Below are positions 1 to 64,000 of a stretch of 64,000 nt of DNA, in pieces. The stretch is from NCBI GenBank assembly GCA_009786285.1, contig WQTK01000339.1, positions 8,061 to 72,060 on the forward strand. Direction: 5' to 3'. Source of the stretch: Candidatus Fibrimonadales bacterium (GTDB lineage Bacteria; Fibrobacterota; Fibrobacteria; Fibrobacterales; Fibrobacteraceae). How positions within the stretch are numbered: the stretch's first letter is position 1; each line of letters begins with the position of its first letter. The notes beneath the pieces were generated by a model. The model made no database searches. It was not told where the DNA came from and saw only the letters and a program-made list of their open reading frames with translations. The position numbers and the translations under genes are program-made.

Positions 1-1
1 C

Positions 2-373
2 AGAGAGCGTGTTTTGGAGCTTGGGGTGTCTCAAATAAGCGGAGGCTCGCGCACCGGCGTTGGAGGATATTCGGAAAAAATGGAAGATGACAATGTTCAA
101 TTTAAGGTTATGGATACTCGTTCTTTGGACGAGATAGTCACTTGGTTGATAGGCTTGGGTTATATTCCGAGTTTTTGCACAGCTTGCTACAGCAATGGGC
201 GCACCGGCGAGCGTTTTATGAGATTGGTGAAAAGCGGAAAGATAGCTGATTTTTGCAACGCGAACGCTTTAGCGACTCTGAAGGAGTATAGAGATAATTA
301 CGCAAGCGATAAAAGTATTTTCTCCATGATTCCTTCAAGCTCTGCGGCGGCGCTCTCCAAATCCCCGTTGTAA
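2..373 (+). CDS. hydG: [FeFe]-hydrogenase maturase HydG (radical-SAM tyrosine lyase), C-terminal fragment; the 5' end lies outside the window
   Basis: The frame is open from the window edge. It has the ThiH/HydG-type LGVSQISGGSRTGVGGY motif and the HydG-specific C-terminal CX2CX22C cluster (SFCTAC-22 residues-C, counted). Confidence 0.8.
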   Translation, partial: RERVLELGVSQISGGSRTGVGGYSEKMEDDNVQFKVMDTRSLDEIVTWLIGLGYIPSFCTACYSNGRTGERFMRLVKSGKIADFCNANALATLKEYRDNYASDKSIFSMIPSSSAAALSKSPL

Positions 374-873
374 ATTACATACTGGTATTTGCCCTTTGTC
401 AAAGCGAAGTCCATTTCTTTTTTAGCGTTTTCCATTCTTAGACTTAGCGTTTCTTCGGTTTCCGTTTTGCGCAAACGGAGCCTCGCTTCCAGTTCTTCCA
501 GGCTTGGCGGCAAAATCAAAATGCCTATTGCGTCGGGATAAACATTGTCAAAATTTATTTTTCCGAAAACATCCAAATCAAAAGCAACGTCTCTGCCTTC
601 CGCAAGCTTTTGCTCAACGAAAAACTTGGGAGTTCCATAGTAATTGCCGTGAACTTTGTTCCATTCAACAAGTTCGTTTTTGGCTATCATCCCCTTGAAT
701 TCCTCTTCCGTTTTAAAGAAGTAATGCACGCCGTCTATCTCGCCGGCACGGGGTTTTCTTGTTGTAGCGGAAACGGAATACACTATGTTCGGGAAATTCG
801 GCATAACCCTGTTCATCAGGGTTGTTTTTCCCGCTCCGCTTGCGGCGCTGAATACAATGAGGGTTTTAGGCAT
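298..873 (-). CDS. gmk: guanylate kinase
   Basis: Contains the P-loop SAASGAGKTTL, the TTRKPRAGEIDGVHYFF motif and WNKVHGNYYGT. The internal Met (MPKTLIVF) is the likely start rather than 915. Confidence 0.9.
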   Translation of the reverse strand: MPKTLIVFSAASGAGKTTLMNRVMPNFPNIVYSVSATTRKPRAGEIDGVHYFFKTEEEFKGMIAKNELVEWNKVHGNYYGTPKFFVEQKLAEGRDVAFDLDVFGKINFDNVYPDAIGILILPPSLEELEARLRLRKTETEETLSLRMENAKKEMDFALTKGKYQYVIYNGDLESAAAELEGIMEKILLSLA

Positions 874-1732
874 AAAGAGGCTCCACGTGAACTGTTGCTT
901 GCATTCCAAAATCATTCTCTATTTTATTCTCTATTATTGTCGCTATGCGATGCCCTTCTTCAATGCTAATTTCCCCGTCCAGACGAATGTGCATTGTAAG
1001 CTCATGGTGGCGCGCGTAATTGTGAACATGAATGTGGTGCAATTTGAGGTCGCCCAAATTGAGATTGTAAACAGCATCGTATATTTTTTCCGTAAGTTCC
1101 TTGCTGGGTCTTTCTCCCAAAAGTTTGTCAACTGTTTCTTTGGCAATTTTATAAGCTGCGTAAAGCAGCACCAGAGAGAGAATAAATCCGAGAACGCTGT
1201 CCATCCACCAGAATTCCGAGGCAAAGAGAATGCCTATCAAAACCGGAATTGAAGAAAGAGCATCGGAGCGATGGTGCCATCCGTCTGCTTTTATGGCTTC
1301 GCTATCGTATTTTTTTGCTATGTAAAAAGCATACCGCGCAAGCAGTTCTTTTATTGCAATGGAAGCGGCCACAACCACTATCGCAAGCGTTCCAAAATGC
1401 GCCTCTTGCCTGTTGCCAAAGCGTTCTATTGAATCTTTTGCGAATTCATAAGCTATAACGGCGAGCAAGAATGCTACGAATAGCGCGGCAATTTGTTCCC
1501 ATCTTCCATGCCCAAACGGGTGTTCTTTATCGGGTTTTTTGCTTGAGAATTTAATTGCGACTATTATAACTATGGATGTCAGCGAGTCGGATAAAGTGTG
1601 CCAGGCATCTGCGATAAGCGCTATTGAGCCGGTTATTATGCCTGTGTAGAATTTTAAGGCAAATAAAGCGGTGTTGACGATTATCGAAACAACGCTTTCC
1701 AAATAGCCTGCTTTGTCACGGTTGGAGATCAT
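866..1732 (-). CDS. cation diffusion facilitator (CDF) family divalent-metal efflux transporter
   Basis: Six predicted TM segments, the HTLSDSLTS and HRSDALSS metal-site motifs, and a C-terminal cytoplasmic domain. Confidence 0.85.
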   Translation of the reverse strand: MISNRDKAGYLESVVSIIVNTALFALKFYTGIITGSIALIADAWHTLSDSLTSIVIIVAIKFSSKKPDKEHPFGHGRWEQIAALFVAFLLAVIAYEFAKDSIERFGNRQEAHFGTLAIVVVAASIAIKELLARYAFYIAKKYDSEAIKADGWHHRSDALSSIPVLIGILFASEFWWMDSVLGFILSLVLLYAAYKIAKETVDKLLGERPSKELTEKIYDAVYNLNLGDLKLHHIHVHNYARHHELTMHIRLDGEISIEEGHRIATIIENKIENDFGMQATVHVEPLYA

Positions 1733-1735
1733 TTC

Positions 1736-2362
1736 TCATTTCCGTTTTTCTGCCTCAATTTCATTGATGGCTTTTTCCATTTTTTCTTTCAAAGCTTCCG
1801 GAACGTATTCAAGCATGTCATATCTATCTATAATGCCGTCAAAAAAAGAACCGGCTTTTATCGCTTCAAAGCACATCTCTTCCGTTTTGAGATTTTCAGG
1901 AACTTGCGCAAGCATATCACCGTCTTTTTTTACCGCTTCAAGGCACAGTCCCAAAGTCTTTAGCTTTGCCGGCACATACCCAAGCGCCATTCCGTCTTGT
2001 TTAACCGCTTCAAAGCACAAGTCCGCAGTCTTGAACTTCTCTGGCACATGCTCAAGCGCGCTGCCGCATTTCCTAACCGCCTCATAATACATTTCGACTG
2101 ATTTAAGGCTCTCCGGCACGTATGTGAGCGCCATGCCAAAAGGATCAGCCTTTATAGCCGTAAAGCACAGTTGTTCCGATCTAAGGTTTCTCGGCACATA
2201 TTCAAGCGCCATGCCATCTTGTTTAACTGCTTCAAGGCACACATCCGCAGTTTTGAGCTTTTCCGGGACGTATTCAAGTTCCATGCCGTCTTGCCTGACT
2301 GCATCAAGAGCTTGTTCTGCTGTTTCTATATCGTTCATGGCTTCTTCTCCAATTTTACTCAT
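1736..2362 (-). CDS. DUF4116-type repeat protein (6-7 repeats of about 30 aa)
   Basis: Repeated LEAVKQDGMALEYVPExLKTxxLC units are visible in the translation. Confidence 0.6.
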   Translation of the reverse strand: MSKIGEEAMNDIETAEQALDAVRQDGMELEYVPEKLKTADVCLEAVKQDGMALEYVPRNLRSEQLCFTAIKADPFGMALTYVPESLKSVEMYYEAVRKCGSALEHVPEKFKTADLCFEAVKQDGMALGYVPAKLKTLGLCLEAVKKDGDMLAQVPENLKTEEMCFEAIKAGSFFDGIIDRYDMLEYVPEALKEKMEKAINEIEAEKRK

Positions 2363-2377
2363 GGATTTATTATAACC

Positions 2378-2581
2378 TTAATATAGTAATTCCTCCATAG
2401 ACATATCCAAGCCATTTGCCAAGCGGCATAAGGCAAAAAATGTTGGAATTTGTTGTCCGCTTTCAAAAAGCGACACGCAATGCGTGGTTAAATCGCTTTT
2501 TTTAGCTAATTCTGATTGCGCAAGCCCAAGTTTTTCACGTTCAATGCGCAGCAGACATCCGAAGTGTTGGTTTTTTGTCAT
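2378..2581 (-). CDS. XRE-family helix-turn-helix transcriptional regulator
   Basis: The stretch LGLAQSELAKKSDLTTHCVSLFESGQQIP is a typical Cro/C1 HTH. Confidence 0.7.
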   Translation of the reverse strand: MTKNQHFGCLLRIEREKLGLAQSELAKKSDLTTHCVSLFESGQQIPTFFALCRLANGLDMSMEELLY

Positions 2582-2616
2582 AGTTGCAGAATATAGTGAA
2601 TAAATCCCAAAAAAAT

Positions 2617-2638
2617 GTCAACATATGTTTGCAAAATG
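2617..2638 (-). promoter_or_regulatory. 22-bp motif CATTTTGCAAACATATGTTGAC (read on the minus strand) upstream of the XRE gene; it contains the palindrome AACATATGTT
   Basis: It matches the two copies at 34943-34964 and 34974-34995 at 21/22 positions (manual alignment). Confidence 0.5.
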
Positions 2639-2681
2639 AGTAACCTGAACATTTGAGCAGTAGAAAAATGCTTAAAAATGT

Positions 2682-3014
2682 TTAAATTTGCCCTTTAACC
2701 TCATCCAAAATTTTCTGCAACCCTGCCATGACCATGCTTTTCGCGTCTGCTTCTGTTGGCGTTATATTGTCTCTGTTTTCTTTAACGTATTCTTGGTAGC
2801 AGCGTTTTTTAAACTCTTTGCCCAGTTTATCTCCTAAAAGTTCTTCTGCCGTTATGCCAAGCTCTATCAATTTTACAACGTTTTCATAAGAGAATTTTGA
2901 TTTTCCTCGAGCGACTTGGCCAATTAGGCTTGTTGAAGTCCCCAATTCTTCAGCAAGCTCCCTATATTTCAAGCCCGTTCTATGGGCAAATTTTGCAATA
3001 TCCAGCGTTTTCAT
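2682..3014 (-). CDS. HTH-domain protein (XRE-like)
   Basis: YRELAEELGTSTSLIGQVARGKSKFS is an HTH-like segment. Confidence 0.5.
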   Translation of the reverse strand: MKTLDIAKFAHRTGLKYRELAEELGTSTSLIGQVARGKSKFSYENVVKLIELGITAEELLGDKLGKEFKKRCYQEYVKENRDNITPTEADAKSMVMAGLQKILDEVKGQI

Positions 3015-3105
3015 ATCCTTTCTATCGGCAAAAAATGAATAAAAATGAAAAATAACGAATGAAATTAAAAATCCCCTCTTCTTTTACATTTTTATTTGTA
3101 TATTT

Positions 3106-3936
3106 GTGAGTATGAATGTAAAAAATAAAATTGGAGTGAAAAGCATAATTCTTATTTTTCTTGCTGTAACTATGGCTTGCGCCACCAAAATAGTTGCCAT
3201 ATTGGAAATAGTTCCCGCAGACGAGGCGGTGGATTTGAAAATCTCCGAATACCGCCACCTGACTGACGAGCTTCGCACTCAAGCCTTTGAAGCGCTCTCA
3301 CAGCCCGGTTTTGCGATACTGACACGAGACAACATAATATCGCTTATGCCTTCAGACGCTGATGAGGCAGCATGCTTTTCCGAGCAGTGCGCCGTGGAGA
3401 TAGGCAGAGCGATAGGGGCGGAGTATGTGACGCAGGGATTCATAGGGCGTTTCAGTGGAATGTTCACGCTAAATGTGGAGCTTTACGAGTCTATGAGCGG
3501 GAATTTGCTGGGCAGTTTTGTGACTGAGAGCAACAACATGATGGGTTTGCTCAGGGCAGTCAGGAAGAAAAGTCCGGGTTTGTTCGCAAATATAAATCCC
3601 AAATCCGAGGAAAAAAGCACCCAGCCGCAGCCGCACGTTGCGTTAAGCGTAATATCGGAGCCTGTGCCTATGCCTCAGCAGGCAAAAAAAACGAGTACCA
3701 TAGTTGCGGTGGCTTTGGATTTTCTGGGAGCGGCTATGCTTGGTTTCGGTATATACCAGCACATAAACGCCAACAGCCTGAACGACGAGTATGTTAACAT
3801 GCCTCAAAACCTGCCTCAAGAGCAATATGTCCGGGCTTTGCGAAAAGCCAATGACGCATTGGAAAGAAGAAACATAGGATACGCTGTTGGCGGAGCTTTG
3901 CTTGCGGCGGGGGTAGCGGTTCACATATGGTTTTAG
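3106..3936 (+). CDS. hypothetical exported or membrane-anchored protein
   Basis: N-terminal hydrophobic signal or anchor and two C-terminal TM helices. I recognise no catalytic motif. Confidence 0.45.
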   Translation: MSMNVKNKIGVKSIILIFLAVTMACATKIVAILEIVPADEAVDLKISEYRHLTDELRTQAFEALSQPGFAILTRDNIISLMPSDADEAACFSEQCAVEIGRAIGAEYVTQGFIGRFSGMFTLNVELYESMSGNLLGSFVTESNNMMGLLRAVRKKSPGLFANINPKSEEKSTQPQPHVALSVISEPVPMPQQAKKTSTIVAVALDFLGAAMLGFGIYQHINANSLNDEYVNMPQNLPQEQYVRALRKANDALERRNIGYAVGGALLAAGVAVHIWF

Positions 3937-3972
3937 AATTTCCCTTCACCACCTTAACAAGAGAGGTACAGC

Positions 3973-5445
3973 ATGAACAAACTTAGGTTCATCATTTTAG
4001 CATTCACAATCATTTTCCTCTTGTCTTGCTCGAGCGAATTTGATTCCGTAAATCACAATGGCAGCCAGGAGCAGTCTTCGTCCAGCGAGCTAGCAGCAGT
4101 GGTGTCTAGCAGCAGCAAGCAGGAGGCATCGCCGAGTAGTTCGAGTGAGCTAGTGGCGGCGGTGTCTAGCAGCAGCAAGCAAGAGGTGTTGTTGAGCAGT
4201 TCTAGTGAGTTAGTTGCGGCGGTGTCTAGCAGCAGCAAGCAGGAGGCATCGCCGAGTAGTTCGAGTAAGCTAGTGGCGGCGGTGTCTAGCAGCAGTGAGT
4301 TGGTGGTATTGTCTTCCAGTTCTGAAATAGTTAGCAGTTCCAGTAATACTCCGCCTCCCCCACCGCCAGCAGCACCCAGCGTAGTTCTTGCGGTAACGCA
4401 ATCATCAAAAAACATACTTATTTCATGGAATCCTATAAGCGAAGCGAATTCTTATGAAATATATCGTTCAACAAGTGAAACCGGAACATATTCGCTTGTG
4501 GGAACCGCTATATCTACATCTTACACAGATACTGGGCTTAACAAAACAACGACATATTACTACAAAATAAAATCGGTAAATAATAATGGCTCAAGCGAGT
4601 TTTCGAATTATGGTTCTGCGGTGACTAAAAATACTGTAAAAAAAGTAATTACCAAAGAATATTCTGTTGGCAACGGTCAAGCCTATACCTATAATGATGT
4701 ATTTCCAGCGACAATAGAAGTTTATGCTCTTGGAGCCGGTGGCGGTGGCCAAGGTGGGTATTACTGGAATGGCGGAGTTATGAAATCAGCTAGAGATGGA
4801 ACTGGTGCATCTGGTGGCGGTGGCGGAGCGGTTTATATGAAATTGACTGTATCTGAAATAGTGGATGTTGCCATAGATGTAGGTAACGCAAATGGAGGTG
4901 ACTTAGGAGGGTATGGGAATTGTGAGAATGCTGGCGGAGGCGTATTTAAAAATACAGGTGCGCAGTATACTTCTGGCCATTCTGGGCGTGATGGTGGAAC
5001 TACAAAAGTAGTTTGGGTAGCTAAAAATATAACTCTTACTGCAAATGGTGGCGGCGGCGCATGGCACTATGAATTAGAACGAGGTGATGGAAATATGTAT
5101 GCTGGAAGCGGCGGTAAAGCCAGTATAGTTTCTGCTATTACACTAGAAGATAGTGCAACTGCATTTGGAGAACCAGGTATGGATGGAGCTAATGAGGGCT
5201 GCATTCAAGGTCGCGGTGGAAATGCAGCAAGCATAAGCAAGGGTTATTACGCTTTTTTTGGTGGCGGTTTAGGAGGATATAAAACTTGTGGCAGTGGAGG
5301 TGATTATGCTTCAAATACTACTTATCATGATGCAGACATAGGAGCAGGTGGTACTGGTGGATGCGGTGATAGAAGCATTAGCTATGGTAGGTATGGCGGC
5401 AATGGCAAAGTTGTTATTGTTGTTACATACGAAGTAGATGAATAG
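3973..5445 (+). CDS. lipoprotein with a Ser-rich tandem-repeat linker, a fibronectin type III domain and a Gly-rich C-terminal domain
   Basis: Lipobox LLSC, four 20-aa SSSELVAAVSSSSKQEASPS repeats, a PPPPPP linker, an FN3-like segment (ISWNPISEANSYEIYRS...YYYKIKSVN) and GGGGxG-rich tracts. Confidence 0.7.
   Translation: MNKLRFIILAFTIIFLLSCSSEFDSVNHNGSQEQSSSSELAAVVSSSSKQEASPSSSSELVAAVSSSSKQEVLLSSSSELVAAVSSSSKQEASPSSSSKLVAAVSSSSELVVLSSSSEIVSSSSNTPPPPPPAAPSVVLAVTQSSKNILISWNPISEANSYEIYRSTSETGTYSLVGTAISTSYTDTGLNKTTTYYYKIKSVNNNGSSEFSNYGSAVTKNTVKKVITKEYSVGNGQAYTYNDVFPATIEVYALGAGGGGQGGYYWNGGVMKSARDGTGASGGGGGAVYMKLTVSEIVDVAIDVGNANGGDLGGYGNCENAGGGVFKNTGAQYTSGHSGRDGGTTKVVWVAKNITLTANGGGGAWHYELERGDGNMYAGSGGKASIVSAITLEDSATAFGEPGMDGANEGCIQGRGGNAASISKGYYAFFGGGLGGYKTCGSGGDYASNTTYHDADIGAGGTGGCGDRSISYGRYGGNGKVVIVVTYEVDE
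4081..4320. repeat. in-frame 60-bp tandem repeat, 4 copies (the last is diverged)
   Basis: Copies start at 4081, 4141, 4201 and 4261 and are nearly identical. They encode the Ser-rich linker. Confidence 0.9.
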
Positions 5446-5464
5446 CCAAATGCGCATCATTCAG

Positions 5465-5492
5465 GCAGCTTTCTGTTAAGGAGCTGCTTTTT
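5465..5492. terminator. weak hairpin plus T-run between convergent genes
   Basis: GCAGCT, an 11-nt loop, AGCTGC, then TTTTT. The stem is only 6 bp. Confidence 0.3.
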
Positions 5493-5516
5493 AGTTTGTA
5501 AAACCTTGACAAGCTT

Positions 5517-6182
5517 CTAATTAAAACAAGATGTTGATACAGGCGTTCCTTTTAGAGTAATGCAAGAACTGCGGTCTAGGTAATCGCAAAAGCCAGATGC
5601 TCTTATGCAATATGTATAATTTTCATACCCTTTACAAACTGAAACCTTTTTTCCTCCCACATCAATGCACCAATTCTGATTGTTAGGCTCACAACCAAAT
5701 GAAGAATTGCAATGTACAATAATAGTGCTTCCACTTCTGTAACCAGAGCAGTCTTCAGATGGAATTACAGTACCGCCATAAGCTTTGCAATGTTCAGACC
5801 GTACATAGCTAGTACATTCGGAACCTACTAGGCAATCAGATGTTGTATTGCAACCATCATCGTTACGAGTAAAATAATAAGGACAAAGATTCGCTATATT
5901 TACATCGTGGGATGTAGATATGGCTTCTTTAATTTGCCCGCCCAAATTTCTACAATCTTGAGTATCTATTATCTTGATGCCATCAATTTTATTGCAGCAT
6001 ACTTTATCTCGAAAAGTATAGCCGCTACAATACAGAGCTTTCTCTTTTTCTTTATCTACATAATCGTTGTCTTTTTTATTTCCACCGCTATCATCATTAC
6101 TACAAGCGAAAAATATTAATGCTATGGCAAGCCAAAGACTTTTTCGAGTGAAATTCTTACTAACCAAATTAGCCTCTACCAT
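5517..6182 (-). CDS. Cys-rich lipoprotein, hypothetical
   Basis: Internal start MVEANL..., lipobox FFAC, and many Cys residues throughout the mature part. Confidence 0.55.
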   Translation of the reverse strand: MVEANLVSKNFTRKSLWLAIALIFFACSNDDSGGNKKDNDYVDKEKEKALYCSGYTFRDKVCCNKIDGIKIIDTQDCRNLGGQIKEAISTSHDVNIANLCPYYFTRNDDGCNTTSDCLVGSECTSYVRSEHCKAYGGTVIPSEDCSGYRSGSTIIVHCNSSFGCEPNNQNWCIDVGGKKVSVCKGYENYTYCIRASGFCDYLDRSSCITLKGTPVSTSCFN

Positions 6183-6269
6183 AGGCTTTTGCAAAAACAT
6201 ATTTTGGTAAATCAGGTTCATTACATTGGAAATATAGAAAATTTAATCTTTGCTTGGAATGTCGATTCC

Positions 6270-6323
6270 AAAAGTGTCAAAAAAGTGTTTAAACACGTGT
6301 TTAAACACTTTTTTGACACTTTG
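6270..6323. repeat. perfect 54-bp palindrome centred on CACGTG
   Basis: Manual base pairing gives 27-nt arms with no mismatch. The palindrome explains the identical peptide VKKVFKHVFKHFFDT in the ORFs on both strands. Confidence 0.95.
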
Positions 6324-6395
6324 AAACCCCGTTTTTGCTTCAAAATAGCCGTTTTTAGCTTGGCATGTTTTTTGTCTTATATAATTTGCTATATT

Positions 6396-6716
6396 ATGGA
6401 CAAGGACTACTTCATGTTTTTGGGTCTTGACGGCAATAACCGGATTAGAATTCGTGTAATTACTGTGAAGGGCGAGGTAAAGAATTTCGTTTGTCAGTAT
6501 GAAGCATTGATAAACGAGATATGGATTCCGATTATTCGCTATGATTGCGCTCATGGTCAGTCTTTTCATAGGGACGTAATGCAGCCCAATGGAGACAAGG
6601 AGAAGCAATTTATAGCGATGGATTCCTTGGAAATAGCTTTGAGCTATGCAGTGTATGATTTAAAGTCTCGTTATGACTGGTATAGAGAAAGATTTTTGTC
6701 AAAAAGGAGAAAATAA
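6396..6716 (+). CDS. hypothetical small protein; the RYDxAHG...H motif is faintly reminiscent of DUF6516/TumE-type toxins
   Basis: The internal start MDKDYF lies downstream of the palindrome. The motif IIRYDCAHGQSFHRD is present. The family assignment is uncertain. Confidence 0.4.
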   Translation: MDKDYFMFLGLDGNNRIRIRVITVKGEVKNFVCQYEALINEIWIPIIRYDCAHGQSFHRDVMQPNGDKEKQFIAMDSLEIALSYAVYDLKSRYDWYRERFLSKRRK

Positions 6717-6717
6717 C

Positions 6718-6912
6718 ATGACAAATCATGAGAGAATAGTTCTTGACATAGAGCGCGCCGGCAAGCTTTTGCACTATCTCTTTGATAATCCTTCGGAAAT
6801 GGAAAAAATTCCCAGCGGTAGCAATATACGATTCGTGGATGATTTCGAAGATTCAAACACTATCTTGACAGCTTCAAATTCGCAAGATTTGCCGAAGTTC
6901 GTAATTTTTTAG
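6718..6912 (+). CDS. hypothetical 64-aa protein, tightly coupled to the preceding gene
   Basis: The ATG is 1 nt after the upstream TAA, and an AGGAG Shine-Dalgarno lies 8 nt upstream. Confidence 0.4.
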   Translation: MTNHERIVLDIERAGKLLHYLFDNPSEMEKIPSGSNIRFVDDFEDSNTILTASNSQDLPKFVIF

Positions 6913-7209
6913 CGAAATTCGCCACTTGTCAGAATCAGAATTGACCAGAATTCAGGGAATTTTCAGAATTTTCATGCCGAATGAAGTCGTATATCATCGG
7001 GGAAAGGTAGAAAAAAGCCCTTGGCTTTGTTTCGGTTCAATCGACCAATCTGATTGGAAACGGTAACAAAGAGGGCTCTATTGTAAATATAATAAATAAT
7101 TTCCCAAATATCAAATAAAATATGCTTAAAAGTATTCCAACTTAAAGTAGCTAAGAGCAAAAAATGCTTTTTTCCCGTTTTTTTCCCTTTATTTTGCGTC
7201 TAAGTATAT

Positions 7210-9219
7210 ATGGAGAACTTTATGGATTTAGAAAAATTTCCGCTATGGAAAATGGCGCTGCTTGCCAACCCCGACTCTTTTGGAGTCATGCCAGCCAATT
7301 ATGTGCCGGAATTGCCCCAAAACACTGCAAAAGAAAGCAAAATCGCCAAAAACGATGAAAAAAAGGCGAAAACTACGCTCTATTACACAATAATCAAAAC
7401 AGAGCTTTGCATAGACCGATACCTGAGTTTTTCCGAAAGCCTCGCCACGGCATGTTTCAGGGCTTCTGAAAACAAGGGCGAAAAGGTCTTTTTGCAGGGA
7501 AATGCGTTCCTGGCGAAGCTTGCGAGGTCGGTTTTTGAGAAAAACGGGAATCTTTTTGCCGATGCCTGCGAAGCCCATAAGGGCGAGAGCTACTTTTTGG
7601 AATGTGCCAAGGCTTTGGAGGAGCAGGGCTTTGCTCTTGTGGGCGGCGAGCTTGGCAGAAGCTCGTGGCTTGATTTGTACAAAGCGGTTTTGCTTTTGAC
7701 GGAAGAGTATTTGTGTACAAAAGGCGAAGTGACACTTGCGCAAATACACGTAATTGAAGAAAATTCAAGCGATTTGAAAATAATATTCGTGCCTGATGGC
7801 ATGGCTTGGGAGCAGGTACAAGATGCGGCGTTGCTGCCGCTATCGCCGGTGCCTTGTTCCAGCGATTTTCTTGCGATTGGAGCGAAGTTTTTTGATTTTT
7901 TAACCGAGAAAATGCCAAATGACATGGTATTCATGGAAAAGCTCTATCCCCTGCCGCTGCCCAACTCCTTTATAACAGCCATAATGGAGCCAAACAAGCT
8001 TGGCGCATACAAGGACAAAAAGATATACATAAGCCACCGCTTGGCTTTGGATTCGCTAAGAAATCCTTCTTCTCGTTTCCTTTTGCTCCTAGCCTTTCTT
8101 CACGAATACGGTCATTTTTTGGACGATGTGCTGCACGAGCGAGCCGGCATGGCTGGTGGCGATTCCGAAGGCGAAGAGGGCGAAGCTTTTGCCAATATGT
8201 TTATGGAGCATTACATGAATGAAGATTTAAAATTTGTAAATTTTGTGGCACCAAACCCCAAGGGAGAAGATTTGAGATTTGATATTGAGGCGAAAACTTC
8301 GGAGCACGATGAAAAGCAAAGGTTGCTTGACATTCATTTTAGCGTTATGAATTCCGTCAAAGACGCAGGAAGGTTGAAATTGCCATCTGGAGAAACGATA
8401 GAAAACGCCGAACTTTGGGGAATAGATGTTAAAGGCGGTGGACACGAGGATTTAACAGAGGAAGCAGCATTGGAAGTTGGATTTAAATTTGGCGGTTTAA
8501 ACGGCCAAGATTTGGAAGAAGGCTGCGCCTGGCCGGATGTTCCTTATGCAGAAGATATTTACAAAACAACTACTGCTTACGCTCACTTTGTGTGGATTTA
8601 TAGGCGGCACACAAAAAGCGGAATAACATATGAAGGAGATTTAGCTTACGAGAGCCATTTTGGAAAAAATCAGCATTGGCATTCAATGTGTCCTAAAGAA
8701 AAAGGGAAAACTTTCACCAATGAAGAGGTCAAAACGAAAATAATACAGCAGTTGCAAGAATGGTACAATGATGCAATAAAATTTAAAGAAAAAAACGGGC
8801 TATTTCATATAGGGAAAATGTTACATACCATCCAAGACAGTTATTGTTTTTCTCATTGCTGGAGAACTTTTAACAAATATAAGTGGTCCATATGGACTTT
8901 TCAGGGTTATGAAAAACAGAATTCTGATTTACATAGCGTAGCAGATCAATCTTTTGTAAAAAATAAATCTGGCAAGAAAATTCAAACTATAGGCTATAAA
9001 AAAGCATTGGAAGCTACTAAATTTATTTTAGGATGTTATAAAGAAAATTCCGGTTGGGAAAAATTGTATAAATATTTGAATGATTCCATTTATGTTATCC
9101 ATCCCGGCAGAGAATCCGTAATAGCAGGAGAAAGCCATTCCTGGTTTGAAAAAGCAAACTCGAGCCAAGAATCTCAAATTGAAAATCAATTATACGAACT
9201 CAGTCAAAAGGAGGCTTAA
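7210..9219 (+). CDS. large cytoplasmic two-domain protein: a zincin-like HExxH region plus a C-terminal Het-C / Zn-phospholipase-C-like region
   Basis: HEYGH at 8101-8115; GGGHEDLTEEAAL and LHTIQDSYCFSHCW (8824-8862) in the C-terminal third. There is no signal peptide. Confidence 0.55.
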   Translation: MENFMDLEKFPLWKMALLANPDSFGVMPANYVPELPQNTAKESKIAKNDEKKAKTTLYYTIIKTELCIDRYLSFSESLATACFRASENKGEKVFLQGNAFLAKLARSVFEKNGNLFADACEAHKGESYFLECAKALEEQGFALVGGELGRSSWLDLYKAVLLLTEEYLCTKGEVTLAQIHVIEENSSDLKIIFVPDGMAWEQVQDAALLPLSPVPCSSDFLAIGAKFFDFLTEKMPNDMVFMEKLYPLPLPNSFITAIMEPNKLGAYKDKKIYISHRLALDSLRNPSSRFLLLLAFLHEYGHFLDDVLHERAGMAGGDSEGEEGEAFANMFMEHYMNEDLKFVNFVAPNPKGEDLRFDIEAKTSEHDEKQRLLDIHFSVMNSVKDAGRLKLPSGETIENAELWGIDVKGGGHEDLTEEAALEVGFKFGGLNGQDLEEGCAWPDVPYAEDIYKTTTAYAHFVWIYRRHTKSGITYEGDLAYESHFGKNQHWHSMCPKEKGKTFTNEEVKTKIIQQLQEWYNDAIKFKEKNGLFHIGKMLHTIQDSYCFSHCWRTFNKYKWSIWTFQGYEKQNSDLHSVADQSFVKNKSGKKIQTIGYKKALEATKFILGCYKENSGWEKLYKYLNDSIYVIHPGRESVIAGESHSWFEKANSSQESQIENQLYELSQKEA

Positions 9220-9221
9220 GT

Positions 9222-9713
9222 ATGACTAAATTTCGTTTTGTAATGCTTTTATCGCTCATGTCTATTCAATCTGCATTTGCTGCGGCAGTTGATGCTTTAC
9301 CATATACAGAGTATCTCATTGGGCCAATTGCGTTGGTTGTTTTTTCTTTTTTAGTACTTGCGCAATTTATTTTCTTTTCAGAAAAAAATAAAAAACATCG
9401 CAAAATTCTGCTTGTAATATTTTTGTTTTTACTTTTATCGATTGTCTTGATTGTAATATTTGACATCGAATTCTTTGCGGAGCTGGGAATAATTGCTGTA
9501 ATTATTAATTTTATAACAAGCATTGTTCTTATATGCACAAAAAAAATAAAGCCAATATGGCCTATTTTAGTAATAACTTTTGCCATAGTAACCTTTATAG
9601 TACTATATGATGCTTTGTGGGGACTTATTTTAGCCTTAATCGCAAACGCAATGCTTGGAGTAATGTCTATAGTTGCTTTATTAATGTCATTGTACCGCAA
9701 TAAGTCACTATAA
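9222..9713 (+). CDS. small polytopic membrane protein (signal peptide plus about 4 TM helices)
   Basis: Hydrophobicity pattern. It starts 3 nt after the upstream stop. Confidence 0.6.
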   Translation: MTKFRFVMLLSLMSIQSAFAAAVDALPYTEYLIGPIALVVFSFLVLAQFIFFSEKNKKHRKILLVIFLFLLLSIVLIVIFDIEFFAELGIIAVIINFITSIVLICTKKIKPIWPILVITFAIVTFIVLYDALWGLILALIANAMLGVMSIVALLMSLYRNKSL

Positions 9714-9811
9714 AGTTTTATTTGCGAATAACCTGGCTAGCCATAAAAGAAATTCATTTAAAATCACTTAATCCTCAATTCGCAAATTGCGAATTTTCTA
9801 TATTATCAGGC

Positions 9812-10336
9812 ATGAAAACTCCTATAATGAAACCCCAAGACATACTTGTTTTGGCGAAAATCGTAGCTATGGGTCAAAATCCTTGGATGGGACAAGATTT
9901 GGCTGCAGAGCTTTACATAAGCAAATCTGAAATTTCCGAATCGCTGAACCGGTCCAAATATGCCCGGCTTTTGGATTTTTCCAAGCAAAAAGTAAACTCA
10001 GCAGCTTTTTTTGAATTTTTAGCACATGGCATTCGCTATGTATACCCGGCTATCACCAAAGGCCGGCAAAGAGGCTTCTTGACTGCGTTTTCAGCAGCCC
10101 CGCTCAATAAAAAAATAGCCAGCAAAACTGCAATTGTATGGGCTAGCGAAAACGGAACTGCTTTGGGAGAAAGCATAGAGCCACTTTACCATACTGTAGG
10201 ACAGGCAATTCAAAAAGACAAAGCTTTTTACGAAATCATGTCTCTCATAGAGGCTATCCGCATAGGCAGAGTGCGTGAAATTGAATTGGCAAAAAATGAA
10301 CTGAAAACGAGGTTACAGAATTATGCGCTCCAATAG
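9812..10336 (+). CDS. winged-helix DNA-binding protein, putative antitoxin-like partner of the downstream nucleotidyltransferase
   Basis: The internal start is MKTPIMK. GQDLAAELYISKSEISESLNRS is HTH-like. It overlaps the next gene by 14 nt. Confidence 0.5.
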   Translation: MKTPIMKPQDILVLAKIVAMGQNPWMGQDLAAELYISKSEISESLNRSKYARLLDFSKQKVNSAAFFEFLAHGIRYVYPAITKGRQRGFLTAFSAAPLNKKIASKTAIVWASENGTALGESIEPLYHTVGQAIQKDKAFYEIMSLIEAIRIGRVREIELAKNELKTRLQNYALQ

Positions 10337-11006
10337 AGAAATGCTGTTAACCGTTGCAAATGGGTTGAGGGATTTTTTGGACAAAATTTATTTCGTTGGC
10401 GGTTCTGTCATCGAACTTTATTTGGCCGATTCGGTAAGTGATCCGGTCAGACCAACGAAAGACGTTGACTTAGTTCTTGAAATAACATCAAAGTTTGATT
10501 TTAGGGACTGGGAAAAATTATTGAGGTCCTGTGGTTTTAGGCATGATATGTCTGATAACGCTCCGATTTGCAGATGGATTTTCAATAAGGTTCTAGTGGA
10601 TACTTTGGTTCCGAATTTGCAGATGGGTTTTACAAATAAATGGTATGCGGAAGGAATAAAACATTCTTTTGATTATCAACTGAATAAGAACCTGCAAATA
10701 AAGCTGTTTGAATTGCCGTATTTTCTGGCTACAAAATTTGAGGCCGTTTTGCATCGTGGAGCATCTGATTTGCGGACGAGCCATGACTTTGAAGACATCG
10801 TATATTTATGGAGCAATGTTCCTGACATCCTTGGGCAATGCCAAAAAGCGGAAGATAATTTGCAAAATTATTTTTCAATAACTTTAAAAAACTTAATGAG
10901 CAATTGGACTTTCAATGAAGCTATAGAGGTGCATCTTCCTTTCGATAGCATTTTGAACGCAGAAAGGATAAAACGAGAGATGCGATTTTTCACCACATCG
11001 GTGTAA
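10323..11006 (+). CDS. nucleotidyltransferase-fold protein (AbiEii-like)
   Basis: FVGGSVIELY...RPTKDVDLVLEI is an NTase G[GS]-x-DxD-type motif. KFEAVLHRGASDLRTSHDFEDIVYL is also present. Confidence 0.5.
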   Translation: MRSNREMLLTVANGLRDFLDKIYFVGGSVIELYLADSVSDPVRPTKDVDLVLEITSKFDFRDWEKLLRSCGFRHDMSDNAPICRWIFNKVLVDTLVPNLQMGFTNKWYAEGIKHSFDYQLNKNLQIKLFELPYFLATKFEAVLHRGASDLRTSHDFEDIVYLWSNVPDILGQCQKAEDNLQNYFSITLKNLMSNWTFNEAIEVHLPFDSILNAERIKREMRFFTTSV

Positions 11007-11032
11007 TCTCGCCATTTTCTATATTCCCTCAT

Positions 11033-14000
11033 ATGCGTATTATACCTCATACTGACATAGATACCTTGGCAGACATGTTTATAGAAGATGTTTTTGACAG
11101 AGGAAGCTTTATGCAAAGCCCTGCTAAGGGTGGGTTTTTAACGGGAGGCAAAATGCTCGTCTGCGAATCACAGGGTTTGCAGGAGTATTTGAAGAAAACC
11201 TGTGTGGATAAGCATGGAATATGGACCGCCTTGCCATTCAAGCCCCTTGCCGGGCTTTTAATGCAATGTGCGTATAACTTATCTCCAAAAGATCAGAGAA
11301 AAGACGAGAAGGATAATTTATATAACCCAAATAACTTGGTATGGGCAATTTACAATTTATTGCCGGAAACTGAACCGAATCAGAAAACAGAAAAAACATT
11401 TTCACACGCAAGCGAAATGGCATCTCTATTTTTTGGGTATCAAATTTACAGACCAAAATTAATTAATGAATGGACAGACGGCAAAGTTTATGAAATTAAA
11501 GACGCAACAGGAAATTTTATAAAAAATGAAGAATGGCAAAGAAAGCTTTGGAGCGAATTAACCACAAAATACGGGAACGAAAATATTACGTGCCTTTACA
11601 ACTCTATTGAAAGCGCATTGAAAAATCCGGAAATTAAAAAAGATTTTTTGCCACAGCAAATTTTTATATTTGCACCGCTGGCAATGGCTCCTATCCATTT
11701 AAAAACATTAACGTTGCTAGCAGCCTCAGGTTGCAATGTCAATCTGTATGTGCATCAAATTAGCAAGGAATATATAGGAGCGCATTTAAGCGATAAGCAA
11801 ATTGCCCGTAACAGAAAAAATGCTTGGGCAAATAACAAAATTATTGCAAATGAAAATAGATTATACTGGGATTTAGGCAACAGGCTTATCGCAAACTTAG
11901 GTCGAAGCGCTCAAGTGTTTTATGAGCAGATTTTAGAATATAGCGATGCAGTTCAGGAAATTGAAATAGAAGAACTAGAGACTAGAAATCAGAAATCAGA
12001 GAAAACTTTGCTTAAACAAATACAGGAAGATATAATTAACGATAATGATGCAATTCTCAACTCTCAATTCTCAACTTTCAACTTAACATTCAACAGTTGC
12101 TTTTCTCCATTAAGGGAAATTGAAGTTTTAAGCGATTACATATTGGATTTATTCGCAAATAACAAAGAGCTAACTCCTGCCGATATTGCCATTGTTGCTC
12201 CGAATATAGATATTTATGCAAGCGCAATAGAAATGGTTTTTGAAAGATATGAAATGCCATATAAAATTGCAGATCGCAATGTGAAAAAATACGACAAAAC
12301 TTTGCAGCTTTTGAATATGCTTTTTTCGCTAATTGGCAGCAGGTACGAAGCTCCGGATGTTGTTGCTCTATTTGAATATTCAAGATTCGTGCAGAACATG
12401 GAGCTTGATTTCAACTGTAGAGAACGCTTGGAAAAATGGGTCAGGGAAAATGCAATTAGGCATGGGTTGAAAAAGTCCGGAGATATTCCTGATTATTCTT
12501 TTGAAAGCGGGTTTGACCAATTGGCAGCCGGATTTTTTATGATTTCCGAATCAGGCTTTTCCGGCGCAAAAGAATATTGTTATCCTGATATAGAAGGTAA
12601 CTCAGCTTACATTTTGGGAGATTTTGTTCTATTTGTCCGGTCTTTGGAAGAATTGGAAGAAAAAAGCAAAACGAAGCACACTCTTAAAAACTGGGACTCT
12701 TTTTTAAAAGAAAATTTACAAATATTTTTTGACAAGCGAGAAACCGGTTTTAACGAAGATAGTGACAACCCCTATCAAAAAGTCATGGATGCATGGAATT
12801 CTTTAAGAAACGAAATGAAGACAGGTTTTGGCAATGAAAGTGTGTCTATGGATTTTTCCGTATTAAAAAATGCTTTGCAGAAAAAAATGGAATCTTGTGC
12901 TAAAAAGTCGTATTCCTTAAGCGGTAAAATTTCCTTTTCAAATATTGAAACTTTAAGATCTGTTCCGAATGAGATTATTTGCTGCATTGGAATGAATAGC
13001 AAGGAGTTTCCGTCTCAAACTCCAGCCAAAGATATTAGCCTTATGGCTGCGAAACCTGAGCAGGGCGACAAAGACGAGGCAAACGAAGACCGCCTAATGT
13101 TTTTGGAAACCATTCTAAGCGCTAGAAAGTCGCTTTATATAAGCTGGGTTGGGCAAAGCGAAAAGAATGCGGATGAACTTGACCCATCCAGTGTGGTTGT
13201 TATGCTTTTGAATAATTTAAAAAATCAATACGGCATAGATAAGGAAAAAATAGTTGTAAAACATCCGTTGCAACCGTTTTCAAAAAGGTATTCGGATTAT
13301 TTGTTCACTTATGACAATAGATGGGGAGAATGCAAAACAGAACATAAGAATGTTTGGGATACTGATTTTATTAACAAAGCAGATGAAGTTAATGAAAAAA
13401 AAGATGCTGAAAAAAGAGATATTGATGCTTTATTTAGAATTTTATCCGATAGCCCAAAATATTTTCTAAAAGATGTCTGTAATATAGAATTGCCGGAGGA
13501 TATTGAGCTTTTGGATGGTGTAGAACCTTTTATTGTAGAGAGGGGATTGGATGAATGGAAATTGAAAGATATGATTTTGAAAAAGAAAGATATAGAGGTT
13601 GCGCAATTAAGAGGTGAATTGCCAAAGGGAAATTTTGCGGATAAAATTATAAAATTTAAAGAAAAGCAGGTAAAAAAGATGGAAGAACTGAAAGAGGAAG
13701 GCGTAGAAACATTTATTAAGCCTAGCAGAGATAAAGGGAAATACAGGCTATGGCATTGGTTGCAGCATTTGGAGCATAATAGAAAAGAAGAGAGCGTAAC
13801 TCATATGATTTTATTGACCGAAAACGGCAAAGAACCTATAATAAACAAACTAGAAAAAATATCAAAAGCAGATGCTGAAGCCGAGTTGAAAAGATTATGG
13901 AGTTTGGCAGATGAATTAAAAATAAAAATGCTCCCGATTTTTCCTGATGCAGCATGGAAATATTGTTCGAAAAAAGATTTAAAAGCAGCAGAAAGAGATA

Positions 14001-14170
14001 TTTTTGGCAATGGTTATGAGGAAGGAATTGCGAGATACTCTTCTTATGCGAAGAAAATTTTGGGAGATGCTAGTTCATTTGCTGATATTGCAAATATGGA
14101 GAAGAACTTTATAACATATTCTGACAGGTTATTTGAAAAATATCTGGAGGTAAACAATGCAGCCGTTTGA
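11033..14170 (+). CDS. recC: exodeoxyribonuclease V gamma subunit
   Basis: The size (1045 aa), the N-terminus (MRIIPHTDIDTLADMFIE..., like E. coli MLRVYHSNRLDVL) and the position directly upstream of recB/recD all fit RecC. Confidence 0.8.
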   Translation: MRIIPHTDIDTLADMFIEDVFDRGSFMQSPAKGGFLTGGKMLVCESQGLQEYLKKTCVDKHGIWTALPFKPLAGLLMQCAYNLSPKDQRKDEKDNLYNPNNLVWAIYNLLPETEPNQKTEKTFSHASEMASLFFGYQIYRPKLINEWTDGKVYEIKDATGNFIKNEEWQRKLWSELTTKYGNENITCLYNSIESALKNPEIKKDFLPQQIFIFAPLAMAPIHLKTLTLLAASGCNVNLYVHQISKEYIGAHLSDKQIARNRKNAWANNKIIANENRLYWDLGNRLIANLGRSAQVFYEQILEYSDAVQEIEIEELETRNQKSEKTLLKQIQEDIINDNDAILNSQFSTFNLTFNSCFSPLREIEVLSDYILDLFANNKELTPADIAIVAPNIDIYASAIEMVFERYEMPYKIADRNVKKYDKTLQLLNMLFSLIGSRYEAPDVVALFEYSRFVQNMELDFNCRERLEKWVRENAIRHGLKKSGDIPDYSFESGFDQLAAGFFMISESGFSGAKEYCYPDIEGNSAYILGDFVLFVRSLEELEEKSKTKHTLKNWDSFLKENLQIFFDKRETGFNEDSDNPYQKVMDAWNSLRNEMKTGFGNESVSMDFSVLKNALQKKMESCAKKSYSLSGKISFSNIETLRSVPNEIICCIGMNSKEFPSQTPAKDISLMAAKPEQGDKDEANEDRLMFLETILSARKSLYISWVGQSEKNADELDPSSVVVMLLNNLKNQYGIDKEKIVVKHPLQPFSKRYSDYLFTYDNRWGECKTEHKNVWDTDFINKADEVNEKKDAEKRDIDALFRILSDSPKYFLKDVCNIELPEDIELLDGVEPFIVERGLDEWKLKDMILKKKDIEVAQLRGELPKGNFADKIIKFKEKQVKKMEELKEEGVETFIKPSRDKGKYRLWHWLQHLEHNRKEESVTHMILLTENGKEPIINKLEKISKADAEAELKRLWSLADELKIKMLPIFPDAAWKYCSKKDLKAAERDIFGNGYEEGIARYSSYAKKILGDASSFADIANMEKNFITYSDRLFEKYLEVNNAAV

Positions 14171-17100
14171 AATAATGAAAGTTCCTCTGGAAAGTAAAAA
14201 AGTTCTCATTGAGGCAAGCGCAGGTACTGGTAAAACTTATACTATTGGGTTGATAGTTTTGCGCCTGCTTTTGAAAAAAGAACCATTGTCAATAGACCAA
14301 ATAGTTCTGATAACTTTCACAGAAGCTGCGACCGCAGAACTCAAAAAAAAGACTGCGGAAAAAATTAGAGAAGCTTATGATATATGGATGGGGAAGAAAA
14401 GCCCAGATGACGAAGATTTAATCACAATAATTAAAGAAGCGAATGGAGATCTGGTTAAAAAGGCTAATTTGCTGGATGCTATAGCCCGTATAGACGAAAT
14501 GCCAGTTTTTACCATTCACGGATTTTGCACAAGACTATTAAACGAATTTGCTTATGAAACAGGAAATTTTGAAGAAAAAGAAATCATCACAAATCAAACT
14601 GATATTGAAAATAGAGTTATAGCGGATTTTTGGCGCAAAGAAATAAAAATTTTATCCGCTGAAGAAATCGCAACATTGCCGGAAAAGTTTTCTCCAGACA
14701 TTTTAAAAACAGGAATAAACAAGATTTTAAATTTTCCGAACGCCATCATAGAATATAAAGATAAAAATTCGCTTGCAGAATGTTATTTCAATAATGTTGT
14801 AAAAAGATATTCCAAAGCAAAAGAAGATATAAAAAAATCTGGAATTGAACCTAAATACAATAAGAACGGCAAGATAGACAAAAGACAAGCTGACAAGAAT
14901 CCTTTATTTCAGGAATACAACAACTGCTTTGAAGAATATAGCGAGGCTTGCGGTAAAATAGTTGCAAAATTGCAGTATGAATTGGCCAATGAATTGCAGG
15001 CTGCATTGCAAAACGAGAAAGAAAAAATGAAAGTGCGGAGTTTTGGAGATTTGATAGGAGAAGCTTTTGAAGCTGTAAAGAATAACGAGGCGCTTTTCAA
15101 TGCCGTACAAAAAAAATACAAAGCCATTTTAGTTGATGAATTTCAAGATACGGATGAAATGCAATTTGAAATTTTTACAAAATTATTCAAAGATAAGCCA
15201 TTTTTCATGATAGGCGATCCTAAACAGGCAATTTACAGATTTAGAGGTGGAGATATTAATGCATATTTAAGAGCAAAAGCTGAAGTAGAATGCAAGTACC
15301 AATATACATTAAAAAAGAACTTTCGTTCTCAGGAAAAATTATTAAAAGCATTGAATGAAGTTTTTAACGTAGAAGATCCTTTTGAAATAGAAAAGAAAAT
15401 AGAATATGAAGTTGTTTCGCATGGAAAAAATTTGCCGGAATTTACTATAAATGGCAAGCCTGAAAAACCTCTTGTTATCCTTAAAGTTCCTTATAGCGAA
15501 AAAAATGAAGCCTTTAAATCTGTTAGAATTAAAATTGTCCAAGAAATAGCCCTATTGCTTTCGACCGGAATTCAAGCCAAAGATATTGCAATTCTAACAA
15601 GAACAAATAAAGAAGCAAAAGAGTACAGAAAAACGCTTAGAAACTATAAAGAGAAGTCAATTCCCGCCATTATTTGCCGTAACGATAACGTATTTGAAAG
15701 CGATGCCGCAGATTATATTATGCGTTTATTAACAGCTTTTGCGCATTCTCAAAATGAAAACCGCATGAGAGCTGCATTGATGGAAACAAAGTTAGAATCA
15801 AAAGATATAAAATCTTTTGCTTTGTCTTTTGAAAAATGGAAAAAAGAAGGGGTGATGCGAGCTATAAGCTGGTACTTTGATGAAATGAAGCTTTGGGGAA
15901 AAATGCTCCGAGAAAAAAATGGAGAAAGAAATGTAACTAATTTAAGGCAACTCATGGAAATTTTGAATGAAGAGGAAATTACAACAGGAAGGGTTCCGGA
16001 AAGAACGCTCAAACGCTTTGCCGAATTAATTCAAAATAACAAAAACAATACAGCCGAAGAACATGAAGAAAAATTGGAAACAGATGATAATGCCGTGCAA
16101 ATTATGTCCATTCATGTATCTAAAGGATTGCAATTTCCTATTGTTTTTGTTCCGGACATAATGGTTCCGGGAGAAATGCCGGGCAAATCTATTTACGAGA
16201 AAGATCCTCCTGTTTATTACGATCATGAAAAAAAACATATCCGCATAGAATATGAAATTTCAAATAGAAAACGCATAAAAGATAATGCTAAAGACAAAGA
16301 AGACAAAGAGAATGTACAGGAATCCGCAAGAAGTTTTTATGTGGCAGTTACCAGACCAATATCCAGGCTGTATATAGTAAATGCTTATGATGAATCTCCG
16401 AATGAAAATACTCTCATATCCGCAGGGCAAAAAATTTGCGCAAAATTTTCCGCAGACGATTATGTACATGACTATATACAAGTAGTGAACGATTTTACGG
16501 AAATTGAATATAATAAAGCCGAGAATTGCGCTTCGCAAGAAATGGCTGAGTTGCCATTGAAACAGCCGAAAATTCCACCCCAAAAAATAGAAACAACTTG
16601 GCAAAAAACGAGTTTCAGCGGAATTGTAAACAAGTTGCAGCATCATGATTACAATGACGAATCGCATAAAGAAAAACCGCTGGTACCTAAAGGAGCTAAA
16701 ACCGGAAATCTTTTGCATAGCATTTTTGAAAATCTGGACTTTGACGCAGATTCTAAAACTATTTCCACAAAAGTTGAAGATATGCTGAAAGGTTTCAAAG
16801 AATTTACCGAAGAAGGTAAGTCCTTAATTAAAAAATGGGTTGAATGGACTTTTAACAAAGGCTTAGGCAACGCAGGAAAATTAAAAGAAATAGACTCAAG
16901 CAAAAGAGTGGCTGAACTTGAATTTTTTATGAGTTCCAAAGCCGAAAAAATATATTTGGAGAAAATAACAAAAATAATGGATATTCCGCCAACACTTGAA
17001 GGCGAAAAAGAACTTTCGAATAAATACCTTGATGGGAAAATAGATTTAATATTTTTGGGTAAAGATGAAAAATATTATATTTTAGACTGGAAATCAAACT

Positions 17101-17390
17101 ATTTGAGCAACTATTTGGAACCTACTATAGACAAAGAAGCAATGCTGCCTCATGGTTACCATCTGCAATATTATATTTACGCAGTTGCGTTAAAGAGATG
17201 GCTGAATAAAATACATGGCGAAGGTTATTTCGAAAAAAACTTTGGTGGAGTGTATTATATTTTTGTTAGAGGCATTCAAGAAGATGAGAAAAATAATGAT
17301 GGAATTTATTTTAAGCCAAAGGAGAAAATTATGAGTATCATAGATAAGTTGGATGAAATTTTAACGGAGAAAGAAAATGGAAAACCTTAG
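14157..17390 (+). CDS. recB: exodeoxyribonuclease V beta subunit (SF1 helicase plus PD-(D/E)xK nuclease)
   Basis: IEASAGTGKTYTI, VDEFQDTD, and the C-terminal nuclease motif GKIDLIF...YYILDWKSNYL. Confidence 0.9.
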   Translation: MQPFEIMKVPLESKKVLIEASAGTGKTYTIGLIVLRLLLKKEPLSIDQIVLITFTEAATAELKKKTAEKIREAYDIWMGKKSPDDEDLITIIKEANGDLVKKANLLDAIARIDEMPVFTIHGFCTRLLNEFAYETGNFEEKEIITNQTDIENRVIADFWRKEIKILSAEEIATLPEKFSPDILKTGINKILNFPNAIIEYKDKNSLAECYFNNVVKRYSKAKEDIKKSGIEPKYNKNGKIDKRQADKNPLFQEYNNCFEEYSEACGKIVAKLQYELANELQAALQNEKEKMKVRSFGDLIGEAFEAVKNNEALFNAVQKKYKAILVDEFQDTDEMQFEIFTKLFKDKPFFMIGDPKQAIYRFRGGDINAYLRAKAEVECKYQYTLKKNFRSQEKLLKALNEVFNVEDPFEIEKKIEYEVVSHGKNLPEFTINGKPEKPLVILKVPYSEKNEAFKSVRIKIVQEIALLLSTGIQAKDIAILTRTNKEAKEYRKTLRNYKEKSIPAIICRNDNVFESDAADYIMRLLTAFAHSQNENRMRAALMETKLESKDIKSFALSFEKWKKEGVMRAISWYFDEMKLWGKMLREKNGERNVTNLRQLMEILNEEEITTGRVPERTLKRFAELIQNNKNNTAEEHEEKLETDDNAVQIMSIHVSKGLQFPIVFVPDIMVPGEMPGKSIYEKDPPVYYDHEKKHIRIEYEISNRKRIKDNAKDKEDKENVQESARSFYVAVTRPISRLYIVNAYDESPNENTLISAGQKICAKFSADDYVHDYIQVVNDFTEIEYNKAENCASQEMAELPLKQPKIPPQKIETTWQKTSFSGIVNKLQHHDYNDESHKEKPLVPKGAKTGNLLHSIFENLDFDADSKTISTKVEDMLKGFKEFTEEGKSLIKKWVEWTFNKGLGNAGKLKEIDSSKRVAELEFFMSSKAEKIYLEKITKIMDIPPTLEGEKELSNKYLDGKIDLIFLGKDEKYYILDWKSNYLSNYLEPTIDKEAMLPHGYHLQYYIYAVALKRWLNKIHGEGYFEKNFGGVYYIFVRGIQEDEKNNDGIYFKPKEKIMSIIDKLDEILTEKENGKP

Positions 17391-18774
17391 AATAGTTTTG
17401 GTTGAATATTTGAAAACCAAATACAATGTTTCAGATGTTGTAATGCAGTGCGCAGATGAAGTTTTGAAACAACTTGAAAGAGGCAGTGTTTGCATTGAAA
17501 TTAGCGATGCAGAAAAAAGAGATGCATTGAAAAAATCATCTGCTGTAGGAATAGGAGACGAAGCTAATCCTCTTCCTTTGGTTTTTGAAAATGGTAATTT
17601 ATACATTCAAAGATATTTTGAATATCAAAAAATAATATTGAATAGACTTGAAAAATTATTAAAAAATAAAAAACTCCACATAATAACAGGAGGCCCCGGA
17701 ACTGGGAAAACAACAAATTTGGCTAATATTTTAAGAGATAGATTGAGCGAAAAAATTCTCTTGGCTGCTCCAACAGGAAAGGCGGCTAAAAGAATGGAAG
17801 AAAGCCTTTGCAGCCAGAAAATCAACCTGGAATCAAAAACCATTCATCGCTTGCTGGGCTATAAACATTTATCAGCGAGTTTTAAGCATACTGAAAAAGA
17901 ACCACTCAATGCGAATATAATAGCAATAGATGAATGCTCAATGGTAGATTTGCCCATGATGGCTAAATTGCTCTCTGCTGTTCCTAAGACTTGCGATTTA
18001 TATTTGCTGGGAGATAAAAATCAATTGGCTTCTGTTGAAGTAGGTTCTGTTTTTGCGGATATTTGTGAAAAATACAAAGAGTATCAAAATGATGAAACTG
18101 TTTACACAGAGCTCAAAAAAAATCACAGGGCAAAAGAGGCTCCAGGCATTGTAGCTTTGAGCAAGGATATTTTAGAAGGAACGATAAAAGATTTTAACTA
18201 TGAAAATATTCATTATTCTGAAACCTACGAATTTTTCAGTTGGTACGAAAACCTGTTTAATGCGAAAAGCTATGAAGAAGCATTGGAATTTTTAAAAACT
18301 TTTCAGATTTTGTGTGCGACAAAAGCAGGCAAACACGGAACTAGACACATTAACTATAAATTATGCGAGCAGGCGAAAAAGAAACGTGCGAAATTCACTC
18401 CGATAATAATTACTGAGAATAGTTACCAATTAGATCTTTTTAACGGAGATGTTGGAGTTAAAGATGATGAATTTGCATATTTTTCAAAAGAGAAAATTAA
18501 ACCCGTTTTAACTTTGCCAGAACATGAAGCGGCTTTTGCAATAACTATCCACAAATCTCAGGGTTCGGAATATGAAAGAGTAGCAGTAGTGTACCCAGAC
18601 AGAAAAATTGAGAAGACAGAAGAAAATAAAGAAGATGAAAAAATATTTTTAACCAAAGAATTGCTATATACAGCTATAACCAGAGCAAAAAAAGAATGTT
18701 TTATATTCGGTTCAAAAGAAGTGCTTTTAGATTCATGTAAATATCCAATTACCAGAGCATCGGGGATTAAATAA
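17377..18774 (+). CDS. recD: exodeoxyribonuclease V alpha subunit
   Basis: GGPGTGKTT, APTGKAAKRM, TIHRLL, IDECSMVD, GDKNQLASV and TIHKSQGSEY. Confidence 0.9.
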   Translation: MENLRIVLVEYLKTKYNVSDVVMQCADEVLKQLERGSVCIEISDAEKRDALKKSSAVGIGDEANPLPLVFENGNLYIQRYFEYQKIILNRLEKLLKNKKLHIITGGPGTGKTTNLANILRDRLSEKILLAAPTGKAAKRMEESLCSQKINLESKTIHRLLGYKHLSASFKHTEKEPLNANIIAIDECSMVDLPMMAKLLSAVPKTCDLYLLGDKNQLASVEVGSVFADICEKYKEYQNDETVYTELKKNHRAKEAPGIVALSKDILEGTIKDFNYENIHYSETYEFFSWYENLFNAKSYEEALEFLKTFQILCATKAGKHGTRHINYKLCEQAKKKRAKFTPIIITENSYQLDLFNGDVGVKDDEFAYFSKEKIKPVLTLPEHEAAFAITIHKSQGSEYERVAVVYPDRKIEKTEENKEDEKIFLTKELLYTAITRAKKECFIFGSKEVLLDSCKYPITRASGIK

Positions 18775-18775
18775 A

Positions 18776-19981
18776 ATGAAATTTTTGCATTGCAGTGATT
18801 TGCATTTAGGAAAAAAGCCGTATTTCGGTTCGGAAGAGTTCAAAGCAAAACGCTTTGAAGATTATTTCAGCGCATTTGATCGCATTATAGAACAGGCAAA
18901 GGAAAATGAGATAGAAGCAATTCTTGTCGCCGGTGATTTTTTTGATAAAAAAGAAACGCATCCGGACATTCTTGGTAAAACAGAAGATCTTTTGCAAAAA
19001 TGCAAAGATAATAAAATTAAAGTCGTTGTTATTGAAGGAAACCATGATTTGATATATAAAAACAAAGAACTTGAGAGCTGGATTATCTATTTGGAACGCA
19101 AAGACTTGTTGCAAAGACCTTTTATAAAATTTTCAGAAAATAACGAAAAGACATACCATTCTGTTTTTATAGATGAAACTGAAATTTTCGGGCTTGGATA
19201 CCCGGGTGCGTTGGTTGACGATGAATTGCGGGAATTTGCCGATTATTGCGAAAAAGAAAATAAGCGAAATTGCGTTGTGCTTGTTCATACTGCGCTGTGC
19301 GGCGGTGAATTTCTCGGAGGATTTTTAAAAGATGAATCTGCGCTAAACAATTTGAAAGATTATGCGATTTATATCGGCGGCGGGCACGGACACAAGCTGC
19401 GAAAATATCCAAAGGAAAATCCGTTTTTCTTTGTGCCGGGTTCTCCAGAATATTATGATTTGGGCGAAGATACAAAGTTAAAAACAGCAATTATCTTTGA
19501 TACCAATTCAAAAGAACATAAAATTTTAGAGCAAAGCCCAAGAAACTGCATAAAAGAATCCTTAACCTTGGATTCTGCAAACCCGGAGCAGTTCAGAGAA
19601 GAGTTTGATAAATTTTTATCTTTGCTTGAAATTTCTTCAGAAGATATTGTTCTTGTGGAAATCAGATTTATTTCCTGCGATTTTATTCCGGATACCAAAT
19701 GGGCAGAAGATGCTATTTTGAAAAAAGGCGCATTGTATGCCAAAGTAAATTGGGATAGAGAATATTCCCGTGCCTATTCTGGACAGCCTAAAAGAAATTC
19801 TGTAGAAGAAATAGAACTTGAACAGATAAAAAAATGGGAAGATTGGGGAAATTTCGCAGAAATAGGAGTGCAAGCGCTTAGCGAAATGAAAAAATCCATA
19901 AAAGACGAACAACTTGATATAAGTTCAATTTTTGATTCTGCGTTAAATTCTATTATAGAGGGCAAAAATGAAAATAAATAA
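18776..19981 (+). CDS. sbcD: SbcD/Mre11-family nuclease
   Basis: The calcineurin-like phosphoesterase motifs HCSDLHLG, AGDFFD and IEGNHD. Confidence 0.85.
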   Translation: MKFLHCSDLHLGKKPYFGSEEFKAKRFEDYFSAFDRIIEQAKENEIEAILVAGDFFDKKETHPDILGKTEDLLQKCKDNKIKVVVIEGNHDLIYKNKELESWIIYLERKDLLQRPFIKFSENNEKTYHSVFIDETEIFGLGYPGALVDDELREFADYCEKENKRNCVVLVHTALCGGEFLGGFLKDESALNNLKDYAIYIGGGHGHKLRKYPKENPFFFVPGSPEYYDLGEDTKLKTAIIFDTNSKEHKILEQSPRNCIKESLTLDSANPEQFREEFDKFLSLLEISSEDIVLVEIRFISCDFIPDTKWAEDAILKKGALYAKVNWDREYSRAYSGQPKRNSVEEIELEQIKKWEDWGNFAEIGVQALSEMKKSIKDEQLDISSIFDSALNSIIEGKNENK

Positions 19982-22796
19982 AGTGGAATTGAAAAACTAT
20001 CGAATTCACGAAGAATACGAGCAGAGTTTTGAAAACGGAATAAACCTATTGCTTGGCAATAACGGATGCGGCAAGTCTTCTATTTTAGAAGCCATTGGCT
20101 TTGCGCTCTTTAACACCAGTACCCGCAGCGATAAACTCGAAGAGATTATATCAAAGGGAAAAGAGAATGGAAGCGTAAAGGTTTCTTTCACCGGCAACGA
20201 TGGAAAAGAATATGAAATTGAACGAAAATTAAAAGGCAGCCAAGCTGTGCTTACAGATTTGAATTCCATGCAAAAGACTAAAGGAGGCATCATAGAAATT
20301 TACAATCAAATAGGTAAAATTCTAGATATAGAGAATTTAGACGGAAAAAGCCGCAATAATGTTTTTTTTGATTCTGTAATCTGCGCAAAGCAAAACCATT
20401 TTATTGATATTTTCACGCAAGAAGAGGGAAAAAGAAAACCGCATTTTGACAAGTTATTTGATACGGCAATTTATGATATATTGCATAAGAAATTGGGCGA
20501 ACAAAATGAAAAAAAGTACGAAGAAGAAGGAAATGTAAAAAATGCCGTGAGGAAAAGCCTTGCAGACAAGCAAAAAAATATTGAGGAGCTTGAAAATAAT
20601 TTAAAAAAGCAAAATAATGAATTAACTGCTGAAGCGGAAAATCTAACGAAATTAGAAAATGAACTGAAAAGAGAAAAGCAGAAATTGACTGAATACAATA
20701 AAATGAAAGAGCAAATTAACGCCAAAGAAAAAGATTTAAATAATTCTGCGGAAAAAATAAAGCATTTTACAGAAGCAAGGGATAAAGATAAGGATAATCT
20801 TCTTAAATCCGAGCAGGCAAAGAAATTTTTAGAAAATAACAATGAAGATTTTAAAAAATATGAGTCTGCCAAAAAGCAAAGCGAAGCACGGGAAGCAGAG
20901 CTTAATAAGTTTGGAAACGCAGATAAGATTCATGAGGATTTAAAAAATCAGCAACAGAAACTTAAAGATGAACTGATTAAACTTGAAGAAGGGGATAAAA
21001 AGAATGAAATAAATAATATGGAAAATTTTACCGCTCAAATATCAGAGAAAGAAAACGAATTGCACAAAGAGCAGGAAGATTTTGATAAAATTAATTCCGA
21101 TAAAAAAACGAAAGAAACTGAATTGAAAAATACGCAGGCTCAACAAGACGTATTGCAGCCAATTAGCGAAAATCTTGAAAAATTGTCAAATAGCAAAGCT
21201 GAAAATTTCAGAGAAGAAGAAAGGCTTAAAGCCGAGCTAGTGACTTTAAAAGAGAAAGTAATTTCAAACGATCTTCTGGCTAAAGAAGAGGAAGAAATAA
21301 ACAAGGATAAAAAGCTGCGGGAAGAATTGTTGGGAAAGCTGAAAATAGAAGATGCCCGTATTTTCGAATTGGAAGCCGCACAGCAGGATTTGAGTGGAGG
21401 AAAATGCCCGATTTTAAAAGAATCTTGCCCGAAAGTTACCACAGGCAATGAGGATTATTTTGCAAATCGCTTTAAAGAACTGCATAAAAACAAAAAAGAT
21501 TTGGAAAAAAAGCTGGAGGATTTTGCACAATTATCAGATAAAGAAAAAAAAATCAATGAGAAAAAGATGATTTCAAACGATAGTTGCAAACAGATTGAAA
21601 AAAATGAAAATTCATTGAAAATTTGCGAAGCTAATAGCGGCAAACATAAAGCTGAGGAAGAGGTACAAATAGCAAAATCAAAATGCGCTTCTGTTGAAGA
21701 AATTAAAAATTCTTTGAAGGCGGCTCAAAATTTATCTATAGAACAGAAAAATGAAATGAAAAATTATGACAAACAGATTGATAAATGTAATGAAAAATTA
21801 ACAAAAATAAAGAAAGATATTCAAACATTGATTAAAAATAAAGAAGCTTGCTTGAATAAATTGAAAAATATTGAAGAAACAATAAATAAACACGGCATAT
21901 CTCTGCGAGAGTTGGAGCCTAAAATTGCAGAAGCACAGCAAAATAAAAATTACGCAAGCAAATTGCAAAGCGAAATCAACCAGATTAAAAATGAAACTTT
22001 AAATCCTCTGGAAAAAGTTTATAAGGAATATCTGCAAAATGAAAAAATCGCAAAAGAATATGAAACACTAAAAAAACATTTGGAAGATAGTGAGAAAAAT
22101 ATTCATAATGAAACGGAGAAAAAGGAAAAGTTTGGCAAAGAATTGGAGGTCTTAAAATCCGGATTTTCCGAAGAACAGTTGAAATTGCAGGATAAAGCGG
22201 TTGAAAGTTTAACGGAAACAAATAAAAGCGTGATTGAAAAAGTCACAGGATTAAAAAAGGAGATTGAATACAAAAATAAGGAAATTGAAGAATACAGAAG
22301 CATTGAAATTGAAATAAAAAAAATAGATTCTGAAATTGCGATTATTCAGCGAAAGTTGGCTTTAACGAGTATTTTTAAGAAAAAAGTAAAAGATTTAGGC
22401 AGCGCTGTGGCAGAGGAGCGTGTTAAGCGCATAGCGGATTATGCAAGTCGCTATTTCAATAAAATTACGAACAGGCCGGAATCTATTTTGTGGGTTTGCC
22501 TTGAAAAAGATAAATACAGTCTTTATTTGGACAATGGCCAGCACCAATGCAGCTTTATAAACCTGTCCGGCGGCGAGCAAATTTCCGTTGCCATAGCGAT
22601 TCGCTTGGCACTATCGCTTGAGTTCGGGAATTCAGGATTCATAATTCTGGATGAACCTACAAATAACTTGGACAGGGACAAGCGCCAGTTGCTTGCGGAA
22701 AACCTGCCGAAAATGGTAGAGAATTTAACTCAGTTATTTGTTGTAACGCACGATGATACTTTCAGAAATTCGGCAACAAAAGTCATTGATTTTTAG
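19968..22796 (+). CDS. sbcC: SbcC/Rad50-family ATPase
   Basis: Walker A GNNGCGKSS, a long Lys/Glu-rich coiled coil, a central Cys pair, the signature LSGGEQ and Walker B FIILDEP. Confidence 0.85.
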   Translation: MKINKVELKNYRIHEEYEQSFENGINLLLGNNGCGKSSILEAIGFALFNTSTRSDKLEEIISKGKENGSVKVSFTGNDGKEYEIERKLKGSQAVLTDLNSMQKTKGGIIEIYNQIGKILDIENLDGKSRNNVFFDSVICAKQNHFIDIFTQEEGKRKPHFDKLFDTAIYDILHKKLGEQNEKKYEEEGNVKNAVRKSLADKQKNIEELENNLKKQNNELTAEAENLTKLENELKREKQKLTEYNKMKEQINAKEKDLNNSAEKIKHFTEARDKDKDNLLKSEQAKKFLENNNEDFKKYESAKKQSEAREAELNKFGNADKIHEDLKNQQQKLKDELIKLEEGDKKNEINNMENFTAQISEKENELHKEQEDFDKINSDKKTKETELKNTQAQQDVLQPISENLEKLSNSKAENFREEERLKAELVTLKEKVISNDLLAKEEEEINKDKKLREELLGKLKIEDARIFELEAAQQDLSGGKCPILKESCPKVTTGNEDYFANRFKELHKNKKDLEKKLEDFAQLSDKEKKINEKKMISNDSCKQIEKNENSLKICEANSGKHKAEEEVQIAKSKCASVEEIKNSLKAAQNLSIEQKNEMKNYDKQIDKCNEKLTKIKKDIQTLIKNKEACLNKLKNIEETINKHGISLRELEPKIAEAQQNKNYASKLQSEINQIKNETLNPLEKVYKEYLQNEKIAKEYETLKKHLEDSEKNIHNETEKKEKFGKELEVLKSGFSEEQLKLQDKAVESLTETNKSVIEKVTGLKKEIEYKNKEIEEYRSIEIEIKKIDSEIAIIQRKLALTSIFKKKVKDLGSAVAEERVKRIADYASRYFNKITNRPESILWVCLEKDKYSLYLDNGQHQCSFINLSGGEQISVAIAIRLALSLEFGNSGFIILDEPTNNLDRDKRQLLAENLPKMVENLTQLFVVTHDDTFRNSATKVIDF

Positions 22797-22826
22797 CCGC
22801 TGCGCAAAGTTTTCTATATTACCACT

Positions 22827-23720
22827 ATGCATCAAATTGAATCTGCCATATATAAAAGCTACCTAGAAACGGCTGCTCCGAACTTGCTTAAGGCTAAAGG
22901 AGACCCGTGGAAGGTGGAAATAGACACGCTTTTAAAGCATTATGGCTCTTTTTTGCTGGACGGATGGGGAACGCTCTACAGCAAGGATAATTTTATTTAC
23001 CCTGGTGTTTTGAAATTTATGGCTGCGCTGCGCAAGGCAAACAAAAACGTAAGACTAATAACAAATTCTGCTTCCCGCTCGGTAAAACAAATTCAAGACG
23101 ACCTTCATCAGGCAGGCCTAGACTTTGAAACGCATGAAATTATATCTTCCGGCAGCTTGCTCGCAATGCTAAATGAAACATTCGGATTTAACGAGGTTTA
23201 TTATTTAGGCGGCGAATACGGACTTAAATTTTTGGAAGAAGCTAAAATACTGGCTGTGGAAAATCCTTCTGAGCCTATAGTCATATTGGCTGGGGTACAC
23301 CCGACTCAAGAAGAAATAGACAAAGCCATCAAAATTCTATCAAAAGAAAATTCCAGAGTCTTGGTCCTAAACCCGGATGTTTACGCTCCAAACCCCAACG
23401 GAGAAAAAATCCCGGTCACGGGCCACATAGCAAATGCCTTGAAAGAAAAAACCCTCTGCCAGCTCCTGTTCTGCGGAAAGCCCTTTCCGTTAATTTACCA
23501 AATTGCCCTTCGCAGTCTAATACCCAGCACCGAAAGCGTAATAATGATAGGCGACACCCTGGGCACAGATATTGCCGGGGCAAGCATCGCCGGCATTGAC
23601 TCCGCTTTGGTGCTAGGCAGAAATGTGAAAGAAACCGAGCTGAGAGACGATATTTATTCGTTGGGAGTAAGCCCAACCTACGTGTTGCACGGATTCGATT
23701 ATGGCGATATTTCCAAATAA
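22827..23720 (+). CDS. HAD-superfamily subfamily IIA hydrolase
   Basis: The motifs [23 protein letters not shown] and [10 protein letters not shown]. Confidence 0.75.
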
Positions 23721-24642
23721 CGCTCTGTCTGTTGGCAACACGCCTCTTGTGCGCTTGAACCGAGTGACAGGCAACGCTAAGGCAACCGTGCTTGCGAAAA
23801 TAGAATCGAGAAACCCAGCATTCTCCATTAAATGCCGTGTTGGCGCAGCGCTCGTAAGCGATGCGGAAGAACGCAGGGTTTTGAGGCCGGGAGTTACAAT
23901 TTTGGAACCTACATCGGGAAACACCGGCATTGCGCTCGCTTATGTCGCGGCGGCAAAAGGCTATTCTTTGACGCTCACTATGCCGGAAACCATGAGCCGG
24001 GAAAGACGGCAGATTTTGGCTGGGTTCGGGGCGCGCTTGGAGCTTACCCCAGGTGCTCAAGGCATGAATGGGGCTATAAAACGTGCGGAAGAGATGAAAG
24101 AGGCAAACCCAGATAAATACTTTATTCCACAGCAGTTTGAAAACCCTGCGAATCCGGCTATACACGAAAAAACCACGGGCCCGGAAATTTGGAACGATAC
24201 GGACGGCGGCGTTGATGTTCTGGTCGCTGGCGTTGGAACAGGCGGAACTATCAGCGGAATTTCACGTTTTTTAAAAAGGAATAAAAAAATAATATCAGTT
24301 GCGGTTGAGCCGGAGGAATCCCCGATTATAACACAAACGCTGAATAAGCAGGAAGTTAAACCCGGGCCGCATAAAATTCAGGGCATTGGCGCAGGCTTTA
24401 TCCCTAAAAATCTTGACCTTGATTTGTTGGACAAAACAGAGAAAGTTTCTTCTGCCGAAGCTATAGATTTCGCACGCCGCCTGATGAGAGAGGAAGGCAT
24501 TCTTTGCGGAATAAGCTCCGGTGCCGCCGCCGCCGCCGCCGTGAGAATTGCACAAATGCCGACATATGAAGGCAAAACCATAGTGGTTATTCTGCCAGAC
24601 ACTGGCGAGAGGTACCTAAGCACTGCGTTGTTTGAAGGCTAA
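23701..24642 (+). CDS. cysK: cysteine synthase A (O-acetylserine sulfhydrylase)
   Basis: [14 protein letters not shown] (PLP lysine), [10 protein letters not shown] and GTGGTISG. Confidence 0.9.
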
Positions 24643-24671
24643 AGTTAATCGTTGTTTTCTAAATTACCCCT

Positions 24672-24932
24672 ATGACCTTTGAAGAGATTTTCGCTTTGGT
24701 AAAAGAGCGCAAGAGAGAAATGCCGGAAGGCAAAAGCACAACAGAGCTTTTTAAAAAAGGTTCTCACGGCATTGGCAAAAAACTGGTGGAAGAAGCGGCG
24801 GAATCTTGGATGGCGGCACGCTACGAAGGCAAAGACTCTTTAGCGTTGGAGCTTTCGCAAACGCTTTATTACGTAGCCTGCATGATGGCGGAAAATGAGC
24901 TTTCGCTGGAAGATGTCTATGCAAAGCTATGA
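24672..24932 (+). CDS. hisE: phosphoribosyl-ATP pyrophosphohydrolase
   Basis: An 86-aa MazG-like protein with KKLVEEAAESWMA...ELSQTLYYVACMM. Confidence 0.75.
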   Translation: MTFEEIFALVKERKREMPEGKSTTELFKKGSHGIGKKLVEEAAESWMAARYEGKDSLALELSQTLYYVACMMAENELSLEDVYAKL

Positions 24933-24947
24933 ATAGGGCAAAGTTTC

Positions 24948-25802
24948 GTGGAATTTGAATTCATAAACACATTGCTTCGCAAAGCCGGCCGCCTTGCAAA
25001 AGGTGTAGGCGATGATGCCTATGTTTTCGGAGACTATTTAATTTCCGCAGACATGTCCGTAGAAGGCACTCATTTCAGATTAGACAGAAACACTCCGGCG
25101 CAGGCAGTAGAAAAATGCTTGCTATCGAATTTTTCAGATATAAACGCTATGGGAGGCATGGCAAAGGCTATTCTGTTTTCAGTTTGCATAAACAAAAAAT
25201 GGAACAAAAAAACAAGAGATGAAATTGCAGACGCTGTGGCAAAAGTTTGCAAAAAGCACAATGTGAAAATTTTAGGCGGAGATACTGTTGGCGGCAGCCT
25301 GGGTACTTTTTCAGTAACGGTTTTCGGAAAAGCAAGCGGCAAAATTTTATTGCGCTCTGCCGCAAAAGCAGGTGACGACGTGTGGCTGTCCGGCTATCCC
25401 GGATGCTCATGCGCAAGCGGATATGTCCAAGTTCCTTCTCCTCCTCTAAAACTTGGACCGCTTCTTGCGCAGATAAAAGGCATTGGAGCCTGCATAGATT
25501 TAAGCGATTCGCTTTCGGAGAGTTTGCAGCATATTTCCGTGCAATCCAAAGCAGAGCTTCAAATAGAAGAAAAACTTATTCCGGTTTTTCCCGGCGTAAA
25601 AAGGGATATGTTGCTGAACGGAGGAGAGGATTTTTGCTTGCTTTTCACAGCAAGGAAAATTGCGAGAAAAAATATTTTGCGGTTGGCAAAAAGATTTGCG
25701 ATTAATAAAATCGGCACCGTCTCCGTAGGGGCGGCCCAGCGTGGCGGCACCATTTTTTTAGACGGGGCAAAGCTTGAGGCCAAAGGGTGGCGGCATTTTT
25801 AG
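24948..25802 (+). CDS. thiL: thiamine-monophosphate kinase
   Basis: GDDAYVF, SADMSVEGTHF and GGDTVGG. It has a GTG start. Confidence 0.8.
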   Translation: MEFEFINTLLRKAGRLAKGVGDDAYVFGDYLISADMSVEGTHFRLDRNTPAQAVEKCLLSNFSDINAMGGMAKAILFSVCINKKWNKKTRDEIADAVAKVCKKHNVKILGGDTVGGSLGTFSVTVFGKASGKILLRSAAKAGDDVWLSGYPGCSCASGYVQVPSPPLKLGPLLAQIKGIGACIDLSDSLSESLQHISVQSKAELQIEEKLIPVFPGVKRDMLLNGGEDFCLLFTARKIARKNILRLAKRFAINKIGTVSVGAAQRGGTIFLDGAKLEAKGWRHF

Positions 25803-25921
25803 AGCGAGTTGCAACACGGACACATGGCATTTTTTCTGGGTATTAATCCAAAAAAACTAAAGTATAGCGAAGTCTTTTCGCAAACAGGGCAAAAGAGACC
25901 TATTTGATATACTCCGGTAAA

Positions 25922-26434
25922 TTAAACAATAACCTGTACAATTTCATGTTGAACTAAAAATTCATATACATCATGATATTTTTGCAAAGCTAACGCAACA
26001 CAGTCAATTTCTTTTCCATATAACAACAGCAGTTTTTCCGCAGAAATAACAGGAATGTTTTCTATTAAAGAACCTTGCTTTGCAGAATCATTATCCACAA
26101 AATAAACCAGTTTGTACTCATTGTAATATTTTTCTTCGACTAATTTTTTAGCTCGTTTGCCGGTTTGCCCGGCTCCGAATATCGCAAGATTTTTCACTAC
26201 CGTTTTCAACATGGAGGAGCCGAAGGCGTTATTGCTCAGGTAATCGTCAATATCGCAAATTAAATATTCTGTTCCATTTGAGTGAAGAACATCATAAAAC
26301 TCCTCAATGTAGTCCAGCAAACCACTTTCTTTGAAAAGGGAAAAAGCTTCGCTGCCGGATAATCCTTTACGTGCCCGATATTCCTCTATGGCAAAAACAG
26401 CATATTTTTTCACTTCGTCAGATATTTTACACAT
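25922..26434 (-). CDS. DUF3791-like domain fused to a Rossmann-like (GAGQTG) C-terminal segment
   Basis: The N-terminus VFAIEEYRARKGLSGSEAFSLFKESGLLDYI is DUF3791-like. The C-terminus is LAIFGAGQTGKRAKKL...FVDND. Confidence 0.45.
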   Translation of the reverse strand: MCKISDEVKKYAVFAIEEYRARKGLSGSEAFSLFKESGLLDYIEEFYDVLHSNGTEYLICDIDDYLSNNAFGSSMLKTVVKNLAIFGAGQTGKRAKKLVEEKYYNEYKLVYFVDNDSAKQGSLIENIPVISAEKLLLLYGKEIDCVALALQKYHDVYEFLVQHEIVQVIV

Positions 26435-26726
26435 CCGGATAATCCGCCTTACCGCTTGTTTTTTCCTGTTTTAGCAAATCGTAAAGCGTTTCATCAGAGT
26501 AATGCCAAATTTTAGTCTCTTCATCGTCTAGGTCGGAAAAAACATTAGAATTGTAAATGTAATTCAAAGATTTATGAAAATCAAAATAATCTCTCTGTTC
26601 AAGCAGTTTGGCTAAGCGAACAATTTTTATTCTCATTGTGGCTGAATGTTTAAGTATTCCGCTCATATTAACTCCGAATTGCAAAACCTCAAAAGTTTCA
26701 TAGATTCTTCCGAGCAAAAAGTCCAT
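26427..26726 (-). CDS. small DUF3791-like protein
   Basis: Assigned from its position between the DUF3990 and DUF3791 genes. The sequence similarity is weak. Confidence 0.35.
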   Translation of the reverse strand: MDFLLGRIYETFEVLQFGVNMSGILKHSATMRIKIVRLAKLLEQRDYFDFHKSLNYIYNSNVFSDLDDEETKIWHYSDETLYDLLKQEKTSGKADYPDV

Positions 26727-27145
26727 TGATTGAACAACTCTCTCGCTTTCAAGCGTTTTATAGCCTCGTCTTTGCTGAAAGTTCCATCTATATAAAGATC
26801 TATAACATTATATACTGTGTCATTTGCAACAGGCCCAATAACAACATCGTAAATTTTTCCGCTATAAGTGTTAGTTCTGTTCAGGGAAACGAAATCAAGC
26901 CATTCCTCGCTTGGGTTTTCAAATTTTAAAACAGAACATATTTCAAATAGCATAATTTCATTTATCTCATATATTGAAACCGTGCGATTACCGCTTTTTT
27001 TTCTTTTTACAACATTTTCCGTAAACCTCGCTGCCTGATCATAATTGCTAGTAGTATAAAAACCTTTTCCAAAATCGAGCCCTCTAACCGAAGTTAATAA
27101 TTGCGGCTTTTCTACAATTTGGTTGCTCCCGTGGTAGAGTTTCAC
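26663..27145 (-). CDS. DUF3990-domain protein
   Basis: MKLYHGSNQIVEKP...LDFGKGFYTT is the typical DUF3990 N-terminus. Confidence 0.55.
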   Translation of the reverse strand: MKLYHGSNQIVEKPQLLTSVRGLDFGKGFYTTSNYDQAARFTENVVKRKKSGNRTVSIYEINEIMLFEICSVLKFENPSEEWLDFVSLNRTNTYSGKIYDVVIGPVANDTVYNVIDLYIDGTFSKDEAIKRLKARELFNQWTFCSEESMKLLRFCNSELI

Positions 27146-27147
27146 AC

Positions 27148-27459
27148 TTACTTCCCGCGCTTAGGATTATAATTGTTATTCATAATCATGGCCAGAGCTA
27201 CACAGAACATTACTGCGCCGCCAACTATAGCCTGTTGCTTGTAATCATATTCGTGTACATTGTGTTTTGGACTTTCTTCAAACCTTTGCTGAGGAGATAA
27301 ATTATCGTTATAGGAATTTTCAACAACCAATGAATCCTGAGGAGAAACTGTTTGCATAGTTTCCTGCATCATAGCCTGCGCTTCGGAAAAAGGTTGCTCT
27401 TCCGGTTGCTGCGCAAAAAGCGGAACTGCGATTAAAACTATGCTAAGTACAATTCTCAT
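27148..27459 (-). CDS. small secreted or membrane protein, hypothetical
   Basis: A signal peptide and a C-terminal TM helix. Confidence 0.4.
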   Translation of the reverse strand: MRIVLSIVLIAVPLFAQQPEEQPFSEAQAMMQETMQTVSPQDSLVVENSYNDNLSPQQRFEESPKHNVHEYDYKQQAIVGGAVMFCVALAMIMNNNYNPKRGK

Positions 27460-27841
27460 ATTTCGCTACCACCGTTGTCTGAATGCCGCCTCTTGAATTG
27501 AAAATTCCTGTCACCTTCATGCTTTGAGGGCTAACAGATTTAACGCAATCGTTTAACACTTTGTTCACAACATGCTCGTGGAAAATTCCCAAGTTGCGGT
27601 AAAAGAGCAAATACTCCTTGAAACTTTTCAATTCAAGGCAAAATTTTACCGGACGGTATTCTATAACAAGAGTCGCAAAATCCGGCAAGCCTGTTTTTGG
27701 GCACACGCAGGTGAACTCCGGAACCTCAATCCGTAAATCAGTGGCAGAATTCGGATACATAAATTCCCAGTTGTCAATCTTTGGCGTTTTCAGCACGGGA
27801 ATGTGATTTTGGCGGCCTTCATAAGAGGATTTGCTTTTCAT
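27443..27841 (-). CDS. queF: NADPH-dependent 7-cyano-7-deazaguanine (preQ0) reductase
   Basis: EFTCVCPKTGLPDFATLVIEY and ELKSFKEYLLFYRN...FHE. Confidence 0.9.
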   Translation of the reverse strand: MKSKSSYEGRQNHIPVLKTPKIDNWEFMYPNSATDLRIEVPEFTCVCPKTGLPDFATLVIEYRPVKFCLELKSFKEYLLFYRNLGIFHEHVVNKVLNDCVKSVSPQSMKVTGIFNSRGGIQTTVVAKYENCT

Positions 27842-29115
27842 AATTTCTCCAATATTTTTTCCAAGCTGTCAACTCCCTGCTCACCGCTTGACAAAATTTT
27901 ATACTCCCAAACGCCATCCTTTGATTTTTCGCCATCTGCAAAAACAACGCATTTTGCGCCGGCGGCGTTTGCCATTTCCAATTGCTTTCCAAACTTCACG
28001 GCATTTAAAGAGTGCGAACACGCAACCCCTTTTTTGCGAAACTCCGCCGCTGTTCCAAATAAAACTTTCATATCGCCGTTAAAACTTGCGATGAACACCG
28101 GCAAATCAGATTTCTTTTGCGAAAGCAAATTCCGTTCCGCAAGCAAGTCTGCAAGCACAACGTCGCCCATTCCAAATCCAACTCCGGTAATTTTTTGCCC
28201 ACCCAAAGTCTCAGTTAAATTATCATAGCGTCCGCCGCCGGCAATGGCCCGCATATTCTTATTCTTATCAAAAACTTCAAAAACAATGCCTGTATAATAA
28301 GCCAAGCCACGCACAACGGATAAATCCAGCTTAACGCAATTTTCAAAACCGCCAGCTTTCAACAGTTCAAATAATTCCTTCAATTCCTGTACACCCCGCC
28401 CTTCGGGTACCCCTCTAAAAGAGGGGATAATTTCAGCAACAGTGGTGCAACTCATAAAAGCGTTTAACTTCTTCGCTTTCTCCTCGCTCAATCCCACATT
28501 CAACAATTCTTTTTCAAAATCTTCCGCAGGCATTTTCAAACGCTTATCCAAAAGCGGATAAACCAAATTCGGCTCCTTAACTTCCAACTGCTCCAGCATT
28601 GAAGCTAACAAACGGCGGCTGGAAACACCAATGTAAAAATCATTTTCGGTCAAACCAAAATCAAACAGCATACTCGCTATCGCAGAAATCAAATCCGCTT
28701 CCGCACTAACGCTTTCCGTTCCTATTATATCCAAATTCAACTGAAAAAATTCCCGCAGCCTTCCTTTTTGCGCACGCTCATAGCGAAACAAACGGGGAAT
28801 TGAAAACCATTTAAAAGGTTTTCTCAGCTCGCTGCCTTTTTGAATAACCATTCTTGCAAGCGTAGGAGTCATCTCAGGGCGCAGTGCCAAAGCTCGGTCG
28901 CCTTTGTCCATAAAATTGTAAAGCTGTGAAACAATCTCTTCGCCGCTTTTCCCGGTATAAAGTTCCAAATGCTCAAAAATGGGACCTTCGTACTCCTCAT
29001 ATCCAAACTTCAAAGCGGCTTGGCGCCAAACGGAGAAAATATGATTTTGCACCCTCATGTCAACCGGATAAAAATCCCTTGTTCCTTTAGGTAGTTGCGG
29101 AGTTTGAATTTTCAA
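27838..29115 (-). CDS. hisS: histidine--tRNA ligase
   Basis: PKGTRDFYP, LRPEMTP, FRYERAQKGRLREFFQ and GGGRYD. Confidence 0.95.
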   Translation of the reverse strand: MKIQTPQLPKGTRDFYPVDMRVQNHIFSVWRQAALKFGYEEYEGPIFEHLELYTGKSGEEIVSQLYNFMDKGDRALALRPEMTPTLARMVIQKGSELRKPFKWFSIPRLFRYERAQKGRLREFFQLNLDIIGTESVSAEADLISAIASMLFDFGLTENDFYIGVSSRRLLASMLEQLEVKEPNLVYPLLDKRLKMPAEDFEKELLNVGLSEEKAKKLNAFMSCTTVAEIIPSFRGVPEGRGVQELKELFELLKAGGFENCVKLDLSVVRGLAYYTGIVFEVFDKNKNMRAIAGGGRYDNLTETLGGQKITGVGFGMGDVVLADLLAERNLLSQKKSDLPVFIASFNGDMKVLFGTAAEFRKKGVACSHSLNAVKFGKQLEMANAAGAKCVVFADGEKSKDGVWEYKILSSGEQGVDSLEKILEKL

Positions 29116-29789
29116 AATAAATACCCCACAGATAATTTCCCATAAATATTTTGCATATCATCCTCTATGCCGGTAAAATCATTGGGAAAAACAGATACAA
29201 GGCCATAGTTAAAATCAAATGAGAGCAAAAGACGCTCATTATACGGCAAGAAATTTAGCCCAATGCTAAGACCGGCGTCATGATTGCGGAGATCATTTGA
29301 AAAATTATATTTTTCGCGAATAATTTCCATTCTGCCGTTTCCACTGTTCAAAAAGCCATCGTTGGCTGCGCCTTTAAATTTGCCGCTTAGCAAATAAGCA
29401 TAATAAGCACCAGCATAAACGGACAAGTTCTCAGTAAACAAGTAACGAGCCAAAATAGGCAAGCCCAAATAATTAAAGCTCATTTCAGTATCAACCATTC
29501 CGTTGAACTTGCCGTGAAAATCTTCAAAATTCATAGAGTATTCTTTTACCGAAGCGGAGCTTTTCATTCCCTTGTTTTCCAGCCTGAGACCAGCCGAAAC
29601 TCCGGTTTTTTTATTGAACCAGTTAAGAAAGTCTATTCCTATGGAAGGAGCAAGGCCGGGGCTGTAGCTTTCGACTTTGGTTATATTATTTGGCATAGGA
29701 AGCGGCATTGTTCCACCGAGATTAAGTCCGAGCAAAAATAAAAAAGAGAAGTTAAGCATTTCAATAATCCGTAATTTCAATTTCGTCAA
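29112..29789 (-). CDS. outer-membrane beta-barrel protein (porin-family/OmpA-like barrel)
   Basis: A signal peptide, alternating amphipathic strands and a C-terminal aromatic residue (GYLF). Confidence 0.55.
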   Translation of the reverse strand: MTKLKLRIIEMLNFSFLFLLGLNLGGTMPLPMPNNITKVESYSPGLAPSIGIDFLNWFNKKTGVSAGLRLENKGMKSSASVKEYSMNFEDFHGKFNGMVDTEMSFNYLGLPILARYLFTENLSVYAGAYYAYLLSGKFKGAANDGFLNSGNGRMEIIREKYNFSNDLRNHDAGLSIGLNFLPYNERLLLSFDFNYGLVSVFPNDFTGIEDDMQNIYGKLSVGYLF

Positions 29790-30825
29790 TGATTAATTTT
29801 GACCCTATTTTGCCGGCAAAAACATCGCCGTTTTTGCTTGCGGAAAAAACAATGGCTAACTTATAGCTATGATTTGCGAAATCAGGCTCGCTTTTATAGT
29901 TATTGAGAGTCAATTCAAATGGTTGAAATTCATCTCCTTCTGTTTCCGAGCAATTAGGCAAACGGCCTGTTGCTATAACCAAATTAGATTTATCAATATC
30001 TTTAACCGATAGGGTTATGTTTGATTCGCTCCTGTAAAAATGGGCGTAAATGTTGCAAGAGTCGTTTCTGCCGGGTTCCGGTACGCCTTTACTCATAAAA
30101 ACTCCGGGCCCTTCCTTGTATTTGTAATAGCCTTTTATGCTTTTCGGCTTGGCCGTATACATTCGTCCAACTTCTGTTGCGGCTAACTCATCGGATATGG
30201 CTTTTGATACATTGAAGTTTCCAAGAAAAAAATTCCCGGAGAACAAATATACTTCTCGCCCAAACACGTTGCCGCCTTCCAATGTTTCCAAAAGCACTGC
30301 GCCTCCGTAAATATCAGTTGTGTCTCTTGTAGGGTAGCTTTTTGGATTTTCAGCATCTCTTTCTAGTATTTGAAGGGCCATTTTAATGCCGGGATTTCCG
30401 CTTGACCAGCTTGAGTTTGAGTCTGATGGAGAGTAGTACCCGTTTGTTATGCCCCAGCTTTCAAAACTGTACTTTCGCCGCGCTATGTCTATATAAACTC
30501 TGTAACTTCTCTGTTCGCCGTTTTCTGCTGTGACCGTATACAGAAAGTCTTTGTCTGTCCAGTTTCCGCCGCTATTTGTTAGCGTGGCATTTTCCGAACA
30601 CTTGATATTAGAGGGCTGGGCAGCCAAAATGCTTTCATAGTTTTCCGGAAACACAAATATGTAAATCTGATTCAGGTCGTTTCTTATTTCAGCGCTTATG
30701 TTCGCGACTTTAAACTCTTCAATGTAGTTTTCGCTGCTCTTAACTTCGCTATCCGAAGAGCAAGAACAAAAGACCCCGGCACAAACTAAAATCATTATAA
30801 ATTTTTTCATATTCCTAATATACAA
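29761..30825 (-). CDS. PCMD-domain lipoprotein
   Basis: Lipobox FCSC and the PCMD-like segment AKPKSIKGYYKYKEG. Confidence 0.55.
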   Translation of the reverse strand: MYIRNMKKFIMILVCAGVFCSCSSDSEVKSSENYIEEFKVANISAEIRNDLNQIYIFVFPENYESILAAQPSNIKCSENATLTNSGGNWTDKDFLYTVTAENGEQRSYRVYIDIARRKYSFESWGITNGYYSPSDSNSSWSSGNPGIKMALQILERDAENPKSYPTRDTTDIYGGAVLLETLEGGNVFGREVYLFSGNFFLGNFNVSKAISDELAATEVGRMYTAKPKSIKGYYKYKEGPGVFMSKGVPEPGRNDSCNIYAHFYRSESNITLSVKDIDKSNLVIATGRLPNCSETEGDEFQPFELTLNNYKSEPDFANHSYKLAIVFSASKNGDVFAGKIGSKLIIDEIEITDY

Positions 30826-31493
30826 TTATCTTTTTTCCCCAAAGCCTTCAAAGCCTCTTTTGCGGCGTTTTGCTCTGCTTCCTTTTTGGAAAAGCCGGTA
30901 CCTTGCCCAAGCCGTTTGCTGCTTACTTTAACCGCCATCTTGAACTTTCTCTTGTGAATTTCCCCCCATTCGCCAAGAGCCTCATATGCAGGAGCTCCCA
31001 ACCCAAGCTCTTGGGTTTTCTCATTCAGGAGCGTTTTGGGGTTTTGGAAAATATCGCTTTTCAGAATTTCGTCTTCTTTGGAGAACAGAAACTTTAAAAG
31101 TATTTCCCTGCATTTTTCAATGCCTGCGTCCAGATAAACCGCGCCAATCAACGCCTCGAAAACATCTGCCAAAAGGGCGGGGTTTTCTTTGTCCACTTCT
31201 TTCGCTGTTATTAAATGCGAGTGCAGTTTTAAGCGTTTAGCCACACGTGCAAGAGCTGCGCCGCTCACAATGGCAGATTTCTTTTTTGAGAGCAGTCCTT
31301 CGCTCTCATTGCCGTACTTCAAAAACAAAAATTCCGCTGTCAAAAAACTGACAACGGAATCGCCGAAAAATTCCAATCGCTCATAAGTTTCGCAATTCGA
31401 AATTCCCTGTTTGCAAGAGCTATGAGTAAAAGCTTGCTTTAACAAGCTTTTATTCTTAAAGGAGCAATTTATGGCCTGCTCCAGTTTTTGCAT
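30807..31493 (-). CDS. rnc: ribonuclease III
   Basis: The ERLEFFGDSVV signature and a C-terminal dsRBD (GTGFSKKEAEQNAAKEAL). Confidence 0.9.
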   Translation of the reverse strand: MQKLEQAINCSFKNKSLLKQAFTHSSCKQGISNCETYERLEFFGDSVVSFLTAEFLFLKYGNESEGLLSKKKSAIVSGAALARVAKRLKLHSHLITAKEVDKENPALLADVFEALIGAVYLDAGIEKCREILLKFLFSKEDEILKSDIFQNPKTLLNEKTQELGLGAPAYEALGEWGEIHKRKFKMAVKVSSKRLGQGTGFSKKEAEQNAAKEALKALGKKDNCILGI

Positions 31494-31732
31494 TATTGCT
31501 TTTCTTCCAGAAACTTTATAACATCGCCGACGGTTTGGAATTTTTCCGACTCAGTATCGGGAATTTCAACCTTGAATTCGTCTTCCAAGCCCATTATGAG
31601 TTCAGTGCGATCCAAAGAATCCGCTCCTAGGTCTGCTGTAAAAGAAGCCCCTTCTACAATTTGCTCTTCCTTGACTTCTAGTTTTTCAAGGATGACTTTT
31701 TTAACTCTGCTGGCAATCTCTTCATTAGCCAT
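31493..31732 (-). CDS. acpP: acyl carrier protein
   Basis: The LGADSLD phosphopantetheine site; 79 aa. Confidence 0.95.
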   Translation of the reverse strand: MANEEIASRVKKVILEKLEVKEEQIVEGASFTADLGADSLDRTELIMGLEDEFKVEIPDTESEKFQTVGDVIKFLEEKQ

Positions 31733-31781
31733 TTTCTTCTCCTTTTATAAGGTTGATACATTCAAATGAAAATATAGAAAA

Positions 31782-32522
31782 TTATGCACCCAAGCCACCG
31801 TCAACGCCAAGCACTTGGCCTGTTATGTATGCGGCCTCGTCTGAGGCTAGGAATGCCACTGCGTTAGCCACGTCCCTAGGATTGCCCAAATCTTTCAGCG
31901 GAATAGCTTCTTTGTACTTGGCTATAACCTCAGGGGCAAGCTTGTCTGTCATGGCGGTTTTTATAAAGCCCGGAGCTATGGCGTTGACTGTTACGCCACG
32001 AGCCGCAAACTCCATGGCATTGGATTTTGTAAGACCTATTATACCGGCTTTGGAGGCTGCGTAGTTGGATTGCCCGGCTTGGCACCGGATGCCGTTTATG
32101 GAAGCCATGTTTATTATGCGGCCTGAGCGGTTGCGCATAAGATGCGAGCTTATAGCCTTGGTGCATATGAACGCAGAGCGCAGGTTAACGCCCAAAACGG
32201 CATCAAAATCTTCCTGTTTCATGCGAATAATCAGGTTATCGCGGGTTATTCCGGCATTGTTCACTAAAATATCAATTTTGCCAAAATCTGCTAAAATTTG
32301 CTTGAATGTTTCGTCAACAGCTTCGGGGCTAGATACGTCGCAGGCGTAGCCTTTGCAGGTGACTCCGAATGCTTCAACCTCTTTTATTGAGGAGAGGTCG
32401 CCGAGCTGGATGTCCAGGATTGCGACGTTAGCTCCGTTCTCCGCTAAAACTTTTGAAATTTCCAACCCTATGCCACGGGTAGCTCCGGTAACAATGGCAT
32501 TCTTGCCTTTCAAATTTATCAT
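31782..32522 (-). CDS. fabG: 3-oxoacyl-ACP reductase
   Basis: TGATRGIG, NNAGI and YAASKAG (the SDR catalytic motif), directly upstream of acpP. Confidence 0.9.
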   Translation of the reverse strand: MINLKGKNAIVTGATRGIGLEISKVLAENGANVAILDIQLGDLSSIKEVEAFGVTCKGYACDVSSPEAVDETFKQILADFGKIDILVNNAGITRDNLIIRMKQEDFDAVLGVNLRSAFICTKAISSHLMRNRSGRIINMASINGIRCQAGQSNYAASKAGIIGLTKSNAMEFAARGVTVNAIAPGFIKTAMTDKLAPEVIAKYKEAIPLKDLGNPRDVANAVAFLASDEAAYITGQVLGVDGGLGA

Positions 32523-32559
32523 GGCATTAATATAGTAAATTTTTTATATTACCCCAAAT

Positions 32560-34395
32560 ATGATTACCGTTAGAAAATTATCGCTATTTTCCGCATCAAT
32601 CGCAGCAATGTTTTCGCTTGCGCTTTCTCAAAATATAATAGGCGTTGTGCCTATCACAGTCAATGTAGACGCACAAGCTGTAGCTTTTGACCCGGATGGG
32701 GAAGCGGCTGGGCAAGTTGTGCTTGCTGCCGGCATTGAGAGTAATTTGCCGGTATATTTGCTTGCTGAAATCACGCCAATCACAAATAAAAGCAAATCCC
32801 GGTTTTTTCTGCCAAACGCAAGCGAAAGCTCTGAAATCAAGCTTGCAGGGCTAAATGGCAAGGTTCTGGGAATCAACAAGTTTGATTTTGACATTCCGGC
32901 AGGAATTTATTTGGTTACAGCAAAGAGCAAAAACAGTGGTTCCTTTGTTCAAAAATTTTATCATAAAGGCGGGAATTTAAGCATTTCCGCAAATAATGCC
33001 GGTACGCAAATACTAAAAAAAACAGGGGATCAATATTCCATAAAAATATCGCCAAATGACCAAAAAAAATATCGTGATACCATTGTTTTTACGACAATCA
33101 ATGAGGGTGTTAACCCAGCTATAAACATTGTGTTTACGAGCATTTCCCTGTGCGCAGGCAAGAATAACGCAACTCAAATATGCGACGAGCGAGATGGTAA
33201 TACATACAAAATTGTCACCATAGGCTCATATACTTGGATGGCGAAGAATTTGAATTACAATGCTTCAGATAGTTATTGCCACAACGTGAATGATGCGAAC
33301 TGCGTGAAATACGGGCGTTTATACAACTGGCCCACGGCTATGAACCTTGCTGCCACTTGCAGAACCAATTCTTGCGTTGCCCAAGTGCAATCCAATCATA
33401 AAGGCATTTGCCCTGAAGGGTGGCATATTCCCAGTGACGCTGAATTGACGGCATTGACAAATTATGTAGGTACTACGCCAGGAACCAAGCTGAAGGCAAC
33501 GAGTGGCTGGAAAGCTCATGCAACTTACGGAAACGGTACGGATGACTATGGTTTTTCGGCCTTGCCTGGTGGTTACGGCTTTTTTGATGGCAGTTCTATC
33601 AAATTCTACAATATCGACAGCTCCGGCAATTGGTGGAGTAGCTCCGAGAATGGTGCAACTGTCGCCTCTTATCGAAGCATGAATTACGACCGCAATACTG
33701 TATATAGTGATAACCGCAACAAGTCCTACCTGTACTCCGTGCGTTGTTTGCAAGATTATGAGACTGTTGAACCTTCTTCCAGCAGCGCAGCTTTAAGCAG
33801 CAGTTCATACAAAACGGTTGTTATAGGCACTCAAACCTGGATGGCAGAGAATTTGAATTACGACGTCCCAAATAATACAACAGATGTTTGTTACGGTGAT
33901 AAATCAAGCAATTGCAATAAATACGGGCGTTTATATGACTGGGTCACAGCTATGGATCTTCCTTCTCATTGCGAATCCGGTACCTGCAAAGATATTATAA
34001 CAGCCAAGTGGCGAGGTATTTGCCCATCTGGGTGGCACATTCCCAGCGATGCGGAATGGACAACATTGATAAATTATGTAGGCAGTTCACCGGGAAAGAA
34101 ATTAAAAACGACTAGCGGCTGGAATTTCAGCGAATACGACGGGCACTTTGACGGCAACGGCACGAACGATTACAGTTTTTCGGCTCTACCGGGCGGTTCT
34201 TGTGATAACAACAACGTTTGCATTCTTGAGGGCAGCAGCGGCTACTGGTGGACCAGTTCAGAATATAGTGCTACCGGTGCCTATTTTCGACATATGTATT
34301 ATTCCTATACCAGCGTGGAAGGCAACGGCAATGTTGACGGAGGGTCTGACGGCAAAATTTCCAGCAAGTTCTCCGTGCGTTGCGTGAAAGATTAA
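32560..34395 (+). CDS. secreted protein with two FISUMP (Fibrobacter succinogenes major paralogous) domains
   Basis: A signal peptide. The pattern WMAxNLNY...YGRLYxW..A...CPxGWHIPSDAEW...LPGG...VRC occurs twice. Confidence 0.8.
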   Translation: MITVRKLSLFSASIAAMFSLALSQNIIGVVPITVNVDAQAVAFDPDGEAAGQVVLAAGIESNLPVYLLAEITPITNKSKSRFFLPNASESSEIKLAGLNGKVLGINKFDFDIPAGIYLVTAKSKNSGSFVQKFYHKGGNLSISANNAGTQILKKTGDQYSIKISPNDQKKYRDTIVFTTINEGVNPAINIVFTSISLCAGKNNATQICDERDGNTYKIVTIGSYTWMAKNLNYNASDSYCHNVNDANCVKYGRLYNWPTAMNLAATCRTNSCVAQVQSNHKGICPEGWHIPSDAELTALTNYVGTTPGTKLKATSGWKAHATYGNGTDDYGFSALPGGYGFFDGSSIKFYNIDSSGNWWSSSENGATVASYRSMNYDRNTVYSDNRNKSYLYSVRCLQDYETVEPSSSSAALSSSSYKTVVIGTQTWMAENLNYDVPNNTTDVCYGDKSSNCNKYGRLYDWVTAMDLPSHCESGTCKDIITAKWRGICPSGWHIPSDAEWTTLINYVGSSPGKKLKTTSGWNFSEYDGHFDGNGTNDYSFSALPGGSCDNNNVCILEGSSGYWWTSSEYSATGAYFRHMYYSYTSVEGNGNVDGGSDGKISSKFSVRCVKD

Positions 34396-34411
34396 CCGCC
34401 AGAGAATAAAT

Positions 34412-34873
34412 CTATATCGCGTTTCCCAAATGTTGCAGGCCGATTTTTATTTTTTTTCTGACATTATCGATGTTATAGCCGAAAATATGCGAAATATCTT
34501 CTATGCTCCAGCCTTCCCCATAGTGAAGTTCAACAAACAACTGGGAAAGAGGGCAGGGCACTTGAGAAATATCATTCACTTCCCATACGGGATATTCTCT
34601 ATCGTAAAAACAAAGGTTTCCGGCAGATTTGCTCCCATTCAACACCATCTGTTGCCGCTTTTCATCTCTGAAATAATCCATGCAGCAACGAAATGTTATA
34701 GTGTAAAGCCATGTTTTTATTGAAGAGTGTTTTTTGAAAGATTCTTTAAAGTAGACTATCCTTAGAAAAACTTCCTGTCGAATGTCTTCCGCCACAGCGC
34801 TGTTATTAACATAACGCCGCACCACTTTAAGCACAAATTCCGAGTTATCCTGCCAGAGCTTGGATACGTTCAT
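34412..34873 (-). CDS. ECF-type RNA polymerase sigma-70 family factor
   Basis: Region 2 (VAEDIRQEVFLRIV, WLYTITFRCCMDYFR) and region 4 (WSIEDISHIFGYNIDNVRKKI). The internal start is MNVSKLW. Confidence 0.7.
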   Translation of the reverse strand: MNVSKLWQDNSEFVLKVVRRYVNNSAVAEDIRQEVFLRIVYFKESFKKHSSIKTWLYTITFRCCMDYFRDEKRQQMVLNGSKSAGNLCFYDREYPVWEVNDISQVPCPLSQLFVELHYGEGWSIEDISHIFGYNIDNVRKKIKIGLQHLGNAI

Positions 34874-34942
34874 AAGAACTCCTTTTTTAAATTGACTCCC
34901 CCAATTATATATTATTATTGGGCAATTTTGGCTTTTTCCCTT

Positions 34943-34995
34943 CATTTTGCAAACATATGTTTACGTTTTCGAGCATTTTGCAAACATATGTTTAC
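34943..34995 (+). promoter_or_regulatory. two direct copies (31-bp period) of the 22-bp motif CATTTTGCAAACATATGTTTAC in the divergent sigma/lipoprotein intergenic region
   Basis: The copies at 34943-34964 and 34974-34995 are identical. A TAAATTTG box (35004-35011) follows, and the ATG is at 35017. Confidence 0.55.
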
Positions 34996-35016
34996 ATTTT
35001 TTCTAAATTTGCGTTA

Positions 35017-35625
35017 ATGCCATTATTATTATTGCCGCTGTTTTTTCTGTTTCTAGCCTCCTGTTCAGATAATTTATTATACAACGAGGCAGCGCCGCAT
35101 GTGTCTATTAAAATTTTAAGCCCGCTTCGCGACACAACTATTTTAGCAGGGAATTCCATGGATTTTGAAGCGGAAATAGAGCCTTCAATTACCAACATAG
35201 GCAATTTTTACTGGAGCATAGATTCCAGAGCCAGGCCATATCCCGGATTGCGAACCAAAGAAACTTTTGACTCAACCGGAATTTACAACGCCAAATTTTA
35301 CGCAGTGGATTTTTTGGGAGACACGTTAAGCTCCAAAAATGTAACCATAAAAGTTTCAAATATGCCTGTTTGCGACAGCCTCAGCTTGGAAATTTTTTAT
35401 GGTTCTCCGATTTTCAAATGGAATTGCTACGATCTGGACAACGACAAGCTCACTTACACTTTTTTATTGAAAAATAAAAACAAAACCATAATCAACACCG
35501 TTTTGCAAGAAAATTCCATGCAACTTGGCTATGCATTGCCAAACGACCAATGGGAAGTTCGCATAACCGCCACAAATAGTTTTGGTTTCAAAGCCGAGTT
35601 GGATTCTGCGTGGAGCGCTCCATGA
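35017..35625 (+). CDS. lipoprotein, hypothetical (Ig/PKD-like beta-rich)
   Basis: Lipobox LASC at the internal start MPLLLLPLFF. Confidence 0.5.
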   Translation: MPLLLLPLFFLFLASCSDNLLYNEAAPHVSIKILSPLRDTTILAGNSMDFEAEIEPSITNIGNFYWSIDSRARPYPGLRTKETFDSTGIYNAKFYAVDFLGDTLSSKNVTIKVSNMPVCDSLSLEIFYGSPIFKWNCYDLDNDKLTYTFLLKNKNKTIINTVLQENSMQLGYALPNDQWEVRITATNSFGFKAELDSAWSAP

Positions 35626-36203
35626 AAAAAATTATAATTCTAGCTTTTCTAATGGCAATCTCGTGCTCAAACAGCGATAAATTCAGCGGTGAAAAAAGCC
35701 TTGAAATAAGGATAGAAGGCATTCCTTACATTATAAGGGGAAAAGAATTGTCTCTGTTTGCAAGCATTCACCCGGATTCCGATTATCTCATGGATTATTT
35801 TTGGATTATAAACGGCGATACAACTCATTCTGATACGCACATCATAGACTATGGCGAGCATATTGTAAAACTCGTTGTGGTGGATATTTTCGGGGATTCT
35901 GTGACTGATAGCATACTTATTTACCTGCCAATGCAGATTGAAGTCGAATTGTTTTCTCCGATAGACGGATTTTCAGATTTTTTAGAAACAGACACGCTGA
36001 AATTTCAGTATAAAACAAGCGGCGCGGAAAATCATTTTCTTTACGTTTCAACAGATGAAAAAACTTTATGGGAAGAGGAAAATATTTTGGCGAGCGAAAT
36101 TCTGGAACCGCCTCTTTCCGATATTTATTTTTGGGGCATTAAAGCGTTCACGGAAAAAGACACGGTTTTTTCAAAAAAAAGGTGCATAGGCAAGTACTGC
36201 TAA
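35622..36203 (+). CDS. lipoprotein, hypothetical
   Basis: MKKIIILAFLMAISC lipobox, and an ATGA overlap with the upstream stop. Confidence 0.5.
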   Translation: MKKIIILAFLMAISCSNSDKFSGEKSLEIRIEGIPYIIRGKELSLFASIHPDSDYLMDYFWIINGDTTHSDTHIIDYGEHIVKLVVVDIFGDSVTDSILIYLPMQIEVELFSPIDGFSDFLETDTLKFQYKTSGAENHFLYVSTDEKTLWEEENILASEILEPPLSDIYFWGIKAFTEKDTVFSKKRCIGKYC

Positions 36204-36212
36204 GGAGACATT

Positions 36213-37424
36213 ATGAAAAAAATATTTCTATTTCTAACAATTGCACTTGGCGTGGCAAATGCGGCGCCTCTTTTAATGCTGCCATTGGAAACAGATGTTG
36301 ACAGCAGTCTTTCTGCTTTGTGGGAGAATTCCATTGCGCAAATTTTGAAAGAGGCCGCTTTTGATCCGGTGAAAATAGAGCAGGGATATTTTGCCGAGTG
36401 CGAAAACATCGAGTGCGCGGTATCTGCGGCGAGGGCAGCCGGAGCGCAGGGGCTATTCAGGGGGCGTTTGCGCGCAGAAGGCAAAGACTCCATTGGCATA
36501 AGGCTTCGCATAGACTGGCTTGCCGGGAATTCAAATCCGCAAGCGGACATTCAAGGCACGGTTCCGCTTGCGTGGGACGAAACTCTTAAAAGCGGAATTA
36601 TCCTGAAATTGCTCTCAGGAGTAACTGGAAAGCACGCAGACGTTGAATATACGGGAAAAAGAAGCACTGTTATAAGCGTTGAAACCAATCCTGAGCATGC
36701 GGTTGTTATGCTGAACGACATTGCAGTTTGCCAATCTCCATGCTCGTTTTCAGACAGCGGCACCATGGCGCAAATAGCTGCATATTGGCAGACAAACGAC
36801 AACTTGTGGGCGGCAAAGAGACTTGTAAAACTGAGCGACGACACCACAAAAGTTTTTTTGGAATTGAAACGTTCCTACGCAGAAACGGAAATCCGCACAA
36901 ACCCTGGCAACGCCTTGGTTTTTTCTCCGGGAATTTTAGACGCAAGCTCAAAGCTTCTGGGCAAAACGCCTTACAAAGCGCAGGGCTTGCCCGGAGAAAC
37001 GCAAATAAGGCTTTTTCACAAGGGCTACATTGACACTTTGCTCAACGTGAAAATTGATGCTTTAGACAAACAAATTCAGTTTGTCCAATTAACGCCAATC
37101 GCAGACCCGCAGAAAATTTCCGACCAAAATCTGATAGCAAAGAGCCAAACCAAAAGAAACATAGGGTTTAGCCTTTTGGGCGGGAGTGTTGGTCCTTTGG
37201 CGGGCGGCATTCTTCTTTGCGTTCTTGCGCAGGATGATTACCAAAAGGCGAGGGATATAAAAAAAGAGTTGCAACAGCCTTATATTGGCGGAGAGAATTT
37301 CAAAGCAAAAATAAATGAAAATCACAAAGCCGTTGATGACGGCAATTTAAAAACCGGCATTGGAGCTGGTTTAATAGGGCTTTCGCTGTTGCTCGCCGGA
37401 ATAGGATTTTCAATGAGTTTCTAA
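36213..37424 (+). CDS. PEGA-domain protein with a C-terminal membrane anchor
   Basis: A signal peptide, two PEGA-like segments (VETNPEHAVVMLND; IRTNPGNALVFSPG...GKTPY) and C-terminal TM helices. Confidence 0.55.
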   Translation: MKKIFLFLTIALGVANAAPLLMLPLETDVDSSLSALWENSIAQILKEAAFDPVKIEQGYFAECENIECAVSAARAAGAQGLFRGRLRAEGKDSIGIRLRIDWLAGNSNPQADIQGTVPLAWDETLKSGIILKLLSGVTGKHADVEYTGKRSTVISVETNPEHAVVMLNDIAVCQSPCSFSDSGTMAQIAAYWQTNDNLWAAKRLVKLSDDTTKVFLELKRSYAETEIRTNPGNALVFSPGILDASSKLLGKTPYKAQGLPGETQIRLFHKGYIDTLLNVKIDALDKQIQFVQLTPIADPQKISDQNLIAKSQTKRNIGFSLLGGSVGPLAGGILLCVLAQDDYQKARDIKKELQQPYIGGENFKAKINENHKAVDDGNLKTGIGAGLIGLSLLLAGIGFSMSF

Positions 37425-37427
37425 AAC

Positions 37428-38213
37428 ATGGAGTTGGCAATGAAAACAATTGTGGTTAAAATAGGCGGGTCGCTTGCGGTAGACGAGGCTAAATTGCTGG
37501 ATTTTGCCATTGCGGCGGCAGAAATATCAAAAGAACTTCGCTTGGCCATTGTGCATGGCGGCGGCAAGGACATAAATGCGAATTTGGCGTTGCTAAACGA
37601 AGAGCCAAAATTCATAAACGGGCTTAGGGTAACAACTCCCGCCGGGATGGACATGGTAGAAATGACTCTAAGCGGCAGGGTCAATAAAAAACTCGTTAGA
37701 ATGCTGCTCTCAAACAACGCAATGGCAGCCGGAATTTCCGGCGTTGACGCAAAGCTCTTGGAAGCAAAGCCCATGCAGGGCAAAGGCGATTTAGGATCTG
37801 TTGGAGACGTAGTAAAGGTAAATGCGCAAATTTTGGAAGCGTTGTTTGCCGCAGGCATAACCCCTGTTATTTCTCCTGTATCTTATGGAGGCGGAAGCGC
37901 ATGGAATGTAAACGCAGATACCGCTGCTTCTGAAATAGCGGTTGCCTTGAAAGCGGATTGTTTTGTTTTGATAAGCGACATCAGCGGTGTTTTAGACGAA
38001 AATAAAAGGGTTATTCCGCATTTGAACAGGGAATTGGCAAACAGTTTGATTCAAAGCTCGGTTATTTCCGGCGGAATGATACCCAAAGTGCAGGGGGCGC
38101 TTGACTCCATAGACAGGGGTCTTAAGTCCATACACATAGTGGGCTGGGAAGGCGCAGAACCCTTCAAAAGACAGCTCGCAGGCAACGGAAACACCGGAAC
38201 TATTATCGGTTAG
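37428..38213 (+). CDS. argB: acetylglutamate kinase
   Basis: VVKIGGS, IVHGGG, GLRVTT and NVNADTAA. Confidence 0.9.
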   Translation: MELAMKTIVVKIGGSLAVDEAKLLDFAIAAAEISKELRLAIVHGGGKDINANLALLNEEPKFINGLRVTTPAGMDMVEMTLSGRVNKKLVRMLLSNNAMAAGISGVDAKLLEAKPMQGKGDLGSVGDVVKVNAQILEALFAAGITPVISPVSYGGGSAWNVNADTAASEIAVALKADCFVLISDISGVLDENKRVIPHLNRELANSLIQSSVISGGMIPKVQGALDSIDRGLKSIHIVGWEGAEPFKRQLAGNGNTGTIIG

Positions 38214-38440
38214 CGGGGTATTCCCAGCGAATCTGACTGGCGGATCATTGAATCTGCCTTTTTTTGCAGCATAGCTTCGGTTCCCTTGGCCTTTTCTATA
38301 AGCGCGCCATAGGAATCAACCGCTTTTTCAATAACGGCGCTTTCATTTTTTGCTTCCTTGCAGGAAATCAGCATAAAAACCGCGAAAATCAAACAATATT
38401 TGAGCATAGGGAAAAGATAGAAAGAATTTTCTCCAAGCAC
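38210..38440 (-). CDS. small lipoprotein, hypothetical
   Basis: A signal sequence with lipobox LISC. Confidence 0.4.
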   Translation of the reverse strand: MLGENSFYLFPMLKYCLIFAVFMLISCKEAKNESAVIEKAVDSYGALIEKAKGTEAMLQKKADSMIRQSDSLGIPR

Positions 38441-38577
38441 AACCGAAAAATTCTTATTTGACTGTCATTTGACAAAAAAGCCCTTTTTTGCAAAGACCCC
38501 TTGAAACTATCGGGCTCCTTATTTGACGGTTATTTGATTGCAGCAGCATTTTGTGGCATTTTTTGTATATTTTACAT

Positions 38578-39225
38578 ATGACAGATCAGCAATTGATAGA
38601 GTTTTTGGATGAATTGGTTAAAAAGCCAAACGAAAGAATTTAAAAGACTATGAATGTTTGGAGCGAAAAGCCCCTAGAGTAATAGTTTACAAGGGGAAAA
38701 ATAAAATTGAAACGCAAAGAGAACAAATTGAATTCAAGGGATACGCTATTGGATTTGAAAACTTGGTTACATGGATAAACGGACAGCTTCCAGCCAATGA
38801 AAAGTATTTATAAGCAAACTTTTTATCCTAGCAATAAGGGAAAGTTTGAAAAAGATTTTTTGGAAGCTGCGGATCAAGATTCAAAAGTTGAAAGAATAAT
38901 AAAAATAGAACACTATAGACATTTATTTGCATGTTTATATTATATTAGACAGGATGGAATGCTTGCGCCTTATTATCCAGATTTTATGCTGAAAATAGGC
39001 GATGAAATCTTTGTCGTTGAAACAAAAGGCAAAGAGAGCGGCACTTTGGATTGGATTAAAAGAATAAATGAGTTGAAACCAGATGATAGAATGAATACCG
39101 AATGGTCTTATGTTCTGTTGACGGATTCTGATTTTTATAGACATAAGAAACAAAATGCAAATATTAAAGAAATTTTGGACATTTGCAAACTTACGAGAAA
39201 TATCAGTGAAGGCGTTTTGTTTTGA
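38578..39225 (+). pseudogene. decayed remnant of a restriction-enzyme (type III Res/helicase-type) C-terminal endonuclease region
   Basis: Three consecutive reading-frame pieces are broken by stops at about 38641 and 38813. The last piece (38797-39225) keeps the motif YYPDFMLKIGDEIFVVETKG. No helicase part is present. Confidence 0.45.
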
Positions 39226-39502
39226 GGACTTGGAAATTCCCCTCTACCCAAACAACTCATCATGCGGCCCAACTCTCTGCAAAATCAACTCCTTTTTAAT
39301 TGTATTTTAATAATAGCAGTTTCTATTTCTAATTAAGCTGGTCGCATTTTATTGAACTATTGCCACTGAAATCGGATAAAGCAAGGTTATATTACGCAAA
39401 AGATGACGAGGATTGCAAAGCCGCCTCAAAGTAGAGCAAATTTGCATCGCTATTTAGCCAACCCAACCACACAGCCCCATGATATTTTTCTAAATTTAAT
39501 AC

Positions 39503-39844
39503 ATGCTGAAATATATATTTGGAAATGCGACTGCTGAGAAAGTTTTACTCCATGTTTACCACTATGGTAGCGTACATTCTGCTGCCATAGCAGAAGATTA
39601 CAAAACTAGCGTAACTCCGGTTGCCAACCAACTAGAGCGCTTTGAAAAGGCAAATATTCTAGTGTCTAAAGCAGTGGGCAGAGCCAGATTATTTTCGTTT
39701 AATTTAAAATCTCCTTTTGTAAAACCAATCAAAGAATTGCTAAAAATAACCTATGAGTCCATTCCTCTAAAAGAAAGAGAAACTATTTTCAAAACCAGAC
39801 GAAGACCCAGACAAAAAGGAAAACCAGTAATCTATGGAATTTAG
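39503..39844 (+). CDS. winged-helix DNA-binding protein (antitoxin-like)
   Basis: AAIAEDYKTSVTPVANQLERFEKANILVSKAVGRARLFS is wHTH-like. It overlaps the next gene by 11 nt. Confidence 0.5.
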   Translation: MLKYIFGNATAEKVLLHVYHYGSVHSAAIAEDYKTSVTPVANQLERFEKANILVSKAVGRARLFSFNLKSPFVKPIKELLKITYESIPLKERETIFKTRRRPRQKGKPVIYGI

Positions 39845-40400
39845 CACCTGCACTGAACGGAAATTGTGGCAATATGTGGCATCAGAACTGAGCAAAGCGG
39901 GTATAGAGACTGTACTTGTAGGTGGAGCAGTAGTTGCGGTTTATTCAAAAGGAGTTTATCGTTCCGGCGATTTGGATATTGTAGTTAATAGCTACATTCA
40001 AAACGACAAATTAATTGCAAGAATTATGCAAAATATTGGTTTTATAAAAGAAGGCAGACATTGGAAAAGAAATGACTGCAAGCATCTTTTTATAGAGTTT
40101 ATAAAACCGCCAATAGCCATAGGTAACGACTATGAAATTAAACCGAATAAGATGTTAGTAAATGAACAAGAACTTTTTATTTTACATCCAAGAGATTGCG
40201 TACGGGATAGATTATCCAGCTATGTTTATTTTGCATCCGCAGAATGCCTAGATCAGGCAGCTTTGGTAGCGATAGCTGAAAATGTAGATTTGAATGAATT
40301 GCAGAAATGGAGCAAAAACGAAGGTCCAGAAATGATAAAAGCTCTGAAAGAATTAAAACAGAGGGTAAAATCTATGCAATCACAATCAACTAAAAAGTAG
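39834..40400 (+). CDS. nucleotidyltransferase-fold protein
   Basis: LVGGAVVAVY...RSGDLDIVV is an NTase motif. Confidence 0.5.
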   Translation: MEFSTCTERKLWQYVASELSKAGIETVLVGGAVVAVYSKGVYRSGDLDIVVNSYIQNDKLIARIMQNIGFIKEGRHWKRNDCKHLFIEFIKPPIAIGNDYEIKPNKMLVNEQELFILHPRDCVRDRLSSYVYFASAECLDQAALVAIAENVDLNELQKWSKNEGPEMIKALKELKQRVKSMQSQSTKK

Positions 40401-40513
40401 TTTATATAAACTAAAAATTAGGTTTTTCATTCCAATTTGCATATCCAGTATATTGCTTGAATTTGTTGCTTTATTATTCATTAACATTATGGCTTAATAT
40501 AGTAATTTAATAG

Positions 40514-40999
40514 CTATGAAAAAGAAAGAATTTTCTCCCACAATTTCATAAATTCCGGCTTGCCTTGCTGCGCTCTGTTTGCAGGGCTTGTGGATGGAAG
40601 ATAAATGGAATTTTGGCCGGCTTCTTTTGCGCATAGTTTTTGAAACAGTTCGGTTGCTTTTTTGCCATTGGTGAAAATTGCGGAAATTTTGCTTTTTGAG
40701 AGTATTGGTTGAAATTTATTTGGAACAGGACTTCGAATAGTGTTGTCGTCTGCGCCGGTTATTTCGCATGAATGCAGAACATCCCACAAGGCTAGATTGC
40801 GTTCAAGGATAAAGTTGCGTTTTGATTCGGGGTCTGGGTTGGGCGGCGGGCAATTGAAGAGTTCGGACAAAGTTTTCCAGAATCTGTTTTGCGGGTGGCC
40901 ATAGTAATAGTTTACTCTGGATGCAGGCGAAGGAAAAGAACCCAAAATTAAAACACGGGAGTCTGCGTTGAAGATTGGCGGAAAGGGATGTGTTATAAA
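40514..40999 (-). CDS. DNA-deoxyinosine (hypoxanthine) glycosylase-like, UDG superfamily
   Basis: HPFPPIFNADSRVLILGSFPSPAS...YYGHPQNRFW. The only canonical start is the TTG at 40945, inside the conserved region. The frame is open up to the map stop codon. Confidence 0.6.
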   Translation of the reverse strand, partial: FITHPFPPIFNADSRVLILGSFPSPASRVNYYYGHPQNRFWKTLSELFNCPPPNPDPESKRNFILERNLALWDVLHSCEITGADDNTIRSPVPNKFQPILSKSKISAIFTNGKKATELFQKLCAKEAGQNSIYLPSTSPANRAQQGKPEFMKLWEKILSFS

Positions 41000-41758
41000 T
41001 CACCTCGCCAAGGTCAAAATTTCAACCCCGTGAGGGGTTATGGCTATGGTGTGCTCCCACTGGGCAGAGAGCTTTCCGTCTGCCGTCACCGCAGTCCACT
41101 TGTCCGCAAGAAGCCTGGTTTTGTGAATGCCCTCGTTTATCATAGGCTCAATGGTGAAAACCATGCCTTGCTCAATCTTAGGACCGGGAAGCATCTGGCG
41201 ATAATGAAGAACCAAAGGATTTTCATGGAAACTCCTGCCAATGCCATGCCCGCAATAGTCACGCACAACGCTAAAACCATGCTCCTCGGTTATCCCGCTT
41301 ATTATTGCGCCAATATCGCTAAAACGAGCGTTTGAAAGCCCGCAAACTCTTATGCCCTCAAAAAGGCACTCGCGAGACACAGCCACCAACTCGCTTGCAT
41401 TTGGCTTTGGCTCGCCCACAAAAAAAGTCTCGCTTGAATCCGCATGGTAACCGTTTAAAATTGAAGTGATGTCCACATTGATAATATCACTGTTTTTTAG
41501 AACATAAGAGCTTGGAATTCCATGAGTTACAACTTCATTAACACTTGTGCAAACGCTTTTTGGAAAACCGTTATAACCAAGGCACGCAGGAATAGCGCCG
41601 TTTTTAAGCGTGAATTCCTTGACAAAATTATCTATTTCCTGCGTTGTTACCCCCGGCTTGCACATTTCACCAGCTCTAGCCAGCGTTTCTGCGACAAGAG
41701 CGCCGCAATCCCTGATTCTTTCTATTTCTTTTTGCGTTTTTATCAAAATCTTAGGCAT
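41000..41758 (-). CDS. map: type I methionine aminopeptidase
   Basis: VCTSVNEVVTHGIP, DITS..NGYHADS, GHGIGRSFHE and the EP/EH metal ligands. Confidence 0.95.
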   Translation of the reverse strand: MPKILIKTQKEIERIRDCGALVAETLARAGEMCKPGVTTQEIDNFVKEFTLKNGAIPACLGYNGFPKSVCTSVNEVVTHGIPSSYVLKNSDIINVDITSILNGYHADSSETFFVGEPKPNASELVAVSRECLFEGIRVCGLSNARFSDIGAIISGITEEHGFSVVRDYCGHGIGRSFHENPLVLHYRQMLPGPKIEQGMVFTIEPMINEGIHKTRLLADKWTAVTADGKLSAQWEHTIAITPHGVEILTLAR

Positions 41759-42784
41759 TCATCTCTCTCCCCTGTTCCTTGCGGCAACCTCTTTGTAGCG
41801 ATTGTGTTCCGCAAGAGTTTTGCCGAAAAAGTGTTCTTTGGAGCCATCGTCTTTTGCAACGAAATAAAGATACTGGGTTGTATCGGGGAAAAGCACGGCT
41901 TCTATTGCCAAGCGTCCGGGATTCGATATAGGGCCGGGCATTAAACCTGTGAATTTGCGAGTGTTGTAAGGATTGTTGCTCGCAAGCTGGCTTTTGTAAA
42001 TTGGGCCTGTTAGATTGCGAAACACAAAACGCACGGTTGGATCTGCGCCGAGTGGCATTCCTATTCTAAAGCGATTCATAAACACGCCTGCTATAAGGCT
42101 GCGTTCCTGCGGAAGCCCGGTTTCCTCTTCCACCACGCTTGCCATTGTCAAAACCTTGTGCCAATCACCAAGCTCCTTCCAAACAGGGCTGTTCAATGCT
42201 TGCAGCTCGTCTTTGAGTTTCAAATTCGCGCGCGCCAAAATTTTTATCGCGCCCTGCTCATCCGTGCCATAAGGGAAATTATAAGTATCCGGAAGCAAAT
42301 AGCCCTCCAAGTCTTTGGCTTTTATGCCAAGGGAGTTCGCAAATGCTTCGCTGTGCATTAAGCTGTCGAGTTTTGCGCTGTCTAGTTTGAACGGTGAGTT
42401 CGCAAATATTCCGGCTATTTCCCAAGTTGCCCTGCCCTCCGGTATGGTAACTTTTCTGCTTGCAGTTTTGCCTGAGCTGAGTAGCTCTGCGATTTGCTCA
42501 AAGCCAAGCCCCACAGGAATTTCGTACCAGCCGGTTTTAAAATTCGCCTTGCCCGAATGGAAAAAACACCACCATTTGAAAGACCTTGCGCTTTCTATAA
42601 TGCTTGCTTTTTGCAAAAGGCTGCTGACCTGCCCGGTTCCATAACCCTTGGGAATTTCCAAAAGAATTGGCTCTTTTAACGGCGAAGGCTTTTGCCACTG
42701 TGTGTAAATATACACTACGGTGCCAAGCCCTAGGCCAACAAAAGCAAAGAGCGATATAATAAAACAGGCACGTATAATTTTCAT
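41759..42784 (-). CDS. mltG: endolytic murein transglycosylase (YceG family)
   Basis: An N-terminal TM helix, then ASVVEEE, GADPTVRF and NPYNTRKFTGLMPGPISNPG. Confidence 0.9.
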   Translation of the reverse strand: MKIIRACFIISLFAFVGLGLGTVVYIYTQWQKPSPLKEPILLEIPKGYGTGQVSSLLQKASIIESARSFKWWCFFHSGKANFKTGWYEIPVGLGFEQIAELLSSGKTASRKVTIPEGRATWEIAGIFANSPFKLDSAKLDSLMHSEAFANSLGIKAKDLEGYLLPDTYNFPYGTDEQGAIKILARANLKLKDELQALNSPVWKELGDWHKVLTMASVVEEETGLPQERSLIAGVFMNRFRIGMPLGADPTVRFVFRNLTGPIYKSQLASNNPYNTRKFTGLMPGPISNPGRLAIEAVLFPDTTQYLYFVAKDDGSKEHFFGKTLAEHNRYKEVAARNRGER

Positions 42785-42822
42785 TTAACTAAAGAGAATT
42801 TAGAAATTTCTAGATTCTTTTT

Positions 42823-43836
42823 ATGCAACCACAAGAACTCTACAGCAAGCTGCGCTCCGTGCGGAATGGAACGGTGCTTTGCCAATATTCAATGGAAAAT
42901 TGCGAAAAATTAACCGTTTTGATAAACGAAATCAATGAATTGAAAAAAGAAAAGGACGCAGTGATCCTTGCACATAGCTACGTTGCGCCGGAAATCACAT
43001 TTGGCGTGGCAGACTACAGCGGAGATTCTTACCAACTGAGCAAAAATGCCATGGAAACGCCAGCGCAAACCATAATTTTCGCAGCGGTGGAATTTATGGG
43101 CGAAACAGCGAAAATTCTAAATCCCGGCAAAAGAGTGCTTGTTCCCGGCGCAAACCTGGGGTGCAGCCTCGCAGAAAGCATAACGGGGCAGCAGGTGAAA
43201 AAACTCAGGGAGCAATACAAAGAACACTCATTCGCATGCTACATAAACACAACGGCAGAAGTAAAAGCCCAGTGCGATGTTTGCGTTACAAGCTCAAATG
43301 TCGTTAAAATAATAAGCAAAATTCCAAACGACAAAATAGTGTTTTTGCCGGACAAGCTGATGGGTGAAAATCTGAAAACGGAACTTGAAAAGGCAGGCGT
43401 GAAAAAAGAGCTTGTACTGCACACCGGCACTTGCTATGTCCATGAGCAATACGACCCTGACTTGGTGAAATATTTCAGAATGCAAAACGAAGGGCTTCGC
43501 ATTGTGAGCCACCCTGAATGCCACCCGGACGTTGCCAAGCAAAGCGACTTTGTAGGCAGCACAAGCCAAATGCTGGACTATGTAAGCAAGCTACCGGAAG
43601 AAGCTCCCATTTTGCTATTAACCGAATGCGGCTTAAGCGCAAGGCTCCAAGCCGAATTTCCCAATCGTCAATTCATAGGCAGTTGCAGTCTTTGCAAATA
43701 CATGAAAAGCAACTCTTTGGAAAATATTTTGCAAACGTTAAAAGAACCGCTCAAAGCGAAGGAGATTAAGCTTGACCCCCTCGTTTTGAATGCGGCAAAA
43801 CTCTGCATTGAAAATATGTTTAAATATGGCGGCTAG
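42823..43836 (+). CDS. nadA: quinolinate synthase
   Basis: ILAHSYV, GDSYQLS, YINTTAEVKA, HPEC and the CxxC-containing C-terminus. Confidence 0.9.
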   Translation: MQPQELYSKLRSVRNGTVLCQYSMENCEKLTVLINEINELKKEKDAVILAHSYVAPEITFGVADYSGDSYQLSKNAMETPAQTIIFAAVEFMGETAKILNPGKRVLVPGANLGCSLAESITGQQVKKLREQYKEHSFACYINTTAEVKAQCDVCVTSSNVVKIISKIPNDKIVFLPDKLMGENLKTELEKAGVKKELVLHTGTCYVHEQYDPDLVKYFRMQNEGLRIVSHPECHPDVAKQSDFVGSTSQMLDYVSKLPEEAPILLLTECGLSARLQAEFPNRQFIGSCSLCKYMKSNSLENILQTLKEPLKAKEIKLDPLVLNAAKLCIENMFKYGG

Positions 43837-44096
43837 CCTTCAGGCGTCTCGTCATTCAATTTATCTTTCAATTTAGTCTGAAGCTTGGAGACCGAGCCTT
43901 TTACCTTTTCCAAAGCAATGTCTGCAGTCTCTGCGATTTTTTTCTTCATTTTTTGCGAATTGCAGCCGCAATCGCAATCATCTTCGCATTTGCAATCGTC
44001 GCCGCAGCCACAACTGCAGCACTTCTTGTTTTTATAAATATGGAGGCAAGCAGCCGCAGCAGCGGCACCAAGCGCAAAAGGGACAAAAAAAGCCAT
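43833..44096 (-). CDS. small membrane-anchored Cys-cluster protein, hypothetical
   Basis: An N-terminal hydrophobic helix, then CCSCGCGDDCKCEDDCDCGC (9 Cys in 20 residues, counted), then a charged helical tail. Confidence 0.45.
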   Translation of the reverse strand: MAFFVPFALGAAAAAACLHIYKNKKCCSCGCGDDCKCEDDCDCGCNSQKMKKKIAETADIALEKVKGSVSKLQTKLKDKLNDETPEG

Positions 44097-44135
44097 AAGA
44101 ACCTCTTAGTTGAATAGGCCTATAATATAGAAAAT

Positions 44136-46370
44136 TTATTTCAGAGTGAAAAACAGCACAAGCAAAGCGGTCAGGGTAGTTGCCACAGAGCCTATAGCGG
44201 TGACTATCTCAGTCCATTTAGTAGGCTCAGGGGCAGGCATATAAGCCACATATATTTCAGAACCAGGATCAGGGTTTCTTTTTGCATCGCCTGATTTTAT
44301 TTTTTGACCGTTAGCGTAAGTTAAAACGATGCGGTCTTCATCTCCATTTATCGTTAATCCGCCGGCAGCGCTCAAATAATCATCTGTGTCCCAGTCGCTT
44401 CTCCAAAGAATATGCCCCGGACTGGTAACCTCGCCTCTTATATTTACAGTCAGCATTTCAAAAGGAATATAAATAGAATCGTTTGCCTGCAACGCTATAT
44501 CCTTCTCCTTGCCCTGCAAAACTTTTTCAAAATCAAAAGTCACACGGTAATTTAAGTTTGTGACTTCTGTTCCCTGTATATCGCTAGCAAGCGTTTTGCG
44601 GAAAAGCCTTCCGCCTTTTATGTATGCCTCGGGACCCAGGCTTGCAACACGTTCTATAAATTCTTTGAAAGTTTCTCCTCTATGCGCAAGCGAATAAGAA
44701 CCCGGGTTTTTGAATGCGCCGGTTAATGCCACTATTTCATGCTCATAATAAGAATCTTCAATGTTCACAACAACTCTGTCGCCCGGCTCTAAGATTAAAT
44801 CTTTATTGTACTCTATGGACAACCCGTTTTTCAGCGGCACTTTAATCTTTTTAATAGCCTGTTCGCCGGGAATAATTCTCTCTATCACAATTTCTTCTTT
44901 TGAAGCATTCGGTAAAAAACCTCCGCACAAAACTATTAAATCAAGGGCGTTTATGCCTTCTTGCCATTCAAAATTCAGCGTTTTTTTTACATAGCCCGCA
45001 ACGCTGACGGTTCTCCAATTTTTCAGAACTCTGGAATCCAAAACAATTACCTTGTCGTTTGGCAAAAGCTTCAAGCCAAGCGTATTGTCAAAGTCGTCAT
45101 CAAGGTAAGCAAAAGAAGAATCCGGTTTTAACCGCTGCACAATAGCTCTGTTCAAAAAAGCTTCTGAAGACAAGCCGCCTGCGAGAGCTACCGCCTCTTT
45201 AATTCCCATATCGCTTGACCATTTGTAATACCCGGGATAATAAACCGAGCCTACGACTTCAACGGAGTTATTGTTCGGGCGAGTGCTCGGAAAAACAAAA
45301 ATGCTATCGCCGTTTTGCATTTGAAATGTCCCTTTGCCTCCGGCAAAATCTCTTGCTATGCCGGGAGTAAAAATCTCCGGAGCACCGATTTCGTTTATGC
45401 GCCAAAGGCTTATTGTGTGGTCTGTGTTGGGAAGCAAACCGCCAGCAAAAGACAGCAAGTCGCTAAGAGACTCGTTTGCTTTAAGTTCGTAAATTGCCGG
45501 CACTCCTATTGCGCCGTCTGCTTTTACCAGTTTTTCTGCCCTGGGCACAAAAACCAAATCTCCGTCTCGCAAAAGCCCTTCGCCTATTTTTTTGCCTTTT
45601 AAAAGAAAATCATATAAATCTATTTTGGCGGAATCTCCGTTTGCCCTGCGTATAACTATATTTCTAACCGAGCCTATATCGCTAGGCCCTCCGGCTCTGT
45701 ATAAAGCCAAGAACACATTGGCGTTTCCGGGCAAATCATAGCCGCCGGGCCTTTGAACAAGACCCATCACGTATACCTTTGTAGGCGATAGTTTTGTGGT
45801 GCGAAGGTTAACGGAAATTCTGCCTTGAGTTATGCCGGAATATACGGTCTGCAACTTTTTTGTAAGCAATTTTTCCGCCTCGCCAAGTGTCAATTTGGTA
45901 ACATTAACAAGCCCAACACCTTCAACAAAAACATTCCCCTGATTATTCACGGACAAAGCCAATTGCCGTTCAACCGCGCCCCAAAGGGAAAGTTCAAGAT
46001 TATCTCCGGGCTTCAAAGGATAGTCCGCAGAAACCATGCCTTGAATTTCATAAAATGTGCTTGGCAGGCTTTGCGAAAAAATTATTTTTTCGTAGCGGTC
46101 AAACTTTTTTGCTTTTAACACAGGATCATCGGCTTTTACAGTTTTGTCAATAGATTCAAATTCCATAACAGGCTGAATTTCCTGAACAGGAAGAGATTTT
46201 TTGGCAATAGAATCTTTTGATTCTTTTAAGAGCATTTCACGTGCGGCAGAAATTTCCGCTGCGGTAACGTTCCCGTGAGCTTGCATTTGGGCAGCTTGCG
46301 CCGAGGTAATGCTTTGAGAAAAAGCAAGGCTTGCCAAAACTAATATAATTAGATAACTCTTATTCTTCAT
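44136..46370 (-). CDS. polysaccharide export protein (Wza-like, with multiple SLBB domains)
   Basis: A signal peptide, the Poly_export motif YPLKPGDNLELSLWG, repeated SLBB-like GDxIxVP units and a C-terminal TM helix. Confidence 0.8.
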   Translation of the reverse strand: MKNKSYLIILVLASLAFSQSITSAQAAQMQAHGNVTAAEISAAREMLLKESKDSIAKKSLPVQEIQPVMEFESIDKTVKADDPVLKAKKFDRYEKIIFSQSLPSTFYEIQGMVSADYPLKPGDNLELSLWGAVERQLALSVNNQGNVFVEGVGLVNVTKLTLGEAEKLLTKKLQTVYSGITQGRISVNLRTTKLSPTKVYVMGLVQRPGGYDLPGNANVFLALYRAGGPSDIGSVRNIVIRRANGDSAKIDLYDFLLKGKKIGEGLLRDGDLVFVPRAEKLVKADGAIGVPAIYELKANESLSDLLSFAGGLLPNTDHTISLWRINEIGAPEIFTPGIARDFAGGKGTFQMQNGDSIFVFPSTRPNNNSVEVVGSVYYPGYYKWSSDMGIKEAVALAGGLSSEAFLNRAIVQRLKPDSSFAYLDDDFDNTLGLKLLPNDKVIVLDSRVLKNWRTVSVAGYVKKTLNFEWQEGINALDLIVLCGGFLPNASKEEIVIERIIPGEQAIKKIKVPLKNGLSIEYNKDLILEPGDRVVVNIEDSYYEHEIVALTGAFKNPGSYSLAHRGETFKEFIERVASLGPEAYIKGGRLFRKTLASDIQGTEVTNLNYRVTFDFEKVLQGKEKDIALQANDSIYIPFEMLTVNIRGEVTSPGHILWRSDWDTDDYLSAAGGLTINGDEDRIVLTYANGQKIKSGDAKRNPDPGSEIYVAYMPAPEPTKWTEIVTAIGSVATTLTALLVLFFTLK

Positions 46371-47010
46371 TATATTCCAAGATTGTATCTATATACTCAT
46401 CGATTTGGTCGGTTTTGGAGTCGAAGTGCTCTATAAGGATTTTTGCGTGCTCTTCTTTGAATATGGTGCGCAAAGGGCGTGCGGCGCGGCCCGAATAACC
46501 CCATTCATGCAGAATTTCATCAGTTAAAACATAAGAATCTTCAAAAGACACAAAACGCATTGTGCCCCAGACTGCCATGCAAACATCCAAGGTTAAAAAT
46601 GAAGGATTTGGATCGTCCAAATGTTGCTGCAAGTGCAGACCCCGGACATCTTTTATCTTATCTATTCTCATATAGCCTATTATCAAGTACTTGTTTTTAT
46701 AATCGGTATTGGAGCCTTCGTAGCGGGTTCCGAAAAAAAGATAGCGCACTTTGCTTCTTATGGCTTTATTTATGTCTTTTGTGTTAGTATATGCGAAAAG
46801 ACCTACTGTGCCGGTCTCATAGTTTGGATCTAAAAAAACTCCGTTTCCATTTTCATTCAACTGGTCGCGAACCGGAACTATGCAATTATGGCTCGTTTCC
46901 GTGTAAATGATTGCTCCACCGAGTTTTCCTCGATAATCCTGCCAACCATCAAAATTAATTTGAGTGCGAATAGTCATTACTGGAATATAGAAAAACTTTT
47001 TCTGCCGCAA
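46360..47010 (-). CDS. hypothetical protein (the alternative start at 46977 is more likely)
   Basis: A long ORF with no motif I recognise. It overlaps the murI 3' end. Confidence 0.4.
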   Translation of the reverse strand: MRQKKFFYIPVMTIRTQINFDGWQDYRGKLGGAIIYTETSHNCIVPVRDQLNENGNGVFLDPNYETGTVGLFAYTNTKDINKAIRSKVRYLFFGTRYEGSNTDYKNKYLIIGYMRIDKIKDVRGLHLQQHLDDPNPSFLTLDVCMAVWGTMRFVSFEDSYVLTDEILHEWGYSGRAARPLRTIFKEEHAKILIEHFDSKTDQIDEYIDTILEYNEE

Positions 47011-47806
47011 TCGGCTTTTCCCAAAAAAAGCTTGCTCCTTTTTCGAAGAAATCGGATGAATCTGTGGTTAAAAAGCGAATTTTGCCGCTTTTTGAGGGAT
47101 TTTTGCTTATTCGGCTGTCTATTTCCGTGTGTTTTGAGAGATATTCCAGAGCTTTTTGGGCTATCACGCCGGCTTGCGAGGCTATTTTTACATTTTCAGG
47201 CAAAATTTTCGCAAAAATGCCTTGCAACAGAGGGTAGTGGGTGCAGGCCAGTATTAGAGTGTCTATGCGAGGGTCTTTTGCTAAAATTTTTTGTGTATAT
47301 TCTTTAACGAACATTTCGGTGGAAGGGTGGTTTATTAAGCCTTTCTCCACTAGAGGCACAAGCATTGGGCAAGGTTCCTGCTCCACTTGCAGGTCTGGCC
47401 AAAATTTTGCTATTTCAATTAAATAGCTGCATGAGGTTATTGTCCCTTCCGTGCCGAGAATGCCTATATGCCCGGTTTTGGTGAGGTTTCCTATTTCTTC
47501 TGCCATTGGGCGTATTATGCCGAGAACTCTGTTGCTTGGAGCTATGAGAGGAAGGTCTTTTTGCTGAATTGTGCGGAGTGCTTTTGCAGATGCGGTGTTG
47601 CAAGCCAGAATTACAAGCGGGCAATTTATTGAAAAGAGAAAACTTACGGCTTCCAGCGTGTAGCGGTATATGCTTTCAAAGCTGCGGCTTCCGTAAGGGG
47701 CACGGGCGTTGTCGCCGAGGTATGCAAAATTATAGCTGGGCAGAACTCTCGCAAGCTCCTTGAGCACAGTCAAGCCGCCAAAACCGGAATCGAATACGCC
47801 TAGCAT
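46955..47806 (-). CDS. murI: glutamate racemase
   Basis: VFDSGFGGLTV, ACNTASA and ILACTHYPLL. Confidence 0.9.
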   Translation of the reverse strand: MLGVFDSGFGGLTVLKELARVLPSYNFAYLGDNARAPYGSRSFESIYRYTLEAVSFLFSINCPLVILACNTASAKALRTIQQKDLPLIAPSNRVLGIIRPMAEEIGNLTKTGHIGILGTEGTITSCSYLIEIAKFWPDLQVEQEPCPMLVPLVEKGLINHPSTEMFVKEYTQKILAKDPRIDTLILACTHYPLLQGIFAKILPENVKIASQAGVIAQKALEYLSKHTEIDSRISKNPSKSGKIRFLTTDSSDFFEKGASFFWEKPIAAEKVFLYSSNDYSHSN

Positions 47807-48345
47807 TATTTCCCCCTCATGCTGTATGGGTGTCCTGTAGCAATGTGATACGCAAAGCGTTCTCTGGCTTTTTCCAAAAAATTTATATACGCCTCGCTTT
47901 TGTAATCCGGGTATGTCCAGTCAAACGGATGAAAATGGCCGTTTTCAAAATAAAGCGTAACTTCTGCGAAAATGCCTTGCCCTAAATAAACTCTGTGCCT
48001 CTGGTCTTTGGTTGTAGCCAAAAAAAACTGGCCAAGAGTCATGTATCCTGGGTCTAAGTTCACTTGTCTGTTCCAAATTTTTTCCATTTCATTGGTTTCC
48101 AGTTTTATTGCAGCGATTGTTTCTCGTTCAATTTTATTTTCAAAAGACAAAAAAGAGCGTAGCGGATTTTCTCCGAGTTCGTCTTTGTAATAGTTTGTGT
48201 GCGCAAAAGGCACGGGCATCATTTCCAGATCAATCTTGCCAAAACGCTCCGCAAGTTTTTGCTTTGCGGCTGCAGCAAGTTCATCGCTTGCGGCGAGAAC
48301 GCCAACAATAAGCCTTACTGGTTGAGGGGTTTTAACGGATCCCAT
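47806..48345 (-). CDS. DUF4416-family protein
   Basis: LDPGYMTLGQFFLATTKDQRHRVYLGQGIFAE...WTYPDY resembles the DUF4416 pattern. This is recalled from memory. Confidence 0.45.
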   Translation of the reverse strand: MGSVKTPQPVRLIVGVLAASDELAAAAKQKLAERFGKIDLEMMPVPFAHTNYYKDELGENPLRSFLSFENKIERETIAAIKLETNEMEKIWNRQVNLDPGYMTLGQFFLATTKDQRHRVYLGQGIFAEVTLYFENGHFHPFDWTYPDYKSEAYINFLEKARERFAYHIATGHPYSMRGK

Positions 48346-48429
48346 GGAAAGAAGGTAGAAATTTATATGCTACCTCTGTAAGCCCTTGATGTTGCAAAAT
48401 AACCCATAATCCTTGCCAAAACAGGATAT

Positions 48430-49005
48430 TTAAAATGCAAAGCCAAACCCAAAGTTAACGTCAACAGACCTAAAGCTAGAACCAGAAGACCCCCCTAATG
48501 CCCAAAAGGGAGCATCATCTCTAGGCAAAGAATCCCATCCATAACCCACTATGCCCACACCCAGATCAATAAATATACCACCCATGTGAGATTTAAATGA
48601 ATATCCAACATAGCCTAGGATATCTATAATTATACCACTAGTAAAGTCGTTTTTAAAGCGATAAACGCCTGGCATTAATTGTAAATAAAACCCATCAGTT
48701 TTATCGTTTATAAAGCGCCGAATGCCAACTCCAGAACCTATCCTAGAATAATAACTACTCTTTGTCTCATCATCTGCCATAGCTCCCAAGTTTTTGGAAT
48801 ATATAAAAGATGGGTTTATGATTATAGAATAAGACCAGTTTAATGGATATTCCACTGTTAAGTAAATAAAAGGTTCTTTTGCCACAGAAGTAAGTATCAA
48901 AGAAGTATGATGTATGTAAACGAAAACTTTATTATTGTCATCATAAGCAAACACAAGTGAGTATAAAAATACGAACGGCAGCAATCTTTTGGTCATTAGG
49001 AGCAA
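48430..49005 (-). CDS. putative outer-membrane beta-barrel protein
   Basis: A signal peptide, Gly/aromatic-rich alternating strands and the C-terminal FGFAF. Confidence 0.4.
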   Translation of the reverse strand: MLLMTKRLLPFVFLYSLVFAYDDNNKVFVYIHHTSLILTSVAKEPFIYLTVEYPLNWSYSIIINPSFIYSKNLGAMADDETKSSYYSRIGSGVGIRRFINDKTDGFYLQLMPGVYRFKNDFTSGIIIDILGYVGYSFKSHMGGIFIDLGVGIVGYGWDSLPRDDAPFWALGGSSGSSFRSVDVNFGFGFAF

Positions 49006-49186
49006 TTTAGAAAATTTAAAAACACAGGAGATGTGTTTGCTCGCAGTGAAAAGAGGTTATTGAGAAGTTGATATATTTGAAGAAGAGTTGCATTTGGTCA
49101 TATATAAAATACACAAACCTTTTGTCCATGATGAGAAAAATCAGGATAGAATGGGAATATGCAGTGGATTGATATTTAGCAAAATA

Positions 49187-49207
49187 GCGACAATGGCTGG
49201 CGTTGTG
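49187..49207 (+). promoter_or_regulatory. operator-like motif, copy A: GCGACAATGGCTGGCGTTGTG, 6 nt upstream of TATATT (49214-49219)
   Basis: Identical to copy B and 19/21 to copy C. It has the quasi-palindrome CGACA-N5-TGGCG. Confidence 0.6.
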
Positions 49208-49250
49208 GCTTTGTATATTCCTCTTTAACATCAACAAGTGAGGTGAAAAG

Positions 49251-49343
49251 ATGGCTAAAGTAGTGAAAATTGAAGATGGCTCTATCACAGTTATGAACGA
49301 ACTGCTTGGTGAGTCGGCTTATAGCATAAAAAATATTTTCTAA
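49251..49343 (+). CDS. possible 30-aa small ORF (MAKVVKIEDGSITVMNELLGESAYSIKNIF)
   Basis: It is preceded by the same leader and GAGGTGA Shine-Dalgarno as the gene at 52795. There is no homology evidence. Confidence 0.3.
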   Translation: MAKVVKIEDGSITVMNELLGESAYSIKNIF

Positions 49344-49369
49344 AATTAACATTTTTCTATTTTCCGTCC

Positions 49370-50254
49370 ATGGAACAAACCCAAAAAGAGAATAAAGGCG
49401 AAATAGTGCTGTATCAAGCTGAAGATATGGTAAAATTGGATGTATTGCTTGAAAATGAAACTGTTTGGTTAACACAGGCGCAAATGGGACAATTGTTTGA
49501 AAAAAGCAGAAATACAATAACCGAGCATATACAAAATGTTTTCAAGGAAGGCGAATTACAAGAAGAAATGGTATGTCGGGATTTCCGACATACCACTCAA
49601 CACGGAGCAATAGAAGGCAAAACGCAAGTAGCAACAACAAAATATTACAATTTAGATGTTATTATTTCAGTAGGTTATCGAGTTAAGTCAAAAAAAGGCA
49701 CTCAGTTTAGGATTTGGGCTACCCAAGTGTTAAAGAATTACCTGCTTAAAGGATATGCCATTCGTCAACAAATAGAAAGCATAAAAAAGATATCCAATAA
49801 TCACGAGAGTCGTTTAATTGAAGTCGAAAAGAAAATTGATGTTTTCATAAAAACATCCGCTATGCCCTTAGAAGGAATTTTCTATGATGGGCAAATTTTT
49901 GATGCTTATACGTTTGTCTGCAATTTGGTAAAATCAGCGAAAAAGAGTATTATTCTCATTGATAATTGGGTAGATGAAAGCGTTTTGACTTTACTATCCA
50001 AAAGAAAAGACAAAGTATCGACTGAAATCTACACGCCAAAAATATCACAACAATTTCAATTAGATATTACAAAACATAATTCACAATATCCGCCAATTAA
50101 TGTGAAGATTTACCAAAAGGCGCATGATAGATTTCTGCTGATTGATGAGAATACTTATCACATAGGGGCATCAATTAAAGATTTGGGGAAAAAGTTGTTT
50201 GCATTTTCAAAGATGCAGATAAAAGCTAGTGACTTGCTTGAATCACTCCACTAG
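49370..50254 (+). CDS. RhuM-family (virulence-associated / ORF6N-type DNA-binding) protein
   Basis: IVLYQAEDM..LDVLLENETVWLTQAQMGQLF...YNLDVIISVGYRVKSKKGTQFRIWAT, and C-terminal HDRFLLIDENTYHIGASIKDLGKK. Confidence 0.7.
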   Translation: MEQTQKENKGEIVLYQAEDMVKLDVLLENETVWLTQAQMGQLFEKSRNTITEHIQNVFKEGELQEEMVCRDFRHTTQHGAIEGKTQVATTKYYNLDVIISVGYRVKSKKGTQFRIWATQVLKNYLLKGYAIRQQIESIKKISNNHESRLIEVEKKIDVFIKTSAMPLEGIFYDGQIFDAYTFVCNLVKSAKKSIILIDNWVDESVLTLLSKRKDKVSTEIYTPKISQQFQLDITKHNSQYPPINVKIYQKAHDRFLLIDENTYHIGASIKDLGKKLFAFSKMQIKASDLLESLH

Positions 50255-50370
50255 CTACCGCCCCTAAAATTATACAATAATCAAATAACCGTTAAATAAG
50301 AATTAAGTGCCTAAAAACAGCCTAAGCAAGCCATTACCGTTACCAAAAATAGGATTTTCTTGTGAAAATA

Positions 50371-50391
50371 GCGACAATGGCTGGCGTTGTG
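50371..50391 (+). promoter_or_regulatory. operator-like motif, copy B: GCGACAATGGCTGGCGTTGTG, 6 nt upstream of TATATT (50398-50403); the ATG lies 7 nt after the box
   Basis: The 27-nt stretch AAAATAGCGACAATGGCTGGCGTTGTG is identical to copy A. Confidence 0.6.
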
Positions 50392-50410
50392 AAATTTTAT
50401 ATTAATAGAT

Positions 50411-52711
50411 ATGTCTGGTAAATGGGATAATCCGAGTGTTCCTAACAGCGGTTGGGAATGTGTTGACGTTCAAGATTTGGGCGAGCCGATTATGACTTGC
50501 CAAATGTGTGAACGGGAAATAATTCGCTATGCGCATTATATGCAGCATCCGGCTTATAGATATGGATTGACAGTTGGCTGTATATGCGCTGGAAAAATGG
50601 AAGGCGATATGCAAAGCGCTAAAGAACGCGACGCATTTATGAAAAGCCGGATGAACAAAAGAAAAAACTGGCTTGAAAGAAAATGGAAAATATCCAAAAA
50701 CGGAAACCAATATGTAAAATCAGATGGTTTTCTTGTTGTTATGAAACAGAAAGACGGACTATGGAGTGCTTTTGTGAAAAGCGAAAGCGGAGATTTTGAA
50801 AAATGGAGCTCACGAAAAAATGTAAATGAAAACGAAATGAAACTGGCCGCCTTCGACTGCTTGACAAAAGTTTTAGCCGAAAAACGAAAGCCGTTGCCGC
50901 CGCCACAGCCATTACCATCACCGCCATTACCGTCACCGCCAGTATTGCAAATGCAAGCGCCGCCGTCACAGCCACAGCCAAAAATAAAGGAAGCTAAAAA
51001 CGATTCGGTTAATTTCACAAGCGAACAGAATAATATTTTTGAATTTATAAAAAGCGGAACGGGGCATGGAATAATAGATGCTGTTGCAGGGGCCGGAAAA
51101 ACCACAACAATAATGGAATGCGCAAAATATGTTGAAGATAAAACCAATGTTCTTTTCTGTGCGTTTAATAAGAGCATACAAAGCGAAATAGCAAACAAAT
51201 TCAGCAAACGGGGGCTAAATCAGGTAACTGTGAAAACCATTCATGCATTGGGTTTTCAAATATTAAAAGACAATAACAGCAGCAGCAAAAAATTCGTTGC
51301 GCAAGATTCAAAATACTGGACTATTCTGAACAAAGATGTAGAAATGCACAGGGAAATTCAAGCTTATATGGAAGAACTTTTGCGCATAAACGACTACGAA
51401 CTAAATGAGATTGAGAGCTACAAGCAATTTGCCGTTAGAGACATAATCCATAAATTCAAAGACCGATTGCTTGATATGAACCAAAAAATCAGGGCAACTT
51501 TAACTCCGTGCGATTTGGAAAAATTTAAGAATCTGGTTGAGCATTTTAATTTCTTTACCGAAGAAGAAATCAAGAAAAAAAAATTTGACAGAGAAATTGA
51601 GATTTATTTTGAGTGTGGCAAAATTTTGCTTTATGCAGGGAATGCTTTGGCAAAAGAGGCTTTGGTTATAGATTACACCGATATGCTTTATTTGCCTTTT
51701 ATTTGGAATTTGAGGGCATCAAGAACATATTCATTTTTGTTTATAGACGAATGCCAGAATTTATCAAAGTCTCAGCTTGCAGTGGTTCTTAAATACGGTC
51801 AAAGAGAGGGCAGGATTTTAGCCGTTGGAGATCCGTATCAGAGCATTTACGGTTTTGCCGGAGCAGACATAGAATCTTTTGACAGAATTAAAAACACCAT
51901 AAGGGCGAATCCTCTTCCTCTAACAACCTGTTTCAGGTGCCCGCCGAATGTTGTATCGCTTGCGGCCAGCATTAGGCGTGATATTTCTGCGAGCAAGCAG
52001 GAGCCGGGGGTAATTGAGGAGATTGCCTTTAAGCAGGTTATAAAGATGGCGAAGATAAATGATTTGATAATTTCTAGGTACAGGGAGCCTATTTTATTTT
52101 TGGTTTTTGAGTTTATAAATAAGAACATACAAGTGCAAATTCACAAGGATGAGGTTAATGACATTATAGATGAGTTGAAGAATTTATTTAAGCAGGAGGA
52201 GCGGGCTGCGATTATTACGGAAATTTCCGGTGGCTTTGAGACCATAAAGGATACCGTTTTCAACAGGTGGCTTTTTATTATTGAACGAGAGGCGAAAAGG
52301 CTGGAAAATTCCAGCGAGAGGCCGGTTTACATTAAGGCGAAAACGGAGTATTTGAATAACAGGCTTGAATTTATGCATAAAAAATATTTGCAGTGGAAAA
52401 ATTCTTGCCAAACGGTAAATGATATGTTGGTAAAAATAAAGGATTATATTTCTGCAACGGATAATTGCATTAAGCTTTCTACGATTCACAGGGCAAAAGG
52501 TTTGGAAGCGAGGCGTGTTTTTATTTTGAATTTCAATGATTTGCCGCATTTTAAACCTAATCAGAAGCCGTGGGAAAGGATTCAGGAGCAAAATTTGAAA
52601 TATGTAGCCATAACTCGGGCGTTGGAAGAGCTTTATTTGGTGAAGAGCGAGAAAATTGATGATATTAAGAAGGAAGCAAGTTTGTTTGATGAGTTTTTGG
52701 TGGATATATAG
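50411..52711 (+). CDS. SF1 UvrD/Rep-like helicase with an N-terminal Cys-rich domain and a Pro-rich linker
   Basis: Walker A AGAGKTTT (about 51086-51109), FIDECQNLS, VGDPYQSIYGFAGA, TCFRCP, STIHRAKGLEA and VAITRA. The N-terminus is W-C...CxxC...GCIC, and the linker is PLPPPQPLPSPPLPSPP. Confidence 0.85.
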   Translation: MSGKWDNPSVPNSGWECVDVQDLGEPIMTCQMCEREIIRYAHYMQHPAYRYGLTVGCICAGKMEGDMQSAKERDAFMKSRMNKRKNWLERKWKISKNGNQYVKSDGFLVVMKQKDGLWSAFVKSESGDFEKWSSRKNVNENEMKLAAFDCLTKVLAEKRKPLPPPQPLPSPPLPSPPVLQMQAPPSQPQPKIKEAKNDSVNFTSEQNNIFEFIKSGTGHGIIDAVAGAGKTTTIMECAKYVEDKTNVLFCAFNKSIQSEIANKFSKRGLNQVTVKTIHALGFQILKDNNSSSKKFVAQDSKYWTILNKDVEMHREIQAYMEELLRINDYELNEIESYKQFAVRDIIHKFKDRLLDMNQKIRATLTPCDLEKFKNLVEHFNFFTEEEIKKKKFDREIEIYFECGKILLYAGNALAKEALVIDYTDMLYLPFIWNLRASRTYSFLFIDECQNLSKSQLAVVLKYGQREGRILAVGDPYQSIYGFAGADIESFDRIKNTIRANPLPLTTCFRCPPNVVSLAASIRRDISASKQEPGVIEEIAFKQVIKMAKINDLIISRYREPILFLVFEFINKNIQVQIHKDEVNDIIDELKNLFKQEERAAIITEISGGFETIKDTVFNRWLFIIEREAKRLENSSERPVYIKAKTEYLNNRLEFMHKKYLQWKNSCQTVNDMLVKIKDYISATDNCIKLSTIHRAKGLEARRVFILNFNDLPHFKPNQKPWERIQEQNLKYVAITRALEELYLVKSEKIDDIKKEASLFDEFLVDI

Positions 52712-52731
52712 ATTTTTTTGGAAAAGAAATT

Positions 52732-52752
52732 GCGACAATGACTGGCGTTGTA
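52732..52752 (+). promoter_or_regulatory. operator-like motif, copy C: GCGACAATGACTGGCGTTGTA, 6 nt upstream of TATATT (52759-52764)
   Basis: 19/21 to copies A and B. The downstream 36-nt leader is nearly identical to that of copy A. Confidence 0.6.
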
Positions 52753-52794
52753 GATTTCTATATTCCTTTTTAACATCAACAAGTGAGGTGAAAA

Positions 52795-53232
52795 ATGTCA
52801 GAAATGAGATGTCAGTTTTGTGGCAAGGAACTGCAAGAGTATGAACTTAGCGGAGGTTCGTATTGTCAAAGCGGACCAGATAATAAGCATCAACCCGCCA
52901 AAGGATCAGGATTAGAAATGAGATGTTGTTTTTGTGGCAAGGAGTTACAAGAATATGAACTTAGCGGAGGTTCGTATTGCCAAAGTGGACCAAATAACAA
53001 GCATCTACTGGTTTTAGTAAATGAAATGAGATGTTGTTTTTGTGGCAAGGAGTTACAAGAGTATGAGCTTAGTGGGGGTTCATATTGCCCAAGTGGGTCT
53101 AACAACAAACATAAGCTAGCTTCAGAGGCTGAAATGAAATGCTGTTTTTGTGGTAAAGAACTGCAGGAGTATGAACTTAGCGGAGGTTCGTATTGCAATG
53201 ATGGGCCGGGGAACAAGCATAGGCTGGCTTGA
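52795..53232 (+). CDS. protein made of four tandem C3H zinc-knuckle-like repeats
   Basis: EMRCCFCGKELQEYELSGGSYCxSGPxNKH occurs four times (CxxC-x14-C-x7-H, counted). Confidence 0.7.
   Translation: MSEMRCQFCGKELQEYELSGGSYCQSGPDNKHQPAKGSGLEMRCCFCGKELQEYELSGGSYCQSGPNNKHLLVLVNEMRCCFCGKELQEYELSGGSYCPSGSNNKHKLASEAEMKCCFCGKELQEYELSGGSYCNDGPGNKHRLA
52801..53229. repeat. in-frame tandem repeat, 4 copies, period 114/108/108 bp
   Basis: The GAAATGAGATG units start at 52801, 52915, 53023 and 53131. Confidence 0.9.
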
Positions 53233-53243
53233 TGAGGTGAAAA

Positions 53244-53819
53244 ATGGCTAAAAAAGCTAAACCTGTAGCAAAGAAAACTCCTGTTAAAATTGCGTCGGCA
53301 AATCCAGCAGCGACTAAAGCTCAACCTGCAACAAGAGAACAATACGAAACATGGAAGAAAGAAAAAGATAAAAAAGTGAATGCCATTTTAGATTCCGCTT
53401 ATCCAAAATTATTATCTCCCGATGTAACTCAGGAAATGCAGGAAATGCTGAATGTTTCCAGTTCTGTTATTGGAAGTTTATCAGCAAAAACACAAGAAAT
53501 CATAGAAGTGTTGGAAAGTTCCTTCTCTATTGTTGGAGGTTTATCGGTAAAGCTAGTTGAAGATTTTTTGAATGGGAAAGATATAAATACAAAGCAATGT
53601 CGCAAGATTTTGAAAATACTTGATGTTTTTGAAGGTTCTAGTAATTTTGATTATTTTGACGAATATGCAGACAAAGGAGTCATAGGAATTAGATGCCATA
53701 GCATAGGTTATCTAATCAGAATTTACATTGTGAATATGGCTATTCGCAAATTAAAACAGGAAAATCCGAAATTAGGTGAGTTGCTTCAAATTTTGGATGA
53801 GTTGGATATAGAGAGATGA
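53244..53819 (+). CDS. hypothetical protein with a Lys/Ala/Pro-rich (histone-H1-like) N-terminal tail
   Basis: MAKKAKPVAKKTPVKIASANPAATKAQPA is followed by a helical domain. It starts 11 nt after the upstream stop and has a GAGGTGA Shine-Dalgarno. Confidence 0.5.
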   Translation: MAKKAKPVAKKTPVKIASANPAATKAQPATREQYETWKKEKDKKVNAILDSAYPKLLSPDVTQEMQEMLNVSSSVIGSLSAKTQEIIEVLESSFSIVGGLSVKLVEDFLNGKDINTKQCRKILKILDVFEGSSNFDYFDEYADKGVIGIRCHSIGYLIRIYIVNMAIRKLKQENPKLGELLQILDELDIER

Positions 53820-53958
53820 GACAATTCTTTGAAAAAAGTAGAACTAAAATCAATAGCTGCTCAACCAAATGCAGGGAAGAAGTCTCCAACTGCGGCTCGA
53901 GTAAAGAAATGAGGCTTTTGAGTTTTGTATATTTGCGTTTAACAAAAAGGAGATAAAA

Positions 53959-56898
53959 ATGTTTTTAAATTCTAAAAAATTCTATGAAGATCTTTGCGAA
54001 AATAATATTCTTGATTACGGCCGTAAGGAAAAACATCTTGAGCATTTTGGAAATCTTTATGCCGATAATACACACTTTATCTATGAACTATTGCAAAATG
54101 CAGAGGATGCAAAAGCGAAGTCTATTCTATTTCAATTATTTGATGACCGTTTAGAGATTTTACATAATGGACAAAAATTCTCCGAGGAGAATGTTAAAGC
54201 AATTACACAAATTGCAGAAAGTGCAGAAAGTGAATATAAAAAAATTGGAAAATTTGGACTTGGTTTTAAATCAGTATATGCAATAACTGATATCCCACAA
54301 ATATATTCTGGAGATTTTCATTTTAATATAGAAAAATACATTCGTCCATCAGAAATACCCAACAGGAAAATTGATGATAAATGGACAACTTTATTTGTCT
54401 TGCCTTTCAAAATAGATAAAAAACAGGAAATTTATGAAAAAATATCAAAAAGACTACAGAATACAAACGTACGCATTTTATTATTTTTAACTTATATTGA
54501 AGAAATGAAATTTAGTATAAAAAACATATGTGATGGCAAGTATTTGAGAAAAAACGAAAATAAAAATGGGTTAAATCAAATTGTTGTTACAAGCCAAGAT
54601 AAATCAGAAAATTTATTTGTATTTGATAAAGAGATTGATAACAAAAAAGTAGAAATAGCATTCTTATATGATGAGAAGGAAAATATAATAAATAAAACAA
54701 TAGATACAGATTTAGTCGTATATTTCCCAACCGCAAAAAAAACTAACCTTGGCTTTCTACTTCACGGAAACTTTAACACAACTCCTGCTCGCGATAATAT
54801 TCTGGAAGATGACAAACATAACAACGCTCTTGTAAAGATGGCTGCGGAATTATTGGTTGAAGCGATGCAGAAAATTAAATCCGCTAATTTGTGTAATATA
54901 TCATTTTTAGAATCCCTCCCCATAATAGCCTCTGATTTTCCAGAGAGTAATATCTTTTATCCATTGTTTAAAATAACAGCAAATACCCTTAAGCATCAAA
55001 ATTATTTGCCTATGTCAATAGGAGGATTTATCTCTGCTGAAAAAGCAATTATCGCAGCTACATCTGACTTAATTGATTTGTATGAACCTGACGGGAAGCA
55101 TTGGTTGTCAAAAGAAATAACCGAAAAATATTTACATTTATATAATTATTTACGACATTCCCTTGGCATTGAATATGTAACACCAGATAAATTTGCAAAT
55201 AGAATTGATGAAAATTTTCTTCACAAACAATCAGATGATTGGTTCATAAAATTTTATATTTTTTTGAACAATGGGCGAAATGCTCTATGGCGCGAAACTC
55301 CTAATCCTGAAGGTGTTCTACGCTCAAAACCTATCCTTCGCCTTGAAGATAATACTTTAAAAACACCAAAAGAAGAAGTTTTTCTTCCGATAGAAAATTC
55401 TGTATCCAATTGTCCAATGATTAAATCTTCAATTGCAACCAATGAAGAAGCTTTAGCTTTTTTAAAAGTATTAGGATTGGACAAGCCTGAACCGATAGAT
55501 GATATTATACAGAGAATTTTTCCAAAATATAAAACTACTCCATACGTATCAGAAGCAGAATACAAAAATGATTTAAACTCAATTCTAACTATATTAAAAG
55601 ACGAAACACAAGATGAAAAAAATAAATTAAAAGGAAGACTACAAAACCTAATGGTTATAAAATGTTCCGATGAAAAATTTAGAAAACCTTCTGATGTTTA
55701 CTGCAATAATGAGAATATGAAAAAATGGTTTAAGTACTCGAGTAACATACACTTTGCAAACAATATATTAAATAATTGTGATTGGAAATTATTCAATGTA
55801 GCCGATTTACCTCGTAAAATACTTCTAAATACTCTTCCTAATGGAGTCCAAAAAGCGTATTTTCCTAGATACAACGCCAAAGAATATAAAATTGAAAATT
55901 ATGACTTGGATGGCTTGAACGATTTCATTATAAACATAAATCCCGATGATTCTCAAATTATCGCGAACGTTATCGTTTCTAAATTTTATGTCGACAGACG
56001 TCTTTTTGATGGAGAGCAGGATTATTCTTATAATGGCCCTAAAAAGTCTTATTTCAAAAATAATATCCATCAAATATTAAATAATTCGAAATGGATTCTT
56101 GGAAATGATGGTAAATTGTATGAACCAAAAGGCATCATAGCAGAAGATATCGCTAAAAATATTGCCGAAAACATAATTAATATTAATTTGCCCTTTGATT
56201 TTAAAAAAAACGAAGAAAAAGAATTAGAAGAAAATTTAGCAACCTTAGGAAAAAAAATTGTTAACTTAGCGGAATATGAAGAATTTCAAAAATGGAAAGA
56301 ATTGAACGATGAAGAAAAGTCGCAAGATTTATATGAAGGTATTTTAGAACCTCAATATTCAATTGATGAAACAACGCCAATCGAAAGGTCAATAGCTCTA
56401 ATGCAAGAAGATAAAGGAATAGGAGGTTCTAGAAAAATCTCTTTTCTAGAACAAACAGTGAATATTCTACCAGATGTGAAAATTAAAACTCCTATTCTAG
56501 ACACTAAAAAAGCTAAAGAAATCGGACAACGTGGCGAAGATATAGTAAAAAAATTTTTGATAGACAATGAAGGATTTAATGAAAATGACATAAACATTCT
56601 TAATAATGAAGAGAATGTCGGAACGGGTCGGGATTTTGAAGTTAAAAAAAATGGCGAAATTATCAAAATTATAGAAGTAAAATCTACAGTCGATCTAGGA
56701 CCAGTTCATACATTTCCTATTTCAGGAAAACAATGGGAAACTGGACGCAGAGAACAAGATAAATTCTGGATTTATGCAGTATTTAACGTATGGAGCAAAG
56801 AGCCTATAGTTGTACGGATTCAAAATCCAATTAAGCAATGGAAATACGGTGATATAGAAGCGCAGCTTGTAAATTTAATTAGTAGGATAAAATCCTAA
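53959..56898 (+). CDS. sacsin-type GHKL ATPase fused to a C-terminal DUF3883-like (restriction-endonuclease-fold) domain
   Basis: YELLQNAEDA (54085-54111) and IGKFGLGFKSVY form the Bergerat-fold N-terminus. The C-terminus is GQRGEDIV...GRDFEV...IEVKST...FWIYAV. Confidence 0.7.
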   Translation: MFLNSKKFYEDLCENNILDYGRKEKHLEHFGNLYADNTHFIYELLQNAEDAKAKSILFQLFDDRLEILHNGQKFSEENVKAITQIAESAESEYKKIGKFGLGFKSVYAITDIPQIYSGDFHFNIEKYIRPSEIPNRKIDDKWTTLFVLPFKIDKKQEIYEKISKRLQNTNVRILLFLTYIEEMKFSIKNICDGKYLRKNENKNGLNQIVVTSQDKSENLFVFDKEIDNKKVEIAFLYDEKENIINKTIDTDLVVYFPTAKKTNLGFLLHGNFNTTPARDNILEDDKHNNALVKMAAELLVEAMQKIKSANLCNISFLESLPIIASDFPESNIFYPLFKITANTLKHQNYLPMSIGGFISAEKAIIAATSDLIDLYEPDGKHWLSKEITEKYLHLYNYLRHSLGIEYVTPDKFANRIDENFLHKQSDDWFIKFYIFLNNGRNALWRETPNPEGVLRSKPILRLEDNTLKTPKEEVFLPIENSVSNCPMIKSSIATNEEALAFLKVLGLDKPEPIDDIIQRIFPKYKTTPYVSEAEYKNDLNSILTILKDETQDEKNKLKGRLQNLMVIKCSDEKFRKPSDVYCNNENMKKWFKYSSNIHFANNILNNCDWKLFNVADLPRKILLNTLPNGVQKAYFPRYNAKEYKIENYDLDGLNDFIININPDDSQIIANVIVSKFYVDRRLFDGEQDYSYNGPKKSYFKNNIHQILNNSKWILGNDGKLYEPKGIIAEDIAKNIAENIININLPFDFKKNEEKELEENLATLGKKIVNLAEYEEFQKWKELNDEEKSQDLYEGILEPQYSIDETTPIERSIALMQEDKGIGGSRKISFLEQTVNILPDVKIKTPILDTKKAKEIGQRGEDIVKKFLIDNEGFNENDINILNNEENVGTGRDFEVKKNGEIIKIIEVKSTVDLGPVHTFPISGKQWETGRREQDKFWIYAVFNVWSKEPIVVRIQNPIKQWKYGDIEAQLVNLISRIKS

Positions 56899-56936
56899 TA
56901 ATATTTTGATCAAGCATTTTTTAACCATTAAAAATC

Positions 56937-56957
56937 ACGACACCCACTGTCGCAACG
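56937..56957 (+). promoter_or_regulatory. operator-like motif, copy D (diverged): ACGACACCCACTGTCGCAACG, containing the perfect inverted repeat CGACA-N5-TGTCG; 6 nt upstream of TACATT (56964-56969)
   Basis: It has the same AAAAT prefix, the same spacing to the -10-like box and the same 7-nt distance from box to ATG as copy B. Confidence 0.5.
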
Positions 56958-56976
56958 CATTTGTACATTATAAATC

Positions 56977-57531
56977 ATGAACCAATGCACCAAATGCAAC
57001 CGCTCGCTAAAACCCGCCGCAAAGTTCTGCTCCGCTTGCGGCACGGCTGTACAACCCACCCCACAATGCGCAAAATGCGGAACTTATTGCGAAAAAGACG
57101 CTAAATTCTGCTCAGAATGCGGAAGCGTTGTTGGAGTAGATGCAGCTTTGTTTGGAGAATTTGTTGATGACAGAGACGGCACACGATACAGAACCGTGAA
57201 AATAGATGGCAAAATCTGGATGGCAGAAAACTTGAACTACGATGGAAAAAGCGTCTATGACTGGGCTAACGCCCGGAACGCTTGCCCAGACGGATGGCAC
57301 CTACCCAGCTTTAGAGAATGGTACGAACTCCTGAACTCTAACTGCGAAAACAGCGAATTTTACAGGATTTTCGGCATTGGCAAACACGACCACTGGTGGT
57401 GCGCAGAAGAAGATAGCAAAGAAAGAAGCCTCTCGTGGCACATATCGCATAATAATGGCTTTTTTTACAACAATTCACACAAATTATGCCTATTTGAAGT
57501 TCGGTGCGTGAAAGGAGGTGCCCATGATTGA
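56977..57531 (+). CDS. double zinc-ribbon plus truncated FISUMP-domain protein, with no signal peptide or TM segment
   Basis: CTKCN..FCSACG and CAKCG..FCSECG, followed by FVDDRDGTRYRTVKIDGKIWMAENLNY...CPDGWHLPSFREW...VRC. Confidence 0.7.
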   Translation: MNQCTKCNRSLKPAAKFCSACGTAVQPTPQCAKCGTYCEKDAKFCSECGSVVGVDAALFGEFVDDRDGTRYRTVKIDGKIWMAENLNYDGKSVYDWANARNACPDGWHLPSFREWYELLNSNCENSEFYRIFGIGKHDHWWCAEEDSKERSLSWHISHNNGFFYNNSHKLCLFEVRCVKGGAHD

Positions 57532-59701
57532 CTTTTCAGTTTTTTTCGCAAAACATGACGATTTCATTTTACGATATAGCGGCGGTTTTGAACTGGATTA
57601 TTATATATGCAGATATTTGCTGACAATACAAAATAATAAAAAACATTTTGCAATGGATGAGCATTTTTATGGAAGATTTTTATATTTTCTCGGAACAAAC
57701 TACTTAGAAGTTGCAATTAATTATGCAAAACGACGTTATAACAAAATCCCCCCAGAAGCTACAGATGTAAAAAAAGAAAGTAAATTATTCTTAAATTGGA
57801 AATCATTATACGAACTTCTGGATTTTCAAGAATGGAATTCAATGCTGACATTTTTGCTAAGGTTAGTCGCTCGCAAAAAACAAAAATTGGAAATTCTTGA
57901 AAAACGATTGGATTTAATATGCAAAACACTTAATCTATGCAAAATAAATAAAGAACTTCTATGCTTTCTATATTTATGGGATTACAATAACTCCATAATT
58001 TATTTGCTAGATGAGGTTAGCAGAGCCATAAATGCAAACTCAGGCAAAATAAGTTACGCCGCAATTGGCCTGCTCGCAAATTATTCCGAAGAAACCGTTT
58101 TGGATGCGCTTTCCAAAGAACGTGGACTGATAAATTTAAATATTTTAAACAGTTCCGAAAAAGGAGGTTTTGGCATTCCAATTGAAATAAGAAAATATTT
58201 AAAAGGACTTGGCTCCGATAATTTCATGGGTATATATGCTGCAAACGACAGCAAACCTGCTTTGCCCATTGAAAAATTTGATTGCCAAAAAGAAGCAAAA
58301 TTTATAATAGATTTGATATCCATGCACAAAAACGAAAAGCCTCTGCATATTTTGTTCTACGGAACGGAAGGCACGGGAAAAACAGAACTCGCAAGGGCAA
58401 TAGCCGCAAATACAAATTGCTCACTCTTGGATATCGGGCGAGGAATTAAAAAACAAGTGCTTGACACGGATGAAGATATTACAAATGCATTGACAAAATT
58501 TCGCATAAGAGCGCTGACAATTACAGAAACTGCACTGAAAAACAAAAGCAATGTTATTCTGCTCATTGATGAAGCAGATAATTTGCTAAACTTCTTTGAA
58601 AAGGGCACTCTGAATCAAATAATGGAAGATATGCGAGTTCCTGTAATCTGGATTAGCAATAATCTGTTTTTTGTTAAAAAATCAAGTTTGCGCCGTTTTA
58701 ATTTCAGCATAAAATTCAAAGACAACAGCGAAAGCATGAGACTCAAAATTTGGGAAAGCGTGGTGGAAAAACATCAGGCTGGCGAGCTTTTCACAACCGA
58801 ACGCATAAAAACTCTGGCTAACAAATACAATGCAAACCCAGGCGGAATAGAACTTGCGGTTTCCAGCGAAATGCAGTTCGCAAAAAACGGCAAACAGGAA
58901 CAAGTAGCAGAACTTGTGCTGAAACAACATCTGGAACTCTTATGCACGCAAAGCAATTATAAAAACACGCAAAGCAAAGCTCCAAAATATGACGAAAACG
59001 TTTTGAATGTACATGGAATGGAAAATGCCCTGCATGCCGCAAAATGCTACGCCGAGTGCCTGAAAAACAAAGAAACGGAAAGCAATTGCACCATGCTCTT
59101 GTATGGCCCTCCAGGAACAGGCAAAACGGAATTCGCAAAGCATTTGGCAAGAATAAGCGAGCTGCCTTTCAAGGAGATAAGTTACAGCAAAATATCTTCT
59201 TGCTATGTTGGCCAAACGGAAAAGCAATTGGCAGCGGCATTTGAAGAAGCATCCAAAGAAGGCTCGCTGCTCTTTATAGACGAGGCAGACAGCCTGATTT
59301 CCGACCGAAGAAACGCAAATCAATCATGGGAAACCACGCAGGTAAATGAATTTCTGGTTCAATTGGAAAACAGCAAATGCCTTGTTGTTTGCTCAACGAA
59401 TTTCCAAGGCAAATTGGACGCTGCAAGCAATCGCAGATTTCATTTTCATTTGAGATTTGATTATCTTAAAAAAGATGGGATTTTTAAAATGGCGCAAAAC
59501 TTTTTCCCGGAATTTGAAGACGAAGCCTGGAACGAGCTTTGCAGCTTGGAATGCCTGACTCCCGGCGATTTTTACGCTGTATATAAGCGCTTGCAGTGGT
59601 TGCCGAAAAATGAACTCTCTGCTTCGCAGGTTACAAAGGAGCTAAGCGAAGTTGCCCTTGCAAAGGAGCCTTATGGAAACAGGCGCATTGGATTTTTCTA
59701 A
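57518..59701 (+). CDS. tandem AAA+ ATPase with an N-terminal domain of about 270 aa of unknown function
   Basis: AAA-1: GTEGTGKT (58361-58384) and LLIDEAD. AAA-2: GPPGTGKT (59105-59128), LLFIDEADSL and SNRRF (arginine-finger region). Confidence 0.8.
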   Translation: MPMIDFSVFFAKHDDFILRYSGGFELDYYICRYLLTIQNNKKHFAMDEHFYGRFLYFLGTNYLEVAINYAKRRYNKIPPEATDVKKESKLFLNWKSLYELLDFQEWNSMLTFLLRLVARKKQKLEILEKRLDLICKTLNLCKINKELLCFLYLWDYNNSIIYLLDEVSRAINANSGKISYAAIGLLANYSEETVLDALSKERGLINLNILNSSEKGGFGIPIEIRKYLKGLGSDNFMGIYAANDSKPALPIEKFDCQKEAKFIIDLISMHKNEKPLHILFYGTEGTGKTELARAIAANTNCSLLDIGRGIKKQVLDTDEDITNALTKFRIRALTITETALKNKSNVILLIDEADNLLNFFEKGTLNQIMEDMRVPVIWISNNLFFVKKSSLRRFNFSIKFKDNSESMRLKIWESVVEKHQAGELFTTERIKTLANKYNANPGGIELAVSSEMQFAKNGKQEQVAELVLKQHLELLCTQSNYKNTQSKAPKYDENVLNVHGMENALHAAKCYAECLKNKETESNCTMLLYGPPGTGKTEFAKHLARISELPFKEISYSKISSCYVGQTEKQLAAAFEEASKEGSLLFIDEADSLISDRRNANQSWETTQVNEFLVQLENSKCLVVCSTNFQGKLDAASNRRFHFHLRFDYLKKDGIFKMAQNFFPEFEDEAWNELCSLECLTPGDFYAVYKRLQWLPKNELSASQVTKELSEVALAKEPYGNRRIGFF

Positions 59702-59711
59702 ATTCTCCCTT

Positions 59712-60764
59712 ATGCGCTCAACGGACTCTTTAAAATGGCAGAGGATGCTCACTGCATACCAGTTTTTCATTCAGAAAAAAGGCAAGCAACAGACTGTTAA
59801 GGATGTTGAATTTTTCCTGAAAAGCACGGGCATAGAAGTTTGCACCCGAGATGTTCAGCGAGATTTGATGGAATTGAAAAACAACGGCGTTTTGGAAAAT
59901 GTCGGGAAGGGCAAGAATCTGAGATACAAAATACCCGCTATGCACGCCATAGACTTTTATAGCGATTTATACGAAAATGATATTTTTTCTTTTTTGCTCG
60001 TATCCAGAATCCTGTTTTGGATGTTTGGCGAAAACATAAGCATTGAATCTTTGGAAAAAGCTATTTCAGAGAGCTCTCGAAAACAAATTGGGCTTCATGG
60101 AAAAGATTTGTATGAGCATCTGTCTGCAAAAATGAGCGGCTTGCTTGAATATGTCGGTGAGCAGAGTGCAAAGAGCGGAAAACCTAAATTTCTGCCAATC
60201 GTTATAAAAGGATTGCTGGAGCTGAGAAAATTGGAAGTTGAATATATAGGCGCCGCAAATGAATTTCCTAAGAAAATAACTTTGGAACCTTGGGCTTTGA
60301 TTGTGTATAAATCAGCTTTGTATATTTTGAGCCCGGACAAATCAATAAAATCCAAATGGAAAACTTTCAAACTGTCTCGCTTTCAAAACGTTAAAATTTT
60401 GAGCGAAGTTTTTGAAAAGGAATCCGGCATTCTAAAGAAAGAGCTTGACCGAATGAAATTCAGCGGAACAATTTGGGACGCAAAAAACAGCCTTGAAGAA
60501 AAATCTGTTTTGATAAAACTTAAGTTTAGCTGGTACGACCGCTTGCTTTTGCAGGAAAATTTATTTTTGAACAATATGAAAATAATCGAGCATAAAAACG
60601 CAGATAAAAACAAGGCTTGGATAGAAGTTCACATGAAAAGCCCCATAAACAAAGACTTGCTGGCTTGGATTCGTTCTTGGGGTTATGACGCAAAAGTTAT
60701 TGCGCCCCAAGAATTGAAAGATGAAATGGTCAATTATGGAAAATGGCTATTACTTCACAATTAG
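59712..60764 (+). CDS. WYL-domain transcriptional regulator (HTH, WYL and WCX architecture)
   Basis: N-terminal HTH (TVKDVEFFLKSTGIEVCTRDVQRDLMELK). A WYL-like core (LEVEYIG...ITLEPWALIVYKSALYIL...WKTFKLSRFQNVKIL). C-terminal LLAWIRSWGYDAKVIAPQELK. Confidence 0.75.
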   Translation: MRSTDSLKWQRMLTAYQFFIQKKGKQQTVKDVEFFLKSTGIEVCTRDVQRDLMELKNNGVLENVGKGKNLRYKIPAMHAIDFYSDLYENDIFSFLLVSRILFWMFGENISIESLEKAISESSRKQIGLHGKDLYEHLSAKMSGLLEYVGEQSAKSGKPKFLPIVIKGLLELRKLEVEYIGAANEFPKKITLEPWALIVYKSALYILSPDKSIKSKWKTFKLSRFQNVKILSEVFEKESGILKKELDRMKFSGTIWDAKNSLEEKSVLIKLKFSWYDRLLLQENLFLNNMKIIEHKNADKNKAWIEVHMKSPINKDLLAWIRSWGYDAKVIAPQELKDEMVNYGKWLLLHN

Positions 60765-60789
60765 CTTTCGGTGGGGATTCAGGGCAATC

Positions 60790-61176
60790 TTATTTCCAAA
60801 AGCCTTTACAGTCTTCGTCTTTTACCGGGCGGTTGTTTATGTAGCATTGCCATGCCCATTTGTCATCTGCTTGCTTGAACTTTGACCAGCCGTGATACTC
60901 GCATTTATTGTTCAGTTTCATCACGGCTACCAGCTTTCTCTCAAACCATTCCCTTTCTTCGCCTCGGTCGTACATTGGTTTTCTTCTGATATAATTTGTC
61001 CATACCCGTTCTTTGCCATAACAAAAATTATTCACATAGTTTTCCCGGCAAATTAAAAATCCGGTTTCCAATTCCATGCATTTTTCATAGCTTTTCCCTT
61101 TTGCATACCATTCACCGGCAAAAACGCTTGCGGCAAGGATTGTTGCCAAAACAACGGCAGTTCTAATAATTGTCAA
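60790..61176 (-). CDS. small secreted Trp/Cys-rich protein, hypothetical
   Basis: The TTG start overlaps the TGA stop of the upstream AAA+ gene (TTGA). It has a signal-like TIIRTAVVLATILAASVFA and 6 Cys in the mature part. Confidence 0.4.
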   Translation of the reverse strand: MTIIRTAVVLATILAASVFAGEWYAKGKSYEKCMELETGFLICRENYVNNFCYGKERVWTNYIRRKPMYDRGEEREWFERKLVAVMKLNNKCEYHGWSKFKQADDKWAWQCYINNRPVKDEDCKGFWK

Positions 61177-63536
61177 AACCCAATCTTCCTGCTGCCGTAA
61201 GGCTCTTTCGCAGCCACCATTCCTTCCAGCTCCTGAATAACCCGTTTTGCGGTAAGCTCGTCTTTGGGCAGCCACTGCAACCTCTTGTACACGGCATAAA
61301 AATCACCCGGAGCCACCGCATCCATCTCGGCTATCTTTTCCCAGTTTTCATCAAAAAAATCAGGGAAAAAGTTTTCTGCCATTTTCAAAATTCCTTCCCT
61401 TTTCAAAAAACCGAAATGCAAATGAAAATGAAATCTGCGATTGCTGGCAATGTCCAAATGCCCCTGAAAATTTGTTGAGCACACAACCATGCACTTCGCG
61501 CTCTCCAGTTGCACCAAAAACTCGTTTGTCTGCGTAACTTCCCAGCTTCTAACTGCGCCCTTGCGATCTGCTATCAAACTGTCGGCCTCGTCAATAAACA
61601 GCAATTCCCCGGATTCGTTAGCCTGCTTAAAAGCTGCCGCAAGCTGTTTCTCCGTTTCGCCAACCCACATGGATGAAATTTGCCCATAGCTTATTTCCCG
61701 GAAAGAAAGCCCGCATTCCCTGGCCAGGAATTTTGCGAATTCCGTTTTGCCGGTTCCCGGAGGGCCGTAGAGAAGCATGGTCATGTTGCCTTCGGAATGC
61801 TTGCTTTTAAGCTGCTCCGAATAACACTTCGCAGAGTGCAAAACTTCGTTTAAATTGGGAATGTTCAGCACGGAGACATCGTATTTCGGAGCGCGGCTGA
61901 CTGTATGCTTGTTTGTTTTCAGACCCATAAGCTCAACGTGGTTTTCCAAAATTTCTTCGCCTATTTCCTTGTGCATCCCGCTTTCCATAAGAGCCACCTC
62001 GTTCTGCACCGCAAGTTCTATTCCGCCTGTGGAAATTTCGTATTTCTCCGCAAGTTTTTTTCTGCGCTCAGGCGAAAATATCTGCTCTGCCTTGTGCTTT
62101 TCAACAACGCTGTCCCAGAGTTTTTTGCGAATATTCTGGTTGCCCAAATCAAAGCTTACGCTGTATTGAAATCTGCGCATTGTTGAGCGCTCAATATTGT
62201 TTATGTTGTTTGTTATCCAAATCACAGGCAGTTTCAAATTTTCCAGAAACCTGTTTAAAATGCCCTTTTCAAAGCCGTTCAAAATCAAGTCAGCTTCGTC
62301 TGCCACCAGCAAAACATCTTTTTCCCTGAGGCAAATTTCAGAAATTTTCAAAGCTCTCACTCTATAAGATATAACGCCTTCCTTGTGCGTTTGCTTGCCG
62401 AAAATTCCCTGGTTGTTTTTGAATTCCGCGCCTATTTCATAGAGCGTTTTGCCGGTTTCCGCAGCTATGGAACGTGCAAGCTCGCTTTTTCCGGTGCCTT
62501 CCATTCCATAGAATAAAAAATTGAGCGAGCGATTGTTTTTATAGCTTTTAATCAAGTCGCAAATCAAAGAGGCTTCTTTCACGCAGTCAAAACGCTCAAC
62601 AGGCAATGCTTTTTTGCTGTCTATTCTTGCGTAATTTTCCAAAAAATTTCCTGAGCCAATTCCGCTTAAAAAATTCTTGACATCCGGCGGCAAATCTCCG
62701 TCTTCGTCAAGAATGCCCAGTTCTATCAGGCCCCTGGGTTTTGAGAGGGAATTCATAATAGAGTCTCTGGAGTGCCCGGTTAAAATGGAAATCACACGGT
62801 CAAGAAAATTGCTTGAGCTGTGCCTGCCCTTGAATGTTTCCATAACGCAGTCGCTAAGGTCATCCATCAGAGAGTCTTTGGATGTGGCAAAAGTCAAAGT
62901 CAAAACATCTTGGGAAACTCTGTCCAAATCCAAAGTTTCGCTTAAAATGCCGAGTCTTTCCTCAAATACATCGCTAAAATACAGAAGCTTGGCCTTGATT
63001 TGCATATCAAGAGCGTACTTGAGCATCTCCAAAAACAGAAAATTCACATCAAACGGATTTTTTACTTCGCTTAGCCAAAATTTGGAATTTAACAATTCGT
63101 TTATCATCAGCCACGACGCAAGAAAATCCGGCGCATGAAGCGCTTTGCCGAGTTTTGTCTCAAACTGGTTCCTGCTCTTCGATTGTTCCGAGTTGTTTTT
63201 CAAGTGATTTCCCGTTATCTCAATGACTCGGTTCAAGCCGTCTGTGCCGAGAAAATCTATGATTTCAACATAATGCTCGTCTCTCAAGCTAAAATCGTAA
63301 TGAGTTTTGTGCATAGAGAGCAGGTACTCAAAATATTTCGCGCATTTGCTTTCCCGCAAAGCCTTTGTGGGGCTGGAATAGCGGGTATAGCTACGCTCGT
63401 CGCTATCTTCCAAAAACCTAGCGAAATTCATTTTCCGAACTTTTTTTCTAATCACACCAGCCATTTCCTCATTTCTCTTCTTTATTATAGTTAAAAACAG
63501 CTTTAAATTTAGAAAATTTCCACTTCCAAACTCCAT
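61173..63536 (-). CDS. tandem AAA+ ATPase, paralog of 57518..59701 (alternative starts at 63464 and 63431)
   Basis: It has the same architecture and long collinear identity, for example MLLYGPPGTGKTEFAK...ELLFIDEADSLI...VVCSTNFQG...SNRRFHFHL...APGDFYAVYKRLQWLPK. Confidence 0.8.
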   Translation of the reverse strand: MEFGSGNFLNLKLFLTIIKKRNEEMAGVIRKKVRKMNFARFLEDSDERSYTRYSSPTKALRESKCAKYFEYLLSMHKTHYDFSLRDEHYVEIIDFLGTDGLNRVIEITGNHLKNNSEQSKSRNQFETKLGKALHAPDFLASWLMINELLNSKFWLSEVKNPFDVNFLFLEMLKYALDMQIKAKLLYFSDVFEERLGILSETLDLDRVSQDVLTLTFATSKDSLMDDLSDCVMETFKGRHSSSNFLDRVISILTGHSRDSIMNSLSKPRGLIELGILDEDGDLPPDVKNFLSGIGSGNFLENYARIDSKKALPVERFDCVKEASLICDLIKSYKNNRSLNFLFYGMEGTGKSELARSIAAETGKTLYEIGAEFKNNQGIFGKQTHKEGVISYRVRALKISEICLREKDVLLVADEADLILNGFEKGILNRFLENLKLPVIWITNNINNIERSTMRRFQYSVSFDLGNQNIRKKLWDSVVEKHKAEQIFSPERRKKLAEKYEISTGGIELAVQNEVALMESGMHKEIGEEILENHVELMGLKTNKHTVSRAPKYDVSVLNIPNLNEVLHSAKCYSEQLKSKHSEGNMTMLLYGPPGTGKTEFAKFLARECGLSFREISYGQISSMWVGETEKQLAAAFKQANESGELLFIDEADSLIADRKGAVRSWEVTQTNEFLVQLESAKCMVVCSTNFQGHLDIASNRRFHFHLHFGFLKREGILKMAENFFPDFFDENWEKIAEMDAVAPGDFYAVYKRLQWLPKDELTAKRVIQELEGMVAAKEPYGSRKIGF

Positions 63537-63586
63537 GAAAAAGCTTTGCGCAAGCTTAATCGCAGCTACTTAAACAAATTTAAACA

Positions 63587-63853
63587 TTAATTATCTTCCT
63601 CTGCAAGAATATCAGCGTGCATCTCTTCAACCGTGGAATAAGTTTTCGCTTTTATTTTTCCTGACATAATATCCCTAGCTTCCTGCATCGCAGCCAAAGT
63701 CTCTTCATTGTATTCCGGCTCCTCATATTGTGGAAAAACTATAACCTCAATCTTTTGCCCTATATATTCACTCGGAATAATAGTATCCAGCCTGTTCCCG
63801 CTAGGGACGCAGGTAGTTCGATACGCTTGCGGATATGCCTGTGTCGCATTCAT
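63587..63853 (-). CDS. small 88-aa protein, possibly antitoxin-like
   Basis: The C-terminal segment NEETLAAMQEARDIMSGK...STVEEMHADI resembles RelB/DinJ-type antitoxin tails. The evidence is weak. Confidence 0.3.
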   Translation of the reverse strand: MNATQAYPQAYRTTCVPSGNRLDTIIPSEYIGQKIEVIVFPQYEEPEYNEETLAAMQEARDIMSGKIKAKTYSTVEEMHADILAEEDN

Positions 63854-64000
63854 AAATGCCTCCGGTTCAAATATACAAAATATTACAAGTTACTTTGTTC
63901 TCCGTCTTCGTAGAGAATGTATATAATTCATAATAAATCATCCCAAAGAACCTCCATTTCGCTTCAAAATATTATCCATATCTTCTATTACATATATTAT

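Follow-up and report, generated by a model that had tools for sequence, protein, structure and literature searches.

A probable WYL-controlled defence-island hot spot with a fixed AAA+ core and exchangeable cargo in a termite-gut Fibrobacterota bacterium

Two described regulators offer precedents for the locus analysed here. BrxR represses a mosaic defence island via inverted repeats separated by 5 bp, and defence systems adjoin half of the BrxR homologs (PMC9122601). PafBC works at promoters that lack a −35 element, where it recognises a GTC triplet between −23 and −28 (PMC8635444). An initial annotation of a 64,000-nucleotide stretch of DNA (the window) had proposed that an AT-rich island, extending from ~49 kb to the window edge, encodes a novel defence-like system under a WYL regulator. 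The island is located on the chromosome of a termite-gut Fibromonadaceae (Fibrobacterota) bacterium. ORF calls and profile matches bear out the gene content listed for 49–64 kb (Table 1), and gene and profile annotation of the window places no integrase, transposase, or tRNA inside the island, as had been claimed. There was also no megablast match of the island to plasmids or phages. The AT-richness holds for 49–58 kb (G+C 0.30–0.38), but not for 58–64 kb (0.40–0.44). Furthermore, a block at 11–23 kb that codes for recC, recB, recD, sbcD, and sbcC has a G+C of 0.32–0.36. Because these core genes are just as AT-rich as the island, low G+C is no marker of foreign DNA in this genome and the compositional argument for an island is weak.

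Table 1. Positions of operators, genes, and the junction scar in the window
Feature	Position	Strand	Basis or remark
Operator O1 (GCGACAATGGCTGGCGT) and −10 box TATATT	49187..49219	+	Pattern search
Small ORF, 30 aa (MAKVVKIEDGSITVMNELLGESAYSIKNIF)	49251..49343	+	First gene after O1; called as a gene on contig L118
g1, RhuM-family protein	49370..50254	+	Pfam Virulence_RhuM 2.6e-22
Operator O2 and −10 box	50371..50403	+	Immediately upstream of helicase gene g2
g2, SF1 UvrD-like helicase	50411..52711	+	Pfam UvrD-helicase, UvrD_C
Operator O3 and −10 box	52732..52764	+	Leader as O1; D2 repeat 91% identical to O1 cassette
g3, four 36-aa Cys repeats, C-x2-C ... C-x7-H	52795..53232	+	Repeat family D1
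g4, 191 aa, Lys/Ala/Pro-rich N-terminus	53244..53819	+	11-nt gap after g3
Recombination scar/second junction	53816..53944	+	Repeats and DNA homology to relatives
g5, sacsin-type GHKL ATPase with C-terminal NOV_C/DUF3883 PD-(D/E)xK domain	53959..56898	+	Pfam SACS 2.3e-18, NOV_C 3.6e-11
Operator O4 (ACGACACCCACTGTCGC), near-perfect palindrome, and −10 box TACATT	56937..56969	+	Upstream of core operon
g6, cytoplasmic double zinc ribbon and FISUMP (lectin-like)	56977..57531	+	Pfam, NCBIfam; first core-operon gene
g7, tandem classic-clade AAA+ ATPase	57518..59701	+	Pfam AAA twice; gene caller start 57524
g8, HTH-WYL-WCX transcription factor (YafY-like)	59712..60764	+	Pfam WYL 3.4e-8, WCX 2.3e-8
g9, small Cys/Trp-rich protein, hydrophobic N-terminus, 128 aa as called	60790..61170	−	Last convergent-operon gene
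g10, paralogous tandem AAA+ ATPase, 763 aa as called	61173..63464	−	Pfam AAA
g11, 88-aa protein	63587..63853	−	Upstream of g10; no Pfam match
DUF3791 gene preceding g11	about 63938 to beyond window end		As L123 423–656

The operator-like motif said to be shared by four transcription units is confirmed: a 17-bp palindrome, GCGACA-N5-TGTCGC, is present in the promoters of the core and of three cargo units, 10–11 bp ahead of a −10 box (TAYATT) and in the position expected of a −35 element. The cargo-type operator is an imperfect palindrome, with TGGCG as its second half-site. The pattern CGACA-N4-CTG-N-CG has four matches in the 64 kb (49188, 50372, 52733, and 56938), where none is expected by chance, and all of them are in the island, immediately upstream of gene starts. 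Eighteen sites of identical architecture are found in the window and six related loci (L001, L002, L016, L022, L026, and L034), and a generalised pattern with the −10 box yields 26 sites in Fibrobacterota loci, compared to 0 in a reversed-sequence control and 0.05 in shuffles. Gammaproteobacterial loci contain a few further matches to the palindrome.

O1 opens a promoter/leader cassette of ~75 nt that ends at the ATG of the small ORF and also precedes other genes in L001, L016, L022, and L026. The possibility was therefore considered that the repeated cassette is a mere footprint of recent duplication or recombination, in which a strong local promoter was copied along with incoming genes, no regulator is dedicated to it, and the WYL gene has no connection with it. 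This would fit the 88–94% identity of the cargo cassettes over ~75–100 nt, leader and ribosome-binding site included, as well as the recombination scar between g4 and g5. The scar holds a RhuM-like fragment (D8; 86% identical to 49484–49518), the 3′-terminal portion of a gene that L026 has intact, and an operator-less −10 box, and its DNA is 96% identical to L016 635–790 and 88% identical to L026 685–811. However, the palindrome alone, leader-less and at a constant distance from the −10 box, occurs in the diverged loci L034 and L008, and in the Fibrobacter loci L043, L047, and L053, where it is kept ahead of an AAA+ gene whose product is only 28–33% identical. In L043, a Fic/DOC gene lies between the palindrome and the AAA+ gene, and heads an operon containing both AAA+ and WYL genes. 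In L047 and L053, the palindrome is also ahead of the WYL gene and of Fic/DOC, GNAT, PDDEXK_4, or FISUMP genes. Since the palindrome is retained in otherwise dissimilar promoters, these loci point to selection on a protein-binding site, and we consider a mere footprint to be highly improbable.

The core operon comprises a zinc-ribbon-FISUMP protein, a tandem AAA+ ATPase, and an HTH-WYL-WCX transcription factor. Both Walker A/B sets of g7 are intact (invariant G282–K288, D351–E352, G530–K536, and D588–E589), and its closest solved relatives are VCP/Cdc48/AFG2; its all-alpha N-terminal domain (model pLDDT 85) found no match in a PDB fold search. The presence of a WYL transcription factor, as initially annotated, is confirmed by the Pfam matches of g8. 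Its ORF opens at 59652, but homologs, which carry the names YafY or HTH type 11-like, begin at M21 in the N-terminal alignment. The WYL domain of PafBC is its sole PDB relative (E = 0.024). The AlphaFold model of g8 is poor (pLDDT 50), and its HTH is predicted from the alignment and the source names of homologs. In that alignment, the recognition-helix motif R-[DNS]-VQRD-[LM] is found only in Fibrobacterota WYL proteins.

No transcription factor other than the WYL factor is retained in every complete related locus, and this co-occurrence suggests that g8 is a candidate reader of the operators. More widely, 29 of 87 loci, drawn from several phyla, have a WYL regulator within the ~10-kb flanks of the tandem AAA+ gene, and clustering of ±6-kb neighbours identified 12 WYL regulators directly downstream of the AAA+ gene on the same strand. 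The close AAA+ relatives L003, L004/5, and L007 have neither WYL gene nor operator.

The cargo supports the description of the region as defence-like. RhuM (g1) matches the PADLOC profile PDC-S05, a candidate single-gene system, at full length (1.1e-123, residues 8–292), and one PDC-S05 representative protected E. coli from T7, T5, and T4 (PMC12881386). The GHKL protein g5 matches PADLOC TmtA (Tiamat) at 1.8e-75 over residues 32–754, corresponding to profile positions 36–830 of 1302 (61%); among solved structures, sacsin chains are closest to it in sequence. Hence, the statement that the genes match no named system is not borne out for these two proteins. The g2 helicase begins with a lineage-specific Cys/His domain of ~155 aa (C17, C30, C33, H42, H46, C57, and C59 invariant in the alignment), followed by a Pro/Gln-rich linker, and its core shares 50–59% identity with a family of solitary 565-aa helicases from Bacteroidota. 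A PADLOC profile search found no GajA partner for g2. Among 1.84 billion representative proteins, g3 has only 12 relatives. In L016 and L001, relatives with three and two repeats, respectively, likewise follow the cassette. The short gap between g3 and g4 suggests that they are co-transcribed; g4 has no family match in Pfam, PADLOC, NCBIfam, or PHROG.

Comparison with related loci, most of them short contigs from metagenomes of a few termite-gut samples, separates a fixed core from exchanged cargo. DNA homology with L001 begins at 56927, 10 nt before O4, and the core (56927–60748) is 94% identical to L001, with L001/L002 sharing this identity from O4 through the whole WYL gene; g6 is 92–98% identical in L001, L022, and L016. 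Outside the core, DNA matches are confined to the cassettes and the junction scar, and homology among the relatives breaks at the cassettes. The cargo of L001/L002 consists of GmrSD_N, DUF4116, nucleotidyltransferase, cupin, and DUF3791/DUF3990 genes, then a Cys-repeat protein and GmrSD; genes for a helicase, RhuM, or a TmtA-like protein are absent upstream of the core. Other loci differ in cargo while sharing the cassette: three GmrSD-family genes and a DUF4116 protein in L022; a Cys-repeat protein and PDC-S26-like nuclease in L016; a DUF4116 protein and GmrSD_N/DUF7834 in L026; and a TPR protein and PDDEXK_4, then helicase and cupin, in L034.

These findings argue against the proposal that everything from RhuM through the second AAA+ ATPase forms one integrated, novel, multi-operon defence system with interdependent parts. 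In its favour are the operator common to four units, and the fact that helicase, ATPase, and nuclease building blocks are all encoded. In addition, L034 repeats an operator-bearing helicase beside a FISUMP gene (85% identical to g2, and preceded by the perfect palindrome GCGACACCCACTGTCGC), and UvrD-like helicases occur near the AAA+ gene in six distant loci, five of them with a WYL regulator. Nevertheless, cargo is entirely different beside a 94% identical core, RhuM and the TmtA-like protein are both members of single-gene families, and RhuM, the TmtA-like gene, g3, and g4 are not linked to the tandem AAA+ gene in 80 genome loci outside the close lineage. The second AAA+ operon, moreover, has no operator and is missing from related islands. 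We therefore regard a single integrated system as very doubtful.

Instead, the region is probably a chromosomal defence-island hot spot with a fixed core and exchangeable cargo, controlled by the WYL factor. Our best reading of the cargo is as self-contained defence genes, namely RhuM (PDC-S05), the Zn-domain UvrD-like helicase, the Cys-repeat protein with g4, and the Tiamat-like protein. What is novel is the conserved core, a tandem AAA+ ATPase with a nearby WYL regulator. As a WYL-regulated island, it would be a variation on the BrxR/CapW theme. A dimer of the WYL factor would bind O1–O4, so that its own operon and the cargo would be controlled together, and a phage- or DNA-damage-derived ligand on the WYL domain would turn on all four units. 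The TGTCGC half-site falls where PafBC reads its GTC triplet. There is an even chance that the switch is PafBC-like activation at −35-less promoters; release of repression, as for BrxR/CapW, is a slightly less likely alternative. The repeated cassettes may act as homology arms for cargo exchange. We speculate that the AAA+ ATPase probably works with the WYL factor, either as an effector or as a signal transducer, and that the FISUMP protein might be a lineage-specific adaptor.

The kinship with PafBC, in both WYL domain and promoter architecture, also suggests a PafBC/DriD-type DNA-damage or stress regulon, in which single-stranded DNA would be the signal sensed by the WYL factor, the genes it induces would be a repair helicase and nucleases, and the defence-like look of their neighbours would be incidental. 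In L035/36, helicase orthologs are encoded downstream of WYL and RNase T genes, and their surroundings in L037 are of a housekeeping kind, which means that a defence role is not a given for the helicase. The AAA+–WYL pair of Rhodobacterales and Desulfovibrio adjoins AddAB-like genes and an ADP-ribosylglycohydrolase. However, typical defence cargo dominates (GmrSD several times, PDC-S05, PDC-S26-like, Tiamat-like, Fic/DOC, and GNAT), and its turnover between near-identical cores is unlike repair regulons. A repair regulon as such is thus unlikely, although the two readings are compatible, as DNA damage could signal defence.

The TmtA-like gene g5, like the convergent operon, has no operator upstream. 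Within that operon, g9 has no family match in Pfam, PADLOC, or the other families searched, whilst relatives of g7 match g10 at 45–47% identity (tblastn). In L004/5 and L007, a small FISUMP gene overlaps the start of the AAA+ gene.

The motif CGACA-N4-CTG-N-CG occurs four times in the 64-kb window, where none would be expected by chance, and all four sites lie within the island, spanning 8 kb. They stand upstream of a small ORF followed by the RhuM gene (g1), of the UvrD-like helicase gene (g2), of the gene for the Cys-repeat protein (g3), and of the FISUMP-AAA+-WYL operon (g6-g7-g8, the core operon), which bears out the operator-like motif that the initial annotation had assigned to four transcription units. 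The core-operon site is a near-perfect palindrome, (A/G)CGACA-N5-TGTCGC, and the second half-site of the cargo sites reads TGGCG. In every case, the palindrome occupies the -35 position, 10-11 nt from a TAYATT -10 box, and alignment of the operator promoters revealed no -35 consensus. Repeat analysis and alignment showed that the three cargo sites are parts of a ~75-nt cassette with a leader and a ribosome-binding site, and that the cassette boundaries coincide with the promoter. As Rfam returned no RNA family in the island, the conserved leader is no known RNA element. The TmtA-like gene g5 has a -10 box and no operator. The sequence TTTGTAYATT was found seven times in the window (0.44 expected), sometimes outside the island and mostly immediately upstream of genes, and is probably the general -10-region consensus of the organism rather than an island-specific element. 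A sigma-70 promoter and terminator scan yielded no more than shuffled sequences and was left unused.

Given one palindrome, a fixed promoter position and a cassette boundary that coincides with the promoter, we predict that one factor serves four or more promoters. The palindrome is present at the core promoter of g8 itself as well as at three cargo promoters, and we infer that a dimer of g8 would bind it and thereby co-regulate core and cargo. Pfam recognizes in g8 a WYL domain (3.4e-8, residues 182-249) and a WCX domain (2.3e-8, residues 287-362), both above curated cut-offs, and the PADLOC WYL profile matches at 6.5e-19; a WYL domain followed by a C-terminal WCX is the arrangement that defines the BrxR/CapW/PafBC/DriD class. 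A Pfam search found no HTH in g8; its alignment contains a YafY-like recognition-helix motif, RDVQRDL, and its homologs are named YafY or HTH type 11-like by their sources. The form R-[DNS]-VQRD-[LM] is common to the WYL proteins of the window and of the operator-bearing Fibrobacterota loci, and WYL proteins of other phyla lack it. The AlphaFold model is poor (pLDDT 50, with helices at residues 4-57 reaching 70-85) and unsuited to a fold search. The only PDB match of g8, a weak one, was to the WYL domain of PafBC (E = 0.024), and the solved BrxR and CapW structures gave no significant sequence match.

There are two ways in which g8 might act. It could repress, on the model of BrxR and its inverted-repeat operators with a 5-bp spacer (PMC9122601), or it could activate promoters without a -35 element, on the model of PafBC. 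Like BrxR and CapW, g8 combines WYL and WCX domains, with a candidate HTH before them, and is encoded in a mosaic defence island (PMC9122601, PMC9122588), with an inverted-repeat operator with a 5-bp spacer (putative here) at its own and further promoters, and with cargo that varies between homologous regulators. However, the regulator is the first gene of the system in BrxR and CapW, whereas g8 comes last in a conserved operon that also encodes a tandem AAA+ ATPase and a FISUMP protein. In addition, there are four operators in 8 kb here, each in a portable promoter/leader cassette and in the -35 position at a fixed spacing from the -10 box, and the host phylum is Fibrobacterota, whereas BrxR homologs are 97% proteobacterial (PMC9122601). 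PafBC, a mycobacterial WYL activator that works by sigma adaptation, reads a GTC triplet at -23 to -28 (PMC8635444). Its target promoters also lack a -35 element, and the promoter-proximal half-site TGTCGC of our operator falls at about -28 to -23 and includes the triplet read by PafB. In contrast to the single gene and palindrome found here, PafBC is a heterodimer of two WYL proteins acting on a non-palindromic element, and it governs ~150 genes genome-wide, whereas the sites in the window are local. Because the -35 element is missing and the operator/-10 spacing is rigid, we lean slightly toward the view that g8, by analogy with PafBC, would act by activation rather than repression.

A metagenome scan with the 19-nt operator returned 24 stretches. 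Only four proved to be genuine cassettes, among them the L001 contig once more, and the others arose by chance or from an unrelated repeat. Across 380 kb of Fibrobacterota loci, the generalised operator (CGACA-N5-TG[TG]CG plus a -10 box) has 26 sites, compared with 0 in reversed sequence and 0.05 in shuffles; some of these sites lie in Fibrobacter loci whose AAA+ protein is only 28-33% identical to that of the window. CGACA-N5-TGTCG is further present in a few gammaproteobacterial AAA+-WYL loci, an occurrence that is suggestive but not established. In Haemophilus parainfluenzae, one palindrome lies ~120 nt upstream of a RhuM gene. Outside Fibrobacterota, 6/22 WYL-bearing loci have the palindrome, compared with five of the remaining loci.

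Positions of features in the window and in related loci or contigs (L numbers), with cargo and operator sites of the related loci
Locus	Feature	Position	Strand	Remarks
Window	AbiEii-like toxin gene	10323-11006		immediately upstream of recBCD-sbcCD
Window	recC, recB, recD, sbcD, sbcC	11033-22796	+	~12-kb block, core repair genes, G+C 0.32-0.36
Window	g1 (RhuM)	49370-50254
Window	HTH-coding part of g1	49484-49518		86% identical to 35-nt piece of scar
Window	scar between g4 and g5	53816-53944		129 nt
Window	g5 (TmtA-like)	53959-56898
Window	DNA 94% identical to L001/L002	56927-60748		begins 10 nt before operator
Window	g8 (WYL factor)	59712-60764	+
Window	DUF3791 gene	63938-64000	-	cut by window end; runs on at L123 423-656
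Window	TTTGTAYATT	3095, 38562, 49210, 53924, 56960, 60317, 63870(-)
L022	core operon, two sides of breakpoint	6027-6609; 2757-5598
L022	cargo behind cassette			three GmrSD-family genes, DUF4116
L016	cargo behind cassette			three-repeat Cys protein, PDC-S26-like nuclease
L026	cargo behind cassette			DUF4116, GmrSD_N/DUF7834
L034	cargo			TPR + PDDEXK_4; 85%-identical helicase + cupin; then FISUMP; perfect palindrome before each
L036	palindrome-bearing WYL gene, then RNase T and g2 ortholog	8260-8320; 5250-5295		ortholog 72% identical
L047 (Fibrobacter)	five operator sites			before Fic/DOC-FISUMP-GNAT operon, 365-aa gene, AAA+ gene, divergent WYL gene
L053 (Fibrobacter)	three operator sites			before small gene, AAA+ gene, WYL gene
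L043 (Fibrobacter)	one operator site			before Fic/DOC-AAA+-WYL
L008 (Fibromonadaceae)	three operator sites
L105 (gammaproteobacterial)	CGACA-N5-TGTCG	6048-6062
L095 (gammaproteobacterial)	CGACA-N5-TGTCG	8447, 9200
L101 (gammaproteobacterial)	CGACA-N5-TGTCG	9200, 19685
L081 (gammaproteobacterial)	CGACA-N5-TGTCG			4 sites
L114 (gammaproteobacterial)	CGACA-N5-TGTCG	9168
L078 (gammaproteobacterial)	CGACA-N5-TGTCG	1776
L049, L063, L073 (Rhodobacterales); L050, L056 (Syntrophaceae/Desulfovibrio)	AAA+/WYL/AddAB-like cluster	around 9000-20000
L007 (Fibromonadaceae)	FISUMP paralogs and DUF4116 genes	1-15000		one orientation
L053 (Fibrobacter succinogenes MAG)	GyrA/ParC-type N-terminal part	11845-12858		337 aa

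Two related loci, L001 and L002, encode an AAA+ protein 94% identical to g7 within the same FISUMP-AAA+-WYL operon, but their upstream genes are different: GmrSD_N, a DUF4116 protein, a nucleotidyltransferase, a cupin and DUF3791/DUF3990, and also a Cys protein of two repeats with a full GmrSD after it, with three operators at equivalent positions. Outside the block of nearly identical core DNA (Table), they share homology with the window only in the cassettes and the scar. Four further loci carry yet other cargo (L022, L016, L026 and L034). The core of L022 is itself mosaic, its FISUMP gene being 96% identical to the window in DNA and its AAA+-WYL part only 77%, with a recombination breakpoint inside the operon. 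The scar joins a RhuM-like fragment to the final codons of a DUF4116 gene, which L026 carries intact, and the same junction stands before other effector genes in L016 and L026. Since the cargo swaps among relatives, one fixed or obligate multi-gene system is ruled out, and the integrated novel multi-operon system proposed by the initial annotation is unsupported: similar cores have had their upstream genes exchanged behind the same cassettes. Among 80 genome loci, the AAA+ gene had RhuM nearby in only two and was never accompanied by g3, g4 or the TmtA-like gene. The swap pattern is consistent with a hot spot of recombination whose joints would be the promoter cassettes.

The initial observation was largely right, and we regard the locus as a predicted WYL-regulated mosaic defence island, which is an arrangement of known kind. 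What appears to be new is that a portable promoter-operator cassette stands before the cargo units, that the predicted regulator shares its conserved operon with a tandem AAA+ ATPase, and that the operator is kept across a phylum, possibly beyond. How the defence genes of an island are co-ordinated has been worked out for only a few proteobacterial examples (BrxR, CapW, RptR), and this locus gives an unusually clear picture of it in an uncultured phylum. It also suggests a route by which incoming defence genes would become regulated on arrival.

All of the ORFs and domains listed earlier were found in the window (ORF calls, Pfam, PADLOC and NCBIfam). However, the statement that the island matches no named system is not borne out for two genes. 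The first, g1, aligns with PADLOC PDC-S05 (1.1e-123) over residues 8-292 and profile positions 3-283 of 285, and contains Pfam Virulence_RhuM (2.6e-22); this full-length match together with the RhuM domain places it in PDC-S05. It differs in that a 30-aa ORF and an operator precede it, and its role as a defence gene is presumptive. One PDC-S05 member gave E. coli protection from T7, T5 and T4 (PMC12881386). The second gene, g5, matches eight PADLOC TmtA profiles, the best (E = 1.8e-75) over profile positions 36-830 of 1302 (61%) and residues 32-754 of 979. Tiamat is described as a single-gene system with a PD-(D/E)xK fold (bioRxiv 10.1101/2024.10.26.620412), and its combination of ATPase and PD-(D/E)xK parts in a single gene is found in g5, where Pfam places SACS/HATPase_c_3 at the N-terminus and NOV_C at the C-terminus. 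Nevertheless, g5 has 979 aa, compared with 1302-1782 positions in the TmtA profiles. It is separable, because it is absent from islands having the same core.

Gabija was correctly set aside. The GajB profiles match g2 (PADLOC, 6.5e-31), but among ten island proteins PADLOC detected no GajA, the OLD-family ATPase/TOPRIM nuclease partner, and the match reflects the generic UvrD fold. The helicase core of g2 belongs to a solitary 565-aa family, 50-59% identical across Bacteroidota and solitary in Phaeocystidibacter, and its N-terminal Cys/His domain is limited to Fibromonadaceae-like homologs. Orthologs of g2 follow the operator in the window and in L034, and follow another WYL gene and RNase T in L035/36; in L037, the context is housekeeping. 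The L036 WYL gene has its own palindrome, TTGGTCT-N12-AGACCAA, immediately upstream of a TATAAT box, and promoters of this lineage may commonly place a palindrome beside the -10 box. For the Cys-repeat protein g3, 1.84 billion representative proteins yielded only 12 relatives, and no family match was obtained for g4 and g9 (Pfam, PADLOC, PHROG) or g11 (Pfam). The convergent operon comprises DUF3791, g11, the AAA+ paralog g10 (whose called start differs from the longest-ORF start) and g9; it has no operator and is not present in related islands. DUF3791, with DUF3990, also forms part of the L001 cargo.

The initial annotation had described the whole island as AT-rich. Against a background G+C of 0.41-0.47 in the window, this holds for 49-58 kb (0.30-0.38) and not for 58-64 kb (0.40-0.44). 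As a mark of foreign DNA it fails, because the recBCD-sbcCD core genes, in a second AT-rich block at 11-23 kb, equal the island's low stretch and low G+C is thus no sign of foreign origin in this genome. An AbiEii-like toxin gene adjoins that block. Housekeeping genes occupy the left flank at 39-49 kb (Map, YceG, NadA, a Wza-like exporter, a racemase and DUF4416), and the source contig stops ~1 kb beyond the window end. The reported lack of mobility genes was confirmed for the island as seen in the window: Pfam identified no integrase, transposase or relaxase among its proteins, no tRNA was found that could mark an attachment site, PHROG gave no functional matches, and megablast against plasmids and phages gave none. 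These checks provide no grounds for calling it a prophage, ICE or plasmid.

Scanning species-representative genomes with the AAA+ alignment gave 80 loci (26-45% identity) from Fibrobacter, Comamonadaceae, Rhodobacterales, Desulfovibrio/Syntrophaceae, Haemophilus and others, and the core is thus older and more widespread than the island. A WYL regulator was present in 26/88 AAA+ loci by neighbour clustering within 6 kb (12 directly downstream on the same strand), and in 29/87 by a search of ~10-kb flanks, making the Cdc48-like double AAA+ ATPase and WYL factor a widespread, uncharacterised pairing. The same 87 flanks contained an ADP-ribosylglycohydrolase in 11 loci, a UvrD-like helicase in 7 and FISUMP in 8 (seven by clustering in Fibrobacterota loci). 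The ATPase g7 belongs to the double-ring, Cdc48/VCP-like type and keeps both of its nucleotide sites, and its all-alpha N-terminal domain, confidently modelled by AlphaFold, had no match in a PDB fold search (best E = 0.67, TM below 0.25). This domain, that of g2, g3 and g4 are without known relatives or fold. The second AAA+ domain of g7 and g10 matches IetA (PADLOC, 1e-37), which would suggest Ietswaart (IetAS). However, Pfam found no IetS or other protease gene in the island, and the NCBIfam IteA_antiphage scores (116 and 99 bits over one AAA+ domain only) are far under the cut-off of 510, so we attribute the match to the generic AAA+ fold.

We consider it rather unlikely, although worth stating, that an undescribed "island controller", conserved across phyla and with interchangeable cargo, is made up of the tandem AAA+, the WYL factor paired with it and the CGACA-N5-TGTCG operator. 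The ATPase would then sense infection or remodel the WYL factor, which would turn on any defence cargo recombined behind a portable cassette, and the AAA+-WYL pair itself would be the system.

One neighborhood of the AAA+ gene recurs: the tandem AAA+ is joined by a WYL regulator, by AddB/AddA-like helicase-nuclease genes and by a phosphatase-ADP-ribosylglycohydrolase fusion, which measures 522 aa in the Rhodobacterales loci. In the Fibromonadaceae loci L003, L004/5 and L007, the AAA+ gene likewise has ADP-ribosylglycohydrolase or DUF4116 genes beside it. L007 is a dense paralog array, in which an AAA+ gene of 60% identity is surrounded by eight or more FISUMP paralogs together with several DUF4116 genes. 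Finally, in the Fibrobacter locus L053, the tandem AAA+ gene is followed by a gene whose product is solely the N-terminal part of a GyrA/ParC-type topoisomerase subunit.

Follow-up and report, generated by a model that had tools for sequence, protein, structure and literature searches.

Upstream of four transcription units in a phage-defence island of a Candidatus Fibrimonadales bacterium lies the same quasi-palindromic motif, raising the question of which protein reads it and whether that protein switches the adjoining genes on or off. The first-pass annotation named the WYL regulator encoded in the island, likened it to the repressors CapW and BrxR and proposed promoter occlusion. We examined the motif, its promoters and the WYL protein in the whole 64,000-nucleotide stretch (the window) and in related loci, which carry L numbers below.

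Four boxes at a fixed distance from the -10 element

Direct reading of the sequence recovered all four motif copies of the first-pass annotation. GCGACAATGGCTGGCGTTGTG occurs at 49187-49207 and 50371-50391 (copies A and B, identical including the AAAATA prefix), copy C at 52732-52752 differs from it by two mismatches, and the diverged copy D, ACGACACCCACTGTCGCAACG at 56937-56957, forms a perfect dyad (CGACA-N5-TGTCG). The fixed spacing also held, with 6 nt between the end of the 21-mer and a TATATT or TACATT hexamer in 4/4 copies (hexamers at 49214, 50398, 52759 and 56964) and exactly 11 nt between the right half-site and the TAYATT hexamer at all four sites. The motif is a real dyad, and at each of the four transcription units it precedes a genuine -10 element at constant distance (Table 1).

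All four sites lie on the + strand between 49 and 57 kb. CGACA-N5-TGKCG was found four times in 64 kb, compared with 0.03 sites expected from shuffles, and a search with CGACANNNNNTGKCG returned the same number (five matches if both strands of copy D are counted). A PWM scan, proposed in the first-pass annotation for the whole genome, was run over the window with a matrix built from nine unique box variants: the four sites scored 26-28 bits, the next best position in the window 16.8 and shuffled sequence at most 17.3, so that within these 64 kb the motif is confined to the island. No box was found in the window ahead of recC-recB-recD-sbcD-sbcC or any other gene outside 49-57 kb.

Copies A and C belong to a duplicated 68-nt promoter-plus-leader module (91% identical), and copies A to C are therefore not independent of each other; independent support for the motif comes from the D-type site and from relatives. 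Across 140 kb of lineage DNA, the TGKCG-N11-TAYATT arrangement was present in 15/15 instances, all of which also fit the DriD-type core CGXC-N7-GXCG (nine unique sequences). With the boxes of L034 and L036 added, there are five diverged box types. The overall form is CGACA-N5-YGNCG, with A at position 3 in every case and G, T or A at position 13.

Table 1. Boxes, promoter elements and genes of the island, in window coordinates
Feature	Position	Strand	Details
Box A	49188..49202	+	CGACAATGGCTGGCG (CGXC-N7-GXCG)
Promoter A -10 hexamer	49214..49219	+	TATATT, 11 nt 3' of box
Conserved leader	49224..49251	+	TTTAACATCAACAAGTGAGGTGAAAAG, with Shine-Dalgarno sequence
Small ORF, first of unit A	49252..49344	+	30 aa; read directly
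Box-less general-type -10	49358..49363	+	catttttcTATTTT, then 6 nt, then ATG of RhuM gene
RhuM-family protein	49370..50254	+	PADLOC candidate defence gene PDC-S05
Box B	50372..50386	+	Same sequence as box A
Promoter B -10 hexamer	50398..50403	+	TATATT, then 7 nt, then ATG; mRNA predicted to be leaderless
UvrD-type (GajB-like) helicase	50411..52711	+	766 aa
Box C	52733..52747	+	CGACAATGACTGGCG
Promoter C -10 hexamer	52759..52764	+	TATATT; conserved leader follows (52769-52794)
Unit C	52795..56898	+	
Four zinc-ribbon repeat protein	52795-53232	+	Unit C
191-aa ORF and 46-aa ORF	between 52795 and 56898	+	Unit C
HATPase/sacsin plus NOV_C protein	53959-56898	+	979 aa, resembles Tiamat TmtA; unit C
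Box D	56938..56952	+	CGACACCCACTGTCG, perfect dyad
Promoter D -10 hexamer	56964..56969	+	TACATT, then 7 nt, then ATG; mRNA predicted to be leaderless
Double zinc-ribbon plus Fib_succ_major protein	56977..57531	+	184 aa
Protein with two AAA+ domains (IetA-like)	57518..59701	+	727 aa
WYL gene box-less -10	59699..59704	+	TAAATT, then 7 nt, then ATG (59712)
WYL regulator	59712..60764	+	Proposed box binder

Promoters with and without a box

The general promoter of this genome consists of (A/T)TTTTC-TAnnTT followed by 6-7 nt and the ATG and is mostly leaderless; TAnnTT with 6-9 nt before the ATG was found at about 30 genes. The box-associated TAYATT hexamers match it. A -35 element was found neither at the box promoters, by eye or in a sigma-70 scan, nor in ordinary promoters of the genome, and its absence alone is consequently no proof of activator dependence. 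On a PWM of the general extended -10, six of seven box promoters scored 2.8-6.4 bits, compared with 10-19.7 bits for general promoters, and the same proportion (6/7) showed weak upstream T-tracts. Promoter C has a strong core, scoring 15.1 bits.

Two genes of the island, encoding the RhuM-family protein (49370) and the WYL regulator (59712), each have an additional box-less promoter of their own. For the WYL gene, the box-less TAAATT is kept in the homologues of L001, L002, L003, L028, L031 and L032. The suggestion that the regulator controls its own synthesis through copy D is plausible, but the gene also has this conserved leaderless promoter. The leader TTTAACATCAACAAGTGAGGTGAAAAG is common to promoter C and to cassettes in L003, L004, L017, L027 and L028, and the same -10 and leader occur without a box in related cassettes (L003 1831, L004 1081, L017 784).

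The box travels with the WYL family

Box and WYL family occur together in relatives whose WYL proteins are 93%, 67%, 66%, 34% and 29% identical to that of the island, and at 67%, 34% and 29% the box retains the same N11 spacing. L002, with a 67% identical WYL protein, lacks the AAA+ and zinc-ribbon genes and carries two boxes. In L034/L035 (34%), box, N11, TATCTT and 6 nt lead directly to the ATG of the WYL gene, while in L036-L038 (29%) a perfect palindrome lies between divergent AAA+ and WYL genes, at N11 from TATATT on one strand and at N11 from TATGTT on the other. On the plus strand of L036, TATAAT at N6 is an alternative -10.

A protein with two AAA+ domains recurs beside WYL genes of this family; that of the window shares 32% identity with its counterpart next to the WYL gene in L036. 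Cassette modules are mosaic between strains. The defence genes of the window encode PDC-S05, a GajB-like helicase, a TmtA-like protein and an IetA-like protein, and those of the relatives GmrSD, PDC-M13B, PDC-S26, PDC-S09 and Gabija. Judged from the co-occurrence of box and WYL family, the neighbouring WYL protein, which the first-pass annotation had put forward as the binder, very probably reads the boxes.

The WYL protein has the architecture of DriD

The regulator (350 aa) has the same five-part architecture as DriD, with a wHTH (4-73), a linker helix (76-79), three helices (88-141), a WYL domain (161-233) and a WCX domain (238-349) in its AF2 model (pLDDT 85). The top seven Foldseek matches were all DriD (2.2e-13), followed by PafBC (1.5e-10), BrxR (4.8e-7) and CapW (1.5e-6); a sequence search of the PDB gave PafB/C as best match. 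The recognition helix reads T-R-D-V-Q-R-D, in which R46, Q49 and R50 are invariant in 11 homologues; among 40 homologues R50 is invariant and R46 the consensus. These residues parallel R37/E40/R41 of DriD, R46/R50 of PafB and R47/R51 of DdaA. By this pattern and their place in a predicted helix (45-57), R46 and R50 may be equivalent to R37 and R41 of DriD, although DriD was not recovered by a profile restricted to the wHTH.

Activation, repression and other readings

We read the four sites as boxes of the DriD/DdaA type (C-G-x-C, 7 nt, G-x-C-G) that would be bound by a homodimer of the 59712-60764 protein, with R46 and R50 reading the conserved G and C of each half-site and each box covering the place of a would-be -35, 11 nt upstream of the -10 hexamer. 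Basal expression of the regulator would come from the box-less promoter of its own gene. On binding a signal through its WYL domain, by analogy single-stranded DNA arising from DNA damage or phage attack, the protein would occupy the boxes and help RNA polymerase to start. This would switch on the defence cassettes, that is the RhuM unit, the helicase and the Tiamat-like unit, along with the zinc-ribbon/AAA+/WYL operon, creating positive feedback. We consider the regulator more likely to be an activator than a repressor and put the probability of activation at about 0.5.

The same protein and sites could also work with the opposite sign, a WYL dimer at about -39 to -25 blocking RNA polymerase until a ligand releases it, as for CapW and BrxR. 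Such repression by occlusion is the less supported reading, and we consider it possible but rather unlikely. BrxR and CapW likewise act on defence genes, some of which are toxic when over-expressed. The box ends 11 nt upstream of the -10 without contacting it and covers the -35 region, like the site of BrxR(Acin), which binds from -51 to -27 and overlaps a -35; box position alone therefore leaves the sign undecided. The core promoters moreover resemble the genome's ordinary, self-sufficient promoters, none of which has a -35, promoter C scores as a strong core and the module exists in box-less versions. Against this, the weak T-tracts upstream of six of the seven box promoters speak for activation, and box sequence, N11 register, three-helix bundle, R-x-x-Q-R helix and fold ranking all point to the activator class. 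The exact N11 is kept in lineages whose proteins are as little as 29% identical, and in both directions of a divergent promoter, which counts against a steric block, as a block would not need it.

An unlinked regulator, for example a genome-wide DriD/DdaA-like protein, might instead read the boxes, leaving the island's WYL protein as a sensor or as partner of the AAA+ protein. DdaA boxes do precede many defence systems scattered through Acinetobacter genomes, and the proximal promoter of the WYL gene has no box in the window. We nonetheless regard this reading as improbable: the box travels with a narrow WYL clade (only 159 homologues at E<=1e-3 among 1.84 billion representatives) in every informative relative, L002 included, and in L034 and L036 it lies within the promoter region of the WYL gene itself; the island yielded no further DNA-binding protein, and the recBCD-sbcCD genes of the window are without a box. 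It is more improbable still that the motif has no regulatory role and was kept only by recent module duplication or recombination between cassettes. The near-identity of copies A to C and their leader and the mosaic modules would fit such a history, but sites of the A, D, L002, L034 and L036 types have nothing in common beyond the box core, the -10 and the N11 length, their spacers and flanks having diverged, and conservation falls on precisely the positions that DriD contacts.

Returning to activation by the island's own WYL protein, we tentatively extend the proposal, with considerable doubt, to the unit of about 70 nt formed by box, N11, -10 and leader. This might act as a plug-in module that wires whichever cassette arrives in this chromosomal hotspot to one ssDNA-sensing, DriD-class activator, its repeated copies serving as homology anchors for swaps of defence cassettes between strains. 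If so, no earlier DriD-class activator would have been devoted to a defence island, and this one would come from Fibrobacterota, a phylum in which no such regulator has been described. The conserved double-AAA+ partner might then contribute to signal sensing or to the effector machinery.

Comparison with known WYL regulators

The WYL regulators linked to date with dedicated defence loci, BrxR and CapW, are repressors (of BREX and CBASS). Like the protein studied here they are encoded within defence loci or islands, and they bind promoter inverted repeats, as it would; BrxR(Efer) acts on several promoters of one island. However, both have about 290 residues and a helix-beta-hairpin linker where the 350-aa protein has three helices, and both read DNA through other residues (SRQQ in BrxR, S/Q/S in CapW) than T-R-D-V-Q-R-D. 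Their operators differ in sequence and lie over the -10 (CapW), downstream of it (BrxR(Efer)) or at -51 to -27 (BrxR(Acin)), and in Foldseek they match less well than DriD, by a factor of about a million in E-value. The initial comparison with these repressors, including promoter occlusion, is accordingly not the best fit: box sequence and N11 register, as well as the three-helix bundle, the R-x-x-Q-R helix and the fold ranking, match DriD, DdaA and PafBC.

SiwR of Mycobacterium smegmatis is a homodimeric WYL activator whose imperfect palindrome falls between where the -35 and the -10 lie, with an essential -26 region, but its motif is different (a GGA triplet) and its targets are dinB-like genes. 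PafBC of Actinobacteria, which acts by sigma adaptation through a -26 element, ranks second in the structural comparison and first in the PDB sequence search. Its element, tGTCgg-N10-tAnnnT, also without a -35, is close to TGTCGC-N10-TACATT in copy D, and G and C are read by its R46/R50. As a heterodimer or fusion, however, PafBC binds a non-palindromic single site, whereas here a single WYL gene accompanies a two-fold symmetric box, which rules against a PafBC-type assignment.

DdaA of Acinetobacter and other Moraxellaceae activates DNA-damage and anti-phage genes and controls defence systems (CRISPR-Cas, RM, Zorya) directly. Its box, CGWCA-N5-TGWCG, of which the aciT site is CGACAATATGTGTCG (PMC12392091, PMC13010146), equals the motif described here, and DdaA has R47/R51 and a three-helix bundle. 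In contrast to the island-encoded regulator, DdaA acts genome-wide and has taken the place of SOS; the distance from its box to the TSS is about 50 bp, where the boxes described here keep N11 to the -10, and the class is therefore not uniform in register.

The closest counterpart is DriD of Caulobacter crescentus, a homodimeric WYL activator of an SOS-independent DNA-damage response. The DriD consensus is XC1G2X3C4(X)7G12X13C14G15X, with G2, C4, G12 and C14 conserved and X3/X13 varying (PMC10853764), and the boxes are positionally conserved over a missing -35. The island sites share the CGXC-N7-GXCG core, this placement and, in our own -10 assignment from the printed promoters of didA (TGGCG-N11-CAAGGT) and driD (TGTCG-N11-CAATCT; PMC13004042), the N11 distance; the right half-site of didA, TGGCG, is that of copies A to C. 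Both proteins run from wHTH through linker, three-helix bundle and WYL to WCX (best structural match, E 2e-13) and have a pair of arginines at i and i+4 of the recognition helix, here by helix prediction. Differences are a sequence identity of only about 15%, a host from Fibrobacterota instead of Alphaproteobacteria, absence of the outer ATA/TAT flanks of the DriD box and, in the window, a proximal promoter of the regulator gene without a box. Genes of the DNA-damage response, among them recA, ssb and uvrA, belong to the regulon of DriD/DdaA-type regulators, and DriD itself acts on didA, recA and bapE, whereas the targets apparent in the window are defence cassettes. On this sequence and structural likeness, the four island promoters are best read as a new example of the known DriD/DdaA circuit.

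Recurrence and register of the motif

Four copies of CGACA-N5-TGKCG (A-D) lie in the window exactly where the first-pass annotation had placed them, against 0.03 expected from the shuffled window, and in all four the right half-site is followed, after 11 nt (N11), by TATATT or TACATT. A position weight matrix (PWM) built from nine unique box variants scored these sites at 26-28 bits, with every other site of the 64 kb at 16.8 bits or below and shuffled sequence reaching up to 17.3 bits; given this gap, the motif is confined to 49-57 kb within the window. The same scan found no box at the recC-recB-recD-sbcD-sbcC cluster, whose promoter is of the lineage's general type. Copies A and C sit inside a duplicated 68-nt module, 91% identical, that runs via the common leader TTTAACATCAACAAGTGAGGTGAAAA to the start codon. 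As copies A-C are related by descent, only copy D and other genomes can give independent support.

By its sequence, the island motif, CGACA-N5-[T/C]G[G/T/A]CG, is the box of the WYL activators DriD and DdaA. Caulobacter DriD recognizes ATACGAC(X)7GTCGTAT, generalised as XC1G2X3C4(X)7G12X13C14G15X, in which R37 and R41 read the conserved G2, C4, G12 and C14 and E40 touches C1; its didA site is ATACGTCCGTTTCTGGCGCA (PMC10853764). The box of Acinetobacter DdaA, which acts on DNA-damage and anti-phage genes, is CGWCA-N5-TGWCG, for example CGACAATATGTGTCG, and binding requires R47 and R51 (PMC12392091, PMC13010146). Position X13 varies in the island boxes as it does in DriD sites, and X3 is A in all island and lineage copies.

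The spacing to the promoter agrees as well. The printed Caulobacter sequences (PMC13004042) contain TGGCG-N11-CAAGGT in the didA promoter and TGTCG-N11-CAATCT in that of driD, both -10 assignments being our own reading; an engineered TTGACA stands 17 bp upstream of the driD hexamer CAATCT (PMC13004042). In the PafBC motif tGTCgg-N10-tAnnnT (PMC8635444), N10 after tGTCgg equals N11 after TGTCG, as in the island boxes. Across 140 kb of lineage DNA, 15 of 15 instances of a relaxed box with TAnn[AT]T were at N11.

Inspection ruled out a sigma-54 reading (TGGC...) and GCGACA as a -35 element with a 21-nt spacer. A terminator role for the dyad was likewise rejected: D is the sole copy resembling one, on its minus strand, and no gene of that strand ends at this point. 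Scans of the window for Rfam families and tRNAs returned nothing.

Positions of the boxes, promoters and neighbouring features; L numbers are related contigs used for comparison
Feature	Position	Strand	Details
Copy A, unit A	49188	+	30-aa ORF, RhuM (PDC-S05)
Copy B, unit B	50372	+	GajB-like UvrD helicase
Copy C, unit C	52733	+	Zinc-ribbon-repeat protein, two small ORFs, Tiamat TmtA-like HATPase/NOV_C protein
Copy D, unit D	56938	+	Zinc-ribbon/Fib_succ_major protein, double AAA+ protein (IetA-like), WYL-WCX protein
Box-less RhuM promoter	49358-49363		TATTTT, general type, inside unit A
Box-less WYL-gene promoter	59699-59704		TAAATT, 7 nt, ATG 59712; inside unit D; general-promoter example
General promoter	11017-11022		Before ATG 11033
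General promoters	before 22827; before 42823
General promoters	upstream of starts 48345 and 48996	-
Leader TTTAACATCAACAAGTGAGGT, window	49224-49244; 52769-52789
Leader TTTAACATCAACAAGTGAGGT, elsewhere	L003 221, 1831; L004 1081; L017 139, 784; L027 144
Leader TTTAACATCAACAAGTGAGGT, elsewhere	L028 10522, 7231	-
Left junction	49065-49186		3' end of a gene (...NMQWLDI, stop); 55-bp deletion in the window
Zinc-ribbon-repeat ORF	52795-53232		Four tandem 108-nt (36-aa) repeats, CxxC...C, 75-81% identical
Double-AAA+ (IetA-like) paralogue	57518-59701		Flanks WYL gene
Double-AAA+ (IetA-like) paralogue	61173-63536	-	Flanks WYL gene; 46% identical to the other
Fib_succ_major-type repeat segments	33200-34200		In ORF 32560-34395
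Related Fib_succ_major-type stretch	57186-57242		In unit D zinc-ribbon protein
recC, recB, recD, sbcD, sbcC	11033-22796	+	Single cluster, low G+C (0.32-0.35), leaderless-type promoter
Hairpin, 14-bp stem	49566-49598	-	Opposite strand inside RhuM gene; flagged terminator-like, poor T-run after

Box promoters and the general promoter of the lineage

The arrangement (A/T)TTTTC-TAnnTT, 6-9 nt, ATG stands at the start of some 30 genes of the window and related loci, with no conserved -35; from this recurrence, the element appears to serve as the lineage's housekeeping promoter, with mostly leaderless mRNAs predicted. A sigma-70 scan of the window was blind to the box promoters and showed no enrichment (52 found versus 42 expected). 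Promoters B and D match the general type exactly (hexamer, 7 nt, ATG), and A and C carry a conserved Shine-Dalgarno-containing leader instead of a leaderless start. The upstream T-tract is weak in six of the seven box promoters, which score 2.8-6.4 bits on the general promoter PWM versus 10-19.7 bits for general promoters; promoter C, at 15.1 bits, is the exception. The box-less WYL-gene promoter is kept in the homologues of L001, L002, L003, L028, L031 and L032, and its conserved TAAATT-7 nt-ATG arrangement fixes the start codon that had previously only been assumed. The promoter type (T-tract, TAnnTT, leaderless start) is thereby documented for an uncultured termite-gut Fibrobacterota lineage.

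Boxes and regulators in related loci

The WYL protein has homologues in Fibromonadaceae-type Fibrobacterota, recovered from termite-gut metagenomes; an exact look-up of the protein with two candidate starts matched no contig. A search for GCGACAATGRCTGGCGTTGT across 185,579 species genomes turned up no more than 6 matches, all due to chance and in unrelated taxa, and of 19 matches in the metagenome scan only 4 were real, all at one orthologous junction. Box presence was compared among the related loci excluding L030-L033, which are too short or have no upstream promoters. The locus L002, whose WYL protein is 67% identical, is without the AAA+ and zinc-ribbon/Fib_succ_major genes and holds two boxes, CGACAYCCACCGTCG-N11-TATCTT, plus one decayed copy. 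In L002 at 1490-1590, a truncated copy of the WYL gene 5' end follows the decayed box (CCACACCCACCCTCA...TATCTT), and downstream of the second intact box, at 6012, there is no gene; each appears to be a relic of rearrangements within the L002 island. In L034 and L035 (34% identity), CGACACTTTTCGTCG-N11-TATCTT is followed after 6 nt by the WYL ATG, placing the box in the regulator's own promoter.

The loci L036-L038 (29% identity) belong to a different organism with 45% GC and adjoin Gabija. Here a perfect palindrome, CGACATTTATTGTCG, lies between divergent double-AAA+ and WYL genes, with a hexamer at N11 on each side, TATATT facing the AAA+ gene and TATGTT facing the WYL gene. The AAA+ partner in L036 (5474-7753) is homologous to the AAA+ protein of the window (32% identity, E 7e-88), which suggests a conserved WYL and AAA+ module. 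Across box types the spacer and flanks have diverged, but the core, the length N11 and the -10 have not, a pattern that favours a function over simple duplication.

Architecture of the WYL protein

The protein, encoded at 59712-60764, has WYL and WCX domains (Pfam). AlphaFold2 reached a pLDDT of only 61 with 11 sequences and of 85 with a 40-sequence alignment; the latter model predicts a wHTH (4-73), a short linker helix, three helices (88-141), WYL (161-233) and WCX (238-349). DriD shares this modelled five-part architecture, whereas BrxR and CapW have a helix-beta-hairpin where the model has the three-helix bundle. Foldseek ranked DriD highest (2.2e-13, top seven), followed by PafBC (1.5e-10), BrxR (4.8e-7) and CapW (1.5e-6); the best match in a PDB sequence search was PafB/C. 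The recognition helix reads T45-R46-D-V-Q49-R50-D, with R46, Q49 and R50 invariant in 11 homologues and R50 invariant in 40. Its R-x-x-Q-R parallels the R-x-x-E-R of DriD and is unlike the read-outs of BrxR (SRQQ) and CapW (S/Q/S). Because the wHTH profile by itself retrieved neither DriD nor any other WYL protein from the PDB, the equivalence of R46 and R50 to the DriD residues is one that we only infer.

The surrounding island

The genes behind all four boxes are of defence type. Related contigs keep the left junction and the zinc-ribbon/AAA+/WYL operon, and the cassettes in between vary, including GmrSD variants, PDC-M13B, PDC-S26 and a PDC-S09 nucleotidyltransferase; judged by these conserved edges and differing cassettes, the island is a variable defence hotspot. 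The four metagenome contigs L003, L028, L017 and L027 begin with sequence orthologous to the left junction, and all break at most ~185 nt upstream of it. Boxes in L002 and L017 are followed by shorter versions of the zinc-ribbon-repeat protein, of 71 and 105 aa respectively. The leader TTTAACATCAACAAGTGAGGT, with a strong Shine-Dalgarno, precedes unrelated cassette genes, sometimes without a box (L003 1831, L004 1081, L017 784). Such sequence arrangements suggest that the promoter modules are mosaic and recombine with one another.

Activation or repression

We give a probability of about 0.5 to the WYL regulator being an activator at the boxes. This reading is favoured by the identity of the box, by the N11 register, held in both directions even where the promoter is divergent, by the predicted DriD-like architecture and fold ranking, and by the weak upstream T-tract of the box promoters other than C. 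Repression at the boxes is a less probable reading. In its favour, the WYL regulators linked to dedicated defence loci to date, BrxR and CapW, act as repressors; the BrxR(Acin) site spans -51 to -27, over a -35; ordinary promoters of this lineage, too, are without a -35; and module copies without a box exist. The remaining readings jointly have a slim chance.

With either sign, a signal sensed by the WYL protein, probably ssDNA, would induce the island; basal regulator would be supplied by the WYL gene's own box-less promoter, and promoter D would add feedback on the regulator. If the regulator is an activator, dedicated defence islands might be activator-switched rather than repressor-held, which would alter models of inducible immunity and its cost. 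With four promoters and one regulator, the locus is a compact testable case that also supplies natural box-less controls and natural variants at the third half-site position.

Comparison with known systems

The box, the regulator class and a WYL activator wired to defence systems (DdaA, 2025) have already been published. Novel elements are the phylum, a regulator encoded within an island that is devoted to defence and highly variable, a recurring promoter module that may act as a plug-in, and a double-AAA+ gene conserved beside the regulator. CGXC-N7-GXCG with a fixed N11 to the -10 would reach from Alpha- and Gammaproteobacteria to Fibrobacterota, with only the half-site in common with Actinobacteria, a distribution suggesting that among WYL activators the geometry of protein, DNA and polymerase is old and has changed very little.

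Follow-up and report, generated by a model that had tools for sequence, protein, structure and literature searches.

Within the 64,000 nt stretch of DNA analysed here (the window), the open reading frame at 52795..53232 on the + strand starts with ATG and specifies a protein of 145 aa with four tandem Cys3-His knuckle units, starting at nt 52801, 52915, 53023 and 53131 (aa 3, 41, 77 and 113). Unit 1 (52801..52914, +, aa 3-40) consists of EMRCQFCGKELQEYELSGGSYCQSGPDNKH and the linker QPAKGSGL, and is followed on the same strand by unit 2 (52915..53022, aa 41-76), unit 3 (53023..53130, aa 77-112) and unit 4 (53131..53229, aa 113-145). This architecture, with periods of 114/108/108 nt (38/36/36 aa), exactly matched the original prediction, which was made from the sequence without database searches, and Tandem Repeats Finder returned a period of 108 with 3.6-4.0 copies (score 422-423) for the ORF. 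The units have the consensus EM[RK]C[CQ]FCGKELQEYELSGGSYC..G..NKH, giving a ligand spacing of Cx2C-x14-C-x7-H, and 24/30 core positions are identical across all four. The knuckle gene was also called on two public metagenome contigs. As originally described, it is located between a helicase gene and a GHKL-type gene: upstream lies the gene for a UvrD/GajB-like helicase whose N-terminal extension is rich in Cys (50411..52711, +), and downstream that for a TmtA-like (Tiamat-type) GHKL ATPase and NOV_C nuclease-like protein (53959..56898, +), which has SACS/HATPase_c_3 domains and matches the PADLOC TmtA model with an E-value of 1.8e-75. An orphan gene for a 191 aa protein (53244..53819, +) starts 11 nt past the stop codon of the knuckle gene, has the same ribosome binding site (RBS) and is probably co-transcribed with it; a terminator scan showed no + strand terminator between the two genes, and searches with the 191 aa protein gave neither a family match nor a homologue. 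RhuM and similar island genes are also found near the knuckle gene, and a gene for a WYL-WCX regulator (59652..60764, +, with the true start probably at 59712) is located at the end of the island.

The units had been noted to be highly similar at the DNA level, from which recent expansion or concerted evolution was proposed. This statement needs correction: unit cores were 74-88% identical in pairwise nucleotide comparisons, a similarity that results from constraint on the amino acid sequence, and the proposed recent origin is not supported by the substitution pattern in the window gene. Codon differences between units comprised 6-11 synonymous versus only 2-5 non-synonymous changes, with a Nei-Gojobori dN of 0.03-0.14 and pS of 0.47-0.91, and synonymous sites were near saturation (dS 0.7 to undefined, omega ~0.02-0.11). 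Since synonymous sites are close to saturated while dN is low, it is selection that holds the units alike; the four units are old, or at least without recent homogenisation, and their likeness is maintained by purifying selection. The 52795..53232 frame is a genuine gene under purifying selection. That it would be a non-functional tandem DNA repeat, open in one frame by accident, might be suggested by the first word-indexed protein search, which gave no homologue, and by the lack of the exact sequence in the clustered protein collection. However, the word-indexed search did not return the query itself either, and its zero matches are due to the absence of the exact sequence from the collection, not to uniqueness of the protein. 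The low omega between units, the strong and conserved RBS, and the dozens of homologues across phyla that keep the frame, the ligands and the KH motif leave this explanation with next to no probability, and we consider it effectively refuted by substitution pattern and conservation.

Directly upstream of the promoter motif of the knuckle gene there is an operator-like box, GCGACAATGACTGGCGTTGT (52732..52751, +), an imperfect palindrome of the form GCGACA-N5-TGGCGT, followed by the -10-like motif TTTCTATATT (52755..52764, +), which is typical of the organism and conserved in aligned upstream regions, and by the RBS TGAGGTG (52784..52790, +), read from the sequence and conserved in the related loci L005, L008 and L009. 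The GAGG of this RBS is located 7-10 nt before the ATG, and the RBS-containing 14-mer TGAGGTGAAAAATG recurs before the next gene (53233-53246). The 20 nt box GCGACAATGRCTGGCGTTGT has copies at 49187, 50371 and 52732 in the window, where none is expected by chance, each of them just upstream of a TTTSTATATT-like motif, with TTTSTATATT itself being present 16 times in the window versus 0.83 expected. The second copy (49187..49206, +) precedes a 30 aa ORF (49251-49343) and a RhuM/PDC-S05 gene, the third (50371..50390, +) precedes the helicase gene, and a fourth copy, the perfect palindrome CGACACCCACTGTCG (56937..56953, +), precedes the zinc-ribbon/Fib_succ_major gene that heads a string of AAA-WYL genes. 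A looser form, CGACA-N4-6-YGKCG, is restricted to the island within the window, and is also present upstream of the homologous genes in the related loci L003, L008 and L021; in L005 the match is downstream of the gene (at 1870), with the upstream copy being a variant seen in the alignment only. In the window and in L003, L005, L008 and L021 the knuckle gene is the first gene behind the box-bearing promoter. Generic sigma-70 and terminator scans and an inverted-repeat finder returned no promoter or operator box at this position, and an Rfam scan of the island gave no RNA family. The suggestion that the knuckle gene sits behind an operator-controlled promoter thus holds at the sequence level, and the presence of the palindromic box before four consecutive transcription units suggests a mappable defence-island regulon.

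The original statement that no described family contains this repeat was borne out by the curated collections. In Pfam, ProRS-C_1 (28.8 vs 31.5 bits), DUF6011 (24.9 vs 26.6), DUF7501 (24.3 vs 27) and zf-C4_ClpX (22.1 vs 27) scored below their cut-offs, with no stretch passing alone, while NOD2_WH scored above its cut-off as a whole (24.1 vs 23.1 bits) with no single stretch passing. NCBIfam matches of the knuckle protein reached 13-23 bits against cut-offs of 40-148. Where such sub-threshold Pfam or NCBIfam alignments were present, they spanned only the generic CxxCGK knuckle. No PADLOC model matched the 145 aa or the 191 aa protein, PHROG and PDB sequence searches with the knuckle protein gave nothing significant, and no paper was found in the literature that describes the knuckle family. 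Scans of genomes and viral sequences with patterns derived from the window protein alone did not give a match, and neither did tblastn with three family members against 50,697 GenBank phage records and 72,556 PLSDB plasmids, with the caveat that the low-complexity filter of BLAST may mask the Gly/Ser-rich three-unit query.

The window protein is not an orphan, since profile searches place it in a widespread family, without a curated model, of proteins with 1-4 units. The family signature, per unit, is Cx2CG, a variable loop and then Cx2-SPxKKH, and the proteins consist of head-to-tail units with short linkers and nothing else, as does the window protein, which with four units is the longest member seen; most have two or three. 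An hmmsearch of 1.84e9 representative proteins gave one- and two-unit relatives (E-values of 4e-21, 9e-16, 6e-10 and 7e-4), a search of 5.8e9 clusters added 11 two-unit relatives, and 66 genome loci carry a match to a family-specific DNA pattern, which was made by hand. Window-type units aligned to the genome units in hhalign (A2 vs A10) with a probability of 97.3% and an E-value of 1.7e-11. The homologues retain the reading frame and the ligand residues, and were found in Treponema, Bacteroidota, Kiritimatiellia, Proteobacteria, Fibrobacter-like metagenomes and a few viral contigs. The profile search also returned a 1393 aa repeat protein (P0007), which is a false positive. Large acidobacterial proteins (L010-L015), which came up in a metagenome scan, with an N-terminal MRCLYCGKEL...FCSDAHRQKY domain, which is not recognised by Pfam, were treated as similar at the level of the knuckle only. 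The family has a clear signature, is under strong purifying selection and is present in at least six bacterial phyla, yet is not covered by any model in Pfam, NCBIfam, PADLOC or PHROG; proteins of <100 aa commonly go unnoticed or without annotation.

The number of units varies among relatives, with one unit in P0006 and L008, two in P0004, P0005 and P0008-P0020, and three in many GTDB members. L005 (two units) and L008 (one unit) are orthologous loci, which differ by exactly one 108 nt unit. The median identity of units was 0.71 within a protein versus 0.48 between proteins. Near-identical units under selection, combined with saturated synonymous sites and a copy number that differs among strains, are uncommon for bacteria, and this repeat architecture provides a handle on how the knuckle protein binds its target.

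The original prediction proposed a single zinc site per unit, and the conservation of the ligands agrees with this. Residues C4, C7, C22, K29 and H30 were invariant in 11 aligned units, the same ligand columns were invariant in both units of 17/17 aligned two-unit family proteins, and C, C, C, S, P and H were invariant in 32 further units from genomes, whereas the second Cys of the 'CC' in the units is a variable position. Because the ligands are conserved, one metal ion per unit can be inferred, and most likely each unit of ~30 residues folds round one ion, probably zinc, via Cys-x2-Cys, Cys and His, and exposes a lineage-specific loop. AlphaFold2 with the single sequence gave an unusable model (pLDDT 40), but with a 6-row alignment the pLDDT was 71, and each unit was predicted to form a beta-hairpin knuckle and a short helix, in a model that does not include the metal. 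Foldseek searches of the PDB and BFVD gave generic zinc fingers only (LIM, RING, PHD, TRASH and HNH, E ≥ 0.17), and we take the fold assignment no further than a predicted small zinc finger.

The only database similarities found, all below cut-off and aligning 8-25 residues of the knuckle, were to generic zinc-ribbon and knuckle modules, such as RNA polymerase subunit P/Rpo12, S27e/L24e/L37a, the N-terminal C4 finger of ClpX, the C-terminal domain of ProRS and DUF6011. These modules, like the knuckle units, carry CxxCG[KR] on a beta-hairpin with a second ligand pair 14-20 residues further on, but their second half-site is CxxC rather than C-x2-SPxKKH (Cys...His), and it is only in the knuckle family that a tandem array makes up the whole protein. 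The TRASH/MYM-FCS treble-clef fingers (zf-FCS, Arc_trans_TRASH, YHS) resemble the units in having Cx2C, a loop and an aromatic-Cys motif, and the acidobacterial N-terminal domains (MRCLYCGKEL...GGEFCSDAHRQKY) look FCS-like and have CGKEL and GG.[FY]C in common with the window units. However, TRASH domains lack the SPxKKH signature and differ in the last ligand and in spacing, with Cx2C-x19-22-[FY]CSx2-3C as opposed to the Cx2C-x14-C-x7-H found here, so the knuckle units fall outside the TRASH/zf-FCS group. The zf-FCS (16.2 vs 22.4 bits) and Arc_trans_TRASH (~14.5 vs 27 bits) models were matched by relatives only, with E-values of 0.009-0.04, and the Foldseek match to the TRASH domain of ZMYM5 (2das) had an E-value of 3.7.

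As the protein consists of nothing but repeated Cys-containing units, it might also serve as the precursor, with several cores, of a modified peptide of ribosomal origin, or as a metallothionein-like peptide for metal storage, and both the His-rich nature of the three-unit relatives and a weak NCBIfam match to RaxX_RiPP (23.5 bits) would agree with this. The latter is far under its 40-bit cut-off, there is no leader peptide, with the 35 aa single-unit forms beginning straight at the unit, and the 109 neighbour proteins include no recurrent maturase of the radical-SAM, cyclase or protease type. Moreover, Cys accounts for merely 15/145 residues, and the genomic context showed no sign of metal transport or Zur-type regulation. 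We rejected both the modified-peptide and the metallothionein readings on the basis of leader, maturase, RaxX_RiPP score and Cys content, and regard them as highly improbable.

The family as a whole tends to reside in bacterial defence islands and mobile elements; many members adjoin housekeeping genes, and the linkage to defence is therefore a tendency and not a rule. The most common direct neighbour was GmrSD (7 loci), with the knuckle gene upstream of GmrSD on the same strand in L003, L021, L023, L040, L056 and L088, and GmrSD adjoining the knuckle gene on the upstream side in L041 (gap of 25 nt). Further DGQQR frames were present in L031, L071, L074 and L087, within the analysed sequence of up to 8 kb per locus. 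The gap between the knuckle gene and a downstream GmrSD gene was 63-282 nt, and since promoter-like sequence lies in several of these gaps, the two need not form one operon. Recurrent adjacency to GmrSD (DUF262/DUF1524) across taxa holds for the family but not for the window locus, as the window has no DGQQR gene. Here the TmtA-like gene holds the slot after the knuckle gene that GmrSD occupies in related loci, and the window is the only locus in which the family is paired with a TmtA-like gene. In L003 and L021 the module ends with a WYL-WCX gene, and such a gene is also present at the end of the window island. Other neighbours were PDDEXK_4, a PIN-like protein, UDG-like proteins, SNF2, AIPR and a D5-type primase, and in L017-L020 and L026 the knuckle gene is divergent from a gene for an HTH_3 or CI-like repressor. 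Between the UDG-like proteins of L009 and L021 the similarity was marginal (E = 0.005), and we make no claim about them.

Our leading, if still tentative, interpretation is that the knuckle protein is a zinc-stabilised multivalent binder, which regulates or assists the island. Candidate roles originally put forward were a sensor or adaptor for nucleic acid or protein, a decoy and a stoichiometric scaffold. In our interpretation, it would be made with the other island genes, from a promoter with the island's shared palindromic box, and would act as a multivalent binding factor, with every one of its identical units contacting a site of the same type. A nucleic acid would be the more likely target, in which case the protein could be a small controller-like regulator of the adjacent nuclease-type defence genes, with an oligomeric protein partner as the next most likely target. 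Metal binding, co-regulation, nature of the target and regulatory role are all properties that we infer for the knuckle protein, whereas the existence of the gene, the purifying selection on it, the pattern of ligands, its place in the family, the variation in copy number and the genomic associations are shown by the data. The basic character of the family (median pI 9.0, net charge +6), the position as first gene and the divergent repressors are regulator-like features, but the sub-branch of the window protein has an acidic to neutral pI (5.6-6.5), which weakens the DNA-binding reading for this protein, and the poor fit of three-unit forms to a simple dyad operator counts against the controller-like role.

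The acidic or neutral window sub-branch would suit a protein-binding adaptor or inhibitor, comparable to an antitoxin, in which each loop docks on one subunit of a neighbouring oligomeric effector (the 191 aa or TmtA-like protein in the window, GmrSD elsewhere) and keeps it inactive or bridged until infection. The loops diverge between lineages and are identical within a protein despite saturated synonymous sites, a pattern to be expected from co-evolution with a lineage-specific multi-subunit partner. There is also tight spacing (10-22 nt) to very dissimilar downstream genes, encoding the 191 aa orphan in the window, a UDG-like protein in L009 and a DUF1232 protein in Treponema, and GmrSD recurs as neighbour, for which the description of the GmrSD family member BrxU as intertwined dimers is relevant. 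Conversely, it would be unusual for one small fold to have such unrelated partners (GmrSD, TmtA-like, UDG-like, PIN-like and membrane DUF1232 proteins), most gaps to GmrSD exceed 60 nt, and in L005 and L008 the knuckle gene stands alone between two promoters, and we regard the adaptor function as possible but doubtful.

A broader proposal, which we consider unlikely, is that arrays of mini-fingers form a class of dedicated partners, not recognised so far, of defence nucleases such as the type IV restriction enzymes of the GmrSD type, with the lineage-specific loop setting recognition or firing, and that the four-unit protein and the 191 aa protein do likewise for the TmtA-like enzyme. The loop, repeated 1-4 times, could then read a modified-DNA or phage-derived ligand. 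GmrSD is usually regarded as a single-protein system, and knuckle genes upstream of it hint that an additional layer, accessory or regulatory, may exist, which in the window would concern the Tiamat-like gene. If true, heterologous tests of 'single-gene' systems without the small gene could be misleading.

Family members were also detected on IMG/VR viral contigs, two of them fused to the phage-protein domain phrog_2086, and members in Treponema bryantii and Polaribacter come after a D5_N/DUF5906 primase and a PcfJ-like gene, respectively. Together with the closeness of RhuM and similar island genes in the window, this might indicate a factor of a prophage, satellite or integrative element that targets systems of the host or of competitors, for instance as an anti-restriction protein, and is a mere passenger in defence islands. 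Such a role appears quite improbable, as the tblastn searches of phage records and plasmids gave no match, the window knuckle gene and the defence genes of the host island have the operator box in common, and the slot immediately before GmrSD on the same strand, seen in several phyla, suits a partner better than an enemy.

Small zinc-binding proteins of comparable design are known from other systems. Among mobile elements, P2 and P4 encode the late-gene activators Ogr and Delta, small proteins that bind zinc, are present as single units or covalent tandem duplications, act at promoters with a dyad-symmetry element and bind RNA polymerase. The knuckle family resembles them in being small proteins of mobile elements with single or tandem units, but the Ogr/Delta ligand pattern is Cx2C...Cx4C, and Ogr_Delta was absent from the Pfam match lists of knuckle proteins at an E-value limit of 0.1. 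The numerous haloarchaeal CPxCG micro-proteins (<80 aa), mostly of unknown function, have one or two knuckle pairs and likewise contain essentially nothing but these, but their CPxCG pairs differ from Cx2CG...Cx2SPxKKH in motif and in taxa, and we know of neither tandem identical units nor a reported link to defence islands for them.

In restriction-modification systems, the controller (C) proteins form dimers with a helix-turn-helix fold and recognise their own C-box, and their small genes are located directly upstream of the restriction nuclease gene, behind a palindromic operator. The order of box, knuckle gene and GmrSD or TmtA-like gene has the same geometry, and position and palindrome fit the C-protein layout. 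Unlike C proteins, the knuckle protein has no helix-turn-helix family match and is predicted to form a hairpin knuckle and a short helix. Moreover, the box, in contrast to a C-box, also precedes genes without a knuckle gene, and is conserved even where loci have entirely different knuckle loops, which argues against self-recognition and makes the knuckle protein an unlikely reader of the box. Loci carrying the palindromic box also contain dedicated regulators (WYL, HTH_3). The WYL-WCX protein of the window is a candidate binder of the box, and its gene shares 67% identity with the WYL gene at the end of the L003 knuckle-GmrSD module.

The ORF at 52795–53232 (+) comprises 145 codons from an ATG start, with a GAGG ribosome binding site (RBS) 7–10 nt upstream, and Tandem Repeats Finder detected a 108-nt period within it (3.6–4.0 copies, score 422–423). 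As originally predicted, the protein consists of four units (MSE-[unit]x4), starting at residues 3, 41, 77 and 113 with periods of 114, 108 and 108 nt. The 30-residue unit core, EM[RK]C[CQ]FCGKELQEYELSGGSYC..G..NKH, displays a Cx2C-x14-C-x7-H spacing and is identical at 24 of 30 positions across all four units. The exact 145-aa protein was annotated by gene callers on two ENA metagenome contigs, one being the 75-kb contig of the window itself and the other 99.98% identical to that. A 14-mer at the RBS, TGAGGTGAAAAATG, is repeated before the following gene, whose start is 11 nt past the stop codon.

The unit cores share 74–88% nucleotide identity. This is the likeness at the DNA level noted originally, but since most codon differences are silent (6–11 synonymous versus 2–5 non-synonymous per unit pair) and synonymous divergence is high, this likeness is a by-product of amino acid constraint. 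By the Nei-Gojobori method, pS between window units was 0.47–0.91 (dS 0.7 to undefined) and dN was 0.03–0.14 (omega ~0.02–0.11), values that do not support the recent expansion or concerted evolution first proposed for this gene. In the first 22 codons of units 2 and 3, synonymous differences were found at 5 of 11 sites, and non-synonymous differences at 0 of 55. The two units of each of the related proteins P0004 and P0005 showed the same pattern (dS ~0.9, dN ~0.06). The knuckle ORF is thus a real coding gene under strong selection and not a recent DNA repeat, and the alternative that it is not a gene at all is very improbable.

Searching 1.84 billion representative proteins with a profile of the four window units identified two 71-aa two-unit proteins (E 4e-21 and 9e-16), a 35-aa single-unit protein (E 6e-10) and a divergent 67-aa two-unit protein (E 7e-4), while a two-unit profile found eleven further proteins of 59–79 aa among 5.8 billion clusters. 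A DNA pattern derived from the family signature SPxKKH-x8-C[VI][YFW]CG was scanned over the GTDB representative genomes, and matched 66 loci versus ~2–3 expected from its information content. These were located in Treponema (including T. bryantii, T. porcinum and Brucepastera isolates), Bacteroidota (Tenacibaculum, Polaribacter), Kiritimatiellia, Phycisphaerae, Leptospirales, Clostridia, Desulfovibrio and other Deltaproteobacteria, and Gammaproteobacteria (Dyella). Two architectures were common, with either two units (61–79 aa) or three units (81–86 aa, KC[KR]YCGSxSYGSGCxxSPxKKHEH), and hhalign connected the window-type and genome unit profiles with 97.3% probability (E 1.7e-11). The 145-aa protein is therefore not an orphan, but a member of a widespread family with 1–4 tandem units.

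Three Cys and one His are conserved without exception in all family alignments, and so is a Lys or Arg preceding the His, whereas the second Cys of the window 'CC' is variable. This invariance supports the Cys3-His single-metal site of the original prediction, and each unit is likely to bind one metal ion, although the metal itself is deduced from the ligand pattern; a role in metal storage, or as a RiPP, is highly improbable. The expectation that no described family has this repeat was borne out. In Pfam, ProRS-C_1, DUF6011, DUF7501, NOD2_WH and zf-C4_ClpX were either below cut-off or lacked a stretch passing by itself, with those that align spanning just the CxxCGK knuckle. PADLOC gave no match, PHROGs only weak and unnamed ones, NCBIfam models scored 13–23 bits (cut-offs 40 or more), and a profile search of PDB sequences gave E ≥ 0.18 (RpoP and L37a knuckles). 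The relatives likewise matched no Pfam or NCBIfam model, and our literature search found no paper describing the Cx2CG...SPxKKH family. An AlphaFold2 model from a six-row alignment (pLDDT 71) showed a β-hairpin knuckle and a short helix for each unit, for which Foldseek returned only generic zinc fingers (E ≥ 0.17). The protein has a general likeness to zinc-ribbon and treble-clef knuckles but was not recognised as a member of any curated family tried, and we consider it a small zinc-finger protein of a known general kind.

The four units of the window protein are the most found among the relatives compared, and single-unit proteins also exist. The copy-number comparison proposed originally showed that L005, with two units, and L008, with one, are orthologous loci that differ by exactly one 108-nt unit; their alignment covers the gene upstream, the promoter, the RBS and the box downstream. 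Copy number therefore changes between close relatives. In the 72 multi-unit proteins, median unit identity was 0.71 within and 0.48 between proteins, and the loop that separates Cx2CG from the third Cys differs across lineages in both length (~8–20 residues) and sequence. Together with the saturated synonymous sites, the likeness of units within a protein implies that every unit is individually needed and that all are held to the same specificity. This is compatible with a multivalent binder of identical sites, and the knuckle protein may well function as such.

In the window, the knuckle gene follows genes for a RhuM/PDC-S05 protein (49370–50254, +) and a UvrD/GajB-like helicase (50411–52711, +). 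Downstream, all on the plus strand, are an orphan 191-aa gene (53244–53819), a TmtA-like GHKL and NOV_C protein gene (53959–56898, PADLOC E 1.8e-75), a zinc-ribbon/Fib_succ_major gene, a gene for a double AAA+ ATPase that PADLOC finds IetA-like (57518–59701) and a WYL-WCX gene. The 191-aa protein, with a Lys/Ala/Pro-rich N-terminus, lacked homologues in a set of 5.8 billion clusters, at the sensitivity that the word index allows. A 30-aa ORF (MAKVVKIEDGSITVMNELLGESAYSIKNIF, 49251–49343) preceded by the same RBS separates the RhuM gene from its box-bearing promoter, and is also called on the public contig. A second large double-AAA+ ATPase is encoded at 61173–63536 (−), and no IetS-type protease was detected. 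The helicase has an N-terminal extension of ~180 aa (50411–50950) with CxxC...CxC (MTCQMCEREI...GCICAGK), without Pfam or PHROG matches and with weak, non-significant BLAST similarity to the knuckle protein (E 0.048). When aligned with its L003 orthologue, the WYL gene seems to begin at ATG 59712 instead of TTG 59652, which would abolish its 50-nt overlap with the AAA+ gene.

A 20-nt imperfect palindrome, GCGACAATGRCTGGCGTTGT, is located at 49187, 50371 and 52732 (0 expected), with a perfectly palindromic version, CGACACCCACTGTCG, at 56938, and each copy is a few nt 5′ of TTTSTATATT or a one-mismatch variant. Since TTTSTATATT occurs at 16 sites in the window versus 0.83 expected (e.g. 3095, 9795, 11016, 22811, 38562, 53924 and 57965), it is probably the general −10-type promoter element of this organism, unlike either the σ70 consensus or the Bacteroidetes TAnnTTTG motif. 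In contrast, the box is limited to the island of defence genes. A CGACA-N5-TGTCG/TGGCG box followed by the promoter motif also precedes the knuckle gene in the related loci L003, L008 and L021, with a variant box in L005, and in all four the next transcription unit begins with a box as well. This recurrence makes the original term 'operator-controlled promoter' a reasonable one; the knuckle gene lies behind the common box of the island, with which it would be co-expressed. Judged by co-occurrence, the box would most obviously be bound by the WYL regulator; the knuckle protein is a poor candidate because the box is conserved across loci with unrelated knuckle loops. Box, TTTSTATATT and AACATCAACAAGTGAGGTGAAAA form a ~75–100-nt promoter/5′ UTR/RBS module, with ~89% identity between the copies at 49160–49262 (RhuM unit) and 52705–52806 (knuckle gene) and a partial copy before the helicase (50344–50420); such repeats could be recombination substrates for shuffling island genes. 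The helicase and zinc-ribbon/Fib_succ_major genes start ~10 nt past the −10-like motif (50396–50413 and 56961–56979), and may have leaderless mRNAs or wrongly annotated starts.

Among close relatives, in L003 and L004 a PDDEXK_4 gene is followed by a 71-aa knuckle gene, GmrSD and WYL-WCX, the latter 67% identical to the window WYL protein. In L005, PDDEXK_4 fragments precede a 71-aa knuckle gene, and in L008 a 35-aa knuckle gene is preceded by a fragment corresponding to the C-terminal part of the gene preceding the L005 knuckle gene, hence probably also of PDDEXK_4 type, and followed by a PIN-like protein gene. In L009 and L006 a 35-aa knuckle gene is followed after 12 nt by genes for a 253-aa protein, weakly UDG-like, and a protein of 126 aa. 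Among more distant relatives, a 76-aa knuckle gene precedes GmrSD, Mrr_cat and WYL-WCX in L021, and GmrSD in L023–L025. The direct neighbours at GTDB loci are heterogeneous and include housekeeping genes, yet GmrSD_N is the commonest neighbour family among three-unit loci and is present among two-unit loci too. SNF2, AIPR, PARG, HTH_3, a D5-type primase and a PcfJ-like protein are among the other neighbours. Proteins with the DGQQR motif (DUF262) are encoded directly downstream on the same strand in L040, L056 and L088 and directly upstream in L041, with further DGQQR frames in the sequence retrieved for L031, L071, L074 and L087 (up to 8 kb). Direct GmrSD adjacency was found at 7 of ~77 loci, with L040 and L088 having upstream DNA in common and possibly not independent. 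A published survey reported 389 GmrSD homologues in 277 GmrSD-bearing genomes. At such a frequency, far below 0.1% of genes, ~140 neighbour genes should include <0.1 adjacent cases; the enrichment is our own estimate from these figures rather than a formal test. The family is thus associated with defence and mobile surroundings and biased towards GmrSD, and its moderate interest would be higher if this link is functional.

The nearly identical DNA of L040 (1–213) and L088 (7838–8000) lies upstream of the knuckle-GmrSD pair in a Leptospirales and a Flavobacteriales MAG, respectively, which points to horizontal module transfer, or else a binning error. In L003, a stretch of ~58 nt at 2248–2305, on the upstream side of the knuckle gene, is a copy with 78% identity of the WYL-gene 5′ end (L003 4655–4700, window 59731–59787), probably a scar of recombination or deletion between island modules.

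Family members were also present on five IMG/VR viral contigs, two of them as N-terminal fusions to the functionally uncharacterised domain phrog_2086 (L093 1039–1692 and L095, minus strand; two units and a C-terminal ~150-aa domain), with one of these two contigs measuring 239 kb. No match was found in GenBank phages or PLSDB plasmids, and a mobile-element or counter-defence role is unlikely.

We tentatively favour a nucleic acid-directed, controller-like role, in keeping with the basic nature of the family (median pI 9.0, net charge +6), its pairing with unrelated cargo genes, and its position as the first small gene after a regulated promoter or facing away from a CI/HTH_3 repressor, the latter as in the more distant relatives L017–L020 and L026, where an HTH_3 or CI-like repressor is divergent from the knuckle gene. 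However, the sub-branch that includes the window protein is acidic to neutral (pI 5.6–6.5), dedicated regulators exist in the same loci, and three-unit forms mismatch a dyad site. Controller proteins of restriction-modification systems have a comparable genome position, and P4 Delta is a tandem duplication relative to P2 Ogr, but in fold and motif the knuckle protein differs from both. Loops that are lineage-specific yet identical within a protein, and the close coupling of the knuckle gene with the 191-aa gene, are explained at least as well by a protein adaptor or inhibitor, with one unit docking per protomer of an oligomeric effector, which is the main alternative, plausible but somewhat less probable.

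A further finger of FCS/TRASH-like type, not recognised by Pfam, was seen in L010–L015, where Acidobacteria-like proteins of ~300–900 aa start with MRCLYCGKELALFKRLRGGEFCSDAHRQKY. Finally, weakly UDG-like proteins adjoin the knuckle gene at two unrelated loci (L009 10115–10876 and L021 7153–7857), with marginal mutual similarity (E 0.005).
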